Assembly: GCF_036365525.1 (NCBI RefSeq)
Contig: NC_090416.1
Location: 15,162,945 to 15,226,944 of the forward strand
DNA length: 64,000 bases
Direction: 5' to 3'
DNA from: Heterodontus francisci
Taxonomy: Eukaryota
In this document: positions 1 to 64,000 of the stretch, in pieces
Position numbering within the stretch: the first letter of the stretch is position 1
Layout: the number at the start of each line of letters is the position of its first letter
The notes under the pieces: model-generated
Told to the model about the DNA's origin: nothing
What the model saw: only the letters and a program-made list of their open reading frames with translations
Database searches by the model: none
Position numbers and translations under genes: made by a program

Positions 1-71
1 ATAAACATGGCTGTAAAACCGGCCCATTCTCGGTATTTAACGGCTAATCTGTGCCTAAAACAATCTCTCAC

Positions 72-120
72 CTGTTAAGTGGAGCAGCAGGGCCCACAGG
101 AGATGCATCACTGCAGCCAT
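72..120 (-). CDS. Ig light-chain leader exon of gene 0 (its V/J/C lie left of the window)
   Basis: ATG at 120-118, reads MAAVMHLLWALLLHLT-G (49 nt, phase 1), followed by a GTGAG donor; identical to the leader at 13527-13575. Confidence 0.93.
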
Positions 121-230
121 TCCACCGGAAAAAGCGACAACAGCAACTGCCCAAATGTCTGCCTGAACCTGTTGGTGTAAACTGGGAGAGCGGCTCCGCT
201 TCCAGTGTCTGTAAACCAGAGACTCCGGGT

Positions 231-254
231 CTATTTATTGCCCGGTATGCAAAT
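231..254 (-). promoter_or_regulatory. Ig V promoter: octamer plus TATA-like element (gene 0)
   Basis: ATGCAAAT at 247-254 reads ATTTGCAT on the gene strand, the light-chain orientation; AATAAATA lies just downstream; ~127 bp upstream of the ATG. Confidence 0.88.
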
Positions 255-1566
255 GAGTGGGAGGGGCCAGAAAAACCTTGGCGGCAGATTCATCTTTCAA
301 GATTGGGTTTAAAATCTATTTGTGTTTGATTACATATTTGTTAAAATCTTAACCTTTGCTTTGCCAATGTTTAATCGCCAATTGCAGTTTGCGTTGCGGG
401 AAGGTTCCAATATCCGAAGATTTTTTGCGTTTAATAAATATTTCGTCTGTCCCTCCCCCAGAATCAGGAGGTGCGGGTTGTTGAGATACGAATTTATGGA
501 TTGACTTTGCCCTCAATCACGGGGGTAACGCGCTGTTAAGCTCTAATCAAAACAGAAAGTGCAATTTCAGATTTCCAGCATCTGTAGTATTTTGCTTTTA
601 TTTTAGTGTTAAACTCTGAAATCCTGCTTCACATTTTAAAATGTTCCATTCCCCTAAAATACCCATGTCACAAGAGGCTGACACCCGTTTCTCTCAGTCA
701 GCAGCAAGAGAAACCTACATTTATCCATCCCTTTTTAACATTTGACCTCACATGGGATTTGGTCTTCAGCCTGTAAATAAATCTCGGGTGAAAATATTCC
801 TGAGGTGGAGGAAAGGACTCATTAGATAAACGGGAAAGGGTGAGGATGATGAGGGACATTATAGTCCCTGCTCCAGTTCACAGAGAAGTTGTTATATTAC
901 AGCCTGAGTCACTCCTTCTAAAACACAGCAGGACAAATAAAACTTGCCACAGTATTATTAAATGACACTTTGCCTTTAAGTTGCTTCTGGTCCGATTAAG
1001 ATGCCCTTTTAAACCCTGTTGGATTAGCGACAGGGTCAGGATCTGTGATGTTGGAAACTTTAAATCTGTTTCGTGTAAATCCCTTACTCCCCACATTGAG
1101 TCTCAGTCCGCGTTTTTTAACAGACTGAGCGAATCAGGTTTGCATCAGTTACTTGAGATCGAATGGTAAATGCATTAAATTGTTGATAAGTGGGTTGGTG
1201 GAGATATGAACTTGAAAGGGGAAATATTTTTGTTAAGTAATGACGTAACTATGAAGTGAGTTATTAGTGTTGTTGGAAAATCACTCCGAGCGGCGGGAAG
1301 AATTGACGCTCCCGGGAGCATCCCAGTGAATTTAGACAGAGATAGGTTCCCACATGGACAAGGAACTTTTCGGTGAAGATCAGACGCTTGTTTCTACGCT
1401 TGAACTGATCTGTTAACATTATTTAAGGGGCTGAGGTGCTCAGACTGAAGCTTCTCTCTCAGCCTTGGACTGGGACCGAGTGCTTTCTTACTGCTGACAC
1501 CGACACTTCCTGACTGGACAACCAATCACGGCAGAACACAGCTCACACCGGGCACTGCACCTCGGG

Positions 1567-1916
1567 CAGCATTTGTTGCCTATCCCTAATTGCCCTTGAC
1601 AATTGAATGTCTTGTTGGGTATTTCAGAGTGCAGTTAAGAGTCAACCACATTGCTGTGGGTCTGGAGCCACATGTGGGCCAGATCGAGTCAAGATGGTAG
1701 ATTTCCACCCCTAAATGTCATTAGTGAACCAGATGATATTTTAGAACAATAAATGATGCTTTCATGACACCATTACTGAGACAAGCTTTCAATTCCAGAT
1801 TATTATTTAGTAAATGTAAACTCCACCACGAGCTGTGGTGCAATTTGAACCCATGCCCCAATGCTTTGGACGTTTGCAATTCGTCCAGTGACATTACCAC
1901 TTATGCCACCGCCTCC
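1567..1916 (-). mobile_element. tRNA-derived SINE (copies at ~15022-15371 and ~28485-28840)
   Basis: Minus strand begins GGAGGCGGTGGCATAAGTGG (A box, 1897-1908) and GGTTCAAAT (B box, 1843-1851), followed by a ~250-bp body. Confidence 0.7.
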
Positions 1917-1934
1917 TCTAACAGCAAAGGCACT

Positions 1935-2931
1935 GATAATGTTGGCAGTCCTCAAAGTGGAAAAGTCACCAGCTCCAGATGGGATTCATCCTCATTTGCT
2001 GAGGGAAGTAAGGGTGGACATGACGGAGGCTCTGGTCACAATCTTCCAATTGCCCTTGAAAATAACTGGAGGCAAATCTTACACCGCGGTTTAAAAAAAG
2101 AGATAAACCCAGCAACTACAGGCCAGTGACCCTAATGTCGTTTCGCGGGGAAACGTTTCGAAAAAATAACAATCTAGGACAAAATGTATTGGCATTTGGA
2201 AATGTACGGGCTAGTAGATGAAAGTCAGCACGGATTTTATGTTTGAGTAACTTGATTGACTTCTTCGATGAAGACAGAGGATGATGTGGGCAGTGTATGG
2301 TGTTGTGTATGAGGACTTTTAAAAGACATTTGACAAGGTATCACATTATAGACTTAATGGTAAATTAAAGGATTAAAGGGACAGTGACAGCATGGTTAGA
2401 AAGTCAGAAAGGAACAGAAAGCAGAGAATGGTGGTGAATGGTTGTTTCCTCGCCTGAAGGGAGGTATACAGTGGTGTTCCCCAGGGATTGATATGTTTCA
2501 TCTACATTAATGACCTTGAATTGGATACACAGGGAATAACTTTTTAGATGACATAAAACTTGGAAATATTGTCAATAGCGAGACAGACAGTAATAAACAT
2601 CAGGAAGATAGAGACACACTGGTGAAATAGACACATGGCAGATGAAAATTAACAAGTTGAGATCCGTGCCTTTATTGTCAGAAATGTGAAGTACAAAATG
2701 AAAGAAGTTGTGCTAAACCTTTATAAAACACTGTTTAGGCCTCAACTGGAGTTCTGTGTTCAATTCTGGGGATGGCAATTTCGGAAGGACGTGAAGGTCT
2801 TGGAGGGCGTGTGGAGGAGATTTACTGGAATGGTCCCAGGGATGAGGGATTTCAGTTAATGTGGAGAGACTGGAGAAGCTGGGATTGTTCTCATCACAGC
2901 AGAAAAGGTTAAGGGAAGATAGAATTGAGGG
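1935..2931 (+). mobile_element. Decayed CR1-clade LINE ORF2 (RT) fragment, 3' end deleted
   Basis: KSPAPDGIHPHLLREV motif; degenerate QHGF, DF.K.FDKV and SGVPQG-like stretches with many stops and frameshifts. Confidence 0.85.
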
Positions 2932-2948
2932 GTTAGGGTTAGGGTTAG
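2930..2948 (+). repeat. Short interstitial telomeric repeat (GGGTTA)3G at a deletion junction
   Basis: GGGTTAGGGTTAGGGTTAG; the homologous site in unit 3 has ~1.17 kb of other sequence instead. Confidence 0.85.
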
Positions 2949-3074
2949 AGAGTGCATGTCCATTAACCCTCTTTGTAAATGATATTCGCCTGGCCTCTCC
3001 CTCAGTTCTTGTGGGTATGATTTTAAATTCATAGTGACTCACCAATCGCTGCAAACATCTCTGAAGAGAGAGAG

Positions 3075-3975
3075 AGTGATGATACAAAGCTCGGTGGAAA
3101 AATAAGCTTTGAGGAGGAGATAGAGAGGCTGTAAAGGACATGGACCGGCTAAGTGAGTGGGTAGGAAAGTCGCATATGGAGTATAAAGTGGGAAAATGTG
3201 AAATTATCCACATTGATAGGAAGAACAAAAAAGTAGATTTTTTTTTAAAAGTTGAGGGACTGGAAAATGTTGGTATTCAAAGGGATTTGGGTGTCATTGT
3301 ACTCAAATCACAGACAGTTAACATGCAGGTACAACAAGCAATTAGGAAAGCAAATTGTTTTGATAGCCTTTATTGCACGAGTGGTGGAGTATAAGAGGAA
3401 GGAAGCCTTTCAGCAATTGTACTGAGCTTTGGTGAGACCACACCTGGAGACATGCGCGCAGGATTGGTCTCCTACCTAAGGAAGGACACACTTGCCTTGG
3501 AGGGAATAGAATGAAGTTTCACGAGATTGCTTCCTTTGGTGACAGGGCTGTCCTATGAGAAGAGATTGAGTAGAATGGGCCAATACCCTATCGAGTTTAG
3601 CAGAATGAGAGATGATAACAATTAAACATAACATTAACAGGGTAGATGTTGAGAGGCTGTTTCCCCCTGGCTGCAGAGTCTAGAACTAGGGAGTCACAGT
3701 CTCAGGATAAGGGCTTGGCCATTTCGGGCTGAGATGAGAAGACATTTCTTCACTCAGAGGGTTGTCAATCTTTGGAATTCTCTACCCCAGAAAGCTGTGG
3801 AGGCTCAGTCCTTGATTATATTCAACACAGAGATCGATATATTATTGGGTGCTGAGGGAATCAGGGAATATGGGGAACAGGCGGGGAAGTGGAATTGAGG
3901 TAGAAGATCTGACATGATTTGGTTAAATGGCAGAACAGGCTCGAGGGGCCGAATGTACTATTACTTATTTCTTTG
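3075..3975 (+). mobile_element. CR1-clade LINE 3' fragment
   Basis: MDRLSEW...YKVGKCEIIH...QRDLGVIV peptide, RHFFTQRVVNLWNSLP-like end and a GGCTCGAGGGGCCGAATG 3' UTR. Confidence 0.85.
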
Positions 3976-4239
3976 TTTAAAGGTCAAGAGGTGAGTGTAC
4001 AATCCACAAAAAATTCATTATTGATTTAAAAGCTACTGTAGGCGATCAAACATTTATCCGTCCAGTTAAATCCAGAATGTTGATGATTCACATGGCCGAA
4101 CAGCCAGGTTCCAGACTGGGTCTGAGAATGGCACTGAATGCAGCTCAGCTCAGGCCCTCGTCATCAACCACAGGGGACCTGGGCGGTGTTCTGAAAGCCT
4201 TATTTTAGATCCTGATACCCAAATTGAAGCTGTTTTTGG

Positions 4240-4380
4240 CTTGTTTGTGATGTGGTGCAGGTGTTGTGGTCACTCGCTGCAGGGAGTGGGAGAGGAACCC
4301 TGGGGAGGAACTGAAACCTCCCTGTTCACTTTCTGATAAGCAGCAGAGAGAAGCAGCATCTGGGCCCAGTTCCCCTGCTC
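4240..4380. promoter_or_regulatory. Candidate B-cell (3'-type) enhancer; copies at 17695-17835 and ~32325-32460
   Basis: RUNX TGTGGT (4251, 4265), E-box CAGGTG (4258-4263), PU.1/IRF composite GAGGAACTGAAA (4305-4316), TGATAA (4334-4339) and E-box CATCTG (4357-4362) in a non-repeat island. Function is inferred. Confidence 0.55.
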
Positions 4381-4504
4381 TGAAACACACAGAAACAGGA
4401 CGGAAATCTCAGAAACACCGTTAAACGGTTACATTCTTGGACACGTCACACATTTACAACAAAACAACCCATTATCTGGACTGGGCCCCTCAGGAGAACT
4501 GAAC

Positions 4505-4660
4505 TGAACTCCTGCTTTAAAACACTCGTTAAAACCTACCTCTTTCACCGAGCTTTTGGTCATTTCTCCGAATGCCACCTTATCTGGCTCAGTGCAATTT
4601 TTATCCTCTGAAGCGCCTTGGGACGTTTTACTAAGATAACGGTGCGATGTAAATGCAAGG
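4505..4660 (+). mobile_element. L2-like LINE/SINE 3' end
   Basis: FKT.LKTYLF-like terminus followed by a GAAGCGCCTTGGGACG...TAAATGCAAG tail. Confidence 0.55.
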
Positions 4661-4719
4661 GTGACACATGTGCTCTCAGCATTGACCCACACAAGGTTAA
4701 GAAAGTTTCAGAAGCCCTT

Positions 4720-7700
4720 GTAGGGAACAGTATAGAGAGGGGGATTGACACATCTTCCCTGCAGCAAAGAGCGAGAATCCCAAAGGCTGTGTGGCCTGCC
4801 CGGTGCCAGCGTTCAGGACATCTGCTCAGGGCTGGAGAGGAACTTACAGTGGGAGGAGGAGGATCCAGTTGTCGTGGTCCATGTAGGCACCAATGACATA
4901 GGCAGGACCAAGACGTTCTGCAAAGTCAGTATGAGGAGCTCGGCACCAAATTAAGAAGCAGAATCTCAAAGGTAATAATCTCTGGATTATTACCTGAGAC
5001 ACATACAAATTGGAGTAGGGCAAATCAGATTGGAGAAATGAATGTGTGTGGTCGAAGTAGGTTCTGATTCATTGGACACGGGCTAGGGAAAGTGGTGGCT
5101 GTCCCGTTGGGACAGTCCACTCCTGAACCATTTCCGGGACCAGTGTTCTAGCGAGTCTTATAACTGGGGAAGTAGAGAGGGGTTTAAAATAAATAGTGGG
5201 GTAAAGACATCAAATTCGGAATTGTGTGGTCAATAAAAGAGTAGAGACAAGGCAAGAAAGAAAGACATAAATATGGGATAAGATAAACTGACTGTGACAG
5301 GAAGGGACAGTGAGTACAAATCTAAGAGTAAATCAGCAGACAAGGCCAGAGGTAACAAAAATAACAAAAGAAAACAAAATTCTGCATCTGAATGCAGGTA
5401 GCATTCAAACAAAACAGATGAACTGATGACGCAAATACAAATAAATACGGAGGATCTGATAGCCATTACAGAGACATGGCTGCAACATGACATAGATTGG
5501 GATCTGAATATTGAAGGGTACCTGACATTCTAAGAAGGGCAGGAAGCTCGGAAAAGGTGGAGGGGTGGCCCTGTTAATTAATGATGATATTAGCAGAACA
5601 GAGAGGAATGATCTGTGTTCAGGAATTCGGGATGTAGAAGCGGTTTGGATCGAGATGAGAAATAATAAAGGCAAGAAGTTTACTTGTGGAAGTGGTGTGC
5701 AGGCTCCCTAACAGAACCTACTTGGTAGGATTGAATATAAGGGGAAAAAAATGGGAGCTTGTCAGAAAGGTACAGCAATCATCATGGGGGATTCTAATCA
5801 ATATATAGACTGGGAGAATCAGATGGGCAAAGGTAGCCTCGATGAGGAGTTCATGGAATGTTTTCAGGATAGTTTCTGACAACAGCACGTTCTGGAGCCA
5901 ACCAGAGAGCCAGCTACACTGGATCTGCGATTGTGTAACGTGATCGGATCAATTTATGACCTCATAGTGAAGGCATGACTAGGCAGCAGTAATCATAATA
6001 GGTGTATGTTTTACATTTAATTTGAGGGAGAGAAGAGTGGGTCTAAGACGAGCACTTTAAACTTCAATAAGGGCATGAAAGCAGAGTTAGCAAAAGTGAA
6101 CTGAGAAAGTAGGTTAAGGGATGGGTCAATAGAGATGCAGTGGCAGATATTTGAGGGGATATTTCAGAATACACAGCTTAGATACATTCCAACAAGAAAG
6201 AAAAATTCCAATAACCATTCGTGGTTAACTAAAAAAGTTCAAGATAGTACCAAACTTAAAGAAAAGCCATATAATTGTGAAAAGATGGGTGGCAGTTCAG
6301 AAGATTGGACACAATATAAAAACACAGCAAAGAATTACTAAAAGATTAATAAGGAGGGAGAAATTCGACTGCGAAAACAGCTGGCTAGAAATATTCTATA
6401 GCAAGTAAGTCTGGTGATTAATAATGGAAAAATAAGGAGATGGCAGATGAATTGAACAGGAATTTTGCATCAATATCCACCTTAGAGGATTCAAGTGGCA
6501 TCCCAGAAATAGCTGTAAATCAGGAAATGGAAGGGAGAGAGGAACTCAAGAAAATTACAATCACCAGAGAAGTGGTACTGAGCAAATTGTTGGAGCTGCA
6601 GACTGACAAGTCTCTGGGTCTTGATGGACTTCATCCTAGAGTCTTAAAAGAAGTGGCTAGTGAGATAGTTGATGCGTTGGATTTAATTTTCCAAAACTCC
6701 CTAGATTTGGACTGGGTTCCATTTGATTGTAAAATGGCCAATGTAACTGCTTTATTCAAAAAGGGAGGGAGACAGAAAGCAGAAAACTACAGGTCCGTTA
6801 GCTTAACATCTGTCATAGAGAAAATGTTAGAAGCGATTATTAAAGACGTTATAGTAGGGCATTTAGTAAATTCAAGGTAATCAGGCATAATAGCTTTGCG
6901 AAAGGGAAATCATGTTTAACCAGTTTATTGGAGTCAATTCTTTGCGGGAGTTGCATGTGCTGCGGATAAAGGGGATGTATTGTTCTTAGATTTCCTGAAG
7001 GCGTCTGATAAGGTGCCATTTCAAAGGTTATTGCAGAAAATAAAAGCTCATCGTGTAAGGGGTAACATTTTGTCATGGATAGAAGTGTAGTTGAAGAAGT
7101 GTAGTTAGCTAAAACGGAACTGAGAGTAAGCAAAATGGGTCATTTTCTGATTGGCAAGATGTAATGAATGGTGGACCACAAGAATCAGTTCTGGGGCCCT
7201 AAATTTTTGCAATTTATACAATTAAGTTGGATAAAGGGGCTGAAGGTATTGTTGATAAATTTGCTGATGACACAAAGATAGGTGGGAACATAAGCTGTGA
7301 AGTGGGAAGAAGGAACTACTAAGGGATATAGATAGGTTACGTGAGTGGGCAAAAATCTGGAAAATCGGGTATGATGTGGGAAAATGGAAAATTGTCCATT
7401 TTGGCAGGAAAAATAAAAAAATAAGCATATTATCTAAATGGTGAGAGATTGCAGAGGGATCTGTGTGTCCTCGTGCATGAATCACAAATGGTTAGTATGC
7501 AGGTACAGCAAGCAATTTGGAAAGCTATTCGAATTTTGTTGTTTATTGCAAAGGAAATTGAATAAAAAGTAGGGAGTTCATGCCGCAGTTATACAAGGCA
7601 TTGTTGAGACCAGATCTGACGTACTGTGTATAGTTTTAGTTTCCTTATATAAGGGAGGGTGTAACTGCATTGGAAGCAGTTCAGCGAAGGTTTACTAGTC

Positions 7701-8165
7701 TAATACCCGGAATGGACAGGTTGTCTTATGAGGAGATTTTGGACAGCCTAGGTTTGTATCCACTGGAGTTTAGAAGAGTAAGAGGTGTCTTGATTGAAAC
7801 ATATAAGATTCTGAGCTGTCTAGAAAGGGTGGATTTGGAAAGGATGATTCCCCTTGTGGGACAATCTAGAACTAGGGGTAACTGTTTGTAGATAAGGGGT
7901 CGCCTTGTGGAGATGTGGAGAATTCTTTTCACTCAGAGGGTTGTGAGACTTTGGAATTCTCTTCCTCAAAAGGCGGTGGAAGCAGAGTCTTTGAATATTT
8001 TTAAGGTAGAGGGAGATAGATTCTTGATAAGCAAGGGGTTGAAAGGTGATCGGGAGGAGGCCGGAATGTAGAGTTGAGGTTACAATCAGATCATCCATGA
8101 CCTTCTTGAAAGACGTAGCAGGCTCGAGGGGCCGAGTGGCCAACTCCTGTTCCTAATTCGTATAT
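4720..8165 (+). mobile_element. Long degenerate CR1-clade LINE (ORF1 SGNH esterase part, ORF2 APE endonuclease and RT, 3' UTR)
   Basis: VVVVHVGTNDIG (esterase block), AITETWL and MGD.N (APE), DKSLGLDGLHPRVLKE / NYRSVSLTSV / KFADDTK (RT), EAVQRRFTSLIPG; multiple stops. Confidence 0.92.
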
Positions 8166-8499
8166 TTGGAAATCAAACATTCAGGTGATGAGCTGAGCTC
8201 AGGATAATCCTCAACTTTCACTTTTTGGTTTGGGAATAACCTCCATTATACTCACAAGCAAACCTATGTAATTAGCAGGTTGCGCATTGCGCCCCTGCTT
8301 CAGTGCATTCATGGTACACAGGATTATTACGTCATGACGCAGGGTTAAAATGTAAATACGCTCGTGGTCACTCACACTAATCGCCTCCCACCACCATCCC
8401 TGCACATGCTCAGTGGTGACACTCAGTGTCTCTTGTTCTGAGGTCATTTCGCAGACATGATTAAACATATTCAGATTCCTCACTTCCTTATCCAGCAGC

Positions 8500-9160
8500 A
8501 GGGGAACAGGAGTAGATCCAAAGTGGATTATCTCACACTCCCCCACATTGAGCGACACCTGTCACATTTCAGTCCACTCACAACCTGGATAGACCCGCTT
8601 GGTACTTACTGCTCACATCCTACACACGTTACTGTGTCTCCTAACATAACACCGCCTACCAACCTGGATATAAAACACCCGACTCCTTCACCTGAGTCAC
8701 TAATAAATATGATGGAAGGATTGAGGCCCCAGCACTAATCCCTGGAGAACCGTCCGTGCCACATACGGAGAACCTGAGACCTCCTATTTATCCCCACTCC
8801 CTGTCTCCTGCCTCTCAACCAATTTCCAACCCAAATCGAAAGGCTGCCTCCAATTCCATGTACGTCAATTGTGACAATAATCTTTAGTGTAGAACCTGAT
8901 TTATGCCTTATCCAGAGACCATCCGGATAACATTTATGGACACTCCTTTGTCTAAGAATAGCAACGGCCTCAAGAGATGGAACTATATTAATCAGACATT
9001 ATTTAACTTTAACAAAGCCATGTTGGTCCCTCTGTTCAGTTTACATTAAATAGTGTTCACTCTCACTATCCCCAATGACAGAGTGTAATAGCTTCCCTAC
9101 AACTGATGTGACACAGACAGGCCGGTAGTTACCTGGTTCCACTCTCCCACCCTTCTTAAA
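8500..9160 (-). mobile_element. Antisense CR1-like RT fragment
   Basis: Minus-strand MSLNVGECEIIHFG; NYRPV-like sequence near 9120-9135. Confidence 0.7.
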
Positions 9161-9164
9161 TTAT

Positions 9165-9540
9165 CCAATGTCTGAAGTACTGTGTACAGTTCTGGAAAGA
9201 CTATCGCAGAAAGTGAATAATGGATGATGTGGAGACACACCAGAATGTAACCAGGGATCCAAGTGTTAAATTATGTGGAACGATTACATAATCTAGGCTT
9301 GTATTGCTGGAATATGGAATGTTAAAGGCCGATTTGACTGAGATTTGTAGGATTTTGAAAAGGATTGATAGGGTACATTGAGAGAAACTACTCCTCCAGT
9401 AGGGAGCGATGTCCTGAACAAGGAGACATGTTTTAAAATTATTAAATCCAATGGGGAATTCAGGAGAAACTTATTTTCCCAGAGAGTGGTGAGAATGTGG
9501 AACTCACTACCACAGGGAGTGGTTGGGGCAAATAGCAGAG
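9165..9540 (+). mobile_element. CR1-like 3' fragment
   Basis: FRRNLFSQRVVRMWNSLPQGVV peptide. Confidence 0.7.
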
Positions 9541-9668
9541 ATAAGTGTTTCTGTCCTGTACTTTCATATAATGTTGTCTGGGCTGTAAACTATGCTCTCA
9601 GTTCCCTCAATGTCACTTTAAGTGTTGAATAAAGTTGAACCATATTAATTTCAGGTCAGCATTTCATC

Positions 9669-9674
9669 TTTATT
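9669..9674 (-). terminator. Probable polyadenylation signal of gene A (copies at ~23126 and ~38007)
   Basis: AATAAA on the minus strand ~305 bp past the C stop codon, present in all three copies. Confidence 0.65.
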
Positions 9675-9978
9675 AAGAGCTGTATGACACAAGTTCCCAA
9701 ACACAACACGGTCACCGACTAAAGGGGAATCCGTTCCCATTTTACACACAGCGGAAGTTTACACACAGGAAATTGGGGACAATTCTACAGGAAATTCCAT
9801 GTCACAAAGTCAGACAATCATTTCACCCGCCTCTGATATTATTCAACATTCGGGTTGTCCGCCAAAAACTGACATTGCTACAGTGATTACATTGCAAAAC
9901 AACAAAAAAAGAGGATTCCACATATTGAATAATATTTCATCAGCAATAAATCAAACTCTAAACCCCAGTTGCCTCCTC

Positions 9979-10307
9979 TCAGTCGGAACAAGCGGTGGAG
10001 CTGATGGTTTTGAGGAGAGGTGAGCTCAGAGAGCCGTGGTCCACACTGCAGGTATAGCTGGAGCCCTTATTCCAGGCAGTGGCGGGGACTCTCAGGTAAC
10101 TGCTCAGGCTGTAGGTTTGATCACTGTCCGTGGACACGGTGCCTGTGGTCACCCCGCTGTCTGTCTCTTTATCATCCACTCTCCAGAGAACCCGCACGAA
10201 ACCCGGCTTAAAGTGGCTCACCAGGCAGGACAGAGTAGCCCATCCGGAGTCTATTTCTTCTGAGGAAGGAGGGAGCAGAAGAACTGATGGTTTCCGATCC
10301 TCACTAC
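9979..10307 (-). CDS. Ig light-chain constant exon, cluster A (type I / sigma-cart-like)
   Basis: CAG acceptor at 10310-10308, phase 1. Reads (S)SEDRKPSVLLLPPSSEEIDSGWATLSCLVSHFKPGFVRVLWRVDD...YSLSSYL...YTCSVDHGSLSSPLLKTISSTACSD*: a C1-set domain with both Cys, the Trp and the C-terminal interchain Cys. Confidence 0.97.
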
Positions 10308-10579
10308 CTGTTTTTGAGGGAAAAGAAAATTCATTAATATATAACCCATTCGCAGTGGGACACTCTGAGCTGAAATCTGATTGGATGCTGCATTAACTCT
10401 CCTTATTCACATTAACTTTAAACTGAATTACTGATCCATTCTGTAGTTCCAATAAATTCTTAGGTCTCTCGTTCCTGAGCTCATCTGCCAATTCATTTTC
10501 CTCGAGTACAACAGTGACGATAGTTCAAAATTACTTCATTTGGATCCGAGGACCTTAAAACTGCTGCATAAATGACCGA

Positions 10580-11310
10580 ATCACAGACTGGGAGGGAGCA
10601 GCGGGAGTCCATTTTGCCCATCGTGTTGGCTCTTTGAAAGAGCTATCCAATTAGTTCCCGCTCCCCCCACTCTTTCCCCATATCCTTGCAAAATTTCTCA
10701 ATTTCATGTATTTGTCCAATTCCCCTATTGAAAGTTACTATTGAATCTGTTTCCACCGTCCTTTCAGGCAGTGCGTTCCAGATTGCAACAACTCGGTACG
10801 TTAAAAAAAACTCTCCTCATCTCCCCCTCTGGTTCTTTTACTAATTATCTTCAACCTGTGTCCTTCTGGTTACCGACCCTCCTGTCAGTGGAAACAGTTT
10901 CTCCTCATTTCCTCTGTCGAAACCCTTCCTGATTTTGAACGCCTCAGTTAAGTCTCCCCTTAACCTTCTCTGCTCCAAGCAGAACAATCCCAGCTTCTCC
11001 CAGTCTCTCCACATTAAGTGAAGTCCCTCATCCCTGGTCCCATTCTGGGAAATCTCCCTCCACACTCTCTCCAACACCTTGACAGTGTGATGCCCAGAAT
11101 TAGACCCTATACTCCAGCCGGGGCCTATCCAGTGCTTTATAAAGCATTAATGCATCCACTTTGTTTTGTCCGCTCTGCCTCTATTAATAAAGTCCAGGAT
11201 ACCATCAGCTTTTCAAACAGATTCCTCAATGAGTGCTGCTTCCGACAAAGATTAGCGTACACACAGCCCCAGGTCTCTCTGTTCCTGCACCCTCTTTGAA
11301 ATTGTATCAT
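10580..11310 (-). mobile_element. CR1-like 3' fragment in the J-C intron
   Basis: Minus-strand EKLGLFCLEQRRLRGDLTEAFKI peptide. Confidence 0.8.
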
Positions 11311-11774
11311 GAACAAGACAACCTTTCTTTCGGATAAAATAAGAACAAGGAAAGCTGCAACTGCAGACTGGCTCAGTCAGTAAGTGTGAAGATTAGCAAT
11401 TGGCCGCTTCAGATACAGTTTACAGCCCCGAACCCGCACTCAGCTGTCTGTACCCGATATAAACACTGAGCAACCGGCTGCATTTTCCAGTATTTCCACT
11501 TTATATTTACATATACATTTCCAATATTTGCTGGTTCTTTTTTGTTACCATTTGTATATAATGCCGCGTTTGCTTGTCTTAAAATGCAGTCAGTGTTAAC
11601 GTTAAAGATGTGAATTCATGGAGCTGTGACCTGCTTTTAACTGAGTGTCCATATATTTTCTGACATCACAAACAGCGCAGATTCAACACAAAGATACCGG
11701 GGATAAAAGGGTTCAATTGAAGTCTTGAAGATGAATGTACTCAATGACTGAGTATTCAAAGCGCCCTGTTAAAG

Positions 11775-12345
11775 CAGAACCTTCAAACTCGAGCCAGGCC
11801 GTTCAGGGATGATGTCAGGGAGCATTTCCTCACACAAAGGGGAGTGGAAATCTGGAACTCTCTCCCCCAAAGTGCTGTTGAAACTCGGAGAGGGATCAAT
11901 TAGCAAATTCAAAGCTGAGGTTGCTAGATTTTTGCTGGAGAAGGCGATTAAGGGTTACAGAACCAAGGGGTTAATATACAGATCAGCCATCGTCTAACTG
12001 AATGGTGGATTAGACTGGAGGCCGCAATGATTTCAACCAAGTCCACTCTAAAATAAATTATCTGGTCATTATCTCATTGCTGTTAGTGGGATCTTGCTGT
12101 GCGCAGATTGGCTGTCTGTGTCCTGAAAGGCACTAAGACTGGCATTTCTATAGCGCCTTTCACAACCTCATGACTTCCCAAAGCGCCTTAGAGACAATGA
12201 AATACTTTCTGAAGTGTGCTCACTGTTGCAATGTAGAAATGCGGCCGCCAATATTAGCACAGCACAATCCCAACATCAGCCCGACGATAAATACCAGTTA
12301 CACTGTTTTTAGTGATACTGAGAGAGGGATAAATATTGTTCACAG
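11775..12345. mobile_element. CR1 3' remnant (+) followed by two oppositely oriented DeuSINE/L2-tail-like SINE fragments
   Basis: ISKFKAEVARFL-like end; CTGGTCATTATCTCATTGCTGTTAGTGGGATCTTGCTGTGCG on +; reverse copy with a GCATTTCTATAGCGCCTTTCAC tail. Family name from memory. Confidence 0.55.
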
Positions 12346-12637
12346 GAGATCTCTCTCTGCTCGATCAAAAGACAGCGCAGAGACGAGAATGTTGTGGTTG
12401 ACACAGGGATTGTTGGAAATGGAGAATGAAGAATACTCTTAAACTAATTTTTGGAACAGTTCCTTTCCCCCTGATGCGGAGTAATGCCAATTCTAACCTG
12501 TTTAACGTTTCTGGGTGTAAATATATCCAACATCAAATTCGCGAAATCGAAATTCATCTGCCGCTCGGCAATAAAATTGGCCATAAATGAATAAATAATT
12601 GAAACAATATGAATGATAGGATGAGGGAATTACTTAC

Positions 12638-12674
12638 TCCGCAAACTCAGGGCGGTCCCAGGTCCGAAGATCCA
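12638..12674 (-). CDS. Ig light-chain J segment, cluster A (WIFGPGTALSLR)
   Basis: FGxGT motif, GTAAGT donor at 12637, flanked by an RSS. Confidence 0.96.
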
Positions 12675-12713
12675 CACAGTGCAGCATTTTAATGGGACGG
12701 GTCACCTAAAACC
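12675..12713 (+). other. 23-bp-spacer RSS of J-A
   Basis: CACAGTG (12675-12681), 23 bp, then CCTAAAACC (7/9 match to ACAAAAACC). Confidence 0.92.
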
Positions 12714-13028
12714 CAGGCTGGGAAGAAAGAGGGGAAAATATTAATAATCTGTCCTTTATCACATTCCCTTTCACATTCTGTCTTTCACAGGGGCCGGAAT
12801 GCTGACAGCCTGCAGAAAGATTTTCACATATCAGTGAGGAAACCCTGAGAATATCAGTGTTTACCTACCCAGCTAATAGTCCAAATATTGGGGAAAATCC
12901 AAATAAACCCATGGAATTCCAGTGACATTTTCCTCAAGTTACATAAGGAATATTTCTGAAACTCATTCCACAGTCTCAGGCAGGAATATTTCAGTAGCTG
13001 TTGAAATTCTGAGTGGTTCTGTTGATAC

Positions 13029-13056
13029 AGTTTTTGTATTGCCCTGTCTCACTGTG
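13029..13056 (-). other. 12-bp-spacer RSS of V-A
   Basis: CACAGTG-AGACAGGGCAAT-ACAAAAACT on the minus strand. Confidence 0.95.
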
Positions 13057-13384
13057 TATGTCGCTGCTGAGCTATCGTAGGCAGCACAGTAATAGACGGC
13101 GGAGTCTTCCGGTTCCAAGCTGCTGATGGTCAGAATGTGACTGTTACTGGAGGTGTCTCTGGAAGGTTTAAAACGGTCCGTGAAGCCGGTGCCTCGATAG
13201 ATGTCATCATCTGGTTGGTGCTCTAACACCCACACCGGAGCCTCCCCGGGTCTCTGTCGGTACCAGTACATGTAGTAACTGCCCACATTGCCGTTCTGCA
13301 TCGCACACTTTAACTCGGAGGTCTCACCGGTGGAGACTGGGTCGGAAATTGGGGTCTGATTGAGGACAGGAACCGCCAGGACAC
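13057..13384 (-). CDS. Ig light-chain V exon, cluster A (germline, unrearranged)
   Basis: AG acceptor at 13386-13385. Reads (G)VLAVPVLNQTPISDPVSTGETSELKC...WYRQRPG...EDSAVYYCAAYDSSAAT; open frame with canonical Cys/Trp/Cys. Confidence 0.97.
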
Positions 13385-13526
13385 CTTCAACACAAAACAC
13401 AAGAGAGAGAAAAACACATTCAGTTTATTGGAGTAAATAGGTCATTCATACATCAATAAACATGGCTGTAAAACCGGCCCATTCTCGGTATTTAACGGCT
13501 AATCTGTGCCTAAAACAATCTCTCAC

Positions 13527-13575
13527 CTGTTAAGTGGAGCAGCAGGGCCCACAGGAGATGCATCACTGCAGCCAT
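13527..13575 (-). CDS. Leader exon, cluster A
   Basis: MAAVMHLLWALLLHLT-G, GT donor, 142-bp intron to the V exon. Confidence 0.95.
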
Positions 13576-13685
13576 TCCACCGGAAAAAGCGACAACAGCA
13601 ACTGCCCAAATGTCTGCCTGAACCTGTTGGTGTAAACTGGGAGAGCGGCTCCGCTTCCAGTGTCTGTAAACCAGAGACTCCGGGT

Positions 13686-13709
13686 CTATTTATTGCCCGG
13701 TATGCAAAT
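13686..13709 (-). promoter_or_regulatory. Octamer/TATA-like V promoter, cluster A
   Basis: ATGCAAAT at 13702-13709. Confidence 0.88.
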
Positions 13710-16384
13710 GAGTGGGAGGGGCCAGAAAAACCTTGGCGGCAGATTCATCTTTCAAGATTGGGTTTAAAATCTATTTGTGTTTGATTACATATTTGTTAAA
13801 ATCTTAACCTTTGCTTTGCCAATGTTTAATCGCCAATTGCAGTTTGCGTTGCGGGAAGGTTCCAATATCCGAAGATTTTTTGCGTTTAATAAATATTTCG
13901 TCTGTCCCTCCCCCAGAATCAGGAGGTGCGGGTTGTTGAGATACGAATTTATGGATTGACTTTGCCCTCAATCACGGGGGTAACGCGCTGTTAAGCTCTA
14001 ATCAAAACAGAAAGTGCAATTTCAGATTTCCAGCATCTGTAGTATTTTGCTTTTATTTTAGTGTTAAACTCTGAAATCCTGCTTCACATTTTAAAATGTT
14101 CCATTCCCCTAAAATACCCATGTCACAAGAGGCTGACACCCGTTTCTCTCAGTCAGCAGCAAGAGAAACCTACATTTATCCATCCCTTTTTAACATTTGA
14201 CCTCACATGGGATTTGGTCTTCAGCCTGTAAATAAATCTCGGGTGAAAATATTCCTGAGGTGGAGGAAAGGACTCATTAGATAAACGGGAAAGGGTGAGG
14301 ATGATGAGGGACATTATAGTCCCTGCTCCAGTTCACAGAGAAGTTGTTATATTACAGCCTGAGTCACTCCTTCTAAAACACAGCAGGACAAATAAAACTT
14401 GCCACAGTATTATTAAATGACACTTTGCCTTTAAGTTGCTTCTGGTCCGATTAAGATGCCCTTTTAAACCCTGTTGGATTAGCGACAGGGTCAGGATCTG
14501 TGATGTTGGAAACTTTAAATCTGTTTCGTGTAAATCCCTTACTCCCCACATTGAGTCTCAGTCCGCGTTTTTTAACAGACTGAGCGAATCAGGTTTGCAT
14601 CAGTTACTTGAGATCGAATGGTAAATGCATTAAATTGTTGATAAGTGGGTTGGTGGAGATATGAACTTGAAAGGGGAAATATTTTTGTTAAGTAATGACG
14701 TAACTATGAAGTGAGTTATTAGTGTTGTTGGAAAATCACTCCGAGCGGCGGGAAGAATTGACGCTCCCGGGAGCATCCCAGTGAATTTAGACAGAGATAG
14801 GTTCCCACATGGACAAGGAACTTTTCGGTGAAGATCAGACGCTTGTTTCTACGCTTGAACTGATCTGTTAACATTATTTAAGGGGCTGAGGTGCTCAGAC
14901 TGAAGCTTCTCTCTCAGCCTTGGACTGGGACCGAGTGCTTTCTTACTGCTGACACCGACACTTCCTGACTGGACAACCAATCACGGCAGAACACAGCTCA
15001 CACCGGGCACTGCACCTCGGGCAGCATTTGTTGCCTATCCCTAATTGCCCTTGACAATTGAATGTCTTGTTGGGTATTTCAGAGTGCAGTTAAGAGTCAA
15101 CCACATTGCTGTGGGTCTGGAGCCACATGTGGGCCAGATCGAGTCAAGATGGTAGATTTCCACCCCTAAATGTCATTAGTGAACCAGATGATATTTTAGA
15201 ACAATAAATGATGCTTTCATGACACCATTACTGAGACAAGCTTTCAATTCCAGATTATTATTTAGTAAATGTAAACTCCACCACGAGCTGTGGTGCAATT
15301 TGAACCCATGCCCCAATGCTTTGGACGTTTGCAATTCGTCCAGTGACATTACCACTTATGCCACCGCCTCCTCTAACAGCAAAGGCACTGATAATGTTGG
15401 CAGTCCTCAAAGTGGAAAAGTCACCAGCTCCAGATGGGATTCATCCTCATTTGCTGAGGGAAGTAAGGGTGGACATGACGGAGGCTCTGGTCACAATCTT
15501 CCAATTGCCCTTGAAAATAACTGGAGGCAAATCTTACACCGCGGTTTAAAAAAAGAGATAAACCCAGCAACTACAGGCCAGTGACCCTAATGTCGTTTCG
15601 CGGGGAAACGTTTCGAAAAAATAACAATCTAGGACAAAATGTATTGGCATTTGGAAATGTACGGGCTAGTAGATGAAAGTCAGCACGGATTTTATGTTTG
15701 AGTAACTTGATTGACTTCTTCGATGAAGACAGAGGATGATGTGGGCAGTGTATGGTGTTGTGTATGAGGACTTTTAAAAGACATTTGACAAGGTATCACA
15801 TTATAGACTTAATGGTAAATTAAAGGATTAAAGGGACAGTGACAGCATGGTTAGAAAGTCAGAAAGGAACAGAAAGCAGAGAATGGTGGTGAATGGTTGT
15901 TTCCTCGCCTGAAGGGAGGTATACAGTGGTGTTCCCCAGGGATTGATATGTTTCATCTACATTAATGACCTTGAATTGGATACACAGGGAATAACTTTTT
16001 AGATGACATAAAACTTGGAAATATTGTCAATAGCGAGACAGACAGTAATAAACATCAGGAAGATAGAGACACACTGGTGAAATAGACACATGGCAGATGA
16101 AAATTAACAAGTTGAGATCCGTGCCTTTATTGTCAGAAATGTGAAGTACAAAATGAAAGAAGTTGTGCTAAACCTTTATAAAACACTGTTTAGGCCTCAA
16201 CTGGAGTTCTGTGTTCAATTCTGGGGATGGCAATTTCGGAAGGACGTGAAGGTCTTGGAGGGCGTGTGGAGGAGATTTACTGGAATGGTCCCAGGGATGA
16301 GGGATTTCAGTTAATGTGGAGAGACTGGAGAAGCTGGGATTGTTCTCATCACAGCAGAAAAGGTTAAGGGAAGATAGAATTGAG

Positions 16385-16403
16385 GGGTTAGGGTTAGGGT
16401 TAG
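16385..16403 (+). repeat. Interstitial telomeric repeat (GGGTTA)3G, unit 2 copy
   Basis: Identical to 2930-2948. Confidence 0.85.
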
Positions 16404-18174
16404 AGAGTGCATGTCCATTAACCCTCTTTGTAAATGATATTCGCCTGGCCTCTCCCTCAGTTCTTGTGGGTATGATTTTAAATTCATAGTGACTCACCAA
16501 TCGCTGCAAACATCTCTGAAGAGAGAGAGAGTGATGATACAAAGCTCGGTGGAAAAATAAGCTTTGAGGAGGAGATAGAGAGGCTGTAAAGGACATGGAC
16601 CGGCTAAGTGAGTGGGTAGGAAAGTCGCATATGGAGTATAAAGTGGGAAAATGTGAAATTATCCACATTGATAGGAAGAACAAAAAAGTAGATTTTTTTT
16701 TAAAAGTTGAGGGACTGGAAAATGTTGGTATTCAAAGGGATTTGGGTGTCATTGTACTCAAATCACAGACAGTTAACATGCAGGTACAACAAGCAATTAG
16801 GAAAGCAAATTGTTTTGATAGCCTTTATTGCACGAGTGGTGGAGTATAAGAGGAAGGAAGCCTTTCAGCAATTGTACTGAGCTTTGGTGAGACCACACCT
16901 GGAGACATGCGCGCAGGATTGGTCTCCTACCTAAGGAAGGACACACTTGCCTTGGAGGGAATAGAATGAAGTTTCACGAGATTGCTTCCTTTGGTGACAG
17001 GGCTGTCCTATGAGAAGAGATTGAGTAGAATGGGCCAATACCCTATCGAGTTTAGCAGAATGAGAGATGATAACAATTAAACATAACATTAACAGGGTAG
17101 ATGTTGAGAGGCTGTTTCCCCCTGGCTGCAGAGTCTAGAACTAGGGAGTCACAGTCTCAGGATAAGGGCTTGGCCATTTCGGGCTGAGATGAGAAGACAT
17201 TTCTTCACTCAGAGGGTTGTCAATCTTTGGAATTCTCTACCCCAGAAAGCTGTGGAGGCTCAGTCCTTGATTATATTCAACACAGAGATCGATATATTAT
17301 TGGGTGCTGAGGGAATCAGGGAATATGGGGAACAGGCGGGGAAGTGGAATTGAGGTAGAAGATCTGACATGATTTGGTTAAATGGCAGAACAGGCTCGAG
17401 GGGCCGAATGTACTATTACTTATTTCTTTGTTTAAAGGTCAAGAGGTGAGTGTACAATCCACAAAAAATTCATTATTGATTTAAAAGCTACTGTAGGCGA
17501 TCAAACATTTATCCGTCCAGTTAAATCCAGAATGTTGATGATTCACATGGCCGAACAGCCAGGTTCCAGACTGGGTCTGAGAATGGCACTGAATGCAGCT
17601 CAGCTCAGGCCCTCGTCATCAACCACAGGGGACCTGGGCGGTGTTCTGAAAGCCTTATTTTAGATCCTGATACCCAAATTGAAGCTGTTTTTGGCTTGTT
17701 TGTGATGTGGTGCAGGTGTTGTGGTCACTCGCTGCAGGGAGTGGGAGAGGAACCCTGGGGAGGAACTGAAACCTCCCTGTTCACTTTCTGATAAGCAGCA
17801 GAGAGAAGCAGCATCTGGGCCCAGTTCCCCTGCTCTGAAACACACAGAAACAGGACGGAAATCTCAGAAACACCGTTAAACGGTTACATTCTTGGACACG
17901 TCACACATTTACAACAAAACAACCCATTATCTGGACTGGGCCCCTCAGGAGAACTGAACTGAACTCCTGCTTTAAAACACTCGTTAAAACCTACCTCTTT
18001 CACCGAGCTTTTGGTCATTTCTCCGAATGCCACCTTATCTGGCTCAGTGCAATTTTTATCCTCTGAAGCGCCTTGGGACGTTTTACTAAGATAACGGTGC
18101 GATGTAAATGCAAGGGTGACACATGTGCTCTCAGCATTGACCCACACAAGGTTAAGAAAGTTTCAGAAGCCCTT

Positions 18175-21100
18175 GTAGGGAACAGTATAGAGAGGGGGAT
18201 TGACACATCTTCCCTGCAGCAAAGAGCGAGAATCCCAAAGGCTGTGTGGCCTGCCCGGTGCCAGCGTTCAGGACATCTGCTCAGGGCTGGAGAGGAACTT
18301 ACAGTGGGAGGAGGAGGATCCAGTTGTCGTGGTCCATGTAGGCACCAATGACATAGGCAGGACCAAGACGTTCTGCAAAGTCAGTATGAGGAGCTCGGCA
18401 CCAAATTAAGAAGCAGAATCTCAAAGGTAATAATCTCTGGATTATTACCTGAGACACATACAAATTGGAGTAGGGCAAATCAGATTGGAGAAATGAATGT
18501 GTGTGGTCGAAGTAGGTTCTGATTCATTGGACACGGGCTAGGAAAAGTGGTGGCTGTCCCGTTGGGACAGTCCACACCTGAACCATTTCCGGGACCAGTG
18601 TTCTAGCGAGTCTTATAACTGGGGAAGTAGAGAGGGGTTTAAAATAAATAGTGGGGTAAAGACATCAAATTCGGAATTGTGTGGTCAATAAAAGAGTAGA
18701 GACAAGGCAAGAAAGAAAGACATAAATATGGGATAAGATAAACTGACTGTGACAGGAAGGGACAGTGAGTACAAATCTAAGAGTAAATCAGCAGACAAGG
18801 CCAGAGGTAACAAAAATAACAAAAGAAAACAAAATTCTGCATCTGAATGCAGGTAGCATTCAAACAAAACAGATGAACTGATGACGCAAATACAAATAAA
18901 TACGGAGGATCTGATAGCCATTACAGAGACATGGCTGCAACATGACATAGATTGGGATCTGAATATTGAAGGGTACCTGACATTCTAAGAAGGGCAGGAA
19001 GCTCGGAAAAGGTGGAGGGGTGGCCCTGTTAATTAATGATGATATTAGCAGAACAGAGAGGAATGATCTGTGTTCAGGAATTCGGGATGTAGAAGCGGTT
19101 TGGATCGAGATGAGAAATAATAAAGGCAAGAAGTTTACTTGTGGAAGTGGTGTGCAGGCTCCCTAACAGAACCTACTTGGTAGGATTGAATATAAGGGGA
19201 AAAAAATGGGAGCTTGTCAGAAAGGTACAGCAATCATCATGGGGGATTCTAATCAATATATAGACTGGGAGAATCAGATGGACAAAGGTAGCCTCGATGA
19301 GGAGTTCATGGAATGTTTTCAGGATAGTTTCTGACAACAGCACGTTCTGGAGCCAACCAGAGAGCCAGCTACACTGGATCTGCGATTGTGCAACGTGATC
19401 GGATCAATTCATGACCTCATAGTGAAGGCATGACTAGGCAGCAGTGATCATAATAGGTGTATGTTTTACATTTAATTTGAGGGAGAGAAGAGTGGGTCTA
19501 AGACGAGCACTTTAAACTTCAATAAGGGCATGAAAGCAGAGTTAGCAAAAGTGAACTGAGAAAGTAGGTTAAGGGATGGGTCAATAGAGATGCAGTGGCA
19601 GATATTTGAGGGGATATTTCAGAATACACAGCTTAGATACATTCCAACAAGAAAGAAAAATTCCAATAACCATTCGTGGTTAACTAAAAAAGTTCAAGAT
19701 AGTACCAAACTTAAAGAAAAGCCATATAATTGTGAAAAGATGGGTGGCAGTTCAGAAGATTGGACACAATATAAAAACACAGCAAAGAATTCCTAAAAGA
19801 TTAATAAGGAGGGAGAAATTCGACTGTGAAAACAGCTGGCTAGAAATATTCTATAGCAAGTAAGTCTGGTGATTAATAATGGAAAAATAAGGAGATGGCA
19901 GATGAATTGAACAGGAATTTTGCATCAATATCCACCTTAGAGGATTCAAGTGGCATCCCAGAAATAGCTGTAAATCAGGAAATGGAAGGGAGAGAGGAAC
20001 TCAAGAAAAGTACAATCACCAGAGAAGTGGTACTGAGCAAATTGTTGGAGCTGCAGACTGACAAGTCTCTGGGTCTTGATGGACTTCATCCTAGAGTCTT
20101 AAAAGAAGTGGCTAGTGAGATAGTTGATGCGTTGGATTTAATTTTCCAAAACTCCCTAGATTTGGACTGGGTTCCATTTGATTGTAAAATGGCCAATGTA
20201 ACTGCTTTATTCAAAAAGGGAGGGAGACAGAAAGCAGAAAACTACAGGTCCGTTAGCTTAACATCTGTCATAGAGAAAATGTTAGAAGCGATTATTAAAG
20301 ACGTTATAGCAGGGGCATTTAGTAAATTCAAGGTAATCAGGCATAATAGCTTTGCGAAAGGGAAATCATGTTTAACCAGTTTATTGGAGTCAATTCTTTG
20401 CGGGAGTTGCATGTGCTGCGGATAAAGGGGATGTATTGTTCTTAGATTTCCTGAAGGCGTCTGATAAGGTGCCATTTCAAAGGTTATTGCAGAAAATAAA
20501 AGCTCATCGTGTAAGGGGTAACATTTTGTCATGGATAGAAGTGTAGTTGAAGAAGTGTAGTTAGCTAAAACGGAACTGAGAGTAGGCAAAATGGGTCATT
20601 TTCTGATTGGCAAGATGTAATGAATGGTGGACCACAAGAATCAGTTCTGGGGTCCTAAATTTTTGCAATTTATACAATTAAGTTGGATAAAGGGGCTGAA
20701 GGTATTGTTGATAAATATGCTGATGACACAAAGATAGGTGGGAACATAAGCTGTGAAGTGGGAAGAAGGAACTACTAAGGGATATAGATAGGTTACGTGA
20801 GTGGGCAAAAATCTGGAAAATCGGGTATGATGTGGGAAAATTGAAAATTGTCCATTTTGGCAGGAAAAATAAAAAAATAAGCATATTATCTAAATGGTGA
20901 GAGATTGCAGAGGGATCTGTGTGTCCTCGTGCATGAATCACAAAAGGTTAGTATGCAGGTACAGCAAGCAATTTGGAAAGCTATTCGAATTTTGTTGTTT
21001 ATTGCAAAGGAAATTGAATAAAAAGTAGGGAGTTCATGCCGCAGTTATACAAGGCATTGTTGAGACCAGATCTGACGTACTGTGTATAGTTTTAGTTTCC

Positions 21101-21620
21101 TTATATAAGGAAGGGTGTAACTGCATTGGAAGCAGTTCAGCGAAGGTTTACTAGTCTAATACCCGGAATGGACAGGTTGTCTTATGAGGAGATTTTGGAC
21201 AGCCTAGGTTTGTATCCACTGGAGTTTAGAAGAGTAAGAGGTGTCTTGATTGAAACATATAAGATTCTGAGCTGTCTAGAAAGGGTAGATTTGGAAAGGA
21301 TGATTCCCCTTGTGGGACAATCTAGAACTAGGGGTAACAGTTTGTAGATAAGGGGTCGCCTTGTGGAGATGTGGAGAATTCTTTTCACTCAGAGGGTTGT
21401 GAGACTTTGGAATTCTCTTCCTCAAAAGGTGGTGGAAGCAGAGTCTTTGAATATTTTTAAGGTAGAGGGAGATAGATTCTTGATAAGCAAGGGGTTGAAA
21501 GGTGATCGGGAGGAGGCCGGAATGTAGAGTTGAGGTTACAATCAGATCATCCATGACCTTCTTGAAAGACGTAGCAGGCTCGAGGGGCCGAGTGGCCAAC
21601 TCCTGTTCCTAATTCGTATA
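18175..21620 (+). mobile_element. Long degenerate CR1-clade LINE, unit 2 copy
   Basis: Same motifs as 4720-8165. Confidence 0.9.
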
Positions 21621-23435
21621 TTTGGAAATCAAACATTCAGGTGATGAGCTGAGCTCAGGATAATCCTCAACTTTCACTTTTTGGTTTGGGAATAACCTCC
21701 ATTATACTCACAAGCAAACCTATGTAATTAGCAGGTTGCGCATTGCGCCCCTGCTTCAGTGCATTCATGGTACACAGGATTATTACGTCATGACGCAGGG
21801 TTAAAATGTAAATACGCTCGTGGTCACTCACACTAATCGCCTCCCACCACCATCCCTGCACATGCTCAGTGGTGACACTCAGTGTCTCTTGTTCTGAGGT
21901 CATTTCGCAGACATGATTAAACATATTCAGATTCCTCACTTCCTTATCCAGCCGCAGGGGAACAGGAGTAGATCCAAAGTGGATTATCTCACACTCCCCC
22001 ACATTGAGCGACACCTGTCACATTTCAGTCCACTCACAACCTGGATAGACCCGCTTGGTACTTACTGCTCACATCCTACACACGTTACTGTGTCTCCTAA
22101 CATAACACCGCCTACCAACCTGGATATAAAACACCCGACTCCTTCACCTGAGTCACTAATAAATATGATGGAAGGATTGAGGCCCCAGCACTAATCCCTG
22201 GAGAACCGTCCGTGCCACATACGGAGAACCTGAGACCTCCTATTTATCCCCACTCCCTGTCTCCTGCCTCTCAACCAATTTCCAACCCAAATCGAAAGGC
22301 TGCCTCCAATTCCATGTACGTCAATTGTGACAATAATCTTTAGTGTAGAACCTGATTTATGCCTTATCCAGAGACCATCCGGATAACATTTATGGACACT
22401 CCTTTGTCTAAGAATAGCAACGGCCTCAAGAGATGGAACTATATTAATCAGACATTATTTAACTTTAACAAAGCCATGTTGGTCCCTCTGTTCAGTTTAC
22501 ATTAAATAGTGTTCACTCTCACTATCCCCAATGACAGAGTGTAATAGCTTCCCTACAACTGATGTGACACAGACAGACCGGTAGTTACCTGGTTCCACTC
22601 TCCCACCCTTCTTAAATTATCCAATGTCTGAAGTACTGTGTACAGTTCTGGAAAGACTATCGCAGAAAGTGAATAATGGATGATGTGGAGACACACCAGA
22701 ATGTAACCAGGGATCCAAGTGTTAAATTATGTGGAACGATTACATAATCTAGGCTTGTATTGCTGGAATATGGAATGTTAAAGGCCGATTTGATTGAGAT
22801 TTGTAGGATTTTGAAAAGGATTGATAGGGTACATTGAGAGAAACTACTCCTCCAGGAGGGAGCGATGTCCTGAACAAGGAGACATGTTTTTAAAATTATT
22901 AAATCCAATGGGGAATTCAGGAGAAACTTATTTTCCCAGAGAGTGGTGAGAATGTGGAACTCACTACCACAGGGAGTGGTTGGGGCAAATAGCAGAGATA
23001 AGTGTTTCTGTCCTGTACTTTCATATAATGTTGTCTGGGCTGTAAACTATGCTCTCAGTTCCCTCAATGTCACTTTAAGTGTTGAATAAAGTTGGACCAT
23101 ATTAATTTCAGGTCAGCATTTCATCTTTATTAAGAGCTGTATGACACAAGTTCCCAAACACAACACGGTCACCGACTAAAGGGGAATCCGTTCCCATTTT
23201 ACACACAGCGGAAGTTTACACACAGGAAATTGGGGACAATTCTACAGGAAATTCCATGTCACAAAGTCAGACAATCATTTCACCCGCTTCTGATATTATT
23301 CAACATTCGGGTTGTCCGCCAAAAACTGACATTGCTACAGTGATTACATTGCAAAACAACAAAAAAAGAGGATTCCACATATTGAATAATATTTCATCAG
23401 CAATAACTCAAACTCTAAACCCCAGTTGCCCCCTC

Positions 23436-23764
23436 TCAGTCGGAACAAGCGGTGGAGCTGATGGTTTTGAGGAGAGGTGAGCTCAGAGAGCCGTGATCCA
23501 CACTGCAGGTATAGCTGGAGCCCTTATTCCAGGCAGTGGCGGGGACTCTCAGGTAACTGCTCAGGCTGTAGGTTTGATCACTGTCCGTGGACACGGTGCC
23601 TGTGGTCACCCCGCTGTCTGTCTCTTTATCATCCACTCTCCAGAGAACCCGCACGAAACCCGGCTTAAAGTGGCTCACCAGGCAGGACAGAGTAGCCCAT
23701 CCCGAGTCTATTTCTTCTGAGGAAGGAGGGAGCAGAAGAACTGATGGTTTCCGATCCTCACTAC
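23436..23764 (-). CDS. Ig light-chain constant exon, cluster B
   Basis: Same protein as C-A; two synonymous differences seen (TCC/TCG, GAC/GAT). Confidence 0.97.
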
Positions 23765-26094
23765 CTGTTTTTGAGGGAAAAGAAAATTCATTAATATATA
23801 ACCCATTCGCAGTGGGACACTCTGAGCTGAAATCTGATTGGATGCTGCATTAACTCTCCTTATTCACATTAACTTTAAACTGAATTACTGATCCATTCAG
23901 TAGTTCCAATAAATTCTTAGGTCTCTCGTTCCTGAGCTCATCTGCCAATTCATTTTCCTCGAGTACAACAGTGACGATAGTTCAAAATTACTTCATTTGG
24001 ATCCGAGGACCTTAAAACTGCTGCATAAATGACCGAATCACAGACTGGGAGGGAGCAGCGGGAGTCCATTTTGCCCATCGTGTTGGCTCTTTGAAAGAGC
24101 TATCCAATTAGTTCCCGCTCCCCCCCACTCTTTCCCCATATCCTTGCAAAATTTCTCAATTTCATGTATTTGTCCAATTCCCCTATTGAAAGTTACTATT
24201 GAATCTGTTTCCATCGTCCTTTCAGGCAGCGTGTTCCAGATCACAACAACTCGGTACGTTAAAAAAAACTCTCCTCATCTCCCCCTCTGGTTCTTTTACT
24301 AATTATCTTCAACCTGTGTCCTTCTGGTTACCGACCCTCCTGTCAGTGGAAACAGTTTCTCCTCATTTCCTCTGTCGAAACCCTTCCTGATTTTGAACGC
24401 CTCAGTTAAGTCTCCCCTTAACCTTCTCTGCTCCAAGCAGAACAATCCCAGATTCTCCAGTCTCTCCACATTAACTGAAGTCTCTCATCCCTGGTCCCAT
24501 TCTGGGAAATCTCCCTCCACACTCTCTCCAACACCTTGACAGTGTGATGCCCAGAATTAGACCCTATACTCCAGCCGGGGCCTATCCAGTGCTTTATAAA
24601 GCATTAATGCATCCACTTTGTTTTGTCCGCTCTGCCTCTATTAATAAAGTCCAGGATACCATCAGCTTTTCAAACAGATTCCTCAACGAGTGCTGCTTCC
24701 GACAAAGATTAGCGTACACACAGCCCCAGGTCTCTCTGTTCCTGCACCCTCTTTGAAATTGTATCATGAACAAGACAACCTTTCTTTCGGATAAAATAAG
24801 AACAGGGAAAGCTGCAACTACAGACCGGCTCAGTCAGTAAGTGTGAAGATTAGCAATTGGCCGCTTCAGATACAGTTCACAGCCCCGAACCCGCACTCAG
24901 CTGTCTGTACCCGATATAAACACTGAGCAACCGGCTGCATTTTCCAGCATTTCCACTTTATATTTACATATACATTTCCAATATTTGCTGTTTCTTTTTT
25001 GTTACCATTTGTATATAATGCCGCGTTTGCTTGTCTTAAAATGCAGTCAGTGTTCACGTTAAAGATGTGAATTCATGAAGCTGTGACCTGCTTTTCACTG
25101 AGTGTCCATATATTTTCTGACATCACAAACAGCGCAGATTCAACACAAAGATACCGGGGATAAAAGGGTTCAATTGAAGTCTTGAAGATGAATGTACTCA
25201 ATGACTGAGTATTCAAAGCGCCCTGTTAAAGCAGAACCTTCAAACTCGAGCCAGGCCGTTCAGGGATGATGTCAGGGAGCATTTCCTCACACAAAGGGGA
25301 GTGGAAATCTGGAACTCTCTTCCCCAAAGTGCTGTTGAGACTCGGAGAGGGATCAATTAGAAAATTCAAAGCTGAGATTGATAGATTTTTGCTGGAGAAG
25401 GCGATTAAGGGTTACAGAACCAAGGGGTTAATATACAGATCAGCCATCGTCTAACTGAATGGTGGATTAGACTGGAGGCCGCAATGATTTCAACCAAGTC
25501 CACTCTAAAATAAATTATCTGGTCATTATCTCATTGCTGTTAGTGGGATCTTGCTGTGCGCAGATTGGCTGTCTGTGTCCTGAAAGGTACTAAGACTGGC
25601 ATTTCTATAGCGCCTTTCACAACCTCATGACTTCCCAAAGCGCCTTAGAGACAATGAAATACTTTCTGAAGTGTGCTCACTGTTGCAATGTAGAAATGCG
25701 GCCGCCAATATTAGCACAGCACAATCCCAACATCAGCCCGACGATAAATACCAGTTACACTGTTTTTAGTGATACTGAGAGAGGGATAAATATTGTTCTC
25801 AGGAGATCTCTCTCTGCTCGATCAAAAGACAGCGCAGAGACGAGAATGTTGTGGTTGACACAGGGATTGTTGGAAATGGAGAATGAAGAATACTCTTAAA
25901 CTAATTTTTGGAACAGTTCCTTTCCCCCCGATGCGGAGTAATGCCAATTCTGACCTGTTTAACGTTTCTGGGTGTAAATAAATCCAACATCAAATTCGCG
26001 AAATCGAAATTCATCTGCCGCTCGGCAATAAAATTGGCCATAAATGAATAAATAATTGAAACAATATGAATGATAGGATGAGGGAATTACTTAC

Positions 26095-26131
26095 TCCGTA
26101 AACTCAGGGCGGTCCCAGGTCCGAAGGTAAA
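26095..26131 (-). CDS. J segment, cluster B (FTFGPGTALSLR)
   Basis: FGxGT motif, GTAAGT donor, adjacent RSS. Confidence 0.96.
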
Positions 26132-26170
26132 CACAGTGCAGCATTTTAATGGGACGGGTCACCTAAAACC
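26132..26170 (+). other. 23-RSS of J-B
   Basis: CACAGTG, 23 bp, CCTAAAACC. Confidence 0.92.
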
Positions 26171-26485
26171 CAGGCTGGGAAGAAAGAGGGGAAAATATTA
26201 ATAATCTGTCCTTTATCACATTCCCTTTCACATTCTGTCTTTCACAGGGGCCGGAATGCTGACAGTCTGCAGAAAGATTTTCACATGTCAGTGAGGAAAC
26301 CCTGAGAATATCAGTGTTTACCTACCCAGCTAATAGTCCAAATATTGGGGAAAATCCAAATAAACCCATGGAATTCCGGTGAGATTTTCCACAAGTTACA
26401 TAAGGAATATTTCTGAAGCTCATTGCACAGTCTCAGGCAGGAATATTTCAGCAGCTGTTGGATTTCTGAGTGGTTCTGTTGGTGC

Positions 26486-26512
26486 AGTTTTTGTATTGCC
26501 TGTCTCACTGTG
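26486..26512 (-). other. RSS of V-B with an 11-bp spacer
   Basis: CACAGTG-AGACAGGCAAT-ACAAAAACT; one G fewer than the V-A spacer. Confidence 0.9.
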
Positions 26513-26841
26513 TATATAGCCTGCTGAGCTATCCCAGGTAGCACAGTAATAGACGGCGGCGTCTCCCGGTTCCAAGCTGCTGATGGTCAGAATGTGACTG
26601 TTACTGGAGGTGTCTCTGGAAGGTTGAAAACGGTCCGTGAAGCCGGTGCCTCGAAAGATATCATCATCTGTATCATGCCTTATCACCCACACCGGAGCCT
26701 CTCCGGGTCTCTGTCGGTACCAGTGCATGTTGTAACTGCCCACATTGCCGTTCTCCATCGCACACTTTAACTGGGAGGTCTCACCGGCGGAGACTGGGTC
26801 GGAAATTGGGGTCTGATTGAGGACAGGAACCGCCAGGACAC
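26513..26841 (-). CDS. Ig light-chain V exon, cluster B (germline, unrearranged)
   Basis: VPVLNQTPISDPVSAGETSQLKC...WYRQRPG...GDAAVYYCATWDSSAGYI; open frame with intact acceptor. Confidence 0.97.
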
Positions 26842-26982
26842 CTTCAACACAAATCACAAGAGAAAAAAAACACATTCAATGTATTGGAGTAAGTCGGTCA
26901 TTCATACATCAATAAACATGGCTGTAAAACCGGCCCATTCTCGGTATTTAACAGATAATCTGTGCCTAAAACAATCTCTCAC

Positions 26983-27031
26983 CTGTTAAGTGGAGCAGCA
27001 GGGCCCACAGGAGATGCATCACTGCAGCCAT
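26983..27031 (-). CDS. Leader exon, cluster B
   Basis: Same 49-nt exon and GT donor as the other copies. Confidence 0.95.
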
Positions 27032-27140
27032 TCCACCGGAAAAAGCGACAACAGCAACTGCCCAAATGTCTGCCTGAACCTGTTGGTGTAAACTGGGAGA
27101 GCGGCTCCGCTTCCAGTGTCTGTAAAAGGAGATTCCGAGT

Positions 27141-27164
27141 CTATTTATTGCCCGTTATGCAAAT
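27141..27164 (-). promoter_or_regulatory. Octamer/TATA-like V promoter, cluster B
   Basis: ATGCAAAT at 27157-27164, retained despite nearby substitutions. Confidence 0.88.
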
Positions 27165-28859
27165 GAGTGGGAGGGGCAAGAAAAGCCTTGGCGGCAGATT
27201 CATCTTTCAAGATTGGGTTTAAAATCTATTTGTGATTGATTAAAGTATTGTTAAAATCTTAACCTTTGCTTTGCCAATGTTTAATTGGAAATTGGAGTTT
27301 GCGTTGCGGGAAGGTTCCAATATCTGAAGATTTTTTGCCTTTAATAACTATTTAGTCTGTCACTCCCCCAGAATCAGGAGGTGCGGGTTGTTGAGATACC
27401 GATTAACGGATTGACTTTGCCCTCAATCACGGGGGTATCACGCTGTTAAACTCTAATCAAAACAGAAAGTGCAATTTCAGATTTCCAGCATCTGCAGTAT
27501 TTTGTTTTATTTAATGTTAAACTCTGAAATCCTGCTACACATTTTAAAATGTTCCATTCCCCTAAAATACCCATTTCAGAACAGGCTGACACCCGTTTCT
27601 CTCAGTCAGCAGCAAGACAAACCTACATTTATCTCTCCCTTTTTAACATTTCACCTCACATGCGATTTGGTCTTCAGTCTGTAAATAAATCTCGGATGAA
27701 AATACTCCTGAGGTGGAGGAAAGGACTCATTAGATAAACGGGAAAGGGTGAGGATGATGAGGGACATTATAGACCCTGCTCCAGTTCACAGTGAAGTTGT
27801 TATATTACAGCCTGAGTCACTCCTTCTAAAACACAGCAGGACAAATAAAACTTGCCACAGTATTATTAACTGATACTTTGGCTTTAAATTGCTTCTGGTC
27901 CGATTAAGATCCCCTTTTAAACCCTGTTACAAGTGGATTAGCGGCAGGGTCAGGATCTGTGATGTTGAAAACTTTAAATCTGTTTGGTGTAAATCCCTTA
28001 CTCCCCACATTGAGTCTCGGCCCGCGTTTTTTAACAGACAGAGCGAATCAGGTTTGTATCAGTTACTTGAGAGCGAAGGGAAAATGCATTAAATTGTTGA
28101 TAAGTGGGTTGGCTGGAGATATGAACTTGAAAGGAAAAATTATTTTTGTTAAATAATGATGTAACTATGAAGTGAGTTATCAGTGTAGTTAGAAAATCAC
28201 TGAGAGCGGCGGGAAGAATTGACGCTCCCGGGAGCATCCCAGTGAATTTAGACAGAGATAGGTTCCCACATGGACAAGGAGCTTTTCAGTGAAGATCAGA
28301 CGCTTGTTTCTACGCTTGAACTGATCTGTTAACATTATTTAAGGGGCTGAGGTGCTCAGACTGAAGCTTCTCTCTCAGCCTTGGACTGGGACCGAGTGCT
28401 TTCTTACTGCTGACACCGACACTTCCAGACTGGACAACCAATCACGGCAGAGCACAGCTCACACCGGGCACTGCACCAGGGGCAGTATTTGTTACCAATC
28501 CCTAATTGCCCTTGACAATTGAATGTCTTGTTGGGCTATTTCAGCGGGTAGTTAATAGTCAACCACATTGCTGCGGGTCTGGAGTCACATGTAGGCCAGA
28601 CCGAGTAAGGATGGTTGATTTCTTTCCCTAAAGGACATCAGAGAACCAGATGATATTTTCCAACAATAAATGAAACTTTCATGACACCATTACTGAGACT
28701 AGCTTTCAATTCCAGATTTTTATTTAGTAAATGTAAACTCCACCAGAAGCTGTGGTGCAATTTGAACCCATGCCCCAATGCATTAGCCTGGGCCACTGGA
28801 TTATTAGTCCATTGACATTACCAATTTTGCCACCGCCTCCTCCAACTGCAAAGCCACTT

Positions 28860-30200
28860 ATAAGGTTGGCAGTCCTCAAAGTGGAAAAGTCACCAGCTCC
28901 GGATGGGATTCATCCTCAATTGCTGAGGGAAGTAAGGGTGGACATGACGGAGGCTCTGGTCACAATCCTCCAATGGCCCTTGAAAATAACTGGAGGCAAA
29001 TCTTACACCGCTGTTTAAAGAAAAGAGAGAGAGATAAACCCAGCAACCTACAGGCCAGTGACCCTAATGTCATTGCTGGGGAAACGTTTAGAGGCCATAA
29101 TAATCTGGGGCAAAATTAATTGACATTTGGAAATATGCGGGCAAGTAGTCAGCACGGATTTTATGTTTGAGAAACCTGATCGAGTTTTTTCATGAAGTAA
29201 GAGAGAGGATTGATGAGGCCAGAGTGCATGCTGCTGTGCATGAGGACATTTAAAAGGCATTTGACAAAATATCACATAATAGACTTAATGGTAAATTGTA
29301 GGATTAAAGGGACAGTGGCAGCATGGATAGAAAGTCAGAAAGGAACAGAAATCAGAGAGTGGTGGTGAATGGTTGTTTCTTAGCCTGAAGGGAGGTATAC
29401 AGTGGTGTTCCCCTGGGATCGGTATGTTTCATCACATCAATGACCTAAAATTGGATACACAGGGAATAACTTTTCAGATGATATAAAACTTGGAAATATA
29501 GTCAATGATGAGACAGACAATCTTAAACTTCAAGAAGACAAAGACAGACTGGTGAAATAGACACGTGGCAGATGAAATCTAACAGGTTGAGATCCTTGCC
29601 TTTGTTGTCAGAGAAGTCGACGACAAAAGGAAGGAAGTTATGCTAAACCTTTATAGAACACTGTTTAGGCCTCAACTGGAGTTCTGTGTTCAATTCTGGG
29701 GACGGCAATTTCGGTAAGACATGAAGGCCTTGGAGGGCGTGTGGAGGAGATTTACTGGAATGGTCTCAGGGGTGAGGGAATTCAGTTAATGTGGTGAGAC
29801 TGGAGAAGCAGGGATTGTTCTCTTTCGAGCAGAGAAGGTTGAGGGGAGAGAGAATAGAGGGCTTCAAAGTCATGACGGGTTTTGACAGATAAAGAAAATC
29901 TGTCTGCAGTAACAGACAACTGGTATCCAGAGAACTAGATGTAAGGTGAATGACACAAGAACCAGAGGTGGAAAGAGGATCTTTTATGTTACCCAGTGTG
30001 CTGTTGTGATCTGCAATGCACAACCTGAAAGGGAGGTGGAGGTGGAATCAAAAGCAACAGTGGAAACAGAATTGGATAAATACTTGAAGAAAAAATAATA
30101 CAGGGCTACGGGGAAAGAGCAGGGACAGGAGATTATTTGATAAATCTGCCAAAGAGTCAGCATGGACTCTTTTCTGTGCCATATCATTCTATGATCCTAT
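28860..30200 (+). mobile_element. CR1-clade LINE fragment with intact 3' tail
   Basis: Homologous to 1935-2931 but continues to a CATTCTATGATCCTATG CR1-type terminal repeat (~30185-30201). Confidence 0.8.
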
Positions 30201-30347
30201 GCTTCTATTACATCAATCCCAGTCACGATCAGCAGGGTGTCCTCCTCGCGCAAATTTTGGGATAAATAAACAATCTGGCCAGGAGCAGTGGCATCACCAT
30301 ATCCAGCTCAATGACTCTCAGAGTTCCTTGTCATATGATACATGGTC

Positions 30348-30597
30348 AACAGTGCCACCTACTGTAGAGGGAATACCTGGGAACAGTGCCACCTACTGTC
30401 GAGGTAGCTCCTGCGAACAGTGCCACCTCCTGTCTAGGGAATACCTGGTAACAGTGCCACCTACTGTCGAGGTAGCACCTGCGAACAGTGCCACCAACTG
30501 TCGAGGGAATACCTGCGAACAGTGCCACCTACTGTAGAGGGAATACCTGGGAACAGTGCCACCTACTGTCGTGGGAGTACGTGGGAACAGTGCCAAC
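30348..30597 (+). repeat. Mini-array of ~7.3 copies of the 34-bp satellite
   Basis: AACAGTGCC recurs at 30348, 30382, 30416, 30450, 30484, 30518, 30552 and 30586. Confidence 0.95.
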
Positions 30598-32789
30598 TGC
30601 TCGTTTTATTTATGTCTGAGCTCTCCAAGGTTCGCAGGAGTCTATTCAACCTCTATGTGCTGCACGATATCAGAGTTATGTTAATTAGCGCATCAATTCC
30701 TCATCATGTATCTCCCACCCACTGCTTCAGAGATTCGATATCAGCACTGATGGGCCCACTCTTATCCAGGCACGACGTCCACACTCAGTTCCTGGCTTTG
30801 GACTGGAGATGTTGTACGAGATGATTTTGTGGATTTAACAGTGAATGTGGCACCGTCATTGCACCCTGCACCTGATGACGTCCGGTGGCATTCGGCCCAT
30901 TGCCTACGTGCCATCTCTGTGCAACAGCTCTCCCCTTAGTCCCCATTCCCCAACCTCTTCAAATTTTCACCTTTCAAATAATTACCCATTTCCTTTTTCA
31001 AACCTATTCTGGATTCTGTTTCTGCTGAGACAGTGCATGACCATTAACCCTCTGTGTAAGCGATATTCGCCTGGCCTCTCTCTCAGTTCTTGTCGGGATG
31101 ATCTTAAGTTAATAGTGACTCATCAACTGGTGCAAACATCTCTGAAGAGAGAGAGATTGATGATAAAAAGCTCGGTGGAAAAGTAAGCTGTGAGGAGGAG
31201 ATAGAGAGGCTGTAAAGGAGATAGACTGGTTAAGTGAGTGGTTAGGAAAGTCGCAGATGGTATATAAAGTGGGAAAATGTGAAATTATCCACGATGGTAA
31301 GAAGAATAGAAAAGTAGAATATTTTTTAAATGGCGAGGGACTGGGAAATGTTGGTATTCCAAGGGATTTGGGTGTCCTTGTACCCAAATCACAGACAGTT
31401 AACATGCAGGTACAACAAGCAATGAGGAAATCAAATGGTATTGTTAGCCTTCATTGCAATGGAGGTGGAGTAGAAGATCAAGGACATCTTTCTGCAATTC
31501 TACAGAGCTTTAGTGAGCCCACACCTGGAGAACTGTGTACAGGTTTGGTCTCCATACCTAAGGAAGGACATAATTGCATTCGAGGGAGTAGAATGAAGGT
31601 TCACGAGATTGATTCCTGGGGTGAAAGGCTTGTCTTATGAGCAGAGATTGAGTAGAATGGGTCAATATTCTCGAGAGTTTAGCAGAATGAGAGATGATCA
31701 CATTGAAACATATAAAATTAACAGGGTAGATGTTAAGAGGCTGTTTTCCCCTGGCTGTAGAGTCTAGAACTAGGGGGTCACAGTCTCAGGATAAGGGCTC
31801 GGCCATTTAGGGCTGAGATGAGAAGACATTTCTTCACTCAGAGGGTTGTGAATCTTTCGAATTCTATACCCTAGAAAGCTGTGGGATGCTCAGTCATTGA
31901 GTATATTCAACACAGAGATCAATATATTAATGGATGCTGAGGGAGTCAGGGATATGGGAAACGGGCGGGAAAGTGGAATTGAGGCAGAACATCAGCCATG
32001 ATTGTATTAAATGTGGAAGAGGCTCGAGGGGCCGAATGTCCTATTATTTATTCTTATGTGTGAAAGTTAAGAAGTGGGTGTGAAATCCAGAAAAGAGCTT
32101 TATTGATTTAAAAGCTACTGTAGGACATCAAACATTTATTCATCCAGTCAAATCCACAATGTTGATGATTCACATGGCTGAATAGCCAGATTCCAGACTG
32201 CATCTGAGAACGGTACTGAAAGCACCTCAGCTCAGGCCCGCGTCATCTGTCTACAGGGGACCTGGGCGGTGTTCTGAAAGCCTTATTTTAGATCCTGATA
32301 CCAAAATCGATGCTGTTTTTGTCTTGTTTGTGATGTGGTGCAGGTGGTGTGATCACTCGCTGCAGGGGGTGGGAGAGGAGCCCCGGGGAGGAACCGAAAC
32401 CTCCCTGTTCACTGTCTGATAAGCAGCAGAGAGCAGCAGCATCTGGGCCCAGTTCCCCTGCTCTGAAACAAACAGAAACAGGACGGAAATCTCAGAAACA
32501 CCGTTAAACGCTCACATTCTTGGACACGTCACACATTTGCAACAACACAACCCATTATCCGGACTGGGCCCCTCAGAAGAACTGAACTGAACTCCTGCTT
32601 TAAAACACTCCTTTAATCGTAAATCTTTCACCGAGCTTTTGGTCACCTTTCCCAATATCTCCTTATCTGGCTCAGTGGCAAATGTTGTCCTGTGAAACGC
32701 CTTGGGACGTTTTACTAAGTTAAAGGTGCTATGTAAATGCAAGGGTGACACATGTGCTCTCAGCACTGACCCACACAAGGTTAAGAAAG

Positions 32790-35700
32790 TTTAAGAAGTC
32801 CTTGCAATTGAACAACAGGTTTGATGTTCTTGAGCTTGTATGGACAAGAGCAAGGCCTGTATTGTGGATGAGCAGACTGACCATGGCACCATGGTACAGG
32901 AAGCCTTTCAAACGGGGGTGCAAAAGGGACAATAGTGGTATTAGGGAACAGTATAGTGAGGGGCATTGACACTCTTCCCTGCAGCAAAGAACGAGAATCC
33001 AGAAGGCTGTGTGGCCTGCCCAGAGCCAGGGTTTAGGACATCTGCTCAGGGCTGGAGAGGAACTTACAATGGCAGGGCGAGGATCCAGTTGTCGTGGTTC
33101 ATGTAGGTACCAATGACATAGGCAGGACCAGCAAAGACGTTCTGCAAAGTCAGTATGAGGAGATTGGCACCAAATTAAGAAGCAGAACCTCAAAGGTAAT
33201 AATCTCTGGATTATTACCTGAGCCAGTGCAGACTGGAGTAGGGTAAATAAGATTAGAGAAATGAAGGCGTGTGTTTGAAGTAGGTTCTGATTCATTGGAC
33301 ACTGCCACCAGTACTGGGGAAAGTGGTGTCTGTACCGTTGGGACAATTTACACCTCAACCGTGCTGGGACCAGTGTTCTCGCGAGTCTCATAACTGGGGA
33401 AATAGAGAGGGTTTTAAACTAAATAGTGGGGGAAGTATATCAAATTTGGGAAGATGTGGTAAATCAGAGAGTAGTGACAAGGCAAGAGAGAAAGGTATTA
33501 ATATGGGAAAAGATAAACAGACCGTGACAGGAAGTGACAGTGAGTACAAATCTAAGAGTAAATCAGCAGACAAAGTCAGAGGTAACAAAAATCATAAAAG
33601 ACAAATAACAAAGGTTCTGTATCTAAATGCACGTAGCATTCAAACAAAACAGATGAACTGATAAAGCAAATAAAAATGAATAAGTAGAATCTGATAGCCA
33701 TTACAGAGACATGGCTGCAGGATGACATAGATTGGGATCTGAATATTGAAGGGTACCTGACATTCTAAGAAGGGCAGGAAGCTCAGAAAAGGTGGAGGGG
33801 TGGCTCTGTTAATTAATGATGATATTAGCACAACAGAGAGGGATGATCTGTGTTCAGGAAATCAGGATGTAGAAGCGGTTTGGATCGAGATAAAAAATGA
33901 TAAAGGCAAGAAGTTCACTTGTGGAAGTGGTGTGCAGGCTCCCTAACAGAACCCACATGGTCGGACGGAGTATAAATGAAGAAATAATGGGAGCTTGTCA
34001 GAAAGGTACAGCAATCATCATGGGGGATTTTAATCAATATATAGACTGGAAAAATCAGATGGGCAAAGGTAGCCTTGATGAGGAGTTCATATAATGTTTT
34101 CGTAATAGTTTCTTGCAACAGCACGTTCTGGAGCCAACCAGAGAGCAGGTTATACTAAACCTGCTATTGTGTAACGTGATAGGATTAATTCATGACCTCA
34201 CAGAAGACAGGCCTAGGCAGCACTGATCATAATAGGATTGAATTTAACATTTAATTTGATGGAGAGAAGAATTGATCAAAGACAAGCATTTGAAACTTAA
34301 ATAAGGGACATTATGAGGGCATGAAAGCAGAGATAGCAAAAGTGAACAGGCAAAATAGGTTAAGGGATGGGTCAATAGAGATACAGTGGCAAAAATTTGA
34401 GGGGATATTTCAGAATACACAGCTTAGATACATTCCAACAAGAAAGAAAAATTCCAATAACCATTAGTTGTTAGCTAAAAAAGTTCAAGATAGTACCAAA
34501 CTTAAAGAAAAAAACATATAATTGTGCAAAGATGGGTGGCAGTTCAGAAGATTGGACACAATATAAAAAACATCAAAGAACGACTAAAAGATTAATAATT
34601 AGGGTGATATTCGAGTACGAAAAAAAGCTCGCTAGAAATATAAAAACAGATAGTAAGAGTTTCTGTAGATGTTTTAGAAAGCAAAGGGTTAACAAAGTGA
34701 GCGTTGGTTCGATAGCAAGTGAGTCTGGGGAATTAATAATGGAAAATAAGGAGATAGCAGGTGAATTGAACAAGTATTTTGCATCGGTCTTAACCATAGA
34801 GGATACAAGTGGCATCCCAGAAATAGCTGCAAATCAGGAAATGGAAGGGAGAGAAGTATCCAAAAAAATTACAACCACCAGGGAAGTGGTACTGAGCAAA
34901 TTGTTGGAGCTGCGGGCTGACAAGTCTCTGGGTCCTGATGGACTTCATCCTAGGGTCTTAAAAGAAGTGGCTAGTGAGATAGTTGTTGCGTTGGTTTTAA
35001 TTTTCCAAAATTCCCTAGATTTGGGCCGGGTTCCATTTGATTGTGAAATGGCCAATGTAACTCCTATATTCAGAAAGGGAGAGAGACAGAAAGCGGGAAA
35101 CCACAGGTCAGTTAGCTTAACATCTGTCTTAGGGAAAATGTGAGAAACGATAATTAAAGATGTTATAGCAGGGCATTTAGAAAAATTCAAAGTAATCAGG
35201 CAGAGTCAACATAGTTTTACGAAAGGGAAATCATGTTTAACCAGTTTATTGGAGTCAATTCTTTGAGGGAGTCACATGTGCTGCGGATAAAGGGGATCTG
35301 GTGGATGTATTGTTCTTAGATTTCCTGAAGCCATTTGATAAGGTGCCACATCAAAGGTTATTGCAGCAAATAAAAGCTCATAGTGTCATGGATAGAAGAT
35401 TGGCGAGCTAACAGGAAACTGAGAGTAGGCATAAATGGGATCATTTTCTGGTTGGCAGGATGTAATGAATGGTGGGCCACAGGAATCAGTTCTGGGGCCC
35501 CAATTTTTGTCAATTTATATAAATGGCTTGGATGAAGGGGCCGAAGTTATGATTGCTAACTTTGCTGATGACTCAAAGATAGGTGAGAACATAAGTTGTG
35601 AAGAGGACATAAGGAGCTACAAAGGGATATAGCTGGTTCAGTTAGTGGGCAAAACTCTGGCAAATGGAGTACAATGTGGGAAAATGGGAATTTGTTCATT

Positions 35701-36450
35701 TTAGTAGGAAGAATAAAACAGAAGCATATTATCGAAATGGTGAGAGATTGCAGAGCTCTGAGATGCAGAGGGATGTAGGTGTACTAGTGCATGTCTCGCA
35801 AAAGCTTAGTTTGCAGGTACAGCAATAACATGTTACTGTTTATTGCAAAGGGAATTGAATAACAAGTAAGGAGTTCATGTTGCAGTTATATCGGGCATTG
35901 TTGAGACCACATCTGAAGTACTGTGTATTGTTTTGGTCTCCTTATTTAAGGAAGGATGTAACTGCATTGGAAGCAGTTCAAGAAGATTAACTAGTCTAAT
36001 ACCTGGAATTGGCAGTTTGTCTTCTCAGGAAACCTTAAACAGCCTTGGCTTGTATCCACTTCAGTTTAGAAGAGTAAGAGGTGAAACATATAAGAGGGAT
36101 CTTGAAAGGGTGGTTGTGGAAAGGATGATTCCCCTTGTGAGACAATCTAGAACTAGGGGACACTATTTATAGATAAGGGATCGCCCTTTTAAGACTGGGA
36201 TGAGGAGAATTTTTCTGTCTCAGAGGGTTGTGAGTCTTTGGAATTCTCTTCCTCAAAAGGCGGTGGAAGCAGAGGCACTGTATGAGTTTAAGGCAGAGGG
36301 AGATAGATTCTTGATAAGCAGGGAATGAAAGGTGATCGGGAGGAGGCCAGAATGTAGAGTTGAGGTTACAATCAGATCATCCATGACCTTCTTGAATGAC
36401 GCAACAGGCTTGAGGGGCCGACTGGCCAACTCCTGCTCCGTATTCGTATA
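32790..36450 (+). mobile_element. Long degenerate CR1-clade LINE, unit 3 copy (more complete)
   Basis: LQLNNRFDVL (ORF1), LYLNARSI (APE start) and DKSLGPDGLHPRVLKE (ORF2). Confidence 0.9.
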
Positions 36451-38316
36451 TTTGGAAATCAAACATTCTGGTGATGAGCTGAGCTCAGAATAATCCTCAT
36501 CTTTCACCATCATGGAGGCAGTAGCCACAAGAGAACGATTAATAATCCTTACTCACCAATACACTTACATAACCCAGTGCACACAGTGCTTTGGGAATAA
36601 CCTCCATTATACTCACAGGCAAACCTATGTAATTAGCAGGTTGCGCATTGCGCCCCTGCTTCAGTGCGTTCATGGTACACAGGATTGTTACGTCATGACG
36701 CCGGGTTAATATGTAAATACGCTCGTGGTCACTCACACTAATCGCCTCCCACCACCATCCCTGCACATGCTCAGTGGCGACACTCCATGTCTCCAGTTCT
36801 GAGGTCATTTCGCAGACATGATTAAACATATTCAGATTCCTCACTTCCTTATCCAGCAGCAGGGGAGCAGGAGTAGATCCAAAGTGGATTTTCCCACACT
36901 CCCCCACATTGAGCGACACCTGTCACATTTCAGTCTACTCACAACCTGGATAGACCCGCTTTGTACTTACTGCTCACATCCGACACACATTACTGTGTCT
37001 CCTAACATAACACCGCCTACAAACCTGGATATAAAACACCCGATTCCTTCACCTGAGTCACTAATAAATATGATGGAAGGATTGAGGCCCCAGCACAGAT
37101 CACTGGAGAACCCCACGTGCCACATCCGGACAACCTGAGACCTCCTATTTATCCCCACTCCCTGTCTCCTGCCTCTCAGCCAATTTCCAACCCAAATCGA
37201 AAGGCTGCCTCCAATTCCATGCAGTGTCAAATTTGACAATAACCTTTCGTGTAGAAACTGATTAATGCCTTCTGGGAGACCATCCGAATAACATTTATGG
37301 ACACTCCTTTGCCTTTGAATAGTGACAGCCTCAAGAGATGTAACTATATTATTCAGACATGATTTAACTTTAATAAAGCCGTGTTCGCCCCACTGCTCAA
37401 TTTATATTTGCATAAGTGTTGACTCACTCTATCCCTAATGACAGAGATTCCCCACAACTGATGTTATACTGACAGGCCGGTAGTTACCTGGTTCCACTCT
37501 CCCACCCTTCTTAAATTATCCAATATCTGACGTACTGTGTACAGTTCTGGACAACCTATCCCAGAAAGTGAATATTGGATGACGTGGAGACATACCAGAA
37601 TGTAACCAGGGATCCAAGTGTTAAATTATGAGGAGCGAGGACATAATCACGGCTTGTATTGCTGGAATATGGAATGTTAAAGGCCGATTTGATTGAGATT
37701 TGTAGGATTTTGAAAAGGATTGATAGGGTACATTGAGAGAAACTACTCCTCCAGTAGGGAGCGATGTCCTGAACAAGGAGACATGTTTTAAAATTATTAA
37801 CTCCAATGGGGAATTCAGGAGAAACCTCTTTACCCAGAGAGTGGTGAGAATGTGGAACTCACTACACGGGGAGTGGTTGAGGGAAATAGCAGAGATCAGT
37901 GTTTCTGTCCTGTAATTACATATAATGTTGTCTGGGCAGTAAACTATACTCTCAGTCCCCTCAAAGTTCCTTAAAGTGTTGAATAAAGTTGGACCAGCAT
38001 TTCACCTTTATTAAGAGCTGTATGACACAAGTTCCCAAACACAACACGGTCACCGACTAAAGGGGAATCCGTTCCCATTTTACACACAGCGAAAGTTTAC
38101 ACACAGGAAATTGGGGACAATTCTACAGGAAATTCCATGTCACAGAGTCAGACAATCATTTCACCCGCTTCTGATATTATTCAACATTCGGGTTGTCCGC
38201 CAAAAACTGACATTGCTACAGTGATTACATTGCAAAACAACAAAAAAAGAGGATTCCACATATTGAATAATGTTTCATCAGCAATAAATCAAACTCTAAA
38301 CCCCAGTTGCCCCCTC

Positions 38317-38652
38317 TCAGTCGGAACAAGCGGTGGAGCTGATGGTTTTGAGGAGAGGTGAGCTCAGAGAGCCGTGGTCCACACTGCAGGTATAGCTGGA
38401 GCCCTTATTCCAGGCAGTGGTGGGGACTCTCAGGTAACTGCTCAGGCTGTAGGTTTGATCACTGTCCGTGGACACGGTGCCTGTGGTCACCCCGCTGTCT
38501 GTCTCTTTATCATCCACTCTCCAGAGAACCCGCATGAAACCCGGCTGAAAGCGGCTCACCAGGCAGGACAGAGTAGCCCATCCGGAGTCTATTTCTTCCG
38601 AGGAAGGAGGGAGGAGGGAGCAGGAGAACTGATGGTTTCCGATCCTCACTAC
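38317..38652 (-). pseudogene. Frameshifted Ig light-chain constant exon (cluster C)
   Basis: 336 nt versus 329 nt because of a 7-bp duplication (GGAGGGA on +, ~38606-38619). The spliced frame reads SEDRKPSVLLLPPPSFLGRNRLR... and stops at 38510; no J or V upstream within the window. Confidence 0.88.
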
Positions 38653-38837
38653 CTGTTTGTGAGGGAAAAGAAAATTCATTAATATATAACCCGTTAGCAG
38701 TGGACATTTTGACCTGAAATCTGATTGGAAGCACTGTAAACTCTCCTGATCCACTTTAACTTTAAAATGAATTACTGATCCACTCAGGAGTTCCAAAAAA
38801 TTCTCAGATCTCTAGTTGCTGAGCTAATCTGCCAATT

Positions 38838-41800
38838 CTGTAGAGGGAGCACCTGGGAACTGTGCCATCGACTGTAGAGGGGGCATTTTGGAACAGTGCT
38901 AGCTTATGTAGAGGGGGCACCTGGGAGCACCGCGACCGACTGTAGTAGGAGAACCAGGCAACAGCGCCACCTACAGTAAAGGGAGGACCTGGGAACAGTG
39001 CCACCTAATGGAGAGTGAGCACCTGGGAACAGTGCCACCTATTGAACAGGGAGCACCTGGGAACAGTGCCGCCTGCTGCAGCAGGAACAGCTGGGAACAG
39101 TGCTACCGACTGTAGTGGGAGCACGTGGGAACAGCGCTACCTACTGCAGTGGGAGCACCTTGCAACAGCGCCGTCCACTGCAGAGGGAAGACCTGGGAAC
39201 AGTGCCACCGAATGGAGAGGGAGCATCTGGGAACAGTGCCACCTGCTGTAGCGGGAACAGCTGGAAACAGTGAAACCTACTGTAGAGGGCGCACCTGGGA
39301 ACAGTGCCACCTACTGTAGAGGTGGCATCTGGGAACAGTGCCAACTAATGCACAGGGGGCCTCTGGGATCAGTGCCACCTAATGTAGAGGGAGAACCTGG
39401 GAACAGTGCCACCTAATGCAGAGTGAGCACCTGGGAACAGTGCCACCTAATGAACAGGGAGCACCTGGGAACAGTGCTGCCTACTGTAGCAGGAACAGCT
39501 GGGACCGGTGCTACCTACTGTAGAGGGAGCACCTGGGAACACCGCAGCCCAATGCAGAGGGAGCACCTGGGAACAGGGCCACCTACAGTAGAGGGGGCAC
39601 CTGGGAACAGCTACCTACTGTAGTGAGAGCACCTTGTAACAGCGCCGCCTACTGCAGTGGGAGGACCTGGGAACAGTGCCACGTAATGGAGAGGGAGCAT
39701 CTGGGAACAGTGTCACCTGCTGTTCAGGGAGCGCCTGGGAACAGTGCCGCCTACTGCAGCGGGAACAGCTGGAAACAGTGCCACCTACTGTAGAGGGAGC
39801 ACCTGGGAACAGTGCCACTGACTGTCGAGGGGGCATCTGGGAACAGTGCTACCTAATGTAGAGTGGGCACCTGGGAACAGTGCCATTTATTACAGACGCG
39901 GCACCTGGGAACAGTGCCACCTAATGTAGAGTGGGCACCTGGGAACAGTGTCATTTATTACAGACGTGGCACCTGGGAATAGTGCCACCAAATGTAGAGA
40001 TGGCACCTGGGAACAGCGCCTCCTACTGTAATGGGAGTACCTTGGAACAGTGCCACCTACTGTAGAGGGGCATCTGGGAACAGTGCCACCTAATGCAGAG
40101 GGGGCATTTGGGAACAGTGCCACCTAATGTAGAGTGAGAACCTGGGAACAGTGCCAACTAATGGAGAGGCTGCATTTGGGAACAGTGCCACCGACTGTAG
40201 TGGGAGCACCTGGGAAAAGAACCGCCTAATGTAGCGGGAACAGCTGCGAACAGTGCCACCTACAGTGGAGGGAACACCTTGGAACGGCGCCACCTTCTGC
40301 AGAGGGAGCACCTGGGAACAGTGACACTTACTGTAGAGGGGGCATCTGGGAACAGTGCTACCTAATGTAGAGTGGGCACCTGGGAACAGTGCCATTTATT
40401 ACAGACGCGGCACCTGGGAATAGTGCCACCTAATGTAGAGTGGGCACCTGGGAACAGTGCCATTTATTACAGACGCGGCACCTGGGAATAGTGCCACCAA
40501 ATGTAGAGATGGCACCCGAGAACAGCGCCTCATACTGTAATGGGAGCACCTTGGAACAGTGCCACCTACTGTAGAAGGGCACCTGGGAACAGCGCCACCT
40601 ACTGTAGAGGGAGCACCTGGGAACAGCGCCACCTACTGTAGAGTGAGCACCTGGGAACAGTGCAACTGGGAACAGAGAAACCTAATGGAGAGTGAGCACC
40701 TGGGAACAGTGCCACCTACTGAACAGGGAGCACCTGGGAACACTGCCGCCTACTGTAGCAGGAACAGCTGGGAACAGTGCCACGCAATGTAGAGGGAATA
40801 CCTAGGAACAGCGCCACCTACTGTGGAGGGAGCACCTGGGAACAGCGCAGCCAAATGCAGAGGGAGCACCTGGGAACAGGGCCACCTACAGTAGAGGGGG
40901 CACCTGGGAACAGCGCTATCTACTGTCGTGAGAGCACCTTGTAACAGCGCCGCCTACTGCAGAGGGAGGACCTGGGAACAGTGCCACGTAATGGAGAGGG
41001 AGCATCTGGAAACAGTGCCACCTACTGTAGAGGGAGCACCTGGGAATAGTGCCACTTACTGTAGAGGGGCATCTGGGAACAGTGCTACCTAATGTAGAGT
41101 GGGCACCTGGGAACAGTGCCATTTATTACAGACGCGGCACCTGGGAACAGTGCCACCTAAAGTAGAGTGGGCACCTGGGAACAGTGCCATTTATTACAGA
41201 CGCGGCACCTGGGAATAGTGCCACCAAATGTAGAGATGGCACCTGGGAACAGCGCCTCCTACTGTAATGGGAGCACATGGGAACAGTGCAACTGGGAACA
41301 GTGCCACCTAATGGAGAGTGAGCACCTGGGAACAGTGACACTTACTGTAGAGGGGGCATCTGGGAACAGTGCTACCTAATGTAGAGTGGGCACCTGGGAA
41401 CAGTGCCATTTATTACAGAGGCGGCACCTGGGAATAGTGCCACCTAATGTAGAGTGGGCACCTGGGAACAGTGCCATTTATTACAGACGCGGCACCTGGG
41501 AATAGTGCCACCAAATGTAGAGATGGCACCCGGGAACAGCGCCTCATACTGTAATGGGAGCACCTTGGAACAGTGCCACCTACTGTAGAGGGGCATCTGG
41601 GAACAGTGCCACCAAATGCAGAGGGGGCATCTGGGAACAGTGCCACCTAATGTAGAGTGAGAACCTGGGAACAGTGCCAACTAATGGAGAGGGTGCATCT
41701 GGGAACAATGCCACCTACTGTAGTGGGAGCACCTGGGGAAAGAACCGCCTAATGTAGCGGGAACAGCTGCGAACAGTGCCACCTACAGTGGAGGGAACAC

Positions 41801-44800
41801 CTTGGAACGGCGCCACCTACTGCAGAGGGAGTACCTGGGAACAGCGCCACCTACTGTAGTGGGAACACCTGGGAACAGCGTCACCTACTGTAGAGGGAGC
41901 ACCTGGGAACAGTGCAACTGGGAACAGTGCCACCTAATGGAGAGTGAGCACCTGGGAACAGTGCCACTTACTGAACAGGGAGCACCTGGGAACACTGCTG
42001 CCTACTGTAGCAGGAACAGCTGCGAACAGTGCCACCTACAGTGGAGGGAACACCTTGGAACGGCGCCACCTTCTGTAGAGGGAGCACCTTGGAACAGTGC
42101 AACTGGGAACAGAGAAACCTAATGGAGAGTGAGCACCTGGGAACAGTGCCACCTACTGAACAGGGAGCACCTGGGAACACTGCCGCCTACTGTAGCAGGA
42201 ACAGCTGGGAACAGTGCCACGCAATGTAGAGGGAATACCTAGGAACAGCGCCACCTACTGTGGAGGGAGCACCTGGGAACAGCGCAGCCAAATGCAGAGG
42301 GAGCACCTGGGAACAGTGCCGCCTAATGTAGAGGGAACACCTAGGAACAGCGCCACCTAATGTAGAGGGAGGACTTGGGAACAGTGCCACATAATGCAGG
42401 TGGGCACCGGGAAACCGTGCCACCTACTGTAGAGGGGACATCTGGGAGCAGTGCCACCTACTGCAGAGGGGGCACCTGGGAAGAGTGCCACCTAATGCAG
42501 GGAGGGCACCTGGGAACAGTGTCACCGACTGTAGAGGGGGCATCTAGGAACAGTGCCACCTAATGCAGAGGGAGCACCTGGGAACAGCGCCACCTACTGT
42601 AGAGGGAACACCTGGGAACAGCGCCACCTACTGTAGAGGGAGCACCTGGGAACAGTGCCACTGGGAACAGTGCCACCTAATGGAGAGTGAGCACCTGGGA
42701 ACAGTGCCACCTACTGAACAGGGAGCACCTGGGAACACTGCCGCCTACTGTAGCAGGAACAGCTGGGAACAGTGCCACGCAATGTAGAGGGAATACCTAG
42801 GAACAGCGCCACCTACTGTGGAGGGAGCACCTGGGAACAGTGCCACCTAATGTAGAGGGAACACCTAGGAACAGCGCCACCTAATGTAGAGGGAGGACTT
42901 GGGAACAGTGCCACATAATGCAGGTGGGCACCGGGAAACCGTGCCACCTACTGCAGAGGGGGCATCTGGGAACAGTGCCACCTACTGTAGAGGGGGCACC
43001 TGGGAACAGTGTCACCGACTGTCGAGGGGGCATCTAGGAACAGTGCCACCTAATGCAGACGGAGCACCTGGGAACAGCGCTGCCTACTGTAGCGGGAACA
43101 GCGGGGAACAGTGCCACCTACTGTAGTGGGAGCACCTGGGAACGGCGCTGCCTATTGTAGCGGGAACAGCTTGGAACAGTGCCACCTACTGTAGAGGGAG
43201 CACCTGGGAACAGCGCCACATACTGTAGAGGGAGCACCTGGGAACAGCGCCACCTATTGTAGAGGGAGCACCTGGGAACAGCGCCACCTAAAGCAGAGGG
43301 AGGACCTGGAAATAGCGCCACCTACTGTAGAGGTGACACCTAGGAACAACACCACCGAATGTGGAGGCAGCACCTGGAAACAGTGCCATCTACTGCAGAG
43401 GGAGCACCTGGGAACAGTGCCATCTACTGTAGAGGGGACATTTGGGTATAGTGCTACTTAATGTGGAGGGGGCACCTGGGAACACCGCTACCTTCTGTAG
43501 TAGGAGAGCCAGGCAACAGCGCCACCTACAGTAAAGTGAGCACCTGGGAACAGTGCCACCTATTGTACAGGGAGCACCTGGGAACAGTGCCGCCGACTGT
43601 AGCAGGAACAGCTGGGAACAGTGCTACCTACTGTGGAGGGAGCACCTGGAAACAGCGCAGCCCAATGCAGAGGGAGCACCTGGGAACAGTGCCACATAAT
43701 GCAGGTGGGCACCGGGAAACTGCCGCATCCTGTAGAGGGGGCATCTGGGAACAGTGCCACCTACTGTAGAGGAGCCACCTGGGAAGAATGCCACCTAATG
43801 CAGGGGGGGCACCTGGGAACAGTGTCACCTACTGTCGAGAAGGCATCTAGGAACAGTGCCACCTAATGCAGATGGAGCACATGGGAACGGCGCTGCCTAT
43901 TGTATCGGGAACAGCTGGGAACAGTGCCACCTACTGTAGAGGGAGCACCTGGGAACAGCGCCGCATACTGCCGAGAGAGCACCTGGGAACAGCGCCAACA
44001 ACTGTAGAGGGAACACCAGGGACAGCGCCACGTAACGTAGAGGGAGCACCTGGGAACAGCGCCACCTAATGCAGAGGGAAGACCTGGTAATAGCGCCACC
44101 TACTGTAGAGGTGGCACCTGGGAACAGCACTACCTAATGTGGGGGGAGCACCTGGAAACAGTGCCACCTACTGTAGAGGGAGCACCTGGGAACTGTGCCA
44201 TCTACTGTAGAGGGGGCACCTGGGAACACCGCTACCTACTGTAGTAAGAGAGCCAGGCAACAGCGCCACCTACAGTAAAGGGAGGACCTGGGAACAGTGC
44301 CACCTAATGGAGAGTGAGCACCTGGGAACAGTGCCACCTATTGTACAGGGAGCACCTGGGAACAGTGCCGCCTACTGTAGCAGCAACAGCTGGGAACAGT
44401 GCTACCTGCTGTGGAGGGAGCACCTGGGAACAGCGCCGCCCAATGGAGAGGGAGCACCTGGGAACAGGGCCACCTAATGTAGAGGGAGCACCTGGGAACA
44501 GCGCTATCTACTGTTGTGGGAGCACCTTGCAGCAGCGCCGTCTACTGCAGAGGGGAGAGCTGGGAACAGTGGCACCTAATGGAGAGGGAGCACCTGGGAA
44601 CAGTGCCATGTAATGGAGAGGGTGCATCTGGGAATAGTGCCACCTGCTGTAGCGGGAACAGCTGGAAACAGTGCCACCTACTGTAGAGGGAGCACCTGGG
44701 AACAGTGCTGCTTACTGCAGCGGGATCAGCTGGAAACAGTGCCACCTACTGTAGAGGGAGCACCTGGGAACAGTGCCACTTACTGTAGAGGGGGCATCTG

Positions 44801-47800
44801 GGAACAGTGCCAATTAATGTAGAGGGGGCATATGGGAACAGTGCCACCTAATATAGAGGGAGAACCTGGGAACAGTGCCAACTAATGGAGAGGGTGCATC
44901 TAGGAAAAGTGCCACCTTCTGTAGTGGGAGCACCTGGGAACAGCACCGCCTAAGGTAGTGGGAACAGCTGCGAACAGCGCCACCTACTGTAGCGGGAGCA
45001 CCGGAAAACAGTGCCCCTGACTGTAGAGGGGGCACCTGGGAATAGTGCCACCTAATGTAGAGTGGGCACCTGGGAATGGTGCCATTTATTACAGGCGCGG
45101 CACCTGGAAATAGTGCCACCAAATGTAGAGATGGCAAATGGGAACAGCGCATCCTACTGTAATGGGAGCACCTTGGAACAGTGCCACCTACTGTAGAGGT
45201 GCATCTGGGAACAGTGCCACCTAATGCAGAGGGGGCATCTGGGAACAGTGCCACCTAATGTAGAGTGAGAACCTGGGAACAGTGCCAACTAATGGAGAGG
45301 GTGCATCTGGGAACAGTGCCACCTACTGTAGTGGGAGCACCTCGGAAAAGCACCGCCTAATGTAGCGGGAACAGCTGTGAACAGTGCCACCTACAGTGGA
45401 GGGAACACCTTGGAACGGCGCCAACTTCAGTAGAGGGAGCACCTGGGAACAGCGCCACCTACTGTAGAGGGAACACCTGGGTACAGCGCCACCTACTGTA
45501 GAGAGAGCACCTGGGAACAGCGCCACCTAATGTGGAGGCAGCACCTGGAAACAGTGCCACCTACTGCAGAGGGAGCACCTGGGAACAGTGCCATCTACTG
45601 TAGAGGGGGCATTTGGGTACAGTGCTACTTAATGTGGAGAGGGCACCTGGGAACACCGCTACCTACTGTAGTAGGAGAGCCAGGCAACAGCGCCACCTAC
45701 GGTAAAGTGAGCACCTGGGTACAGTGCCACCTATTGTACAGTGAGCACCTGGGAACAGTGCCGCCGACTGTAGCAGGAACAGCTGGGAACAGTGCTACCT
45801 ACTGTGGAGGGAGCACCTGGGAACAGCGCAGCCCAATGCAGAGGGAGCACCTGGGAACAGGGACATCTAATGTAGAGGGAACACCTAGGAACAGCGTCAC
45901 CTAATGTAAAGGGTGCATCTGGGAACAGTGCCACCTAATGTAGAGGGAGAACCTGGGAACAGCGCCACCTAATGTAGAGCGGTCTTCTGGGAACAGCGCC
46001 ACCTACTGTAAAGGTGCATCTGGGAACAGTGCCACCGAATGCAGAGGGAGCACCTGGGAACAGCGCTGTCGACTGTAGCGGGAACAGCGGGTAACAGTGC
46101 CACCTACTGTAGTGGAAGCACCTGGGAACAGCACTGCCTATTGTAGAGGGAGCACCTGGGAACAGCGCCACATACTGTACAGGGTACACCTGGGAACAGC
46201 GCCACCTAATGTAGATCGGTCTTCAGGGAACAGCGCCACCTACTGTAAAGGTGCATCTGGGAACAGTGCCACCTAATGTAGAGGGAGCACCTGGGAACAG
46301 TGCCACCTAATGCAGGGGGGGGACCGGGGAACAGTGGCACCTACTGTAGATGGGGCATCTGGGAACAGTGCCACCGAATGCAGAGGGAGCACCTGGGAAC
46401 AGCGCTGCCTACTGTAGCGGAGACAGCGGGTAACATGTGCCACCTACTGTAGTGGAAGCACCTGGGAACAGCGCTGCCTATCGTAGAGGGAGCACCTGGG
46501 AACAGCGCCAGCTACTGCAGAGGGAACACCTGGGAACAGCACCACCTAATGTGGAGGGAGCACCTGGAAACAATGCCACCTACTGTAGAGGGAGCACCTG
46601 GGAACAGTCCCGTCTACTGTAGAGGGGGCATTTGGGAACAGTGCTACCTAATGTAGAGGGGGCACCTGGGAACACCGCTACCTACTGTAGTGGGAGAACC
46701 AGGCAACAGCGCCACCGACAGTAGAGGGAGGACCTGGGAACATGGCCACCTACTGTGCAGGGAGCACCTGGGAACAGTGCCACTTACTGTAACAGGAACA
46801 GCTGGGAACAGTGCTACCTACTATGGAGGGAGCACCTGGGAACAGCGCCGCCCAATGTGGAGGGAGCTCCTGGGTACAGTGCTACCGACAGTGGGGGGGA
46901 GCACCTTGCAACAGCGCCGCCTACTGCAGAGGGAGGACCTGGAAACAGTGCCACCTAATGGAGAGGGAGCACCTGGGAAAATTGCCACCTAATGGAGAGG
47001 GAGCATCTGGGAACAGTGCCACCTGCTGTACAGGGAGTGCCTGGGAACAATGCCGCCGACTGTAGCGGGAACAGCAAGGAACTGTGCCGCATCCGGTAGC
47101 GGGAGCACCTGGAAACAGTGCCACCTAATGTAGAGGGAGCACCTGGGAACAGTGCCACCTACTGTAGAGGGAGGAACTGGAAATAGCGCCACCTACTGTA
47201 GAGGTGGCACTTGGGAACAGTGCCACCTACTGTAGTGGGAGAACCTGGCAACAGCGCTGCCTACAGTAGAGGGAGGACCTGGGAATAGTGCCACCTAATG
47301 AAGTGGGAGCACGTGGGAACAGTACCACCTACTGTACACGGAGCAACTGGGAACAGTGCCGCCTACTGTAGTGGGAACAGCTGGGAATAGTGCTACCTAC
47401 TGTGGACGTAGCACCAGGGAACAGTGCCGCCCAATGGAGAGGGAGCATCTGGGAACAGTGCCACCTACTGTACAGGGAGCGCCTGGAAACAGTGCCGCCT
47501 ACTGCAGCAGGAACAGCTGGAAACAGTGCCACCTACTGTAGAGGGGGCATCTGGGAACAGTGCCACCTAATGGAGAGGGAGCACCTCGGAACAGTGCCAC
47601 CTACTGTAGAGGGGGAATCTGGGAACAGTGATACCTAATGGAGAGGGAGCACCTGGGAACAGTGCCACCTAATGGAGAGGGAGCATCTGGGAACAGTGCC
47701 ACCTACTGCAGAGGGGGCATCTGGGAACAGCGCCTCCTAATGCAAAGGGGGGAACCTGGGAACAGTGCCACTTACTGTAGAGGGGGCACCTGGGAACAGT

Positions 47801-50800
47801 GCCGCCGACTGTAGTGGGAACAGCTGGGAACAGTGCTACCTACTGTGGACATAGCACCAGGGAACAGTGCCGCCCAACGTAGAGGGAGCACCTGGGTACA
47901 GTGCCACCTACCGTCGAGGGAGCACCTGGGAACAGCGCTATCTACTGTAGTGGGAGCACCTTGCAACAGCGCCGCATACTGCAGAGGGAGGACCTGGGAA
48001 CAGCGCTATCTGCTGTAGTCGTAGCACCTTGCAACAGCGCCGCCTACTGCAGAGGGAGGAGCTGGGAACAGTGACACCTAATGGAGAGGGAGCACCTGGG
48101 AACAGTGCCACCTAATGGAGGGGGAGCATCTGGGAACAGTGCCACCTACTGTAGAGGGGGCATCTGGGAACAGTGCCACCTAATGTAGAGGGAGCACCTC
48201 GGAACAGTGCCACCTACTGTAGAGGGGGCATCTGGGAACAGTGATACCTAATGGAGAGGGAGCACCTGGGAACAGTGCCACCTAATGGAGAGGGAGCATC
48301 TGGGAACAGTGCCACCTACTGTACAGGGAGCGCCTGGAAACAGTGCCGCCTACTGTAGCGGGAACAGCTGGAAACAGTGCCACCTACTGTAGAGGGAGCA
48401 CCTGGGAACAGTGCCACTTACTGTAGATGGGGCATCTGAGAACAGTGCCACCGAATGCAGAGGGAGCACCTGGGAACAGCGCTGCCTACTGTAGCGGGAA
48501 CAGCGGGTAACAGTGCCACCTACTGTAGTGGAAGCACCTGGGAACAGCGCTGCCGATTGTAGAGGGAGCACCTGGGAACAGCGCCAGCTACTGTAGAGGG
48601 AACACCTGGGAACAGCACCACCTAATGTGGAGGGAGCACCTGGAAACAATGCCACCAACTGTAGAGGGAGCATCTGGGAACAGTGCCATCTACTATGGAG
48701 GGGGCATTTGGGAACAGTGCTACCTAATGTAGAGGTGGCTCCTGGGAACACCGCTACCTACTGTAGTGGGAGAACCAGGCAACAGCGACGCCTACAGTAG
48801 AGGGAGGACCAGGGATCTGTACCACCTACTGTACAGGGAGCATCTGGGAACAGTGCCACCTACTGTAACAGGAACAGCTGGGAACAGTGCTACCGACTAT
48901 GGAGAGAGCACCTGGGAACAGCGCCGCCCAATGTAGAGGGAGCTCCAATGAACAGGGCAACCTACTGTAGAGGGAGCACATGGGTACAGTGCAACCTACT
49001 GTGGGGGGGAGCACCTTGCAACAGCGCCGCCTACTGCAGAGGGAGGACCTGGAAACAGTGCCACCTAATGGAGAGGGAGCACCTGGGAAAATTGCCACCG
49101 AATGGAGAGGGGGCATCTGGGATCAGTGCCACCTGCTGTACAGGGAGCGCCTGGGAACAATGCCGCCGACTGTAGTGGGAACAGCAAGGAACTGTGCTGC
49201 CTCCTGTAGCGGGAGCACCTGGGAACAGTGCCACCTAATGTAGAGGGAGCACCTGGGAACAGTGCCACCTACTGTAGAGGAGGCATCTGGGAACAGTGCC
49301 ACCTAATGCAGAGGGGGCAGCTAGGAACAGTGCCACCTACTGTAGAGGGGGCACATGGGAACAGAGCCAATTAATGTAGAGGGGGCACCTGGGAACAGAG
49401 CCACCTATTGCAGAGGGGGGACCTGGGAATAGTGCCACCTAATGTTGAGGGAGCACCTAGGAACAGCGCCACCTAATGTAGAGGGAGCACCTGGGAACAG
49501 TGCCACCTACTGTAGAGTCAGCATCTGGGGAACAGTGCCACCTAATGCAGAGGGGGCAGCTAGGAACAGTGCCAATTTATGTAGAGGGGGTACATGGGAA
49601 CAGTGCCAATTTATGTAGAGGGGGCACCTGGCAACAGTGCCACCTATTGCAGAGAGGGCACCTGGGAATAGTGCCACCCAATGTAGAGGGGGCACCTAGG
49701 AACAGCGCCACCTACTGTAAAGGGAGCACCTGGGAACAGTGCCAACTACTGTAGAGGGGTATCTGGGAACAGTACCACCTAATATAAAGGGAACACCTGG
49801 GAACAGTGCCACCTAATGGACATGGTGCATCTGGGAACTGTGCCACCTACTGTAGAGGGAGCACCTGGGAACAGCGCCACCTCCCGTAGAGGGAACACCT
49901 GGGAACAGCGCCACCTACTGCAGAGGGAGCACCTGGGAACAGCGCCACCCACTGTAGAGGGAACACCAGGGACCAGTGCCATCTAATGCAGGGGGCACCT
50001 GGAAACAGTGCCACCTACTGTAGAGGGGGTATCTGGGGAACAGTGCCACCTAATGCAGAGGGAGGAACTGGAAATAGCGCCACCTACTGTAGAGGTGGCA
50101 CTTGGGAACAGTGCCACCTACTGTAGTGGGAGTACCTGGCAACAGCGCTGCCTACAGTAGAGGGAGGACCTGGGAATAGTGCCACCTAATGAAGAGGGAG
50201 CACGTGGGAACAGTACCACCGACTGTACCAGCAGCACCTGGGAACAGTGCCGCCTACTGTAGTGGGAGCAGCTGGGAATAGTGCTACCTGCTGTGGACGT
50301 AGCACCAGGGAACAGTGCCGCCCAATGTAGAGGGAGCACCTGGGTACAGTGCCACCTAACGTCGAGGGAGCACCTGGGAACAGCGCTATCTACTGTAGTG
50401 GGAGCACCTTGCAACCACGTCGCATACTGCAGAGGGAGGAACTGGGAACAGCGCTATCTACTGCAGTCGGAGCACCTTGCAACAGCGCCGCCTACTGCAG
50501 AGGGAGGACCTGGGAACAGTGACACCTAATGGAGAGGGAGCACCTGGGAACAGTGTCACCTAATGGAGAGGGAGCATCTGGGAACAGTGCCACCTACTGT
50601 GCAGGCAGCGCCTGGAAACAGTGCCGCCTACTGCAGAGGGAACAGCTGGAAACAGTGCCACCTACTGTAGAGGGAGCACCTGGGAACAGTGCCACCTACT
50701 GTAGAGAGGGCATCTGGGAACAGTGATACCTAATGGAGAGGGAGCACCTGGGAACAGTGCCACCTAATGGAGAGGGAGCATCTGGGAACAGTGCCACGAA

Positions 50801-53800
50801 CTGTACAGGGAGCGCCTGGAAACAGTGCCACCAACTGTAGCGGGAACAGCTGGAAACAGTGCCACCTACTGTAGAGGGAGCACCTGGGGACAGTGCCACC
50901 GACTGTAGAGGGGGCATCTGGGAATAGTGCCACCTAATGTAGAGGGAGCACCTCGGAACAGTGCCACCTAATGCAGGGGGTCACCTGGGAACAGTGCTAC
51001 CTACTGCAGAGGGGGCATCTGGGAACAGCGCCTCCGAATGCAAAGGGGGGAACCTGGGAACAGTGCCACTTACTGTCGAGGGGGCACCTGGGAACAGTGC
51101 CGCCTACTGTAGTGGGAACAGCTGGGAACAGTGCTACCTACTGTGGACGTAGCACCAGGGAACAGTGCCGCCCAATGTAGAGGGAGCACCTGGGTACAGT
51201 GCCACCTACTGCAGAGGGAGGACCTGGGAACCGTGACACCTAATGGAGAGGGAGCACCTGGGAACAGTGCCACCTAATGGAGAGGGAGTATCTGGGAACA
51301 TTGCCACCTACTGTAGAGGGGGCATCTGGGAACAGTGCCACCTAATGTAGAGGGAGCACCTCGGAACAGTGCCACCTACTGTAGAGGGGGCATCTGGGAA
51401 CAGTGATACCTAATGGAGAGGGAGCACCTGGGAACAGTGCCACCTAATGGAGAGGGAGCTTCTGGGAACAGTGCCACCTACTGTACAGGGAGAACCTGGG
51501 AACAGTGCCACCTACTGTAACAGGAACAGCTGGGAACAGTGCTACCTACTATGGAGAGAGCACCTGGGAACAGCGCCGCCCAATGTAGAGGGAGCTCCAA
51601 GGAACAGGGCCACCTACTGTAGAGGGAGCACATGGGTACAGTGCTACCGACTGTGGGGGGGAGCACCTTGCAACAGCGCCGCCTACTGCAGAGGGAGGAC
51701 CTGGAAACAGTGCCACCTAATGGAGAGGGAGCACCTGGGAAAATTGCCACCGAATGGAGAGGGGGCATCTGGGATCAGTGCCACCGGCTGTACAGGGAGC
51801 GCCTGGGAACAATGCCGCCGACAGTAGCGGGAACAGCAAGGAACTGTGCTGCCTCCTGTAGCGGGAGCACCTGGGAACAGTGCCACCTAATGTAGAGGGA
51901 GCACCTGGGAACAGTGCCACCTACTGTAGAGGAGGCATCTGGGAACAGTGCCACCTAATGCAGAGGGGGCAGCTAGGAACAGTGCCACTTACTGTAGAGG
52001 GGCACATGGGAACAGTGCCAATTTATGTAGAGGGTCACCTGGGAACAGTGCCACCTATTGCAGAGGGGGCACCTGGGAATAGTGCCACCTAATGTTGAGG
52101 GAGCACCTAGGAACAGCGCCACCTAATGTAGAGGGAGCACCTGGGAACAGTGCCACCTACTGTAGAGTCAGCATCGGGGGAACAGTGCCACCTAATGCAG
52201 AGGGGGCAGCTAGGAACAGTGCCATTTTATGTAGAGGGGGTACATGGGAACAGTGCCAATTTATGTAGAGGGGGCACCTGGGAACAGTGCCACCTATTGC
52301 AGAGGGGGCACCTGGGAATAGTGCCACCCAATGTAGAGGGGGCACCTAGGAACAGCGCCACCTACTGTAAAGGGAGCACCTGGGAACAGTGCCAACTACT
52401 GTAGAGGGGTATCTGGGAACAGTACCACCGAATGTAAAGGGAACACCTGGGAACAGTGCCACCTAATGGACATGGTGCATCTGGGAACTGTGCCACCTAC
52501 TGTAGAGGGAGCACCTGGGAACAGAGCCACCTCCCGTAGAGGGAACACCTGGGAACAGCGCCACCTACTGCAGAGGGAGCAACTGGGAACAGTGCCATCT
52601 AATGCAGGGGGGCACCTGGAAACAGTGCCACCTACTGTAGAGGGGGTATCTGGGGAACAGTGCCACCTAATGCAGAGGGAGGAACTGGAAATAGCGCCAC
52701 CTACTGTAGAGGTGGCATTTGGGAACAGTGCCACATACTGTAGTGGGAGTACCTGGCAACAGCGCTGCCTACAGTAGAGGGAGGACCTGGGAATAGTGCC
52801 ACCTAATGAAGAGGGAGCACGTGGGAACAGTACCACCGACTGTACCAGCAGCACCTGGGAACAGTGCCGCCTACTGTAGTGGGAGCAGCTGGGAATAGTG
52901 CTACCTACTGTGGACGTAGCACCAGGGAGCAGTGCCGCCCAATGTAGAGGGAGCACCTGGGTACAGTGCCACCTACCGTCGAGGGAGCACCTGGGAACAG
53001 CGCTATCTACTGTAGTGGGAGCACCTTGCAACAGCGTCGCATACTGCAGAGGGAGGAACTGGGAACAGCGCTATCTACTGCAGTCGTAGCACCTTGCAAC
53101 AGCGCCGCCTACTGCAGAGGGAGCACCTGGGAACAGTGCCACCTAATGGAGATGGAGCATCTGGGAACAGTGCCACCTACTGTACAGGCAGCGCCTGGAA
53201 ACAGTGCCGCCAACTGTAGCGGGAACAGCTGGAAACAGTGCCACCTACTGTAGAGGGAGCACCTGGGAACAGAGCCACCTACTGTCGAGAGGGCATCTGG
53301 GAACAGTGATACCTAATGGAGAGGGAGCACCTGGGAACAGTGCCACCTAATGGAGAGGGAGCATCTGGGAACAGTGCCACCTACTGTACAGGGAGCACCT
53401 GGAAACAGTGCCGCCAACTGTAGCGGGAACAGCTGGAAACAGTGCCACCTACTGTAGAGGGAGCACCTGGGGACAGTGCCACCGACTGTAGAGGGGGCAT
53501 CTGGGAATAGTGCCACCTAATGTAGAGGGAGCACCTCGGAACAGTGCCACCTAATGCAGGGGGTCACCTGGGAACAGTGCTACCTACTGTAGAGGGGGCA
53601 TCTGGGAACAGCGCCTCCGAATGCAAAGGGGGGAACCTGGGAACAGTGCCACTTACTGTCGAGGGGGCACCTGGGAACAGTGCCGCCTACTGTAGTGGGA
53701 ACAGCTGGGAACAGTGCTACCTACTGTGGACGTAGCACCAGGGAACAGTGCCGCCCAATGTAGAGGGAGCACCTGGGTACAGTGCCACCTACTGCAGAGG

Positions 53801-56800
53801 GAGGACCTGGGAACCGTGACACCTAATGGAGAGGGAGCACCTGGGAACAGTGCCACCTAATGGAGAGGGAGTATCTGGGAACATTGCCACCTACCGTAGA
53901 GGGGGCATCTGGGAACAGTGCCACCTAATGTAGAGGGAGCACCTCGGAACAGTGCCACCTACTGTAGAGGGGGCATCTGGGGACAGTGATACCTAATGGA
54001 GAGGGAGCACCTGGGAACAGTGCCACCTAATGGAGAGGGAGCTTCTGGGAACAGCGCCACCTACTGTACAGGGAGCACATGGGAACAGTGCCACCTACTG
54101 TAACAGGAACAGCTGGGAACAGTGCTACCTACGATGGAGAGAGCACCTGGGAACAGCGCCGCCCAATGTAGAGGGAGCTCCTAGGAACAGGGCCACCTAC
54201 TGTAGAGGGAGCACATGGGTACAGTGCTACCTACTGTGGGGGGGAGCACCTTGCAACAGCGCCGCCTACTGCAGAGGGAGGACCTGGAAACAGTGCCACC
54301 TAATGGAGAGGGATCACCTGGGAAAATTGCCACCGAATGGAGAGGGAGCATCTGGGATCAGTGCCACCTGCTGTACAGGGAGCGCCTGGGAACAATGCCG
54401 CCGACTGTAGCGGGAACAGCAAGGAACTGTGCCGCATCCTGTCGTGGGAGCACCTGGGAACAGTGCCACCTAATGTAGAGGGGGCAGCTAGGAACAGTGC
54501 CACTTACTGTAGAGGGGGCACATGGGAACAGTGCCAATTTATGTAGAGGGGGCACCTGGGAACAGTGCCACCTAATGCAGAGGGGGCAGCTAGGAACAGT
54601 GCCACTTACTGTAGAGGCAGCACCTGGGAACAGTGCCACCTACTGTAGAGGGAGCATCTGGGGAACAGTGCCACCTAATGCAGAGGGGGCAGCTAGGAAC
54701 AGTGCCAATTTATGTAGAGGGAGTACATGGGAACAGTGCCAATTTATGTAGAGGGGACACCTGGGAACAGTGCCACCTATTGCAGAGGGGGCACCTGGGA
54801 ACAGTGCCACCTAATGTAGAGGGGGCACCTAGGAACAGCGCCACCTACTGTAAAGGGAGCACCTGGGAACAGTGCCAACTACTGTAGAGGGGCATCTGGG
54901 AACAGTACCACCTAATGTAAAGGGAACACCTGGGAACAGTGCCACCTAATGGACATGGTGCATCTGGGAACTGTGCCACCTACTGTAGAGGGAGCACCTG
55001 GTAACAGCGCCACCTCCCGTAGAGGGAACACCTGGGAACAGCGCCACCTCCTGCAGAGGGAGGACCTGGGAACAGTGACACCGAATGGAGAGGGAGCACC
55101 TGGGAACAGTGCCACCTAATGGAGAGGGAGCATCTGGGAACAGTGCCACCTACTGTACAGGGAGCGCCTGGAAACAGTGCCGCCGACTGTAGAGGGAACA
55201 GCTGGAAACAGTGCCACCTACTGTAGAGGGAGCACCTGGGAACAGTGCCACCTACTGTAGAGAGGGCATCTGGGAACAGTGATACCTAATGGAGAGGGAG
55301 CACCTGGGAACAGTGCCACCTAATGGAGAGGGAGCATCTGGGAACAGTGCCACCTACTGTACAGGGAGCGCCTGGAAACAGTGCCGCCAACTGTAGCGGG
55401 AACAGCTGGAAACAGTGCCACCTACTGTAGAGGGAGCAACTGGGGACAGTGCCACCTACTGTAGAGCGAGCACCTCGGAACAGTGCCACCTAATGCAGGG
55501 GGTCACCTGGGAACTTTGCTACCTACTGTAGAGGGGGCATCTGGGAACAGCGCCTCCTAATGCAAAGGGGGGAACCTGGGAACAGTGCCACTTACTGTCG
55601 AGGGGGCACCTGCGAACAGTGCCGCCTACTGTAGTGGGAACAGCTGGGAACAGTGCTACCTACTGTGGACGTAGCACCAGGGAACAGTGCCGCCCAATGT
55701 AGAGGGAGCACCTGGGTACAGTGCCACCTACTGCAGAGGGAGGACCTGGGAACCGTGACACCTAATGGAGAGGGAGTATCTGGGAACATTGCCACCTAAT
55801 GGAGAGGGAGTATCTGGAACATTGCCACCTACTGTAGAGGGGGCATCTGGGAACAGTGCCACCTAATGTAGAGGGAGCACCTCGGAACAGTGCCACCTAC
55901 TGTAGAGGGGGCAGCTGGGAACAGTGATACCTAATGGAGAGGGAGCACCTGGGAACAGTGCCACCTAATGGAGAGGGAGCTTCTGGGAACAGTGCCACCT
56001 ACTGTACAGGGAGAACCTGGGAACAGTGCCACCTACTGGAACAGGAACAGCTGGGAACAGTGCTACCTACTATGGAGAGAGCACCTGGGAACAGCACCGC
56101 CCAATGTAGAGGGAGCTCCTAGGAACAGGGCCACCTACTGTAGAGGGAGCACATGGGTACATTGCTACCTACTGTGGAGGGGAGCACCTTGCAACAGCGC
56201 CGCCTACTGCAGAGGGAGGACCTGGAAACAGTGCCACCTAATGGAGAGGGAGCACCTGGGAAAATTGCAACCGAATGGAGAGGGAGCATCTGGGATCAGT
56301 GCCACCTGCTGTACAGGGAGCGCCTGGGAACAATGCCGCCGACTGCAGCGGGAACAGCAAGGAACTGTGCCGCCTCCTGTAGCGGGAGCACCTGGGAACA
56401 GTGCCACCTAATGTAGTGGGGGCACCTGGGAACTGTGCCACCTACTGTAGAGGAGGCATCTGGGAACAGTGCCACCTAATGCAGAGGGGGCAGCTAGGAA
56501 CAGTGCCACTTACTGTAGAGGGGGCACATGGGAACAGTGCCAATTTATGTAGAGGGGGCACCTGGGAACAGTGCCACCTATTGCAGAGGGGGCACCTGGG
56601 AATAGTGCCACCTAATGTTGAGGGGGCACCTAGGAACAGCGCCACCTAATGTAGAGGGAGCACCTGGGAACAGTGCCACCTACTGTAGAGGGAGCATCTG
56701 GGGAACAGTGCCACCTAATGCAGAGGGGGCAGCTAGGAACAGTGCCAATTTATGTAGAGCGGGTACATGGGAACAGTGCCAATTTATGTAGAGGGGGCAC

Positions 56801-59800
56801 CTGGGAACAGTGCCACCTATTGCAGAGGGGGCACCTGGGAATAGTGCCACCTAATGTAGAGGGGGCACCTAGGAACAGCGCAACCTACTGTAAAGGGAGC
56901 ACCTGGGAACAGTGCCAACTACTGTAGAGGGGCATCTGGGAACAGTAGCACCTAATGTAAAGGGAACACCTGGGAACAGTGCCACCTAATGGACATGGTG
57001 CATCTGGAAACTGTGCCACCTACTGTAGAGGGAGCACCTGGTAACAGCGCCACCTCCCGTAGAGGGAACACCTGGGAACAGCGCCACCTCCTGCAGAGGG
57101 AGCACCTGGGAACAGCGCCACCTACTGTAGAGGGAACACCAGGGAACCGTGCCATCTAATGCAGGGGGGCACCTGGAAATAGTGCCACCTACTGTAGAGG
57201 GGGTATCTGGGGAACAGTGCCACCTAATGCAGAGGGAGGAACTGGAAATAGAGCCACCTACTGTAGTGGTGGCACTTGGGAACAGTGCCACCTACTGTAG
57301 TGGGAGAACCTGGCAACAGCGCTGCCTACAGTAGAGGGAGGACCTGGGAATAGTGCCACCTAAAGAAGAGGGAGCACGTGGGAACAGTACCACCTACTGT
57401 ACCAGCAGCACCTGGGAACAGTGCCGCCTACTGTAGTGGGAGCAGCTGGGAATAGTGCTACCTACTGTCGACGTAGCACCAGGGAACAGTGCCGCCCAAT
57501 GTAGAGGGAGCACCTGGGTACAGTGCCACCTACCGTCGAGTGAGCACCTGGGAACAGCGCTATCGACTGTAGTGGGAGCACCTTGCAACAGCGCCGCCTA
57601 CTGCACAGGGAGCACCTGGGAACAGTGACACCTAATGGAGAGCGAGCATCTGGGAACAGTGCCACCTACTGTACAGGGAGCGCCTGGAAACAGTGCCGCC
57701 GACTGTAGTGGGAACAGCTAGAAACAGTGCCACCTACTGTGGAGGGAGCACCTGGGAACAGTGCCACCTACTGTAGAGAGGTCATCTGGGAACAGTGATA
57801 CCTAATGGAGATGGAGCACCTGGGAACAGTGCCACCTAATGGAGAGGGAGCATCTGGGAACAGTGCCACCTACTGTACAGGGAGCGCCTGGAAACAGTGC
57901 CGCCTACTGTAGCGGGAACAGCTGGAAACAGTGCCACCTACTGTAGAGGGAGCACCTGGGAACAGTGCCACCTACTGTCGAGGGGGCATCTGGGAATAGT
58001 GCCACCTAATGTAGAGGGAGCACCTCGGATCAGTGCCACCTAATGCAGGGGGTCACCTGGGAACAGTGCCACCTACTGTAGAGGGGGCATCTGGGAACAG
58101 CGCCTCCTAATGCAAAGGGGGGAACCTGGGAACAGTGCCACTTACTGTAGAGGGAGCACCTGGGAACAGTGCCGCCTACTGTAGTGGGAACAGCTGGGAA
58201 CAGTGCTACCTACTGTGGACGTAGCACCAGGGAACAGTGCCGCCCAATGTAGAGGGAGCACCTGGGTACAGTGCCACCTACCGTCGAGGGAGCACCTGGG
58301 AACAGCGCTATCTACTGTAGTGGGAGCACCTTGCAACAGCGCCGCCTACTGCAGAGGGAGGACCTGGGAACAGTGACACCTAATGGAGAGGGAGCACCTG
58401 GGAACAGTGCCACCTAATGGAGAGCGAGCATCTGGGAACAGTGCCACCTACTGTACAAGGAGCGCCTGGAAACAGTTCCGCCGACTGTAGTGGGAACAGC
58501 TAGAAACAGTGCCACCTACTGTGGAGGGAGCACCTGGGAACAGTGCCACCTACTGCAGAGAGGGCATCTGGGAACAGTGATACCTAATGCAGATGGAGCA
58601 CCTGGGAATTGTGCCACCTAATGGAGAGGGAGCATCTGGGAACAGTGCCACCTAATTTACAGGGAGCGCCTGGAAACAGTGCCGCCTACTGTAGCGGGAA
58701 CAGCTGGAAACAGTGCCACCTACTGTAGAGGGAGCACCTGGGAACAGTGCCACCTACTGTCGAGGGGGCATCTGGGAATAGTGCCACCTAATGTAGAGGG
58801 AGCACCTCGGATCAGTGCCACCTAATGCAGGGGGTCACCTGGGAACAGTGCCACCTACTGTAGAGGGGGCATCTGGGAACAGCGCCTCCTAATGCAAAGG
58901 GGGGAACCTGGGAACAGTGCCACTTACTGTCGAGGGAGCACCTGGGAACAGTGCCGCCTACTGTAGTGGGAACAGCTGGGAACAGTGCTACCTACTGTGG
59001 ACGTAGCACCAGGGAACAGTGCCGCCCAATGTAGAGGGAGCACCTGGGTACAGTGCCACCTACCGTCGAGGGAGCACCTGGGAACAGCGCTATCTACGGT
59101 AGTGGGAGCACCTTGCAACAGCGTCGCATGCTGCAGAGGGAGGACCTGGGAACAGCGCTATCTACTGTAGTCGGAGCACCTTGCAACAGCGCCGCCTACT
59201 GCAGAGGGAGGATCTGGGAACCGTGACACCTAATGGAGAGGGAGCACCTGGGAACCGTGATACCTAATGGAGAGGGAGCACCTGGGAACAGTGCCACCTG
59301 CTGGAGAGGGAGCTTCTGGGAACAGTGCCACCTACTGTACAGGGAGAACCTGGGAACAGTGCCACCTACTGTAACAGGAACAGCTGGGAACAGTGCTACC
59401 TACTGTGGAGAGAGCACCTGGGAACAGCGCCGCCCAATGTAGAGGGAGCTCCTAGGAACAGGGCCACCTACTGTAGAGGGAGCACATGGGTACAGTGCTA
59501 CCTACTGTGGGGGGGAGCACCTTGCAACAGCGCCGCCTACTGCAGAGGGAGAACCTGGAAACAGTGCCACCTAATGGAGAGGGAGCACCTGGGAAAATTG
59601 CCACCGAATGGAGAGGGAGCATCTGGGATCAGTGCCACCTGCTGTACAGGGAGCGCCTGGGAACAATACCGCCGACTGTAGCGGGAACAGTAAGGAACTG
59701 TGCCACCTACTGTGGAGGGAGCACCTGGGAACAGTGCCACCTACTGCAGAGAGGGCATCTGGGAACAGTGATACCTAATGGAGATGGAGCACCTGGGAAC

Positions 59801-62800
59801 AGTGCCACCTAATGGAGAGGGAGCATCTGGGAACAGTGCCACCTACTTTACAGGGAGCGCCTGGAAACAGTGCCGCCTACTGTAGCGGGAACAGCTGGAA
59901 ACAGTGCCACCTACTGTAGAGGGTGCACCTGGGAACAGTGCCACCTACTGTCGAGGGGGCATCTGGGAATAGTGCCACCTAATGTAGAGGAAGCACCTCG
60001 GATCAGTGCCACCTAATGCAGGGGGTCACCTGGGAACAGTGCCACCTACTGTAGAGGGGGCATCTGGGAACAGCGCCTCCTAATGCAAAGGGGGGAACCT
60101 GGGAACAGTGCCACTTACTGTAGAGGGAGCACCTGGGAACAGTGCCGCCTACTGTAGTGGGAACAGCTGGGAACAGTGCTACCTACTATGGACGTAGCAC
60201 CAGGGAACAGTGCCGCCCAATGTAGAGGGAGCACCTGGGTACAGTGCCACCTACCGTCGAGGGAGCACCTGGGAACAGCGCTATCTACGGTAGTGGGAGC
60301 ACCTTGCAACAGCGTCGCATGCTGCAGAGGGAGGACCTGGGAACCGTGACACCTAATGGAGAGGGAGCACCTGGGAACAGTGATACCTAATGGAGAGGGA
60401 GCACCTGGGAACAGTGCCACCTACTGGAGAGGGAGCTTCTGGGAACAGTGCCACCTACTGTACAGGGAGAACCTGGGAACAGTGCCACCTACTGTAACAG
60501 GAACAGCTGGGAACAGTGCTACCAACTATGGAGAGAGCACCTGGGAACAGCGCCGCCCAATGTAGAGGGAGCTCCTAGGAACAGGGCCACCTACTGTAGA
60601 GGGAGCACATGGGTACAGTGCTACCGACTGTGGGGGGGAGCACCTTGCAACAGCGCCGCCTACTGCAGAGGGAGGACCTGGAAACAGTGCCACCTAATGG
60701 AGAGGGAGCACCTGGGAAAATTGCCACCGAATGGAGAGGGAGCATCTGGGATCAGTGCCACCTGCTGTACAGGGAGCGCCTGGGAACAATGCCGCCGACT
60801 GTAGCGGGAACAGTAAGGAACTGTGCCGCCTCCTGTAGCGGGAGCACCTGGGAACAGTGCCACCTACTGTAGAGGGAGCACCTGGGAACAGTGCCACCTA
60901 CTGTAGAGGAGGCATCTGGGAACAGTGCCACCTAATGCAGAGGGGGCAGCTAGGAACAGTGCCACATACTGTAGAGGGGGCACATGGGAACAGTGCCAAT
61001 TTATGTAGAGGGGGTACCTGGGAACAGTGCCACCTAATGCAGAGGGGGCAGCTAGGAACAGTGCCACTTACTGTAGAGGGAGCACCTGGGAACAGTGCCA
61101 CCTATTGCAGAGGGGGCACCTGGGAATAGTGCCACCTAATGTAGAGGGGGCACCTAGGAACAGCGCCACCTACTGTAAAGGGAGCACCTGGGAACAGTGC
61201 CAACTACTGTAGAGGGGCATCTGGGAACAGTACCACCTAATGTAAAGGGAACACCTGGGAACAGTGCCACCTAATGGACATGGTGCATCTGGGAACTGTG
61301 CCACCTACTGTAGAGGGAGCACCTGGTAACAGCGCCACCTCCCGTAGAGGGAGCACCTGGGAACAGTGCCACCTAATGGAGAGGGAGCATCTGGGAACAG
61401 TGCCACCTACTGTACAGGGAGCGCCTGGAAACAGTGCCGCCTACTGTAGAGGGAACAGCTGGGAACAGTGATACCTCATGGAGAGGGAGCACCTGGGAAC
61501 AGTGCCACCTAATGGAGAGGAAGCATCTGGGAACAGTGCCACCTACTGTACAGGGAGCGCCTGGAAACAGTGCCGCCAACTGTAGCGGGAACAGCTGGAA
61601 ACAGTGCCACCTACTGTAGAGGGAGCACCTGGGGACAGTGCCACCTACTGTAGAGGGAGCACCTCGGAACAGTGCCACCTAATGCAGGGGGTCACCTGGG
61701 AACAGTGCTACCTACTGTAGAGGGGGCATCTGGGAACAGCGCCTCCTAATGCAAAGGGGGGAACCTGGGAACAGTGCCACTTACTGTCGAGGGGGCACCT
61801 GCGAACAGTGCCGCCTACTGTAGTGGGAACAGCTGGGAACAGTGCTACCTACTGTGGACGTAGCACCAGGGAACAGTGCCGCCCAATGTAGAGGGAGCAC
61901 CTGGGTACAGTGCCACCTACTGCAGAGGGAGGACCTGGGAACCGTGACACCTAATGGAGAGGGAGTATCTGGGAACATTGCCACCTAATGGAGAGGAAGT
62001 ATCTGGGAACATTGCCACCTACTGTAGAGGGGGCATCTGGGAACAGTGCCACCTAATGTAGAGGGAGCACCTCGGAACAGTGCCACCTGCTGTAGAGGGG
62101 GCATCTGGGAACAGTGATACCTAATGGAGAGGGAGCACCTGGGAACAGTGCCACCTAATGGAGAGGGAGCTTCTGGGAACAGTGCCACCTACTGTACAGG
62201 GAGAACCTGGGAACAGTGCCACCTACTGTAACAGGAACAGCTGGGAACAGTGCTACCTACTATGGAGAGAGCACCTGGGAACAGCGCCGCCCAATGTAGA
62301 GGGAGCTCCTAGGAACAGGGCCACCTACTGTAGAGGGAGCACATGGGTACAGTGCTACCTACTGTGGGGGGGAGCACCTTGCAACAGCGCCGCCTACTGC
62401 AGAGGGAGGACCTGGAAACAGTGCCACCTAATGGAGAGGGAGCACCTGGGAGAATTGCCACCGAATGGAGAGGGAGCATCTGGGATCAGTGCCACCTGCT
62501 GTACAGGGAGCGCCTGGGAACAATGCCGCCGACTGTAGCGGGAACAGCAAGGAACTGTGCCGCCTCCTGTAGCGGGAGCACCTGGGAACAGTGCCACCTA
62601 ATGTAGAGGGAGCACCTGGGAAAAGTGCCACCTACTGTACAGGGAGCGCCGGAAACAGTGCCGCCTACTGTAGCGGTAACAGCTGGAAACAGTGCCACCT
62701 ACTATAGAGGGAGCACCTGGGAACAGTGCCACCTACTGTCGAGGGGGCATCTGGGAATAGTGCCACCTAATGTAGAGGGAGCACCTCGGAACAGTGCCAC

Positions 62801-64000
62801 CTAATGCAGGGGGTCACCTGGGAACAGTGCCACCTACTGTAGAGGGGGCATCTGGGAACAGCGCCTCCTAATGCAAAGGGGGGAACCTGGGAACAGTGCC
62901 ACTTACTGTAGAGGGGGCACCTGGGAACAGTGCCGCCTACTGTAGTGGGAAGAGCTGGGAACAGTGCTACCTACTGTGGACGTAGCACCAGGGAACAGTG
63001 CCGCCCAATGTAGAGGGAGCACCTGGGTACAGTGCCACCTACCGTCGAGGGAGCACCTGGGAACAGCGCTATCTACGGGAGTGGGAGCACCTTGCAACAG
63101 CGTCGCATGCTGCAGAGGGAGGACCTGGGAACAGCGCTATCTACTGTAGTCGTAGCACCTAGCAACAGCGCCGCCTACTGCAGAGGGAGGACCTGGGAAC
63201 AGTGACACCTAATGGAGAGGGAGCACCTGGGAACAGTGCCACCTAATGGAGAGGGAGCATCTGGGAACAGTGCCACCTACTGTACAGGGAGCGCCTGGAA
63301 ACAGTGCCGCCAACTGCAGCAGGAACAGCTGGAAACAGTGCCACCTACTGTAGCGGGAGCACCTGGGAACAGTGCCACCTACTGTAGAGGGGGCATCTGG
63401 GAACTGTGTTACCTAATGTAGAGGGAGCACCTCGGAACAGTGCCACCTACTGTAGAGGGGGCATCTGGGAACAGTGATACCTAATGGAGAGGGAGCACCT
63501 GGGAACAGTGCCACCTAATGGAGAGGGAGCTTCTGGGAACAGTGCCACCTACTGTACAGGGAGCGCCTGGAAACTGTGCCGCCTACTGTCGCGGAAACAG
63601 CTGGAAACAGTGCCACCTACTGTAGAGGGAGCACCTGGGAACAGTGCCACCTACTGTAGATGGGGCATCTGAGAACAGTGCCACCGAATGCAGAGGGAGC
63701 ACCTGGGAACAGCGCTGCCTACTGTAGCGGGAACAGCGGGTAACAGTGCCACCTACTGTAGTGGAAGTACCTGGGAACAGCGCTGCCTACTGTAGCGGGA
63801 ACAGCGGGTAACAGTGCCACCTACTGTAGTGGAAGTACCTGGGAACAGCGCTGCCTATTGTAGAGGGAGCAGCTGGGAACAGCGCCAGCTACTGTGGAGG
63901 AAACACCTGGGAACAGCACCACCTAATGTGGAGGGAGCACCTGGAAACAATGCCACCTACTGTAGAGGGAGCACCTGGGAACTGTGCCATCTACTGTAGA
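38838..64000 (+). repeat. 34-bp satellite array, >25 kb, ~740 monomers, consensus CTGGGAACAGTGCCACCTACTGTAGAGGGAGCAC
   Basis: Continuous 34-bp periodicity in a single orientation; runs off the window end. Confidence 0.98.

Follow-up and report, generated by a model that had tools for sequence, protein, structure and literature searches.

A telomeric repeat patch, probably added at a germline break, in an immunoglobulin light-chain array of a cartilaginous fish

Short interstitial telomeric sequences (ITS) have been catalogued in rodents and in the horse. In these catalogues, deletion is the commonest simple class (50% in rodents, 30% in horse), bases are in register with the telomeric repeat at about three quarters of the informative loci, the register amounts to 1-6 nt at the 3' end, and the empty state was sometimes taken from repeat copies (PMC2246262, PMC7215372). 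Among rodent pure-deletion loci, 64 of 65 lost no more than 86 bp and 1 of 65 lost more than 100 bp (PMC2246262 supplement). At rat RNO20p11, a 1,107-bp deletion is accompanied by 2 nt in register (PMC2246262, Table S5 row 50). The catalogue cut-off of four units is called arbitrary by its authors (PMC7215372); it is an operational rather than a mechanistic limit. Among cartilaginous fish, the catshark Scyliorhinus torazame is described as having two TERC-ITS loci (Sola et al. 2021, PMC8537989). Telomerase can add TTAGGG to broken ends through template pairing and acts at Cas9 breaks (bioRxiv 10.1101/2022.10.31.514589), and telomerase-dependent internal telomeric insertions are described in human cells (PMC5388398).

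Here we describe a junction of this kind between immunoglobulin (Ig) light-chain clusters. The window, that is the whole 64,000-nucleotide stretch of DNA analysed (G000:C46:15162945-15226944 of a 6.0-Gb genome), consists of tandem ~13.45-kb units at positions 1-38838, and its remainder is a 34-bp satellite. Sequence comparison shows that about 1 kb of intergenic repeat DNA was replaced by 15-17 nt of telomeric repeat, which was probably added by telomerase to the left end of a germline double-strand break that was then probably end-joined to the right end; the repaired unit is now present in three tandem copies. The features of the junction-carrying units are as follows.

1-26911 (no strand): two of the three tandem ~13.45-kb junction-carrying units, period 13,455
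2930-2948 (+): perfect 19-nt TTAGGG run of unit 1, read from the window sequence and spanned by contigs with 0 differences
16385-16403 (+): identical perfect 19-nt run of unit 2, read from the sequence
9982-10392 (-): Ig constant (C1-set) exon of unit 1 (Pfam PF07654, E 5e-22)
12675-13424 (-): unrearranged V and J region of unit 1, with a V-set exon (Pfam PF07686, E 8.3e-15)

Each unit carries a V exon and a C exon on the minus strand. The V-J-C cluster layout is that of cartilaginous-fish light chains (PMC2193156). A signal scan placed the recombination signals of unit 1 at 13056 (-), with a 12-bp spacer, and at 12675 (+), with a 23-bp spacer, 380 bp apart. The V signal of unit 2, at 26512 (-), has an 11-bp spacer compared to 12 bp in unit 1, and the unit 2 V frame is about 80% identical to that of unit 1. 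A PDB search with the C exon returned generic Ig matches only, which do not type the chain; it may resemble type I/NS5 chains. An Rfam search over 1-39000 gave 0 matches. The junction lies about 7 kb 3' of the C exon, among repeats.

The two runs are the only (TTAGGG)2+ runs found by scanning the 64-kb window. Each comprises 3.2 telomeric units, and that of unit 2 is a duplicate of the unit 1 event. The site is non-terminal, at C46:15.15-15.18 Mb within a 22.06-Mb contig. An earlier note, made from the letters of the window, had laid out the sequences of units 1, 2 and 3 around the junction, and rereading the window confirmed them. It had counted 16 replaced nucleotides, which we revise: relative to unit 3 the non-ancestral core is 15 nt (2932-2946), with 15-19 nt gained according to the boundary chosen, as A 2947 matches unit 3 base 31028 and AG 2947-2948 fits both the telomeric repeat and the right flank. 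On the left side, GG 2930-2931 is ancestral and in register with the telomeric repeat. The note had placed the added repeat in register with a GGG. A register does exist, but the junction has four Gs, so as the sequence stands only GG, two of the three ancestral Gs, is in register. A 3-5 nt register is obtained only by assuming an extra G change, and the 4-nt register that the ancestral left end offered (AGGG) is unused as the sequence stands. Position 2932 is G at the junction and C, A and C in the three full paralogs, and position 2950 is G at the junction and C in 4/4 paralogs. At the other 706 flank sites compared, 43 substitutions fall on the junction lineage, and C>G is seen at 0/91 C sites. 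The two Gs therefore make both junction boundaries fuzzy, and the loss relative to unit 3 is accordingly given as 1,163-1,170 bp.

A 146-bp short-read contig crosses the junction with 0 differences in each of two runs (X1 and X2). The telomeric junction is thus real; X1 and X2 may derive from the sample used for the assembly; they rule out an artefact of assembly but do not count as independent individuals. Samples X14-X16, which bear the same species label, showed no depth over 2955-3065, and X5 and X10 yielded no matching contig. Contigs carrying the junction had depths of 28.4 versus 7.9-8.7 for most paralog contigs shown in one run, and 19.4 versus 2.9-8.1 in the other; this is about 3x, in rough agreement with three junction copies, and only a rough hint, as contig depth is not equal to copy number. 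Surveying paralogs and related species, a step that the earlier note had proposed, revealed a third identical junction 14 kb upstream of the window (G000:C46:15148963) and an undeleted right end in one contig of another species. The deletion was indeed duplicated, as the note had said, but in three assembled copies rather than two. Between units 1 and 2 there are 110 differences in all, none of them within the initial 5,087 bp. Against the upstream unit, unit 1 shows 13 differing sites up to position 6,506 of the unit and 0 over the remaining 6,949 bp. Unit 1 is therefore mosaic, combining the left part of unit 2 with the right part of the upstream unit, apart from one discordant site at 6506, as would be expected from unequal crossing-over. 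A 200-N gap (G000:C46:15160421-15160620), 2.3 kb upstream of the window, is bordered on both sides by sequence overlapping unit 1 at 100% (935 bp and 2,324 bp). Owing to this identity, three junction copies is a minimum reading, and the assembly may understate how many 13.45-kb Ig clusters there are. The gap and the mosaic make the exact copy number uncertain, and they are what would favour the view that the junction is an assembly artefact, or else that the segment found in unit 3 is a later insertion. We consider this pair of readings barely credible given the spanning contigs and, for a later insertion, the presence of the segment in several paralogs and of its right end in another species.

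To place the two states in order, we compared the junction with its undeleted counterparts, in which the following features were recognised.

29862-31027 (no strand): undeleted segment of unit 3 (1,166 bp), containing a CR1-like 3' end, a 34-bp minisatellite, unique DNA and part of a second dispersed repeat
29590-30208 (+): 3' part of the CR1-like element across the left break in unit 3; dispersed copies align over about 29590-30162, and 8-bp tail repeats lie at 30186-30208
2690-2931 (+): left remnant of the CR1-like element in unit 1, cut at the run, from dispersed copies and paralog alignment
30348-30595 (+): 34-bp minisatellite within the deleted segment, with 7.3 copies in unit 3 and 2 and 3 motif copies in other paralogs
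30889-31113 (no strand): second, older dispersed repeat across the right break; 3/13 dispersed copies align across 31027 at 66-68%

The segment is present at full length in three paralogs, with its right end in a fourth. Its length varies among them: unit 3 has 1,166 bp, an inverted cluster 945 bp and a cluster at C46:15.12 Mb 2,372 bp. The lengths differ by minisatellite copy number and by an extra ~1.27-kb repeat piece in the 15.12-Mb cluster. The most parsimonious loss is about 0.95-1.2 kb, so the figure of ~1167 bp in the earlier note holds against unit 3 and is specific to it. When the right end of the segment (421 bp) was used as a query, it was fully covered at four places, all at C46 15.03-15.25 Mb; the three junction copies matched in the flank only, and the 29 other matches of 36 were short dispersed-repeat hits. 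The contig from another species (organism C) came from 1/3 other-species runs and carries the right flank together with the undeleted continuation. None of the undeleted paralogs contained the telomeric run, nor did any of the dispersed CR1-like copies that were fetched. There was no target-site duplication at the breaks, the longest direct repeat nearby being 6 nt and off both junctions. Both ends of the unit 3 segment lie inside repeats, leaving no clean element ends. The note had named a TTAGGG run in undeleted paralogs or the LINE, and an inserted unit 3 segment with target-site duplications, as findings that would speak against it; neither was encountered. Since both breaks cut dispersed repeats and target-site duplications are lacking, the deleted state is, from these alignments, derived and the undeleted state ancestral.

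The claim that the unit 3 segment continues the CR1 element to its tail was likewise borne out, with dispersed copies crossing the left break and the 8-bp tail beyond it. The label CR1-like is tentative. Pfam found no family in two repeat-derived frames, so the label rests on the tail motif and the dispersed copies; the 8-bp tail motif co-occurs with CR1 in published work. The idea that unit 3 itself preserves the pre-repair state beside the repaired one needs qualification. The undeleted state is ancestral, but unit 3 is 10-12% diverged from the junction carriers near the junction, and the 15.12-Mb cluster is the sister of the carriers in 3/4 short trees (support 0.95, 0.81, 0.99). This indicates that unit 3 is an old paralog and not a direct ancestor.

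Some other origins of the breakpoints were considered and set aside. A retrotransposon insertion of the unit 3 segment was rejected for want of a target-site duplication and of ends outside repeats, and a microhomology deletion through the 6-nt repeat near both breaks would not yield the observed joint. A search for an inverted-repeat pair inside the deleted segment, as a trigger of the break, gave no match.

The surrounding array has further features of its own. A neighbouring cluster (G000:C46:15135827, L033) has a separate ~2.5-kb deletion, at about 29360-31904 in unit 3 coordinates and without a telomeric patch; it spans the same region as the junction deletion, making two independent losses of one spacer. 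The inverted light-chain cluster (G000:C46:15036313-15046120, L041 and L042) lies about 120 kb upstream and is closest to unit 3, at 5-7% divergence. The 34-bp satellite forms a ~47-kb array from window position 38838 through 64000 and onward to G000:C46:15248746 (L036-L038), beginning about 100 bp past the unit 3 C exon. Its repeat is the minisatellite of the deleted segment and the array ends in a paralog of that spot. The array seems to have grown enormously, within one cluster, from a seed of 2-8 copies. The DNA fetched to the right of the array showed no V exon.

To assess telomere specificity, exact runs were counted across the genome. The exact-phase 19-nt telomeric run has 2,191 occurrences, mostly in arrays, while five hexamers of the same composition gave 1, 0, 1, 1 and 0 exact 19-nt runs in 6 Gb. 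This indicates that the junction run is not due to chance. In the 19-nt class, 9/22 examined loci, drawn from among the first 100 listed, were isolated. The 20 runs of the 18- and 20-nt classes that stand as positional singletons on C1-C24 comprised 18 clearly isolated runs, one borderline case and one array. The three phase classes thus contain at least 27 isolated runs, and on C1-C24 the isolated loci number 10-11 (18-nt), 8 (19-nt) and 8 (20-nt). The ancestral left side was readable from a related repeat copy at 10 loci; using ungapped extension and repeat copies 70-97% alike, we found GGG in register at six, one base off at one and not in register at three.

Isolated runs with GGG in register: L102, L104, L113, L115, L122, L123

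At L104, L105, L106, L116 and L127 the run joins apparently unrelated flanks, as at this junction. Isolated 18-20-nt runs that break dispersed repeats or join unrelated flanks are found at these five loci and at L073, L102, L113, L115, L122, L123 and L126. Clusters of telomere-like runs, near or away from contig ends, occur at C16:99.99-100.01, C20:6.80-6.84, C25:8.44-8.67 and C28:55.60-55.70 Mb, and the clusters examined (C16) are degenerate telomere-like satellite arrays. It is possible, although we would not expect it on present evidence, that there is an uncatalogued class of two-to-three-unit patches at deletion or rearrangement joints, primed on GGG and numbering in the hundreds by extrapolation, in which telomerase serves as a routine filler in germline end joining, at a rate and by sequence rules readable from repeat families.

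The same counts bear on whether the patch arose locally, either from a deletion that formed one GGGTTA unit which then slipped, or from repeated copying by polymerase theta of an inverted 7-mer near the break.

2964-2970 (-): telomere-like 7-nt word, a candidate local template, located 18 bp to the right of the insert (31045-31051 in unit 3)

If G 2932 was already there before the break, blunt joining of 2934 and 2947 would give exactly one unit, and the observed sequence would be three tandem copies of it. That join requires a C>G change, however, and none was seen at the 91 C sites in the flanks. The 7-mer is uncommon, occurring in 529 of 24,812 nearby 60-bp windows (2.1%), and iterative local templating is described for polymerase theta. 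Nonetheless every round of polymerase theta would prime on 1 bp, and the 7-mer, which is the longest local match to the insert, covers 7/15 nt. Slippage has no reason to favour TTAGGG, as control hexamers reach 0-1 runs per genome, whereas C1-C24 by themselves contain 8 isolated telomeric runs of this class; the class is thus not accounted for by a chance hexamer that slipped. A local origin is consequently a quite unlikely account of this junction.

We next consider the source of the telomeric sequence. The genome has a single telomerase RNA gene (G000:C11:91376083-91376620 (-), L109; RF00024, 173 bits, E 1.3e-41) with an 11-nt template near the RNA 5' end. A copy of the template is identical to both 2932-2942 and 2938-2948, and the last base of the run falls at the template boundary. 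Among the isolated runs of the three classes on C1-C24 there was no excess of template-boundary endings, so the matching end here may be due to chance (about 1 in 6). No telomerase-RNA sequence outside the template was present at this junction, which is therefore not a TERC-ITS. Across 29 further loci, all matches outside the template stayed below 11 nt (13-nt threshold for part of the loci); the template match was extended by one T at 5/9 loci, which is not beyond chance. Lacking such RNA sequence, the action of telomerase is not separable from copying of telomeric DNA. The same break may have been patched in trans by a repair polymerase that copied or captured telomeric or telomere-like satellite DNA. 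The genome arrays hold thousands of potential donors, the in-register GGG fits annealing to telomeric DNA equally well, and neither RNA-specific sequence nor a bias towards template-boundary endings was seen. Error-prone synthesis is also suggested by the two G-for-C differences next to the junction. On the other hand, the junction run is perfect while the arrays sampled are degenerate, and internal telomeric insertion in human cells required telomerase activity (PMC5388398). We regard the copied patch as the less probable source, although it is a more serious contender than a local origin.

Because the locus is an array of V-J-C light-chain clusters, RAG might have cut a cryptic signal there in germ cells, with the break patched afterwards. 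For another type of light chain, published work describes RAG-like joining in shark germ cells (PMC2193156). Our signal scan found no CAC-starting heptamer at either break. The nearest weak signal, at 31056 (-), has at least 4 mismatches and would cut about 29 bp off, removing DNA that is retained. The genuine signals of unit 1, at 13056 and 12675, are undamaged and some 10 kb distant. A RAG-initiated break is therefore very improbable.

The best reading of the junction is a short ITS, and the earlier note's view of a germline break healed with telomeric sequence is still the one best suited to the derived state and the telomere specificity. Under this reading, a double-strand break with loss of ends would have occurred in the germline between Ig light-chain clusters. 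The terminal GG of the left end may then have paired with the telomerase RNA template, and about three cycles of addition up to the template boundary would have given 5+6+6 = 17 nt. The extended left end would have been joined to the right end through the shared AG, and the repaired unit presumably was duplicated later by unequal crossing-over. No one- or two-unit intermediate was seen among the three carriers and four empty paralogs of the array. The junction is most likely a neutral scar; its position between repeats, about 7 kb from the C exon, indicates no functional effect. It serves as a marker by which three recently duplicated clusters can be grouped.

The literature searches, which did not extend to subscription papers, returned no account of this locus. 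The kind of junction is already published and common, and it has the mechanistic features of short ITS at breaks (Nergadze et al. 2007; Santagostino et al. 2020): a perfect TTAGGG run, a known empty site, a flanking deletion and in-register bases. Rat RNO20p11 is a near-identical precedent in both deletion size and 2-nt register. In contrast to the catalogued loci, the run here has about three units and falls below the four-unit cut-off, so the catalogues would miss it; its deletion size lies in the rare tail of the rodent loci; and its empty state comes from paralogs of one cluster array in which the scar was later triplicated. Like TERC-ITS, it places telomeric hexamers at a repaired break in a cartilaginous fish, but it has no retrotranscribed fragment of telomerase RNA and so lacks the direct proof of telomerase that TERC-ITS offer. 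Unlike neotelomere formation or chromosome healing, addition ended after about three units and the distal end was rejoined, with no terminal loss. The deletion, short insert and 2-nt microhomology resemble polymerase theta templated insertions and synthesis-dependent microhomology-mediated end joining (SD-MMEJ), whereas a local match exists for only 7/15 inserted nt. The locus thus contributes one case, with clear polarity, of telomeric sequence inserted where a germline break was repaired, within an Ig light-chain array of a cartilaginous fish. A more useful lead lies in the abundance of runs below the four-unit cut-off in this genome: they greatly outnumber those of control hexamers, and an ancestral GGG is often in register with them. 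Such sub-threshold runs could reveal how often telomerase fills germline breaks in slowly evolving vertebrates.

What the first reader, a model, noticed from the sequence alone, without database searches (positions are those of the whole stretch)
38838..64000. A 25-kb satellite of co-oriented CTCF-like motifs abutting an Ig light-chain cluster array
Seen: the most conserved part of each 34-bp monomer, CAG(T/C)GCCACCTA(C/A)TG(T/G), reads on the minus strand as ACAGTAGGTGGCACTG or CCATTAGGTGGCACTG. Some monomers read CCAGTAGGTGGCACTG (56024-56039, 60412-60427) or CCAGCAGGTGGCACTG (59289-59304). Known: the CTCF core is CCASYAGRKGGCRS, so common monomers are one mismatch away and those three match fully. 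Oriented CTCF-element clusters bound mammalian antigen-receptor loci (Igh 3' CBEs), and some macrosatellites (DXZ4, D4Z4) bind CTCF. Inference: hundreds of same-orientation sites, all pointing toward the Ig clusters, could act as a satellite-built loop anchor or insulator for a shark multicluster Ig locus. I am not aware of this being described.
Basis: partly seen in the sequence, partly recalled or inferred. Interest (0 to 1): 0.85.

Follow-up and report, generated by a model that had tools for sequence, protein, structure and literature searches.

The report
CTCF-motif satellite beside shark antibody genes
A real 25-kb tandem repeat next to antibody light-chain gene clusters carries a good, same-direction match to the CTCF binding site in most of its 34-base units, but the units mutate as if nothing protects that site, so a role as a chromatin-loop barrier is possible but unshown.

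Summary
The sequence facts hold. A 34-bp satellite of 741 units fills 38838-64000 and runs off the window. Its consensus unit scores 16.3 bits against the CTCF matrix on the minus strand. Only 37 of 200,000 shuffled units do as well. At least 8 bits is reached by 485 sites on the minus strand and 31 on the plus strand.

Three corrections:
- The CTCF core is not the best-conserved part of the unit. Neither old variants nor recent substitutions avoid it (5.5% against 4.9% outside).
- The satellite does not lie beyond the cluster array. It starts inside a third, older cluster unit, 186 bp upstream of a C exon that a 7-nt duplication has frameshifted.
- The repeat is low-copy, roughly 50-90 kb genome-wide, so it is not a scattered major satellite.

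CpG is depleted (0.26), and no RNA contig covers the repeat. A 7-unit mini-array upstream of the nearest intact V gene does keep its CTCF core better than the rest.

Best reading: a neutrally decaying, locus-restricted satellite grown from a unit that held a CTCF site. It can bind CTCF, but binding and boundary function are untested. The scan noted other CTCF-motif minisatellites at TCR genes of this genome, which I did not check.

The parts
38838..64000 (-). 34-bp satellite of 741 units that runs off the window end. The CTCF-like motif reads on the minus strand, once per unit.
   Evidence: Block duplicates of 10-52 units at 94-96% identity, mostly in 47.5-64 kb.
30348..30595 (-). 7-unit mini-array of the same repeat, 3.5 kb upstream (in gene direction) of V2. 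Its 7 sites score 12.5-18.1 bits. Units 1 and 2 lack it.
   Evidence: CTCF-core columns are variable at 2 of 16, the rest at 10 of 18.
38653..38837 (-). The last 185 bp of the J-C intron of cluster unit 3. Homology to units 1 and 2 stops sharply at 38838, which corresponds to unit 1 position 10494.
38317..38652 (-). C exon of unit 3. It carries a 7-nt duplication (CTCCCTC) relative to C1 and C2, so it is out of frame with stops in the normal splice phase and is probably a pseudo-exon.
   Evidence: The exon border at 38652 is seen as an RNA loose end.
26911..38837 (-). Cluster unit 3, older and truncated. It is 83-92% identical to units 1 and 2, depending on the segment, and has no V or J in the window.
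13456..26910 (-). Cluster unit 2. The V ORF is 26420-26875, J coding is 26131-26095, and the C exon is 23436-23764.
   Evidence: The J2 3' end matches the RNA loose end exactly.
1..13455 (-). Cluster unit 1.
- V ORF at 12963-13400, with a 12-RSS (heptamer 13056-13050, nonamer 13037-13029).
- J with a 23-RSS (nonamer 12713-12705, heptamer 12681-12675, coding 12674-12638).
- C exon at 9979-10307.
   Evidence: (V-set and C1-set).
37748..37766 (+). Plus-strand CTCF-like site of 11.8 bits, which would be convergent with the arrays. One copy per unit (also at 9393 and 22849), inside a high-copy repeat.
   Evidence: The bin 37673-37869 has about 1500x depth in X9.

Best explanation
This is an old satellite, restricted to this locus, that grew from a founder unit carrying a strong CTCF site. 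That unit was probably of the kind still seen in the 7-copy mini-array in the spacer.

It grew first by unit amplification and later by irregular duplication of blocks of 0.3-1.8 kb. It now replaces or splits off the V-J part of a dead light-chain cluster.

About a third to two thirds of its units are still competent CTCF motif matches, all on the minus strand. If the chromatin is open, CTCF would bind a subset. The 34-bp spacing is below its footprint of roughly 40-50 bp, so at most about every second unit could be occupied (general knowledge). Its N-terminus would face lower coordinates and stall cohesin coming from the V-J-C clusters (inferred).

The motif is not being maintained unit by unit, so any barrier activity is a by-product of the founder sequence rather than a demonstrably selected function.

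Shown: the repeat, the motif strength, the strand, the junction, the low copy number and the neutral substitution pattern. Inferred: the founder's origin, CTCF binding and the direction of blocking.
For: - Motif strength beyond composition: 16.3 bits, p = 1.5e-6, and 37 of 200,000 shuffled units reach it.
- Hits: 485, 260 and 119 minus-strand sites at 8, 12 and 16 bits or more. IUPAC with at most 1 mismatch gives 213 hits against 1.96 expected.
- No constraint in standing variation. Conservation against PWM information gives rho 0.02, rank 34 of 68 offsets, and the core averages 1.35 bits against 1.41 outside the motif.
- The commonest variants cost 4.8-6.2 bits at frequencies of 14-37%.
- No constraint in recent change. 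Among 274 independent unit pairs from block duplicates, differences are 5.5% in the core and in high-information positions, and 4.9% outside the motif (Fisher p = 0.22-0.25).
- Growth by block duplication is shown.
- Low copy number: X1 word depth is about 228 on the repeat against about 13 for exact single-copy contigs. X9 gives about 5x against 0-0.3x. Both point to roughly 50-90 kb genome-wide, while LINE pieces in the same stretch reach thousands-fold.
- The junction lies inside the J-C intron of a unit whose C exon is frameshifted.
- The mini-array keeps its core better than the rest of the unit, as expected if the founder was a real site.
Against: - With hundreds of redundant sites, selection on any one unit would be very weak. 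The neutral pattern therefore cannot exclude an array-level function.
- Copy number is a lower bound.
- X9 is a capture library with very thin off-target depth.
- What lies beyond 64000 is unknown.
- No direct data on CTCF binding, methylation or contacts were available.
- The mini-array contrast rests on 7 copies with a two-type (A/B) structure.
Confidence: 0.5

Rival explanations
1. One reading: the array is a selected CTCF super-anchor or insulator. CTCF bound to many co-oriented units stalls cohesin coming from the light-chain clusters, which isolates this cluster group from what lies upstream.
For: - The motif is strong and uniformly oriented.
- Motifs point in the transcription direction toward V2-J2-C2 and V1-J1-C1.
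- The family is low-copy rather than genome-wide.
- A second small array with a well-kept core lies 3.5 kb upstream of V2.
- The CTCF orientation code holds in skate (PMC10115646).
- Tandem CTCF repeats can act in an orientation-dependent way in mammals (Dxz4, PMC5899087).
- The scan's unchecked notes report 45-bp CTCF-motif arrays beside TCR V genes in the same genome.
Against: - There is no excess conservation of the core, in either old or recent changes.
- CpG observed/expected is 0.26, which suggests long-term germline methylation.
- The array sits in a dead cluster.
- The young expressed units lack the mini-array.
- No strong convergent partner is present. The only candidate is a 9-11.8-bit site inside a high-copy repeat.
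- The 34-bp spacing is shorter than a CTCF footprint.
- Deleting the CTCF-rich Firre repeat left its boundary intact (PMC5899154, title).
Confidence: 0.2
2. Chance resemblance: the founder unit never was a CTCF site. The array is ordinary silent, methylated satellite DNA of the kind that swells other light-chain clusters in this genome.
For: - Substitution is neutral with respect to the motif, CpG is depleted, and no RNA contigs cover the array.
- Other large satellites are noted inside light-chain clusters of this genome (unchecked).
- Look-elsewhere: a p of 1.9e-4 per satellite is not extreme across many repeat families and several hundred possible factor motifs. For any one unit and about 700 matrices the chance is about 7% (my estimate).
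Against: - CTCF is the one factor expected a priori at antigen-receptor loci.
- The score is high at 16.3 bits.
- The mini-array keeps exactly the core columns.
- Similar CTCF-like arrays are reported at TCR loci (unchecked).
Confidence: 0.2
3. A different protein is the relevant reader. The best-conserved stretch, CACCTGGGAACAG, holds an E-box (CACCTG) and a TGGGAA core of the Ikaros type. The array could therefore act as a sink or heterochromatin tether for lymphoid factors, as Ikaros does at mouse gamma-satellite.
For: Positions 16-25 are the most conserved of the unit, with positions 19, 21 and 22 at 96-98%. The motif assignments come from general knowledge and were not scored here.
Against: Six-base motifs are expected by chance in any 34-mer. 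The conservation differences along the unit are small. No test was run.
Confidence: 0.05

Closest known systems
DXZ4/Dxz4, FIRRE and ICCE CTCF-binding tandem repeats of the mammalian X (PMC6985041, PMC3491370, PMC5899087)
   Same: A head-to-tail array with a CTCF motif in every unit, all in one direction. It is locus-restricted rather than dispersed. Dxz4 acts according to its orientation.
   Different: - Units there are kilobases long, against 34 bp here.
- In DXZ4 the CTCF site is the part conserved across mammals, whereas here the core is no better kept than the rest.
- Binding there is shown by ChIP and is allele-specific. Here nothing is shown.
CTCF-binding element clusters of mammalian antigen-receptor loci (Igh 3' CBEs and IGCR1, Igk Cer/Sis); from general knowledge
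   Same: Oriented CTCF motifs lie next to rearranging V-J-C genes and point into the gene domain.
   Different: - Those are about 2-10 unique sites spread over kilobases, not a satellite.
- They serve long-range V-to-(D)J scanning, whereas here V and J are only about 0.3 kb apart within each cluster.
- No convincing convergent partner is present.
45-bp CTCF-motif minisatellites beside TCR V genes in this same genome (scan notes s1-872038, s1-871847, s1-871839; unchecked)
   Same: The same genome, tandem units each with a same-direction CTCF match, next to antigen-receptor segments.
   Different: The unit length differs (45 against 34 bp) and so does the scale (10-42 units against 741). I could not compare sequences, so relatedness is unknown.
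Large satellites filling V-J gaps of kappa-type clusters in this genome (scan notes s1-871646, s1-872190, s1-871829; unchecked)
   Same: Tens of kilobases of satellite lie inside a light-chain cluster, with a sharp junction to gene sequence.
   Different: That is a 61-bp unit in the V-J gap of intact clusters. Here it is a 34-bp unit in the J-C intron position of a cluster whose C exon is broken.

Membership tests
CTCF-binding tandem repeat (DXZ4/FIRRE/ICCE type) | Tandem array with a CTCF motif match in each unit, in one orientation | tested here: met
   485 minus-strand sites at 8 bits or more against 31 on the plus strand. The consensus unit scores 16.3 bits.
CTCF-binding tandem repeat (DXZ4/FIRRE/ICCE type) | Macrosatellite unit of kilobase size | tested here: not met
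   The period is 34 bp.
CTCF-binding tandem repeat (DXZ4/FIRRE/ICCE type) | The CTCF-site region is the best-conserved part of the unit (PMC3491370) | tested here: not met
   - Core 1.35 bits against 1.41 outside the motif, rho 0.02.
- Recent differences 5.5% against 4.9%.
- Met only in the 7-unit mini-array.
CTCF-binding tandem repeat (DXZ4/FIRRE/ICCE type) | CTCF occupancy in vivo and orientation-dependent contacts | not testable with these tools
   No ChIP, CUT&RUN or Hi-C data could be reached.
Antigen-receptor-locus CTCF element cluster (Igh 3' CBE, IGCR1, Cer/Sis) | Lies at the edge of, or between, rearranging gene-segment domains | tested here: inconclusive
   It lies upstream of two intact V-J-C clusters but inside a truncated third unit. 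The sequence beyond 64000 is unseen.
Antigen-receptor-locus CTCF element cluster (Igh 3' CBE, IGCR1, Cer/Sis) | Convergent partner sites inside the domain | tested here: inconclusive
   The only candidate is one plus-strand site per unit of 9-11.8 bits. It lies in a high-copy repeat and its count is no more than chance.
Antigen-receptor-locus CTCF element cluster (Igh 3' CBE, IGCR1, Cer/Sis) | CTCF/cohesin binding in lymphocytes, and an effect of deletion on rearrangement | not testable with these tools
   These are experimental features.
Ordinary satellite DNA | Long head-to-tail array that evolves by unequal exchange or block duplication without site-specific constraint | tested here: met
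Ordinary satellite DNA | High genome-wide abundance at many sites | tested here: not met
   Roughly 50-90 kb in total by two runs at 80% likeness or more. This is a lower bound.
Ordinary satellite DNA | CpG depletion consistent with germline methylation | tested here: met
   CpG observed/expected is 0.26 at 57% GC, against 0.43 in the flank. The T/C and A/G variation sits at the two CpG-forming positions.

The most novel reading that the evidence does not exclude
Cartilaginous-fish antigen-receptor loci use tandem arrays of CTCF sites as built-in loop-extrusion barriers. Examples are this 34-bp array and mini-array at light-chain clusters and the 45-bp arrays noted at TCR V genes. This array would be bound by CTCF in B-lineage cells and would insulate a group of V-J-C clusters. 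That would be a satellite-built solution to keeping cluster-type loci independent.
Probability: 0.15. Interest if true: 0.8.

Novelty: new variant of a known kind. Interest (0 to 1): 0.45.

Why it matters
How sharks keep dozens of small V-J-C clusters independent, with one or a few active per cell, is an open question. In mammals CTCF barriers organise antigen-receptor loci, and the CTCF orientation code exists in skates.

A locus-restricted array with hundreds of co-oriented strong CTCF motifs beside light-chain clusters gives a concrete, cheap target for CUT&RUN, methylation calling and Hi-C. If it is bound, it would be the first short-unit satellite acting as a CTCF barrier at an immune locus.

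If it is not bound, it is a clean example that a strong motif repeated hundreds of times can be neutral. The substitution pattern found here already leans that way.

Tried and rejected
- **Origin from an Ig gene segment or other window sequence.** A sensitive blastn-short search of the unit against 1-38837, with the mini-array masked, gave only 9-10-nt chance matches.
- **Relatives in protein space.** A 211-aa ORF of the satellite and the C exon were searched in the 5.8-billion-protein collection and gave no hits. Eukaryotic exons and repeats are rarely called there, so a blank means little.
- **Metagenome contig scan** with a degenerate 25-nt unit pattern gave 0 hits.
- **Rfam** on the whole window gave no family.
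- **Scan-notes look-up by sequence** was blank twice.
- **Fixed higher-order repeat.** None exists. Unit-to-unit identity is flat at 78.5% for all lags.
- **My own error on duplication.** Self-BLASTs suggested no recent duplication. That was wrong, and unit-level comparison found 92 block duplicates.
- **Light-chain isotype** from PDB matches was uninformative.
- **Canonical upstream CTCF motif at the usual spacing.** By eye and from memory it is not present. This was not formally tested.
- **Joined V-J-C model.** It was not built or searched. Exons were handled apart, by reference. Only a one-letter phase offset was used to read the C-exon frame.
Full report
**What is there**

Tandem Repeats Finder reports one array from 38838 to the window end, with period 34, 738 copies and 77% matches. 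It also reports a 7.3-copy array of the same unit at 30348-30595. Base autocorrelation peaks only at 34 and its multiples. A wrap-around alignment to the consensus CTGTAGAGGGAGCACCTGGGAACAGTGCCACCTA gives 741 units, with 77 inserted bases and 108 deleted cells. The window holds no N. GC rises from about 43% in the flank to about 57% in the array.

**The CTCF match**

Its row sums of 913-908 and its consensus TGGCCACCAGGGGGCGCTA look right, but it should be replaced by the deposited matrix.

- The consensus unit scores 16.3 bits on the minus strand (TCTACAGTAGGTGGCACTG, p = 1.5e-6) and 7.8 bits on the plus strand.
- Of 200,000 shuffles of the 34 letters, scored cyclically on both strands, 37 reach 16.3 bits.
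- In the array, 485, 378, 260 and 119 minus-strand sites reach 8, 10, 12 and 16 bits. The plus strand has 31, 9, 1 and 0.
- A threshold of 8 is the one used for skate with this matrix (PMC10115646).
- Hits are spread evenly along the array.
- With at most one mismatch there are 213 hits, all on the minus strand, against 1.96 expected.

The common unit is a strong PWM hit even though it has A in place of the first C of the core.

**Is the motif protected?**

It is not protected in the large array.

- Information per position is nearly flat. The core averages 1.35 bits against 1.41 for the positions outside the 19-position motif.
- The best-kept letters lie in CTGGGAACAG, outside the core.
- Conservation does not follow PWM information (Spearman 0.02). 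The true register ranks 34th of 68 possible registers.
- The commonest variants are damaging: motif position 7 G>T in 37% of units (-4.9 bits), position 12 T>C in 19% (-4.8 bits), and position 13 G>A in 14.5% (-6.2 bits). Variant frequency does not correlate with PWM penalty.
- Real units score slightly above a uniform-substitution simulation (mean 9.3 against 7.9 bits). However, units are not independent of one another.

A cleaner test uses recent change. The array contains 92 block duplicates of 10-52 units at 94-96% identity, at irregular distances. They involve 619 of 739 units and lie mostly between 47.5 and 64 kb. From these I took 274 non-overlapping unit pairs. Differences fall on 5.3% of motif cells, 5.5% of core cells, 5.5% of high-information cells and 4.9% of non-motif cells (Fisher p = 0.22-0.25). 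A one-third depletion would have been obvious.

One caveat applies. With hundreds of redundant sites, selection per unit would be tiny, so this result argues against unit-level maintenance and not against every array-level role.

**The mini-array differs**

In the seven units at 30348-30595, the columns of motif positions 4-19 vary at 2 of 16 columns, and the rest vary at 10 of 18 (p = 0.013). Its sites score 12.5-18.1 bits. The sample is small and has a two-type structure. Even so, it is the better candidate for a real, constrained CTCF site cluster, and it may show what the founder unit looked like.

**Setting**

The left 38.8 kb holds three head-to-tail units of a light-chain cluster on the minus strand.

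- Units 1 and 2 have a period of 13,455 bp and are 99.2% identical.
- Each has a V exon (V-set) with a 12-RSS, a J with a 23-RSS about 0.3 kb downstream, a 2.3-kb intron and one C exon (C1-set).
- An RNA-like run covers the C exon heavily. Its loose end at the exon border equals the 3' end of J2, so J-C splicing is seen.
- Unit 3 (26956-38838) is 83-92% identical to units 1 and 2, depending on the segment. Its homology ends exactly at 38838, which is unit 1 position 10494, 186 bp upstream of the C exon in the J-C intron.
- The junction is sharp, with no decayed units in units 1 and 2 at that place.
- The C exon of unit 3 carries a 7-nt duplication that puts it out of frame, with stops in the normal splice phase.

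So the satellite does not simply abut the cluster array. It occupies the place of the intron, J and V of a dead third unit.

Read in gene direction, the order is: satellite, pseudo-C3, 7.7 kb, mini-array, 3.5 kb, V2-J2-C2, spacer, V1-J1-C1. All motifs point downstream into this group. Units 1 and 2 lack the 1.17 kb that holds the mini-array. No progenitor of the unit exists elsewhere in the window.

**How widespread is it?**

Reads and contigs of four runs were laid on 35900-41800 at 80% likeness or more.

- In X1, exact single-copy contigs have a word depth of about 13. The satellite bins sum to about 228. An exact 196-nt satellite contig has depth 19.
- In X9, satellite bins average about 5x, against 0-0.3x for unique bins.
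- Both runs give roughly 50-90 kb of this family genome-wide. This array alone is at least 25 kb.
- LINE pieces in the same stretch reach 1,000-3,500x in X9.

The family is therefore low-copy and probably confined to this locus or a few loci. The figure is a lower bound, because units are only 78.5% alike and X9 is a capture library. RNA contigs (X5) cover the C exon but none cover the satellite.

**State of the DNA**

CpG observed/expected is 0.26 in the array, against 0.43 in the flank. The main T/C and A/G polymorphisms sit at the two positions that can form CpG. This fits long-term germline methylation. It is the opposite of what is usual for constitutively bound CTCF sites (general knowledge). 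The consensus motif itself has no CpG, so methylation need not block binding.

**Mechanism and odds**

CTCF blocks cohesin that arrives from the side its motif points to (general knowledge). The orientation code holds in skate (PMC10115646) and the preprint 10.64898/2026.10.19.759930 places it at the base of vertebrates. A bound array would therefore stall cohesin coming from the clusters at lower coordinates. The 34-bp spacing is below the usual footprint, so occupancy could reach at most about every second unit.

No strong convergent partner is present. The only candidate is a 9-11.8-bit plus-strand site per unit, inside a high-copy repeat.

My estimates are:
- 0.50 for a neutrally decaying satellite born from a unit holding a CTCF site, with any binding incidental.
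- 0.20 for a selected barrier.
- 0.20 for pure chance resemblance.
- 0.05 for another factor being the relevant reader.

**Comparison with known systems**

The nearest known things are the CTCF-binding X-linked tandem repeats DXZ4/Dxz4, FIRRE and ICCE (PMC6985041, PMC3491370, PMC5899087). These have kilobase units, a CTCF site that is the conserved part of the unit, and shown binding. The present array fails the first two and cannot be tested for the third, so I do not file it as a member.

Deletion of the Firre repeat left its boundary intact (PMC5899154). This warns that many motifs do not make a boundary.

I found no paper on CTCF-motif satellites in shark Ig loci. The scan's own notes report 45-bp CTCF-motif arrays at TCR V genes and large satellites inside kappa clusters of this genome. 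These are unchecked leads.

**Verdict**

The finding is worth one experiment rather than a claim.

Noticed in passing
window 1-26910: Units 1 and 2 are 99.2% identical, but their 110 differences are very uneven. None fall in the first 5 kb, 29 fall in the 338-bp V exon (about 8.6%), and the count rises steadily across the J-C intron. This looks like a recent duplication or conversion tract joined to diverged V genes.
   Followed up: partly
window 38317-38652 (minus): The C exon of the third unit has a 7-nt tandem duplication (CTCCCTC) near its 5' end. This shifts the frame in the normal splice phase, so it is probably a pseudo-exon.
   Followed up: yes
window 9393-9411, 22849-22867, 37748-37766 (plus): One plus-strand CTCF-like site of 9-11.8 bits lies about 0.6 kb 3' of each C exon, convergent with the arrays. 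It sits in a repeat of very high copy number.
   Followed up: partly
window 38838-64000, unit positions 13-25: The best-conserved stretch of the unit, CACCTGGGAACAG, contains an E-box (CACCTG) and a TGGGAA core of the Ikaros type. The motif assignments are from memory and were not scored.
   Followed up: no
window 38838-39754 versus 47500-64000: The edge of the array next to the gene is older. It has no block duplicates before 39754, and identity to the consensus is 85.4% there against 87-89% further in. Growth has been internal or distal.
   Followed up: partly
window 6440-6880, 19895-20425, 34532-35143 (plus): ORFs that look like reverse-transcriptase pieces of a LINE occur once per unit. 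Pfam gave no hit for two of them. Read depth shows neighbouring stretches belong to very high-copy repeats.
   Followed up: partly
window 38067-38657: RNA-like contigs cover the C exon and 3' UTR at very high depth, and J-C splicing is seen. At 80% likeness this cannot be assigned to one cluster copy.
   Followed up: no
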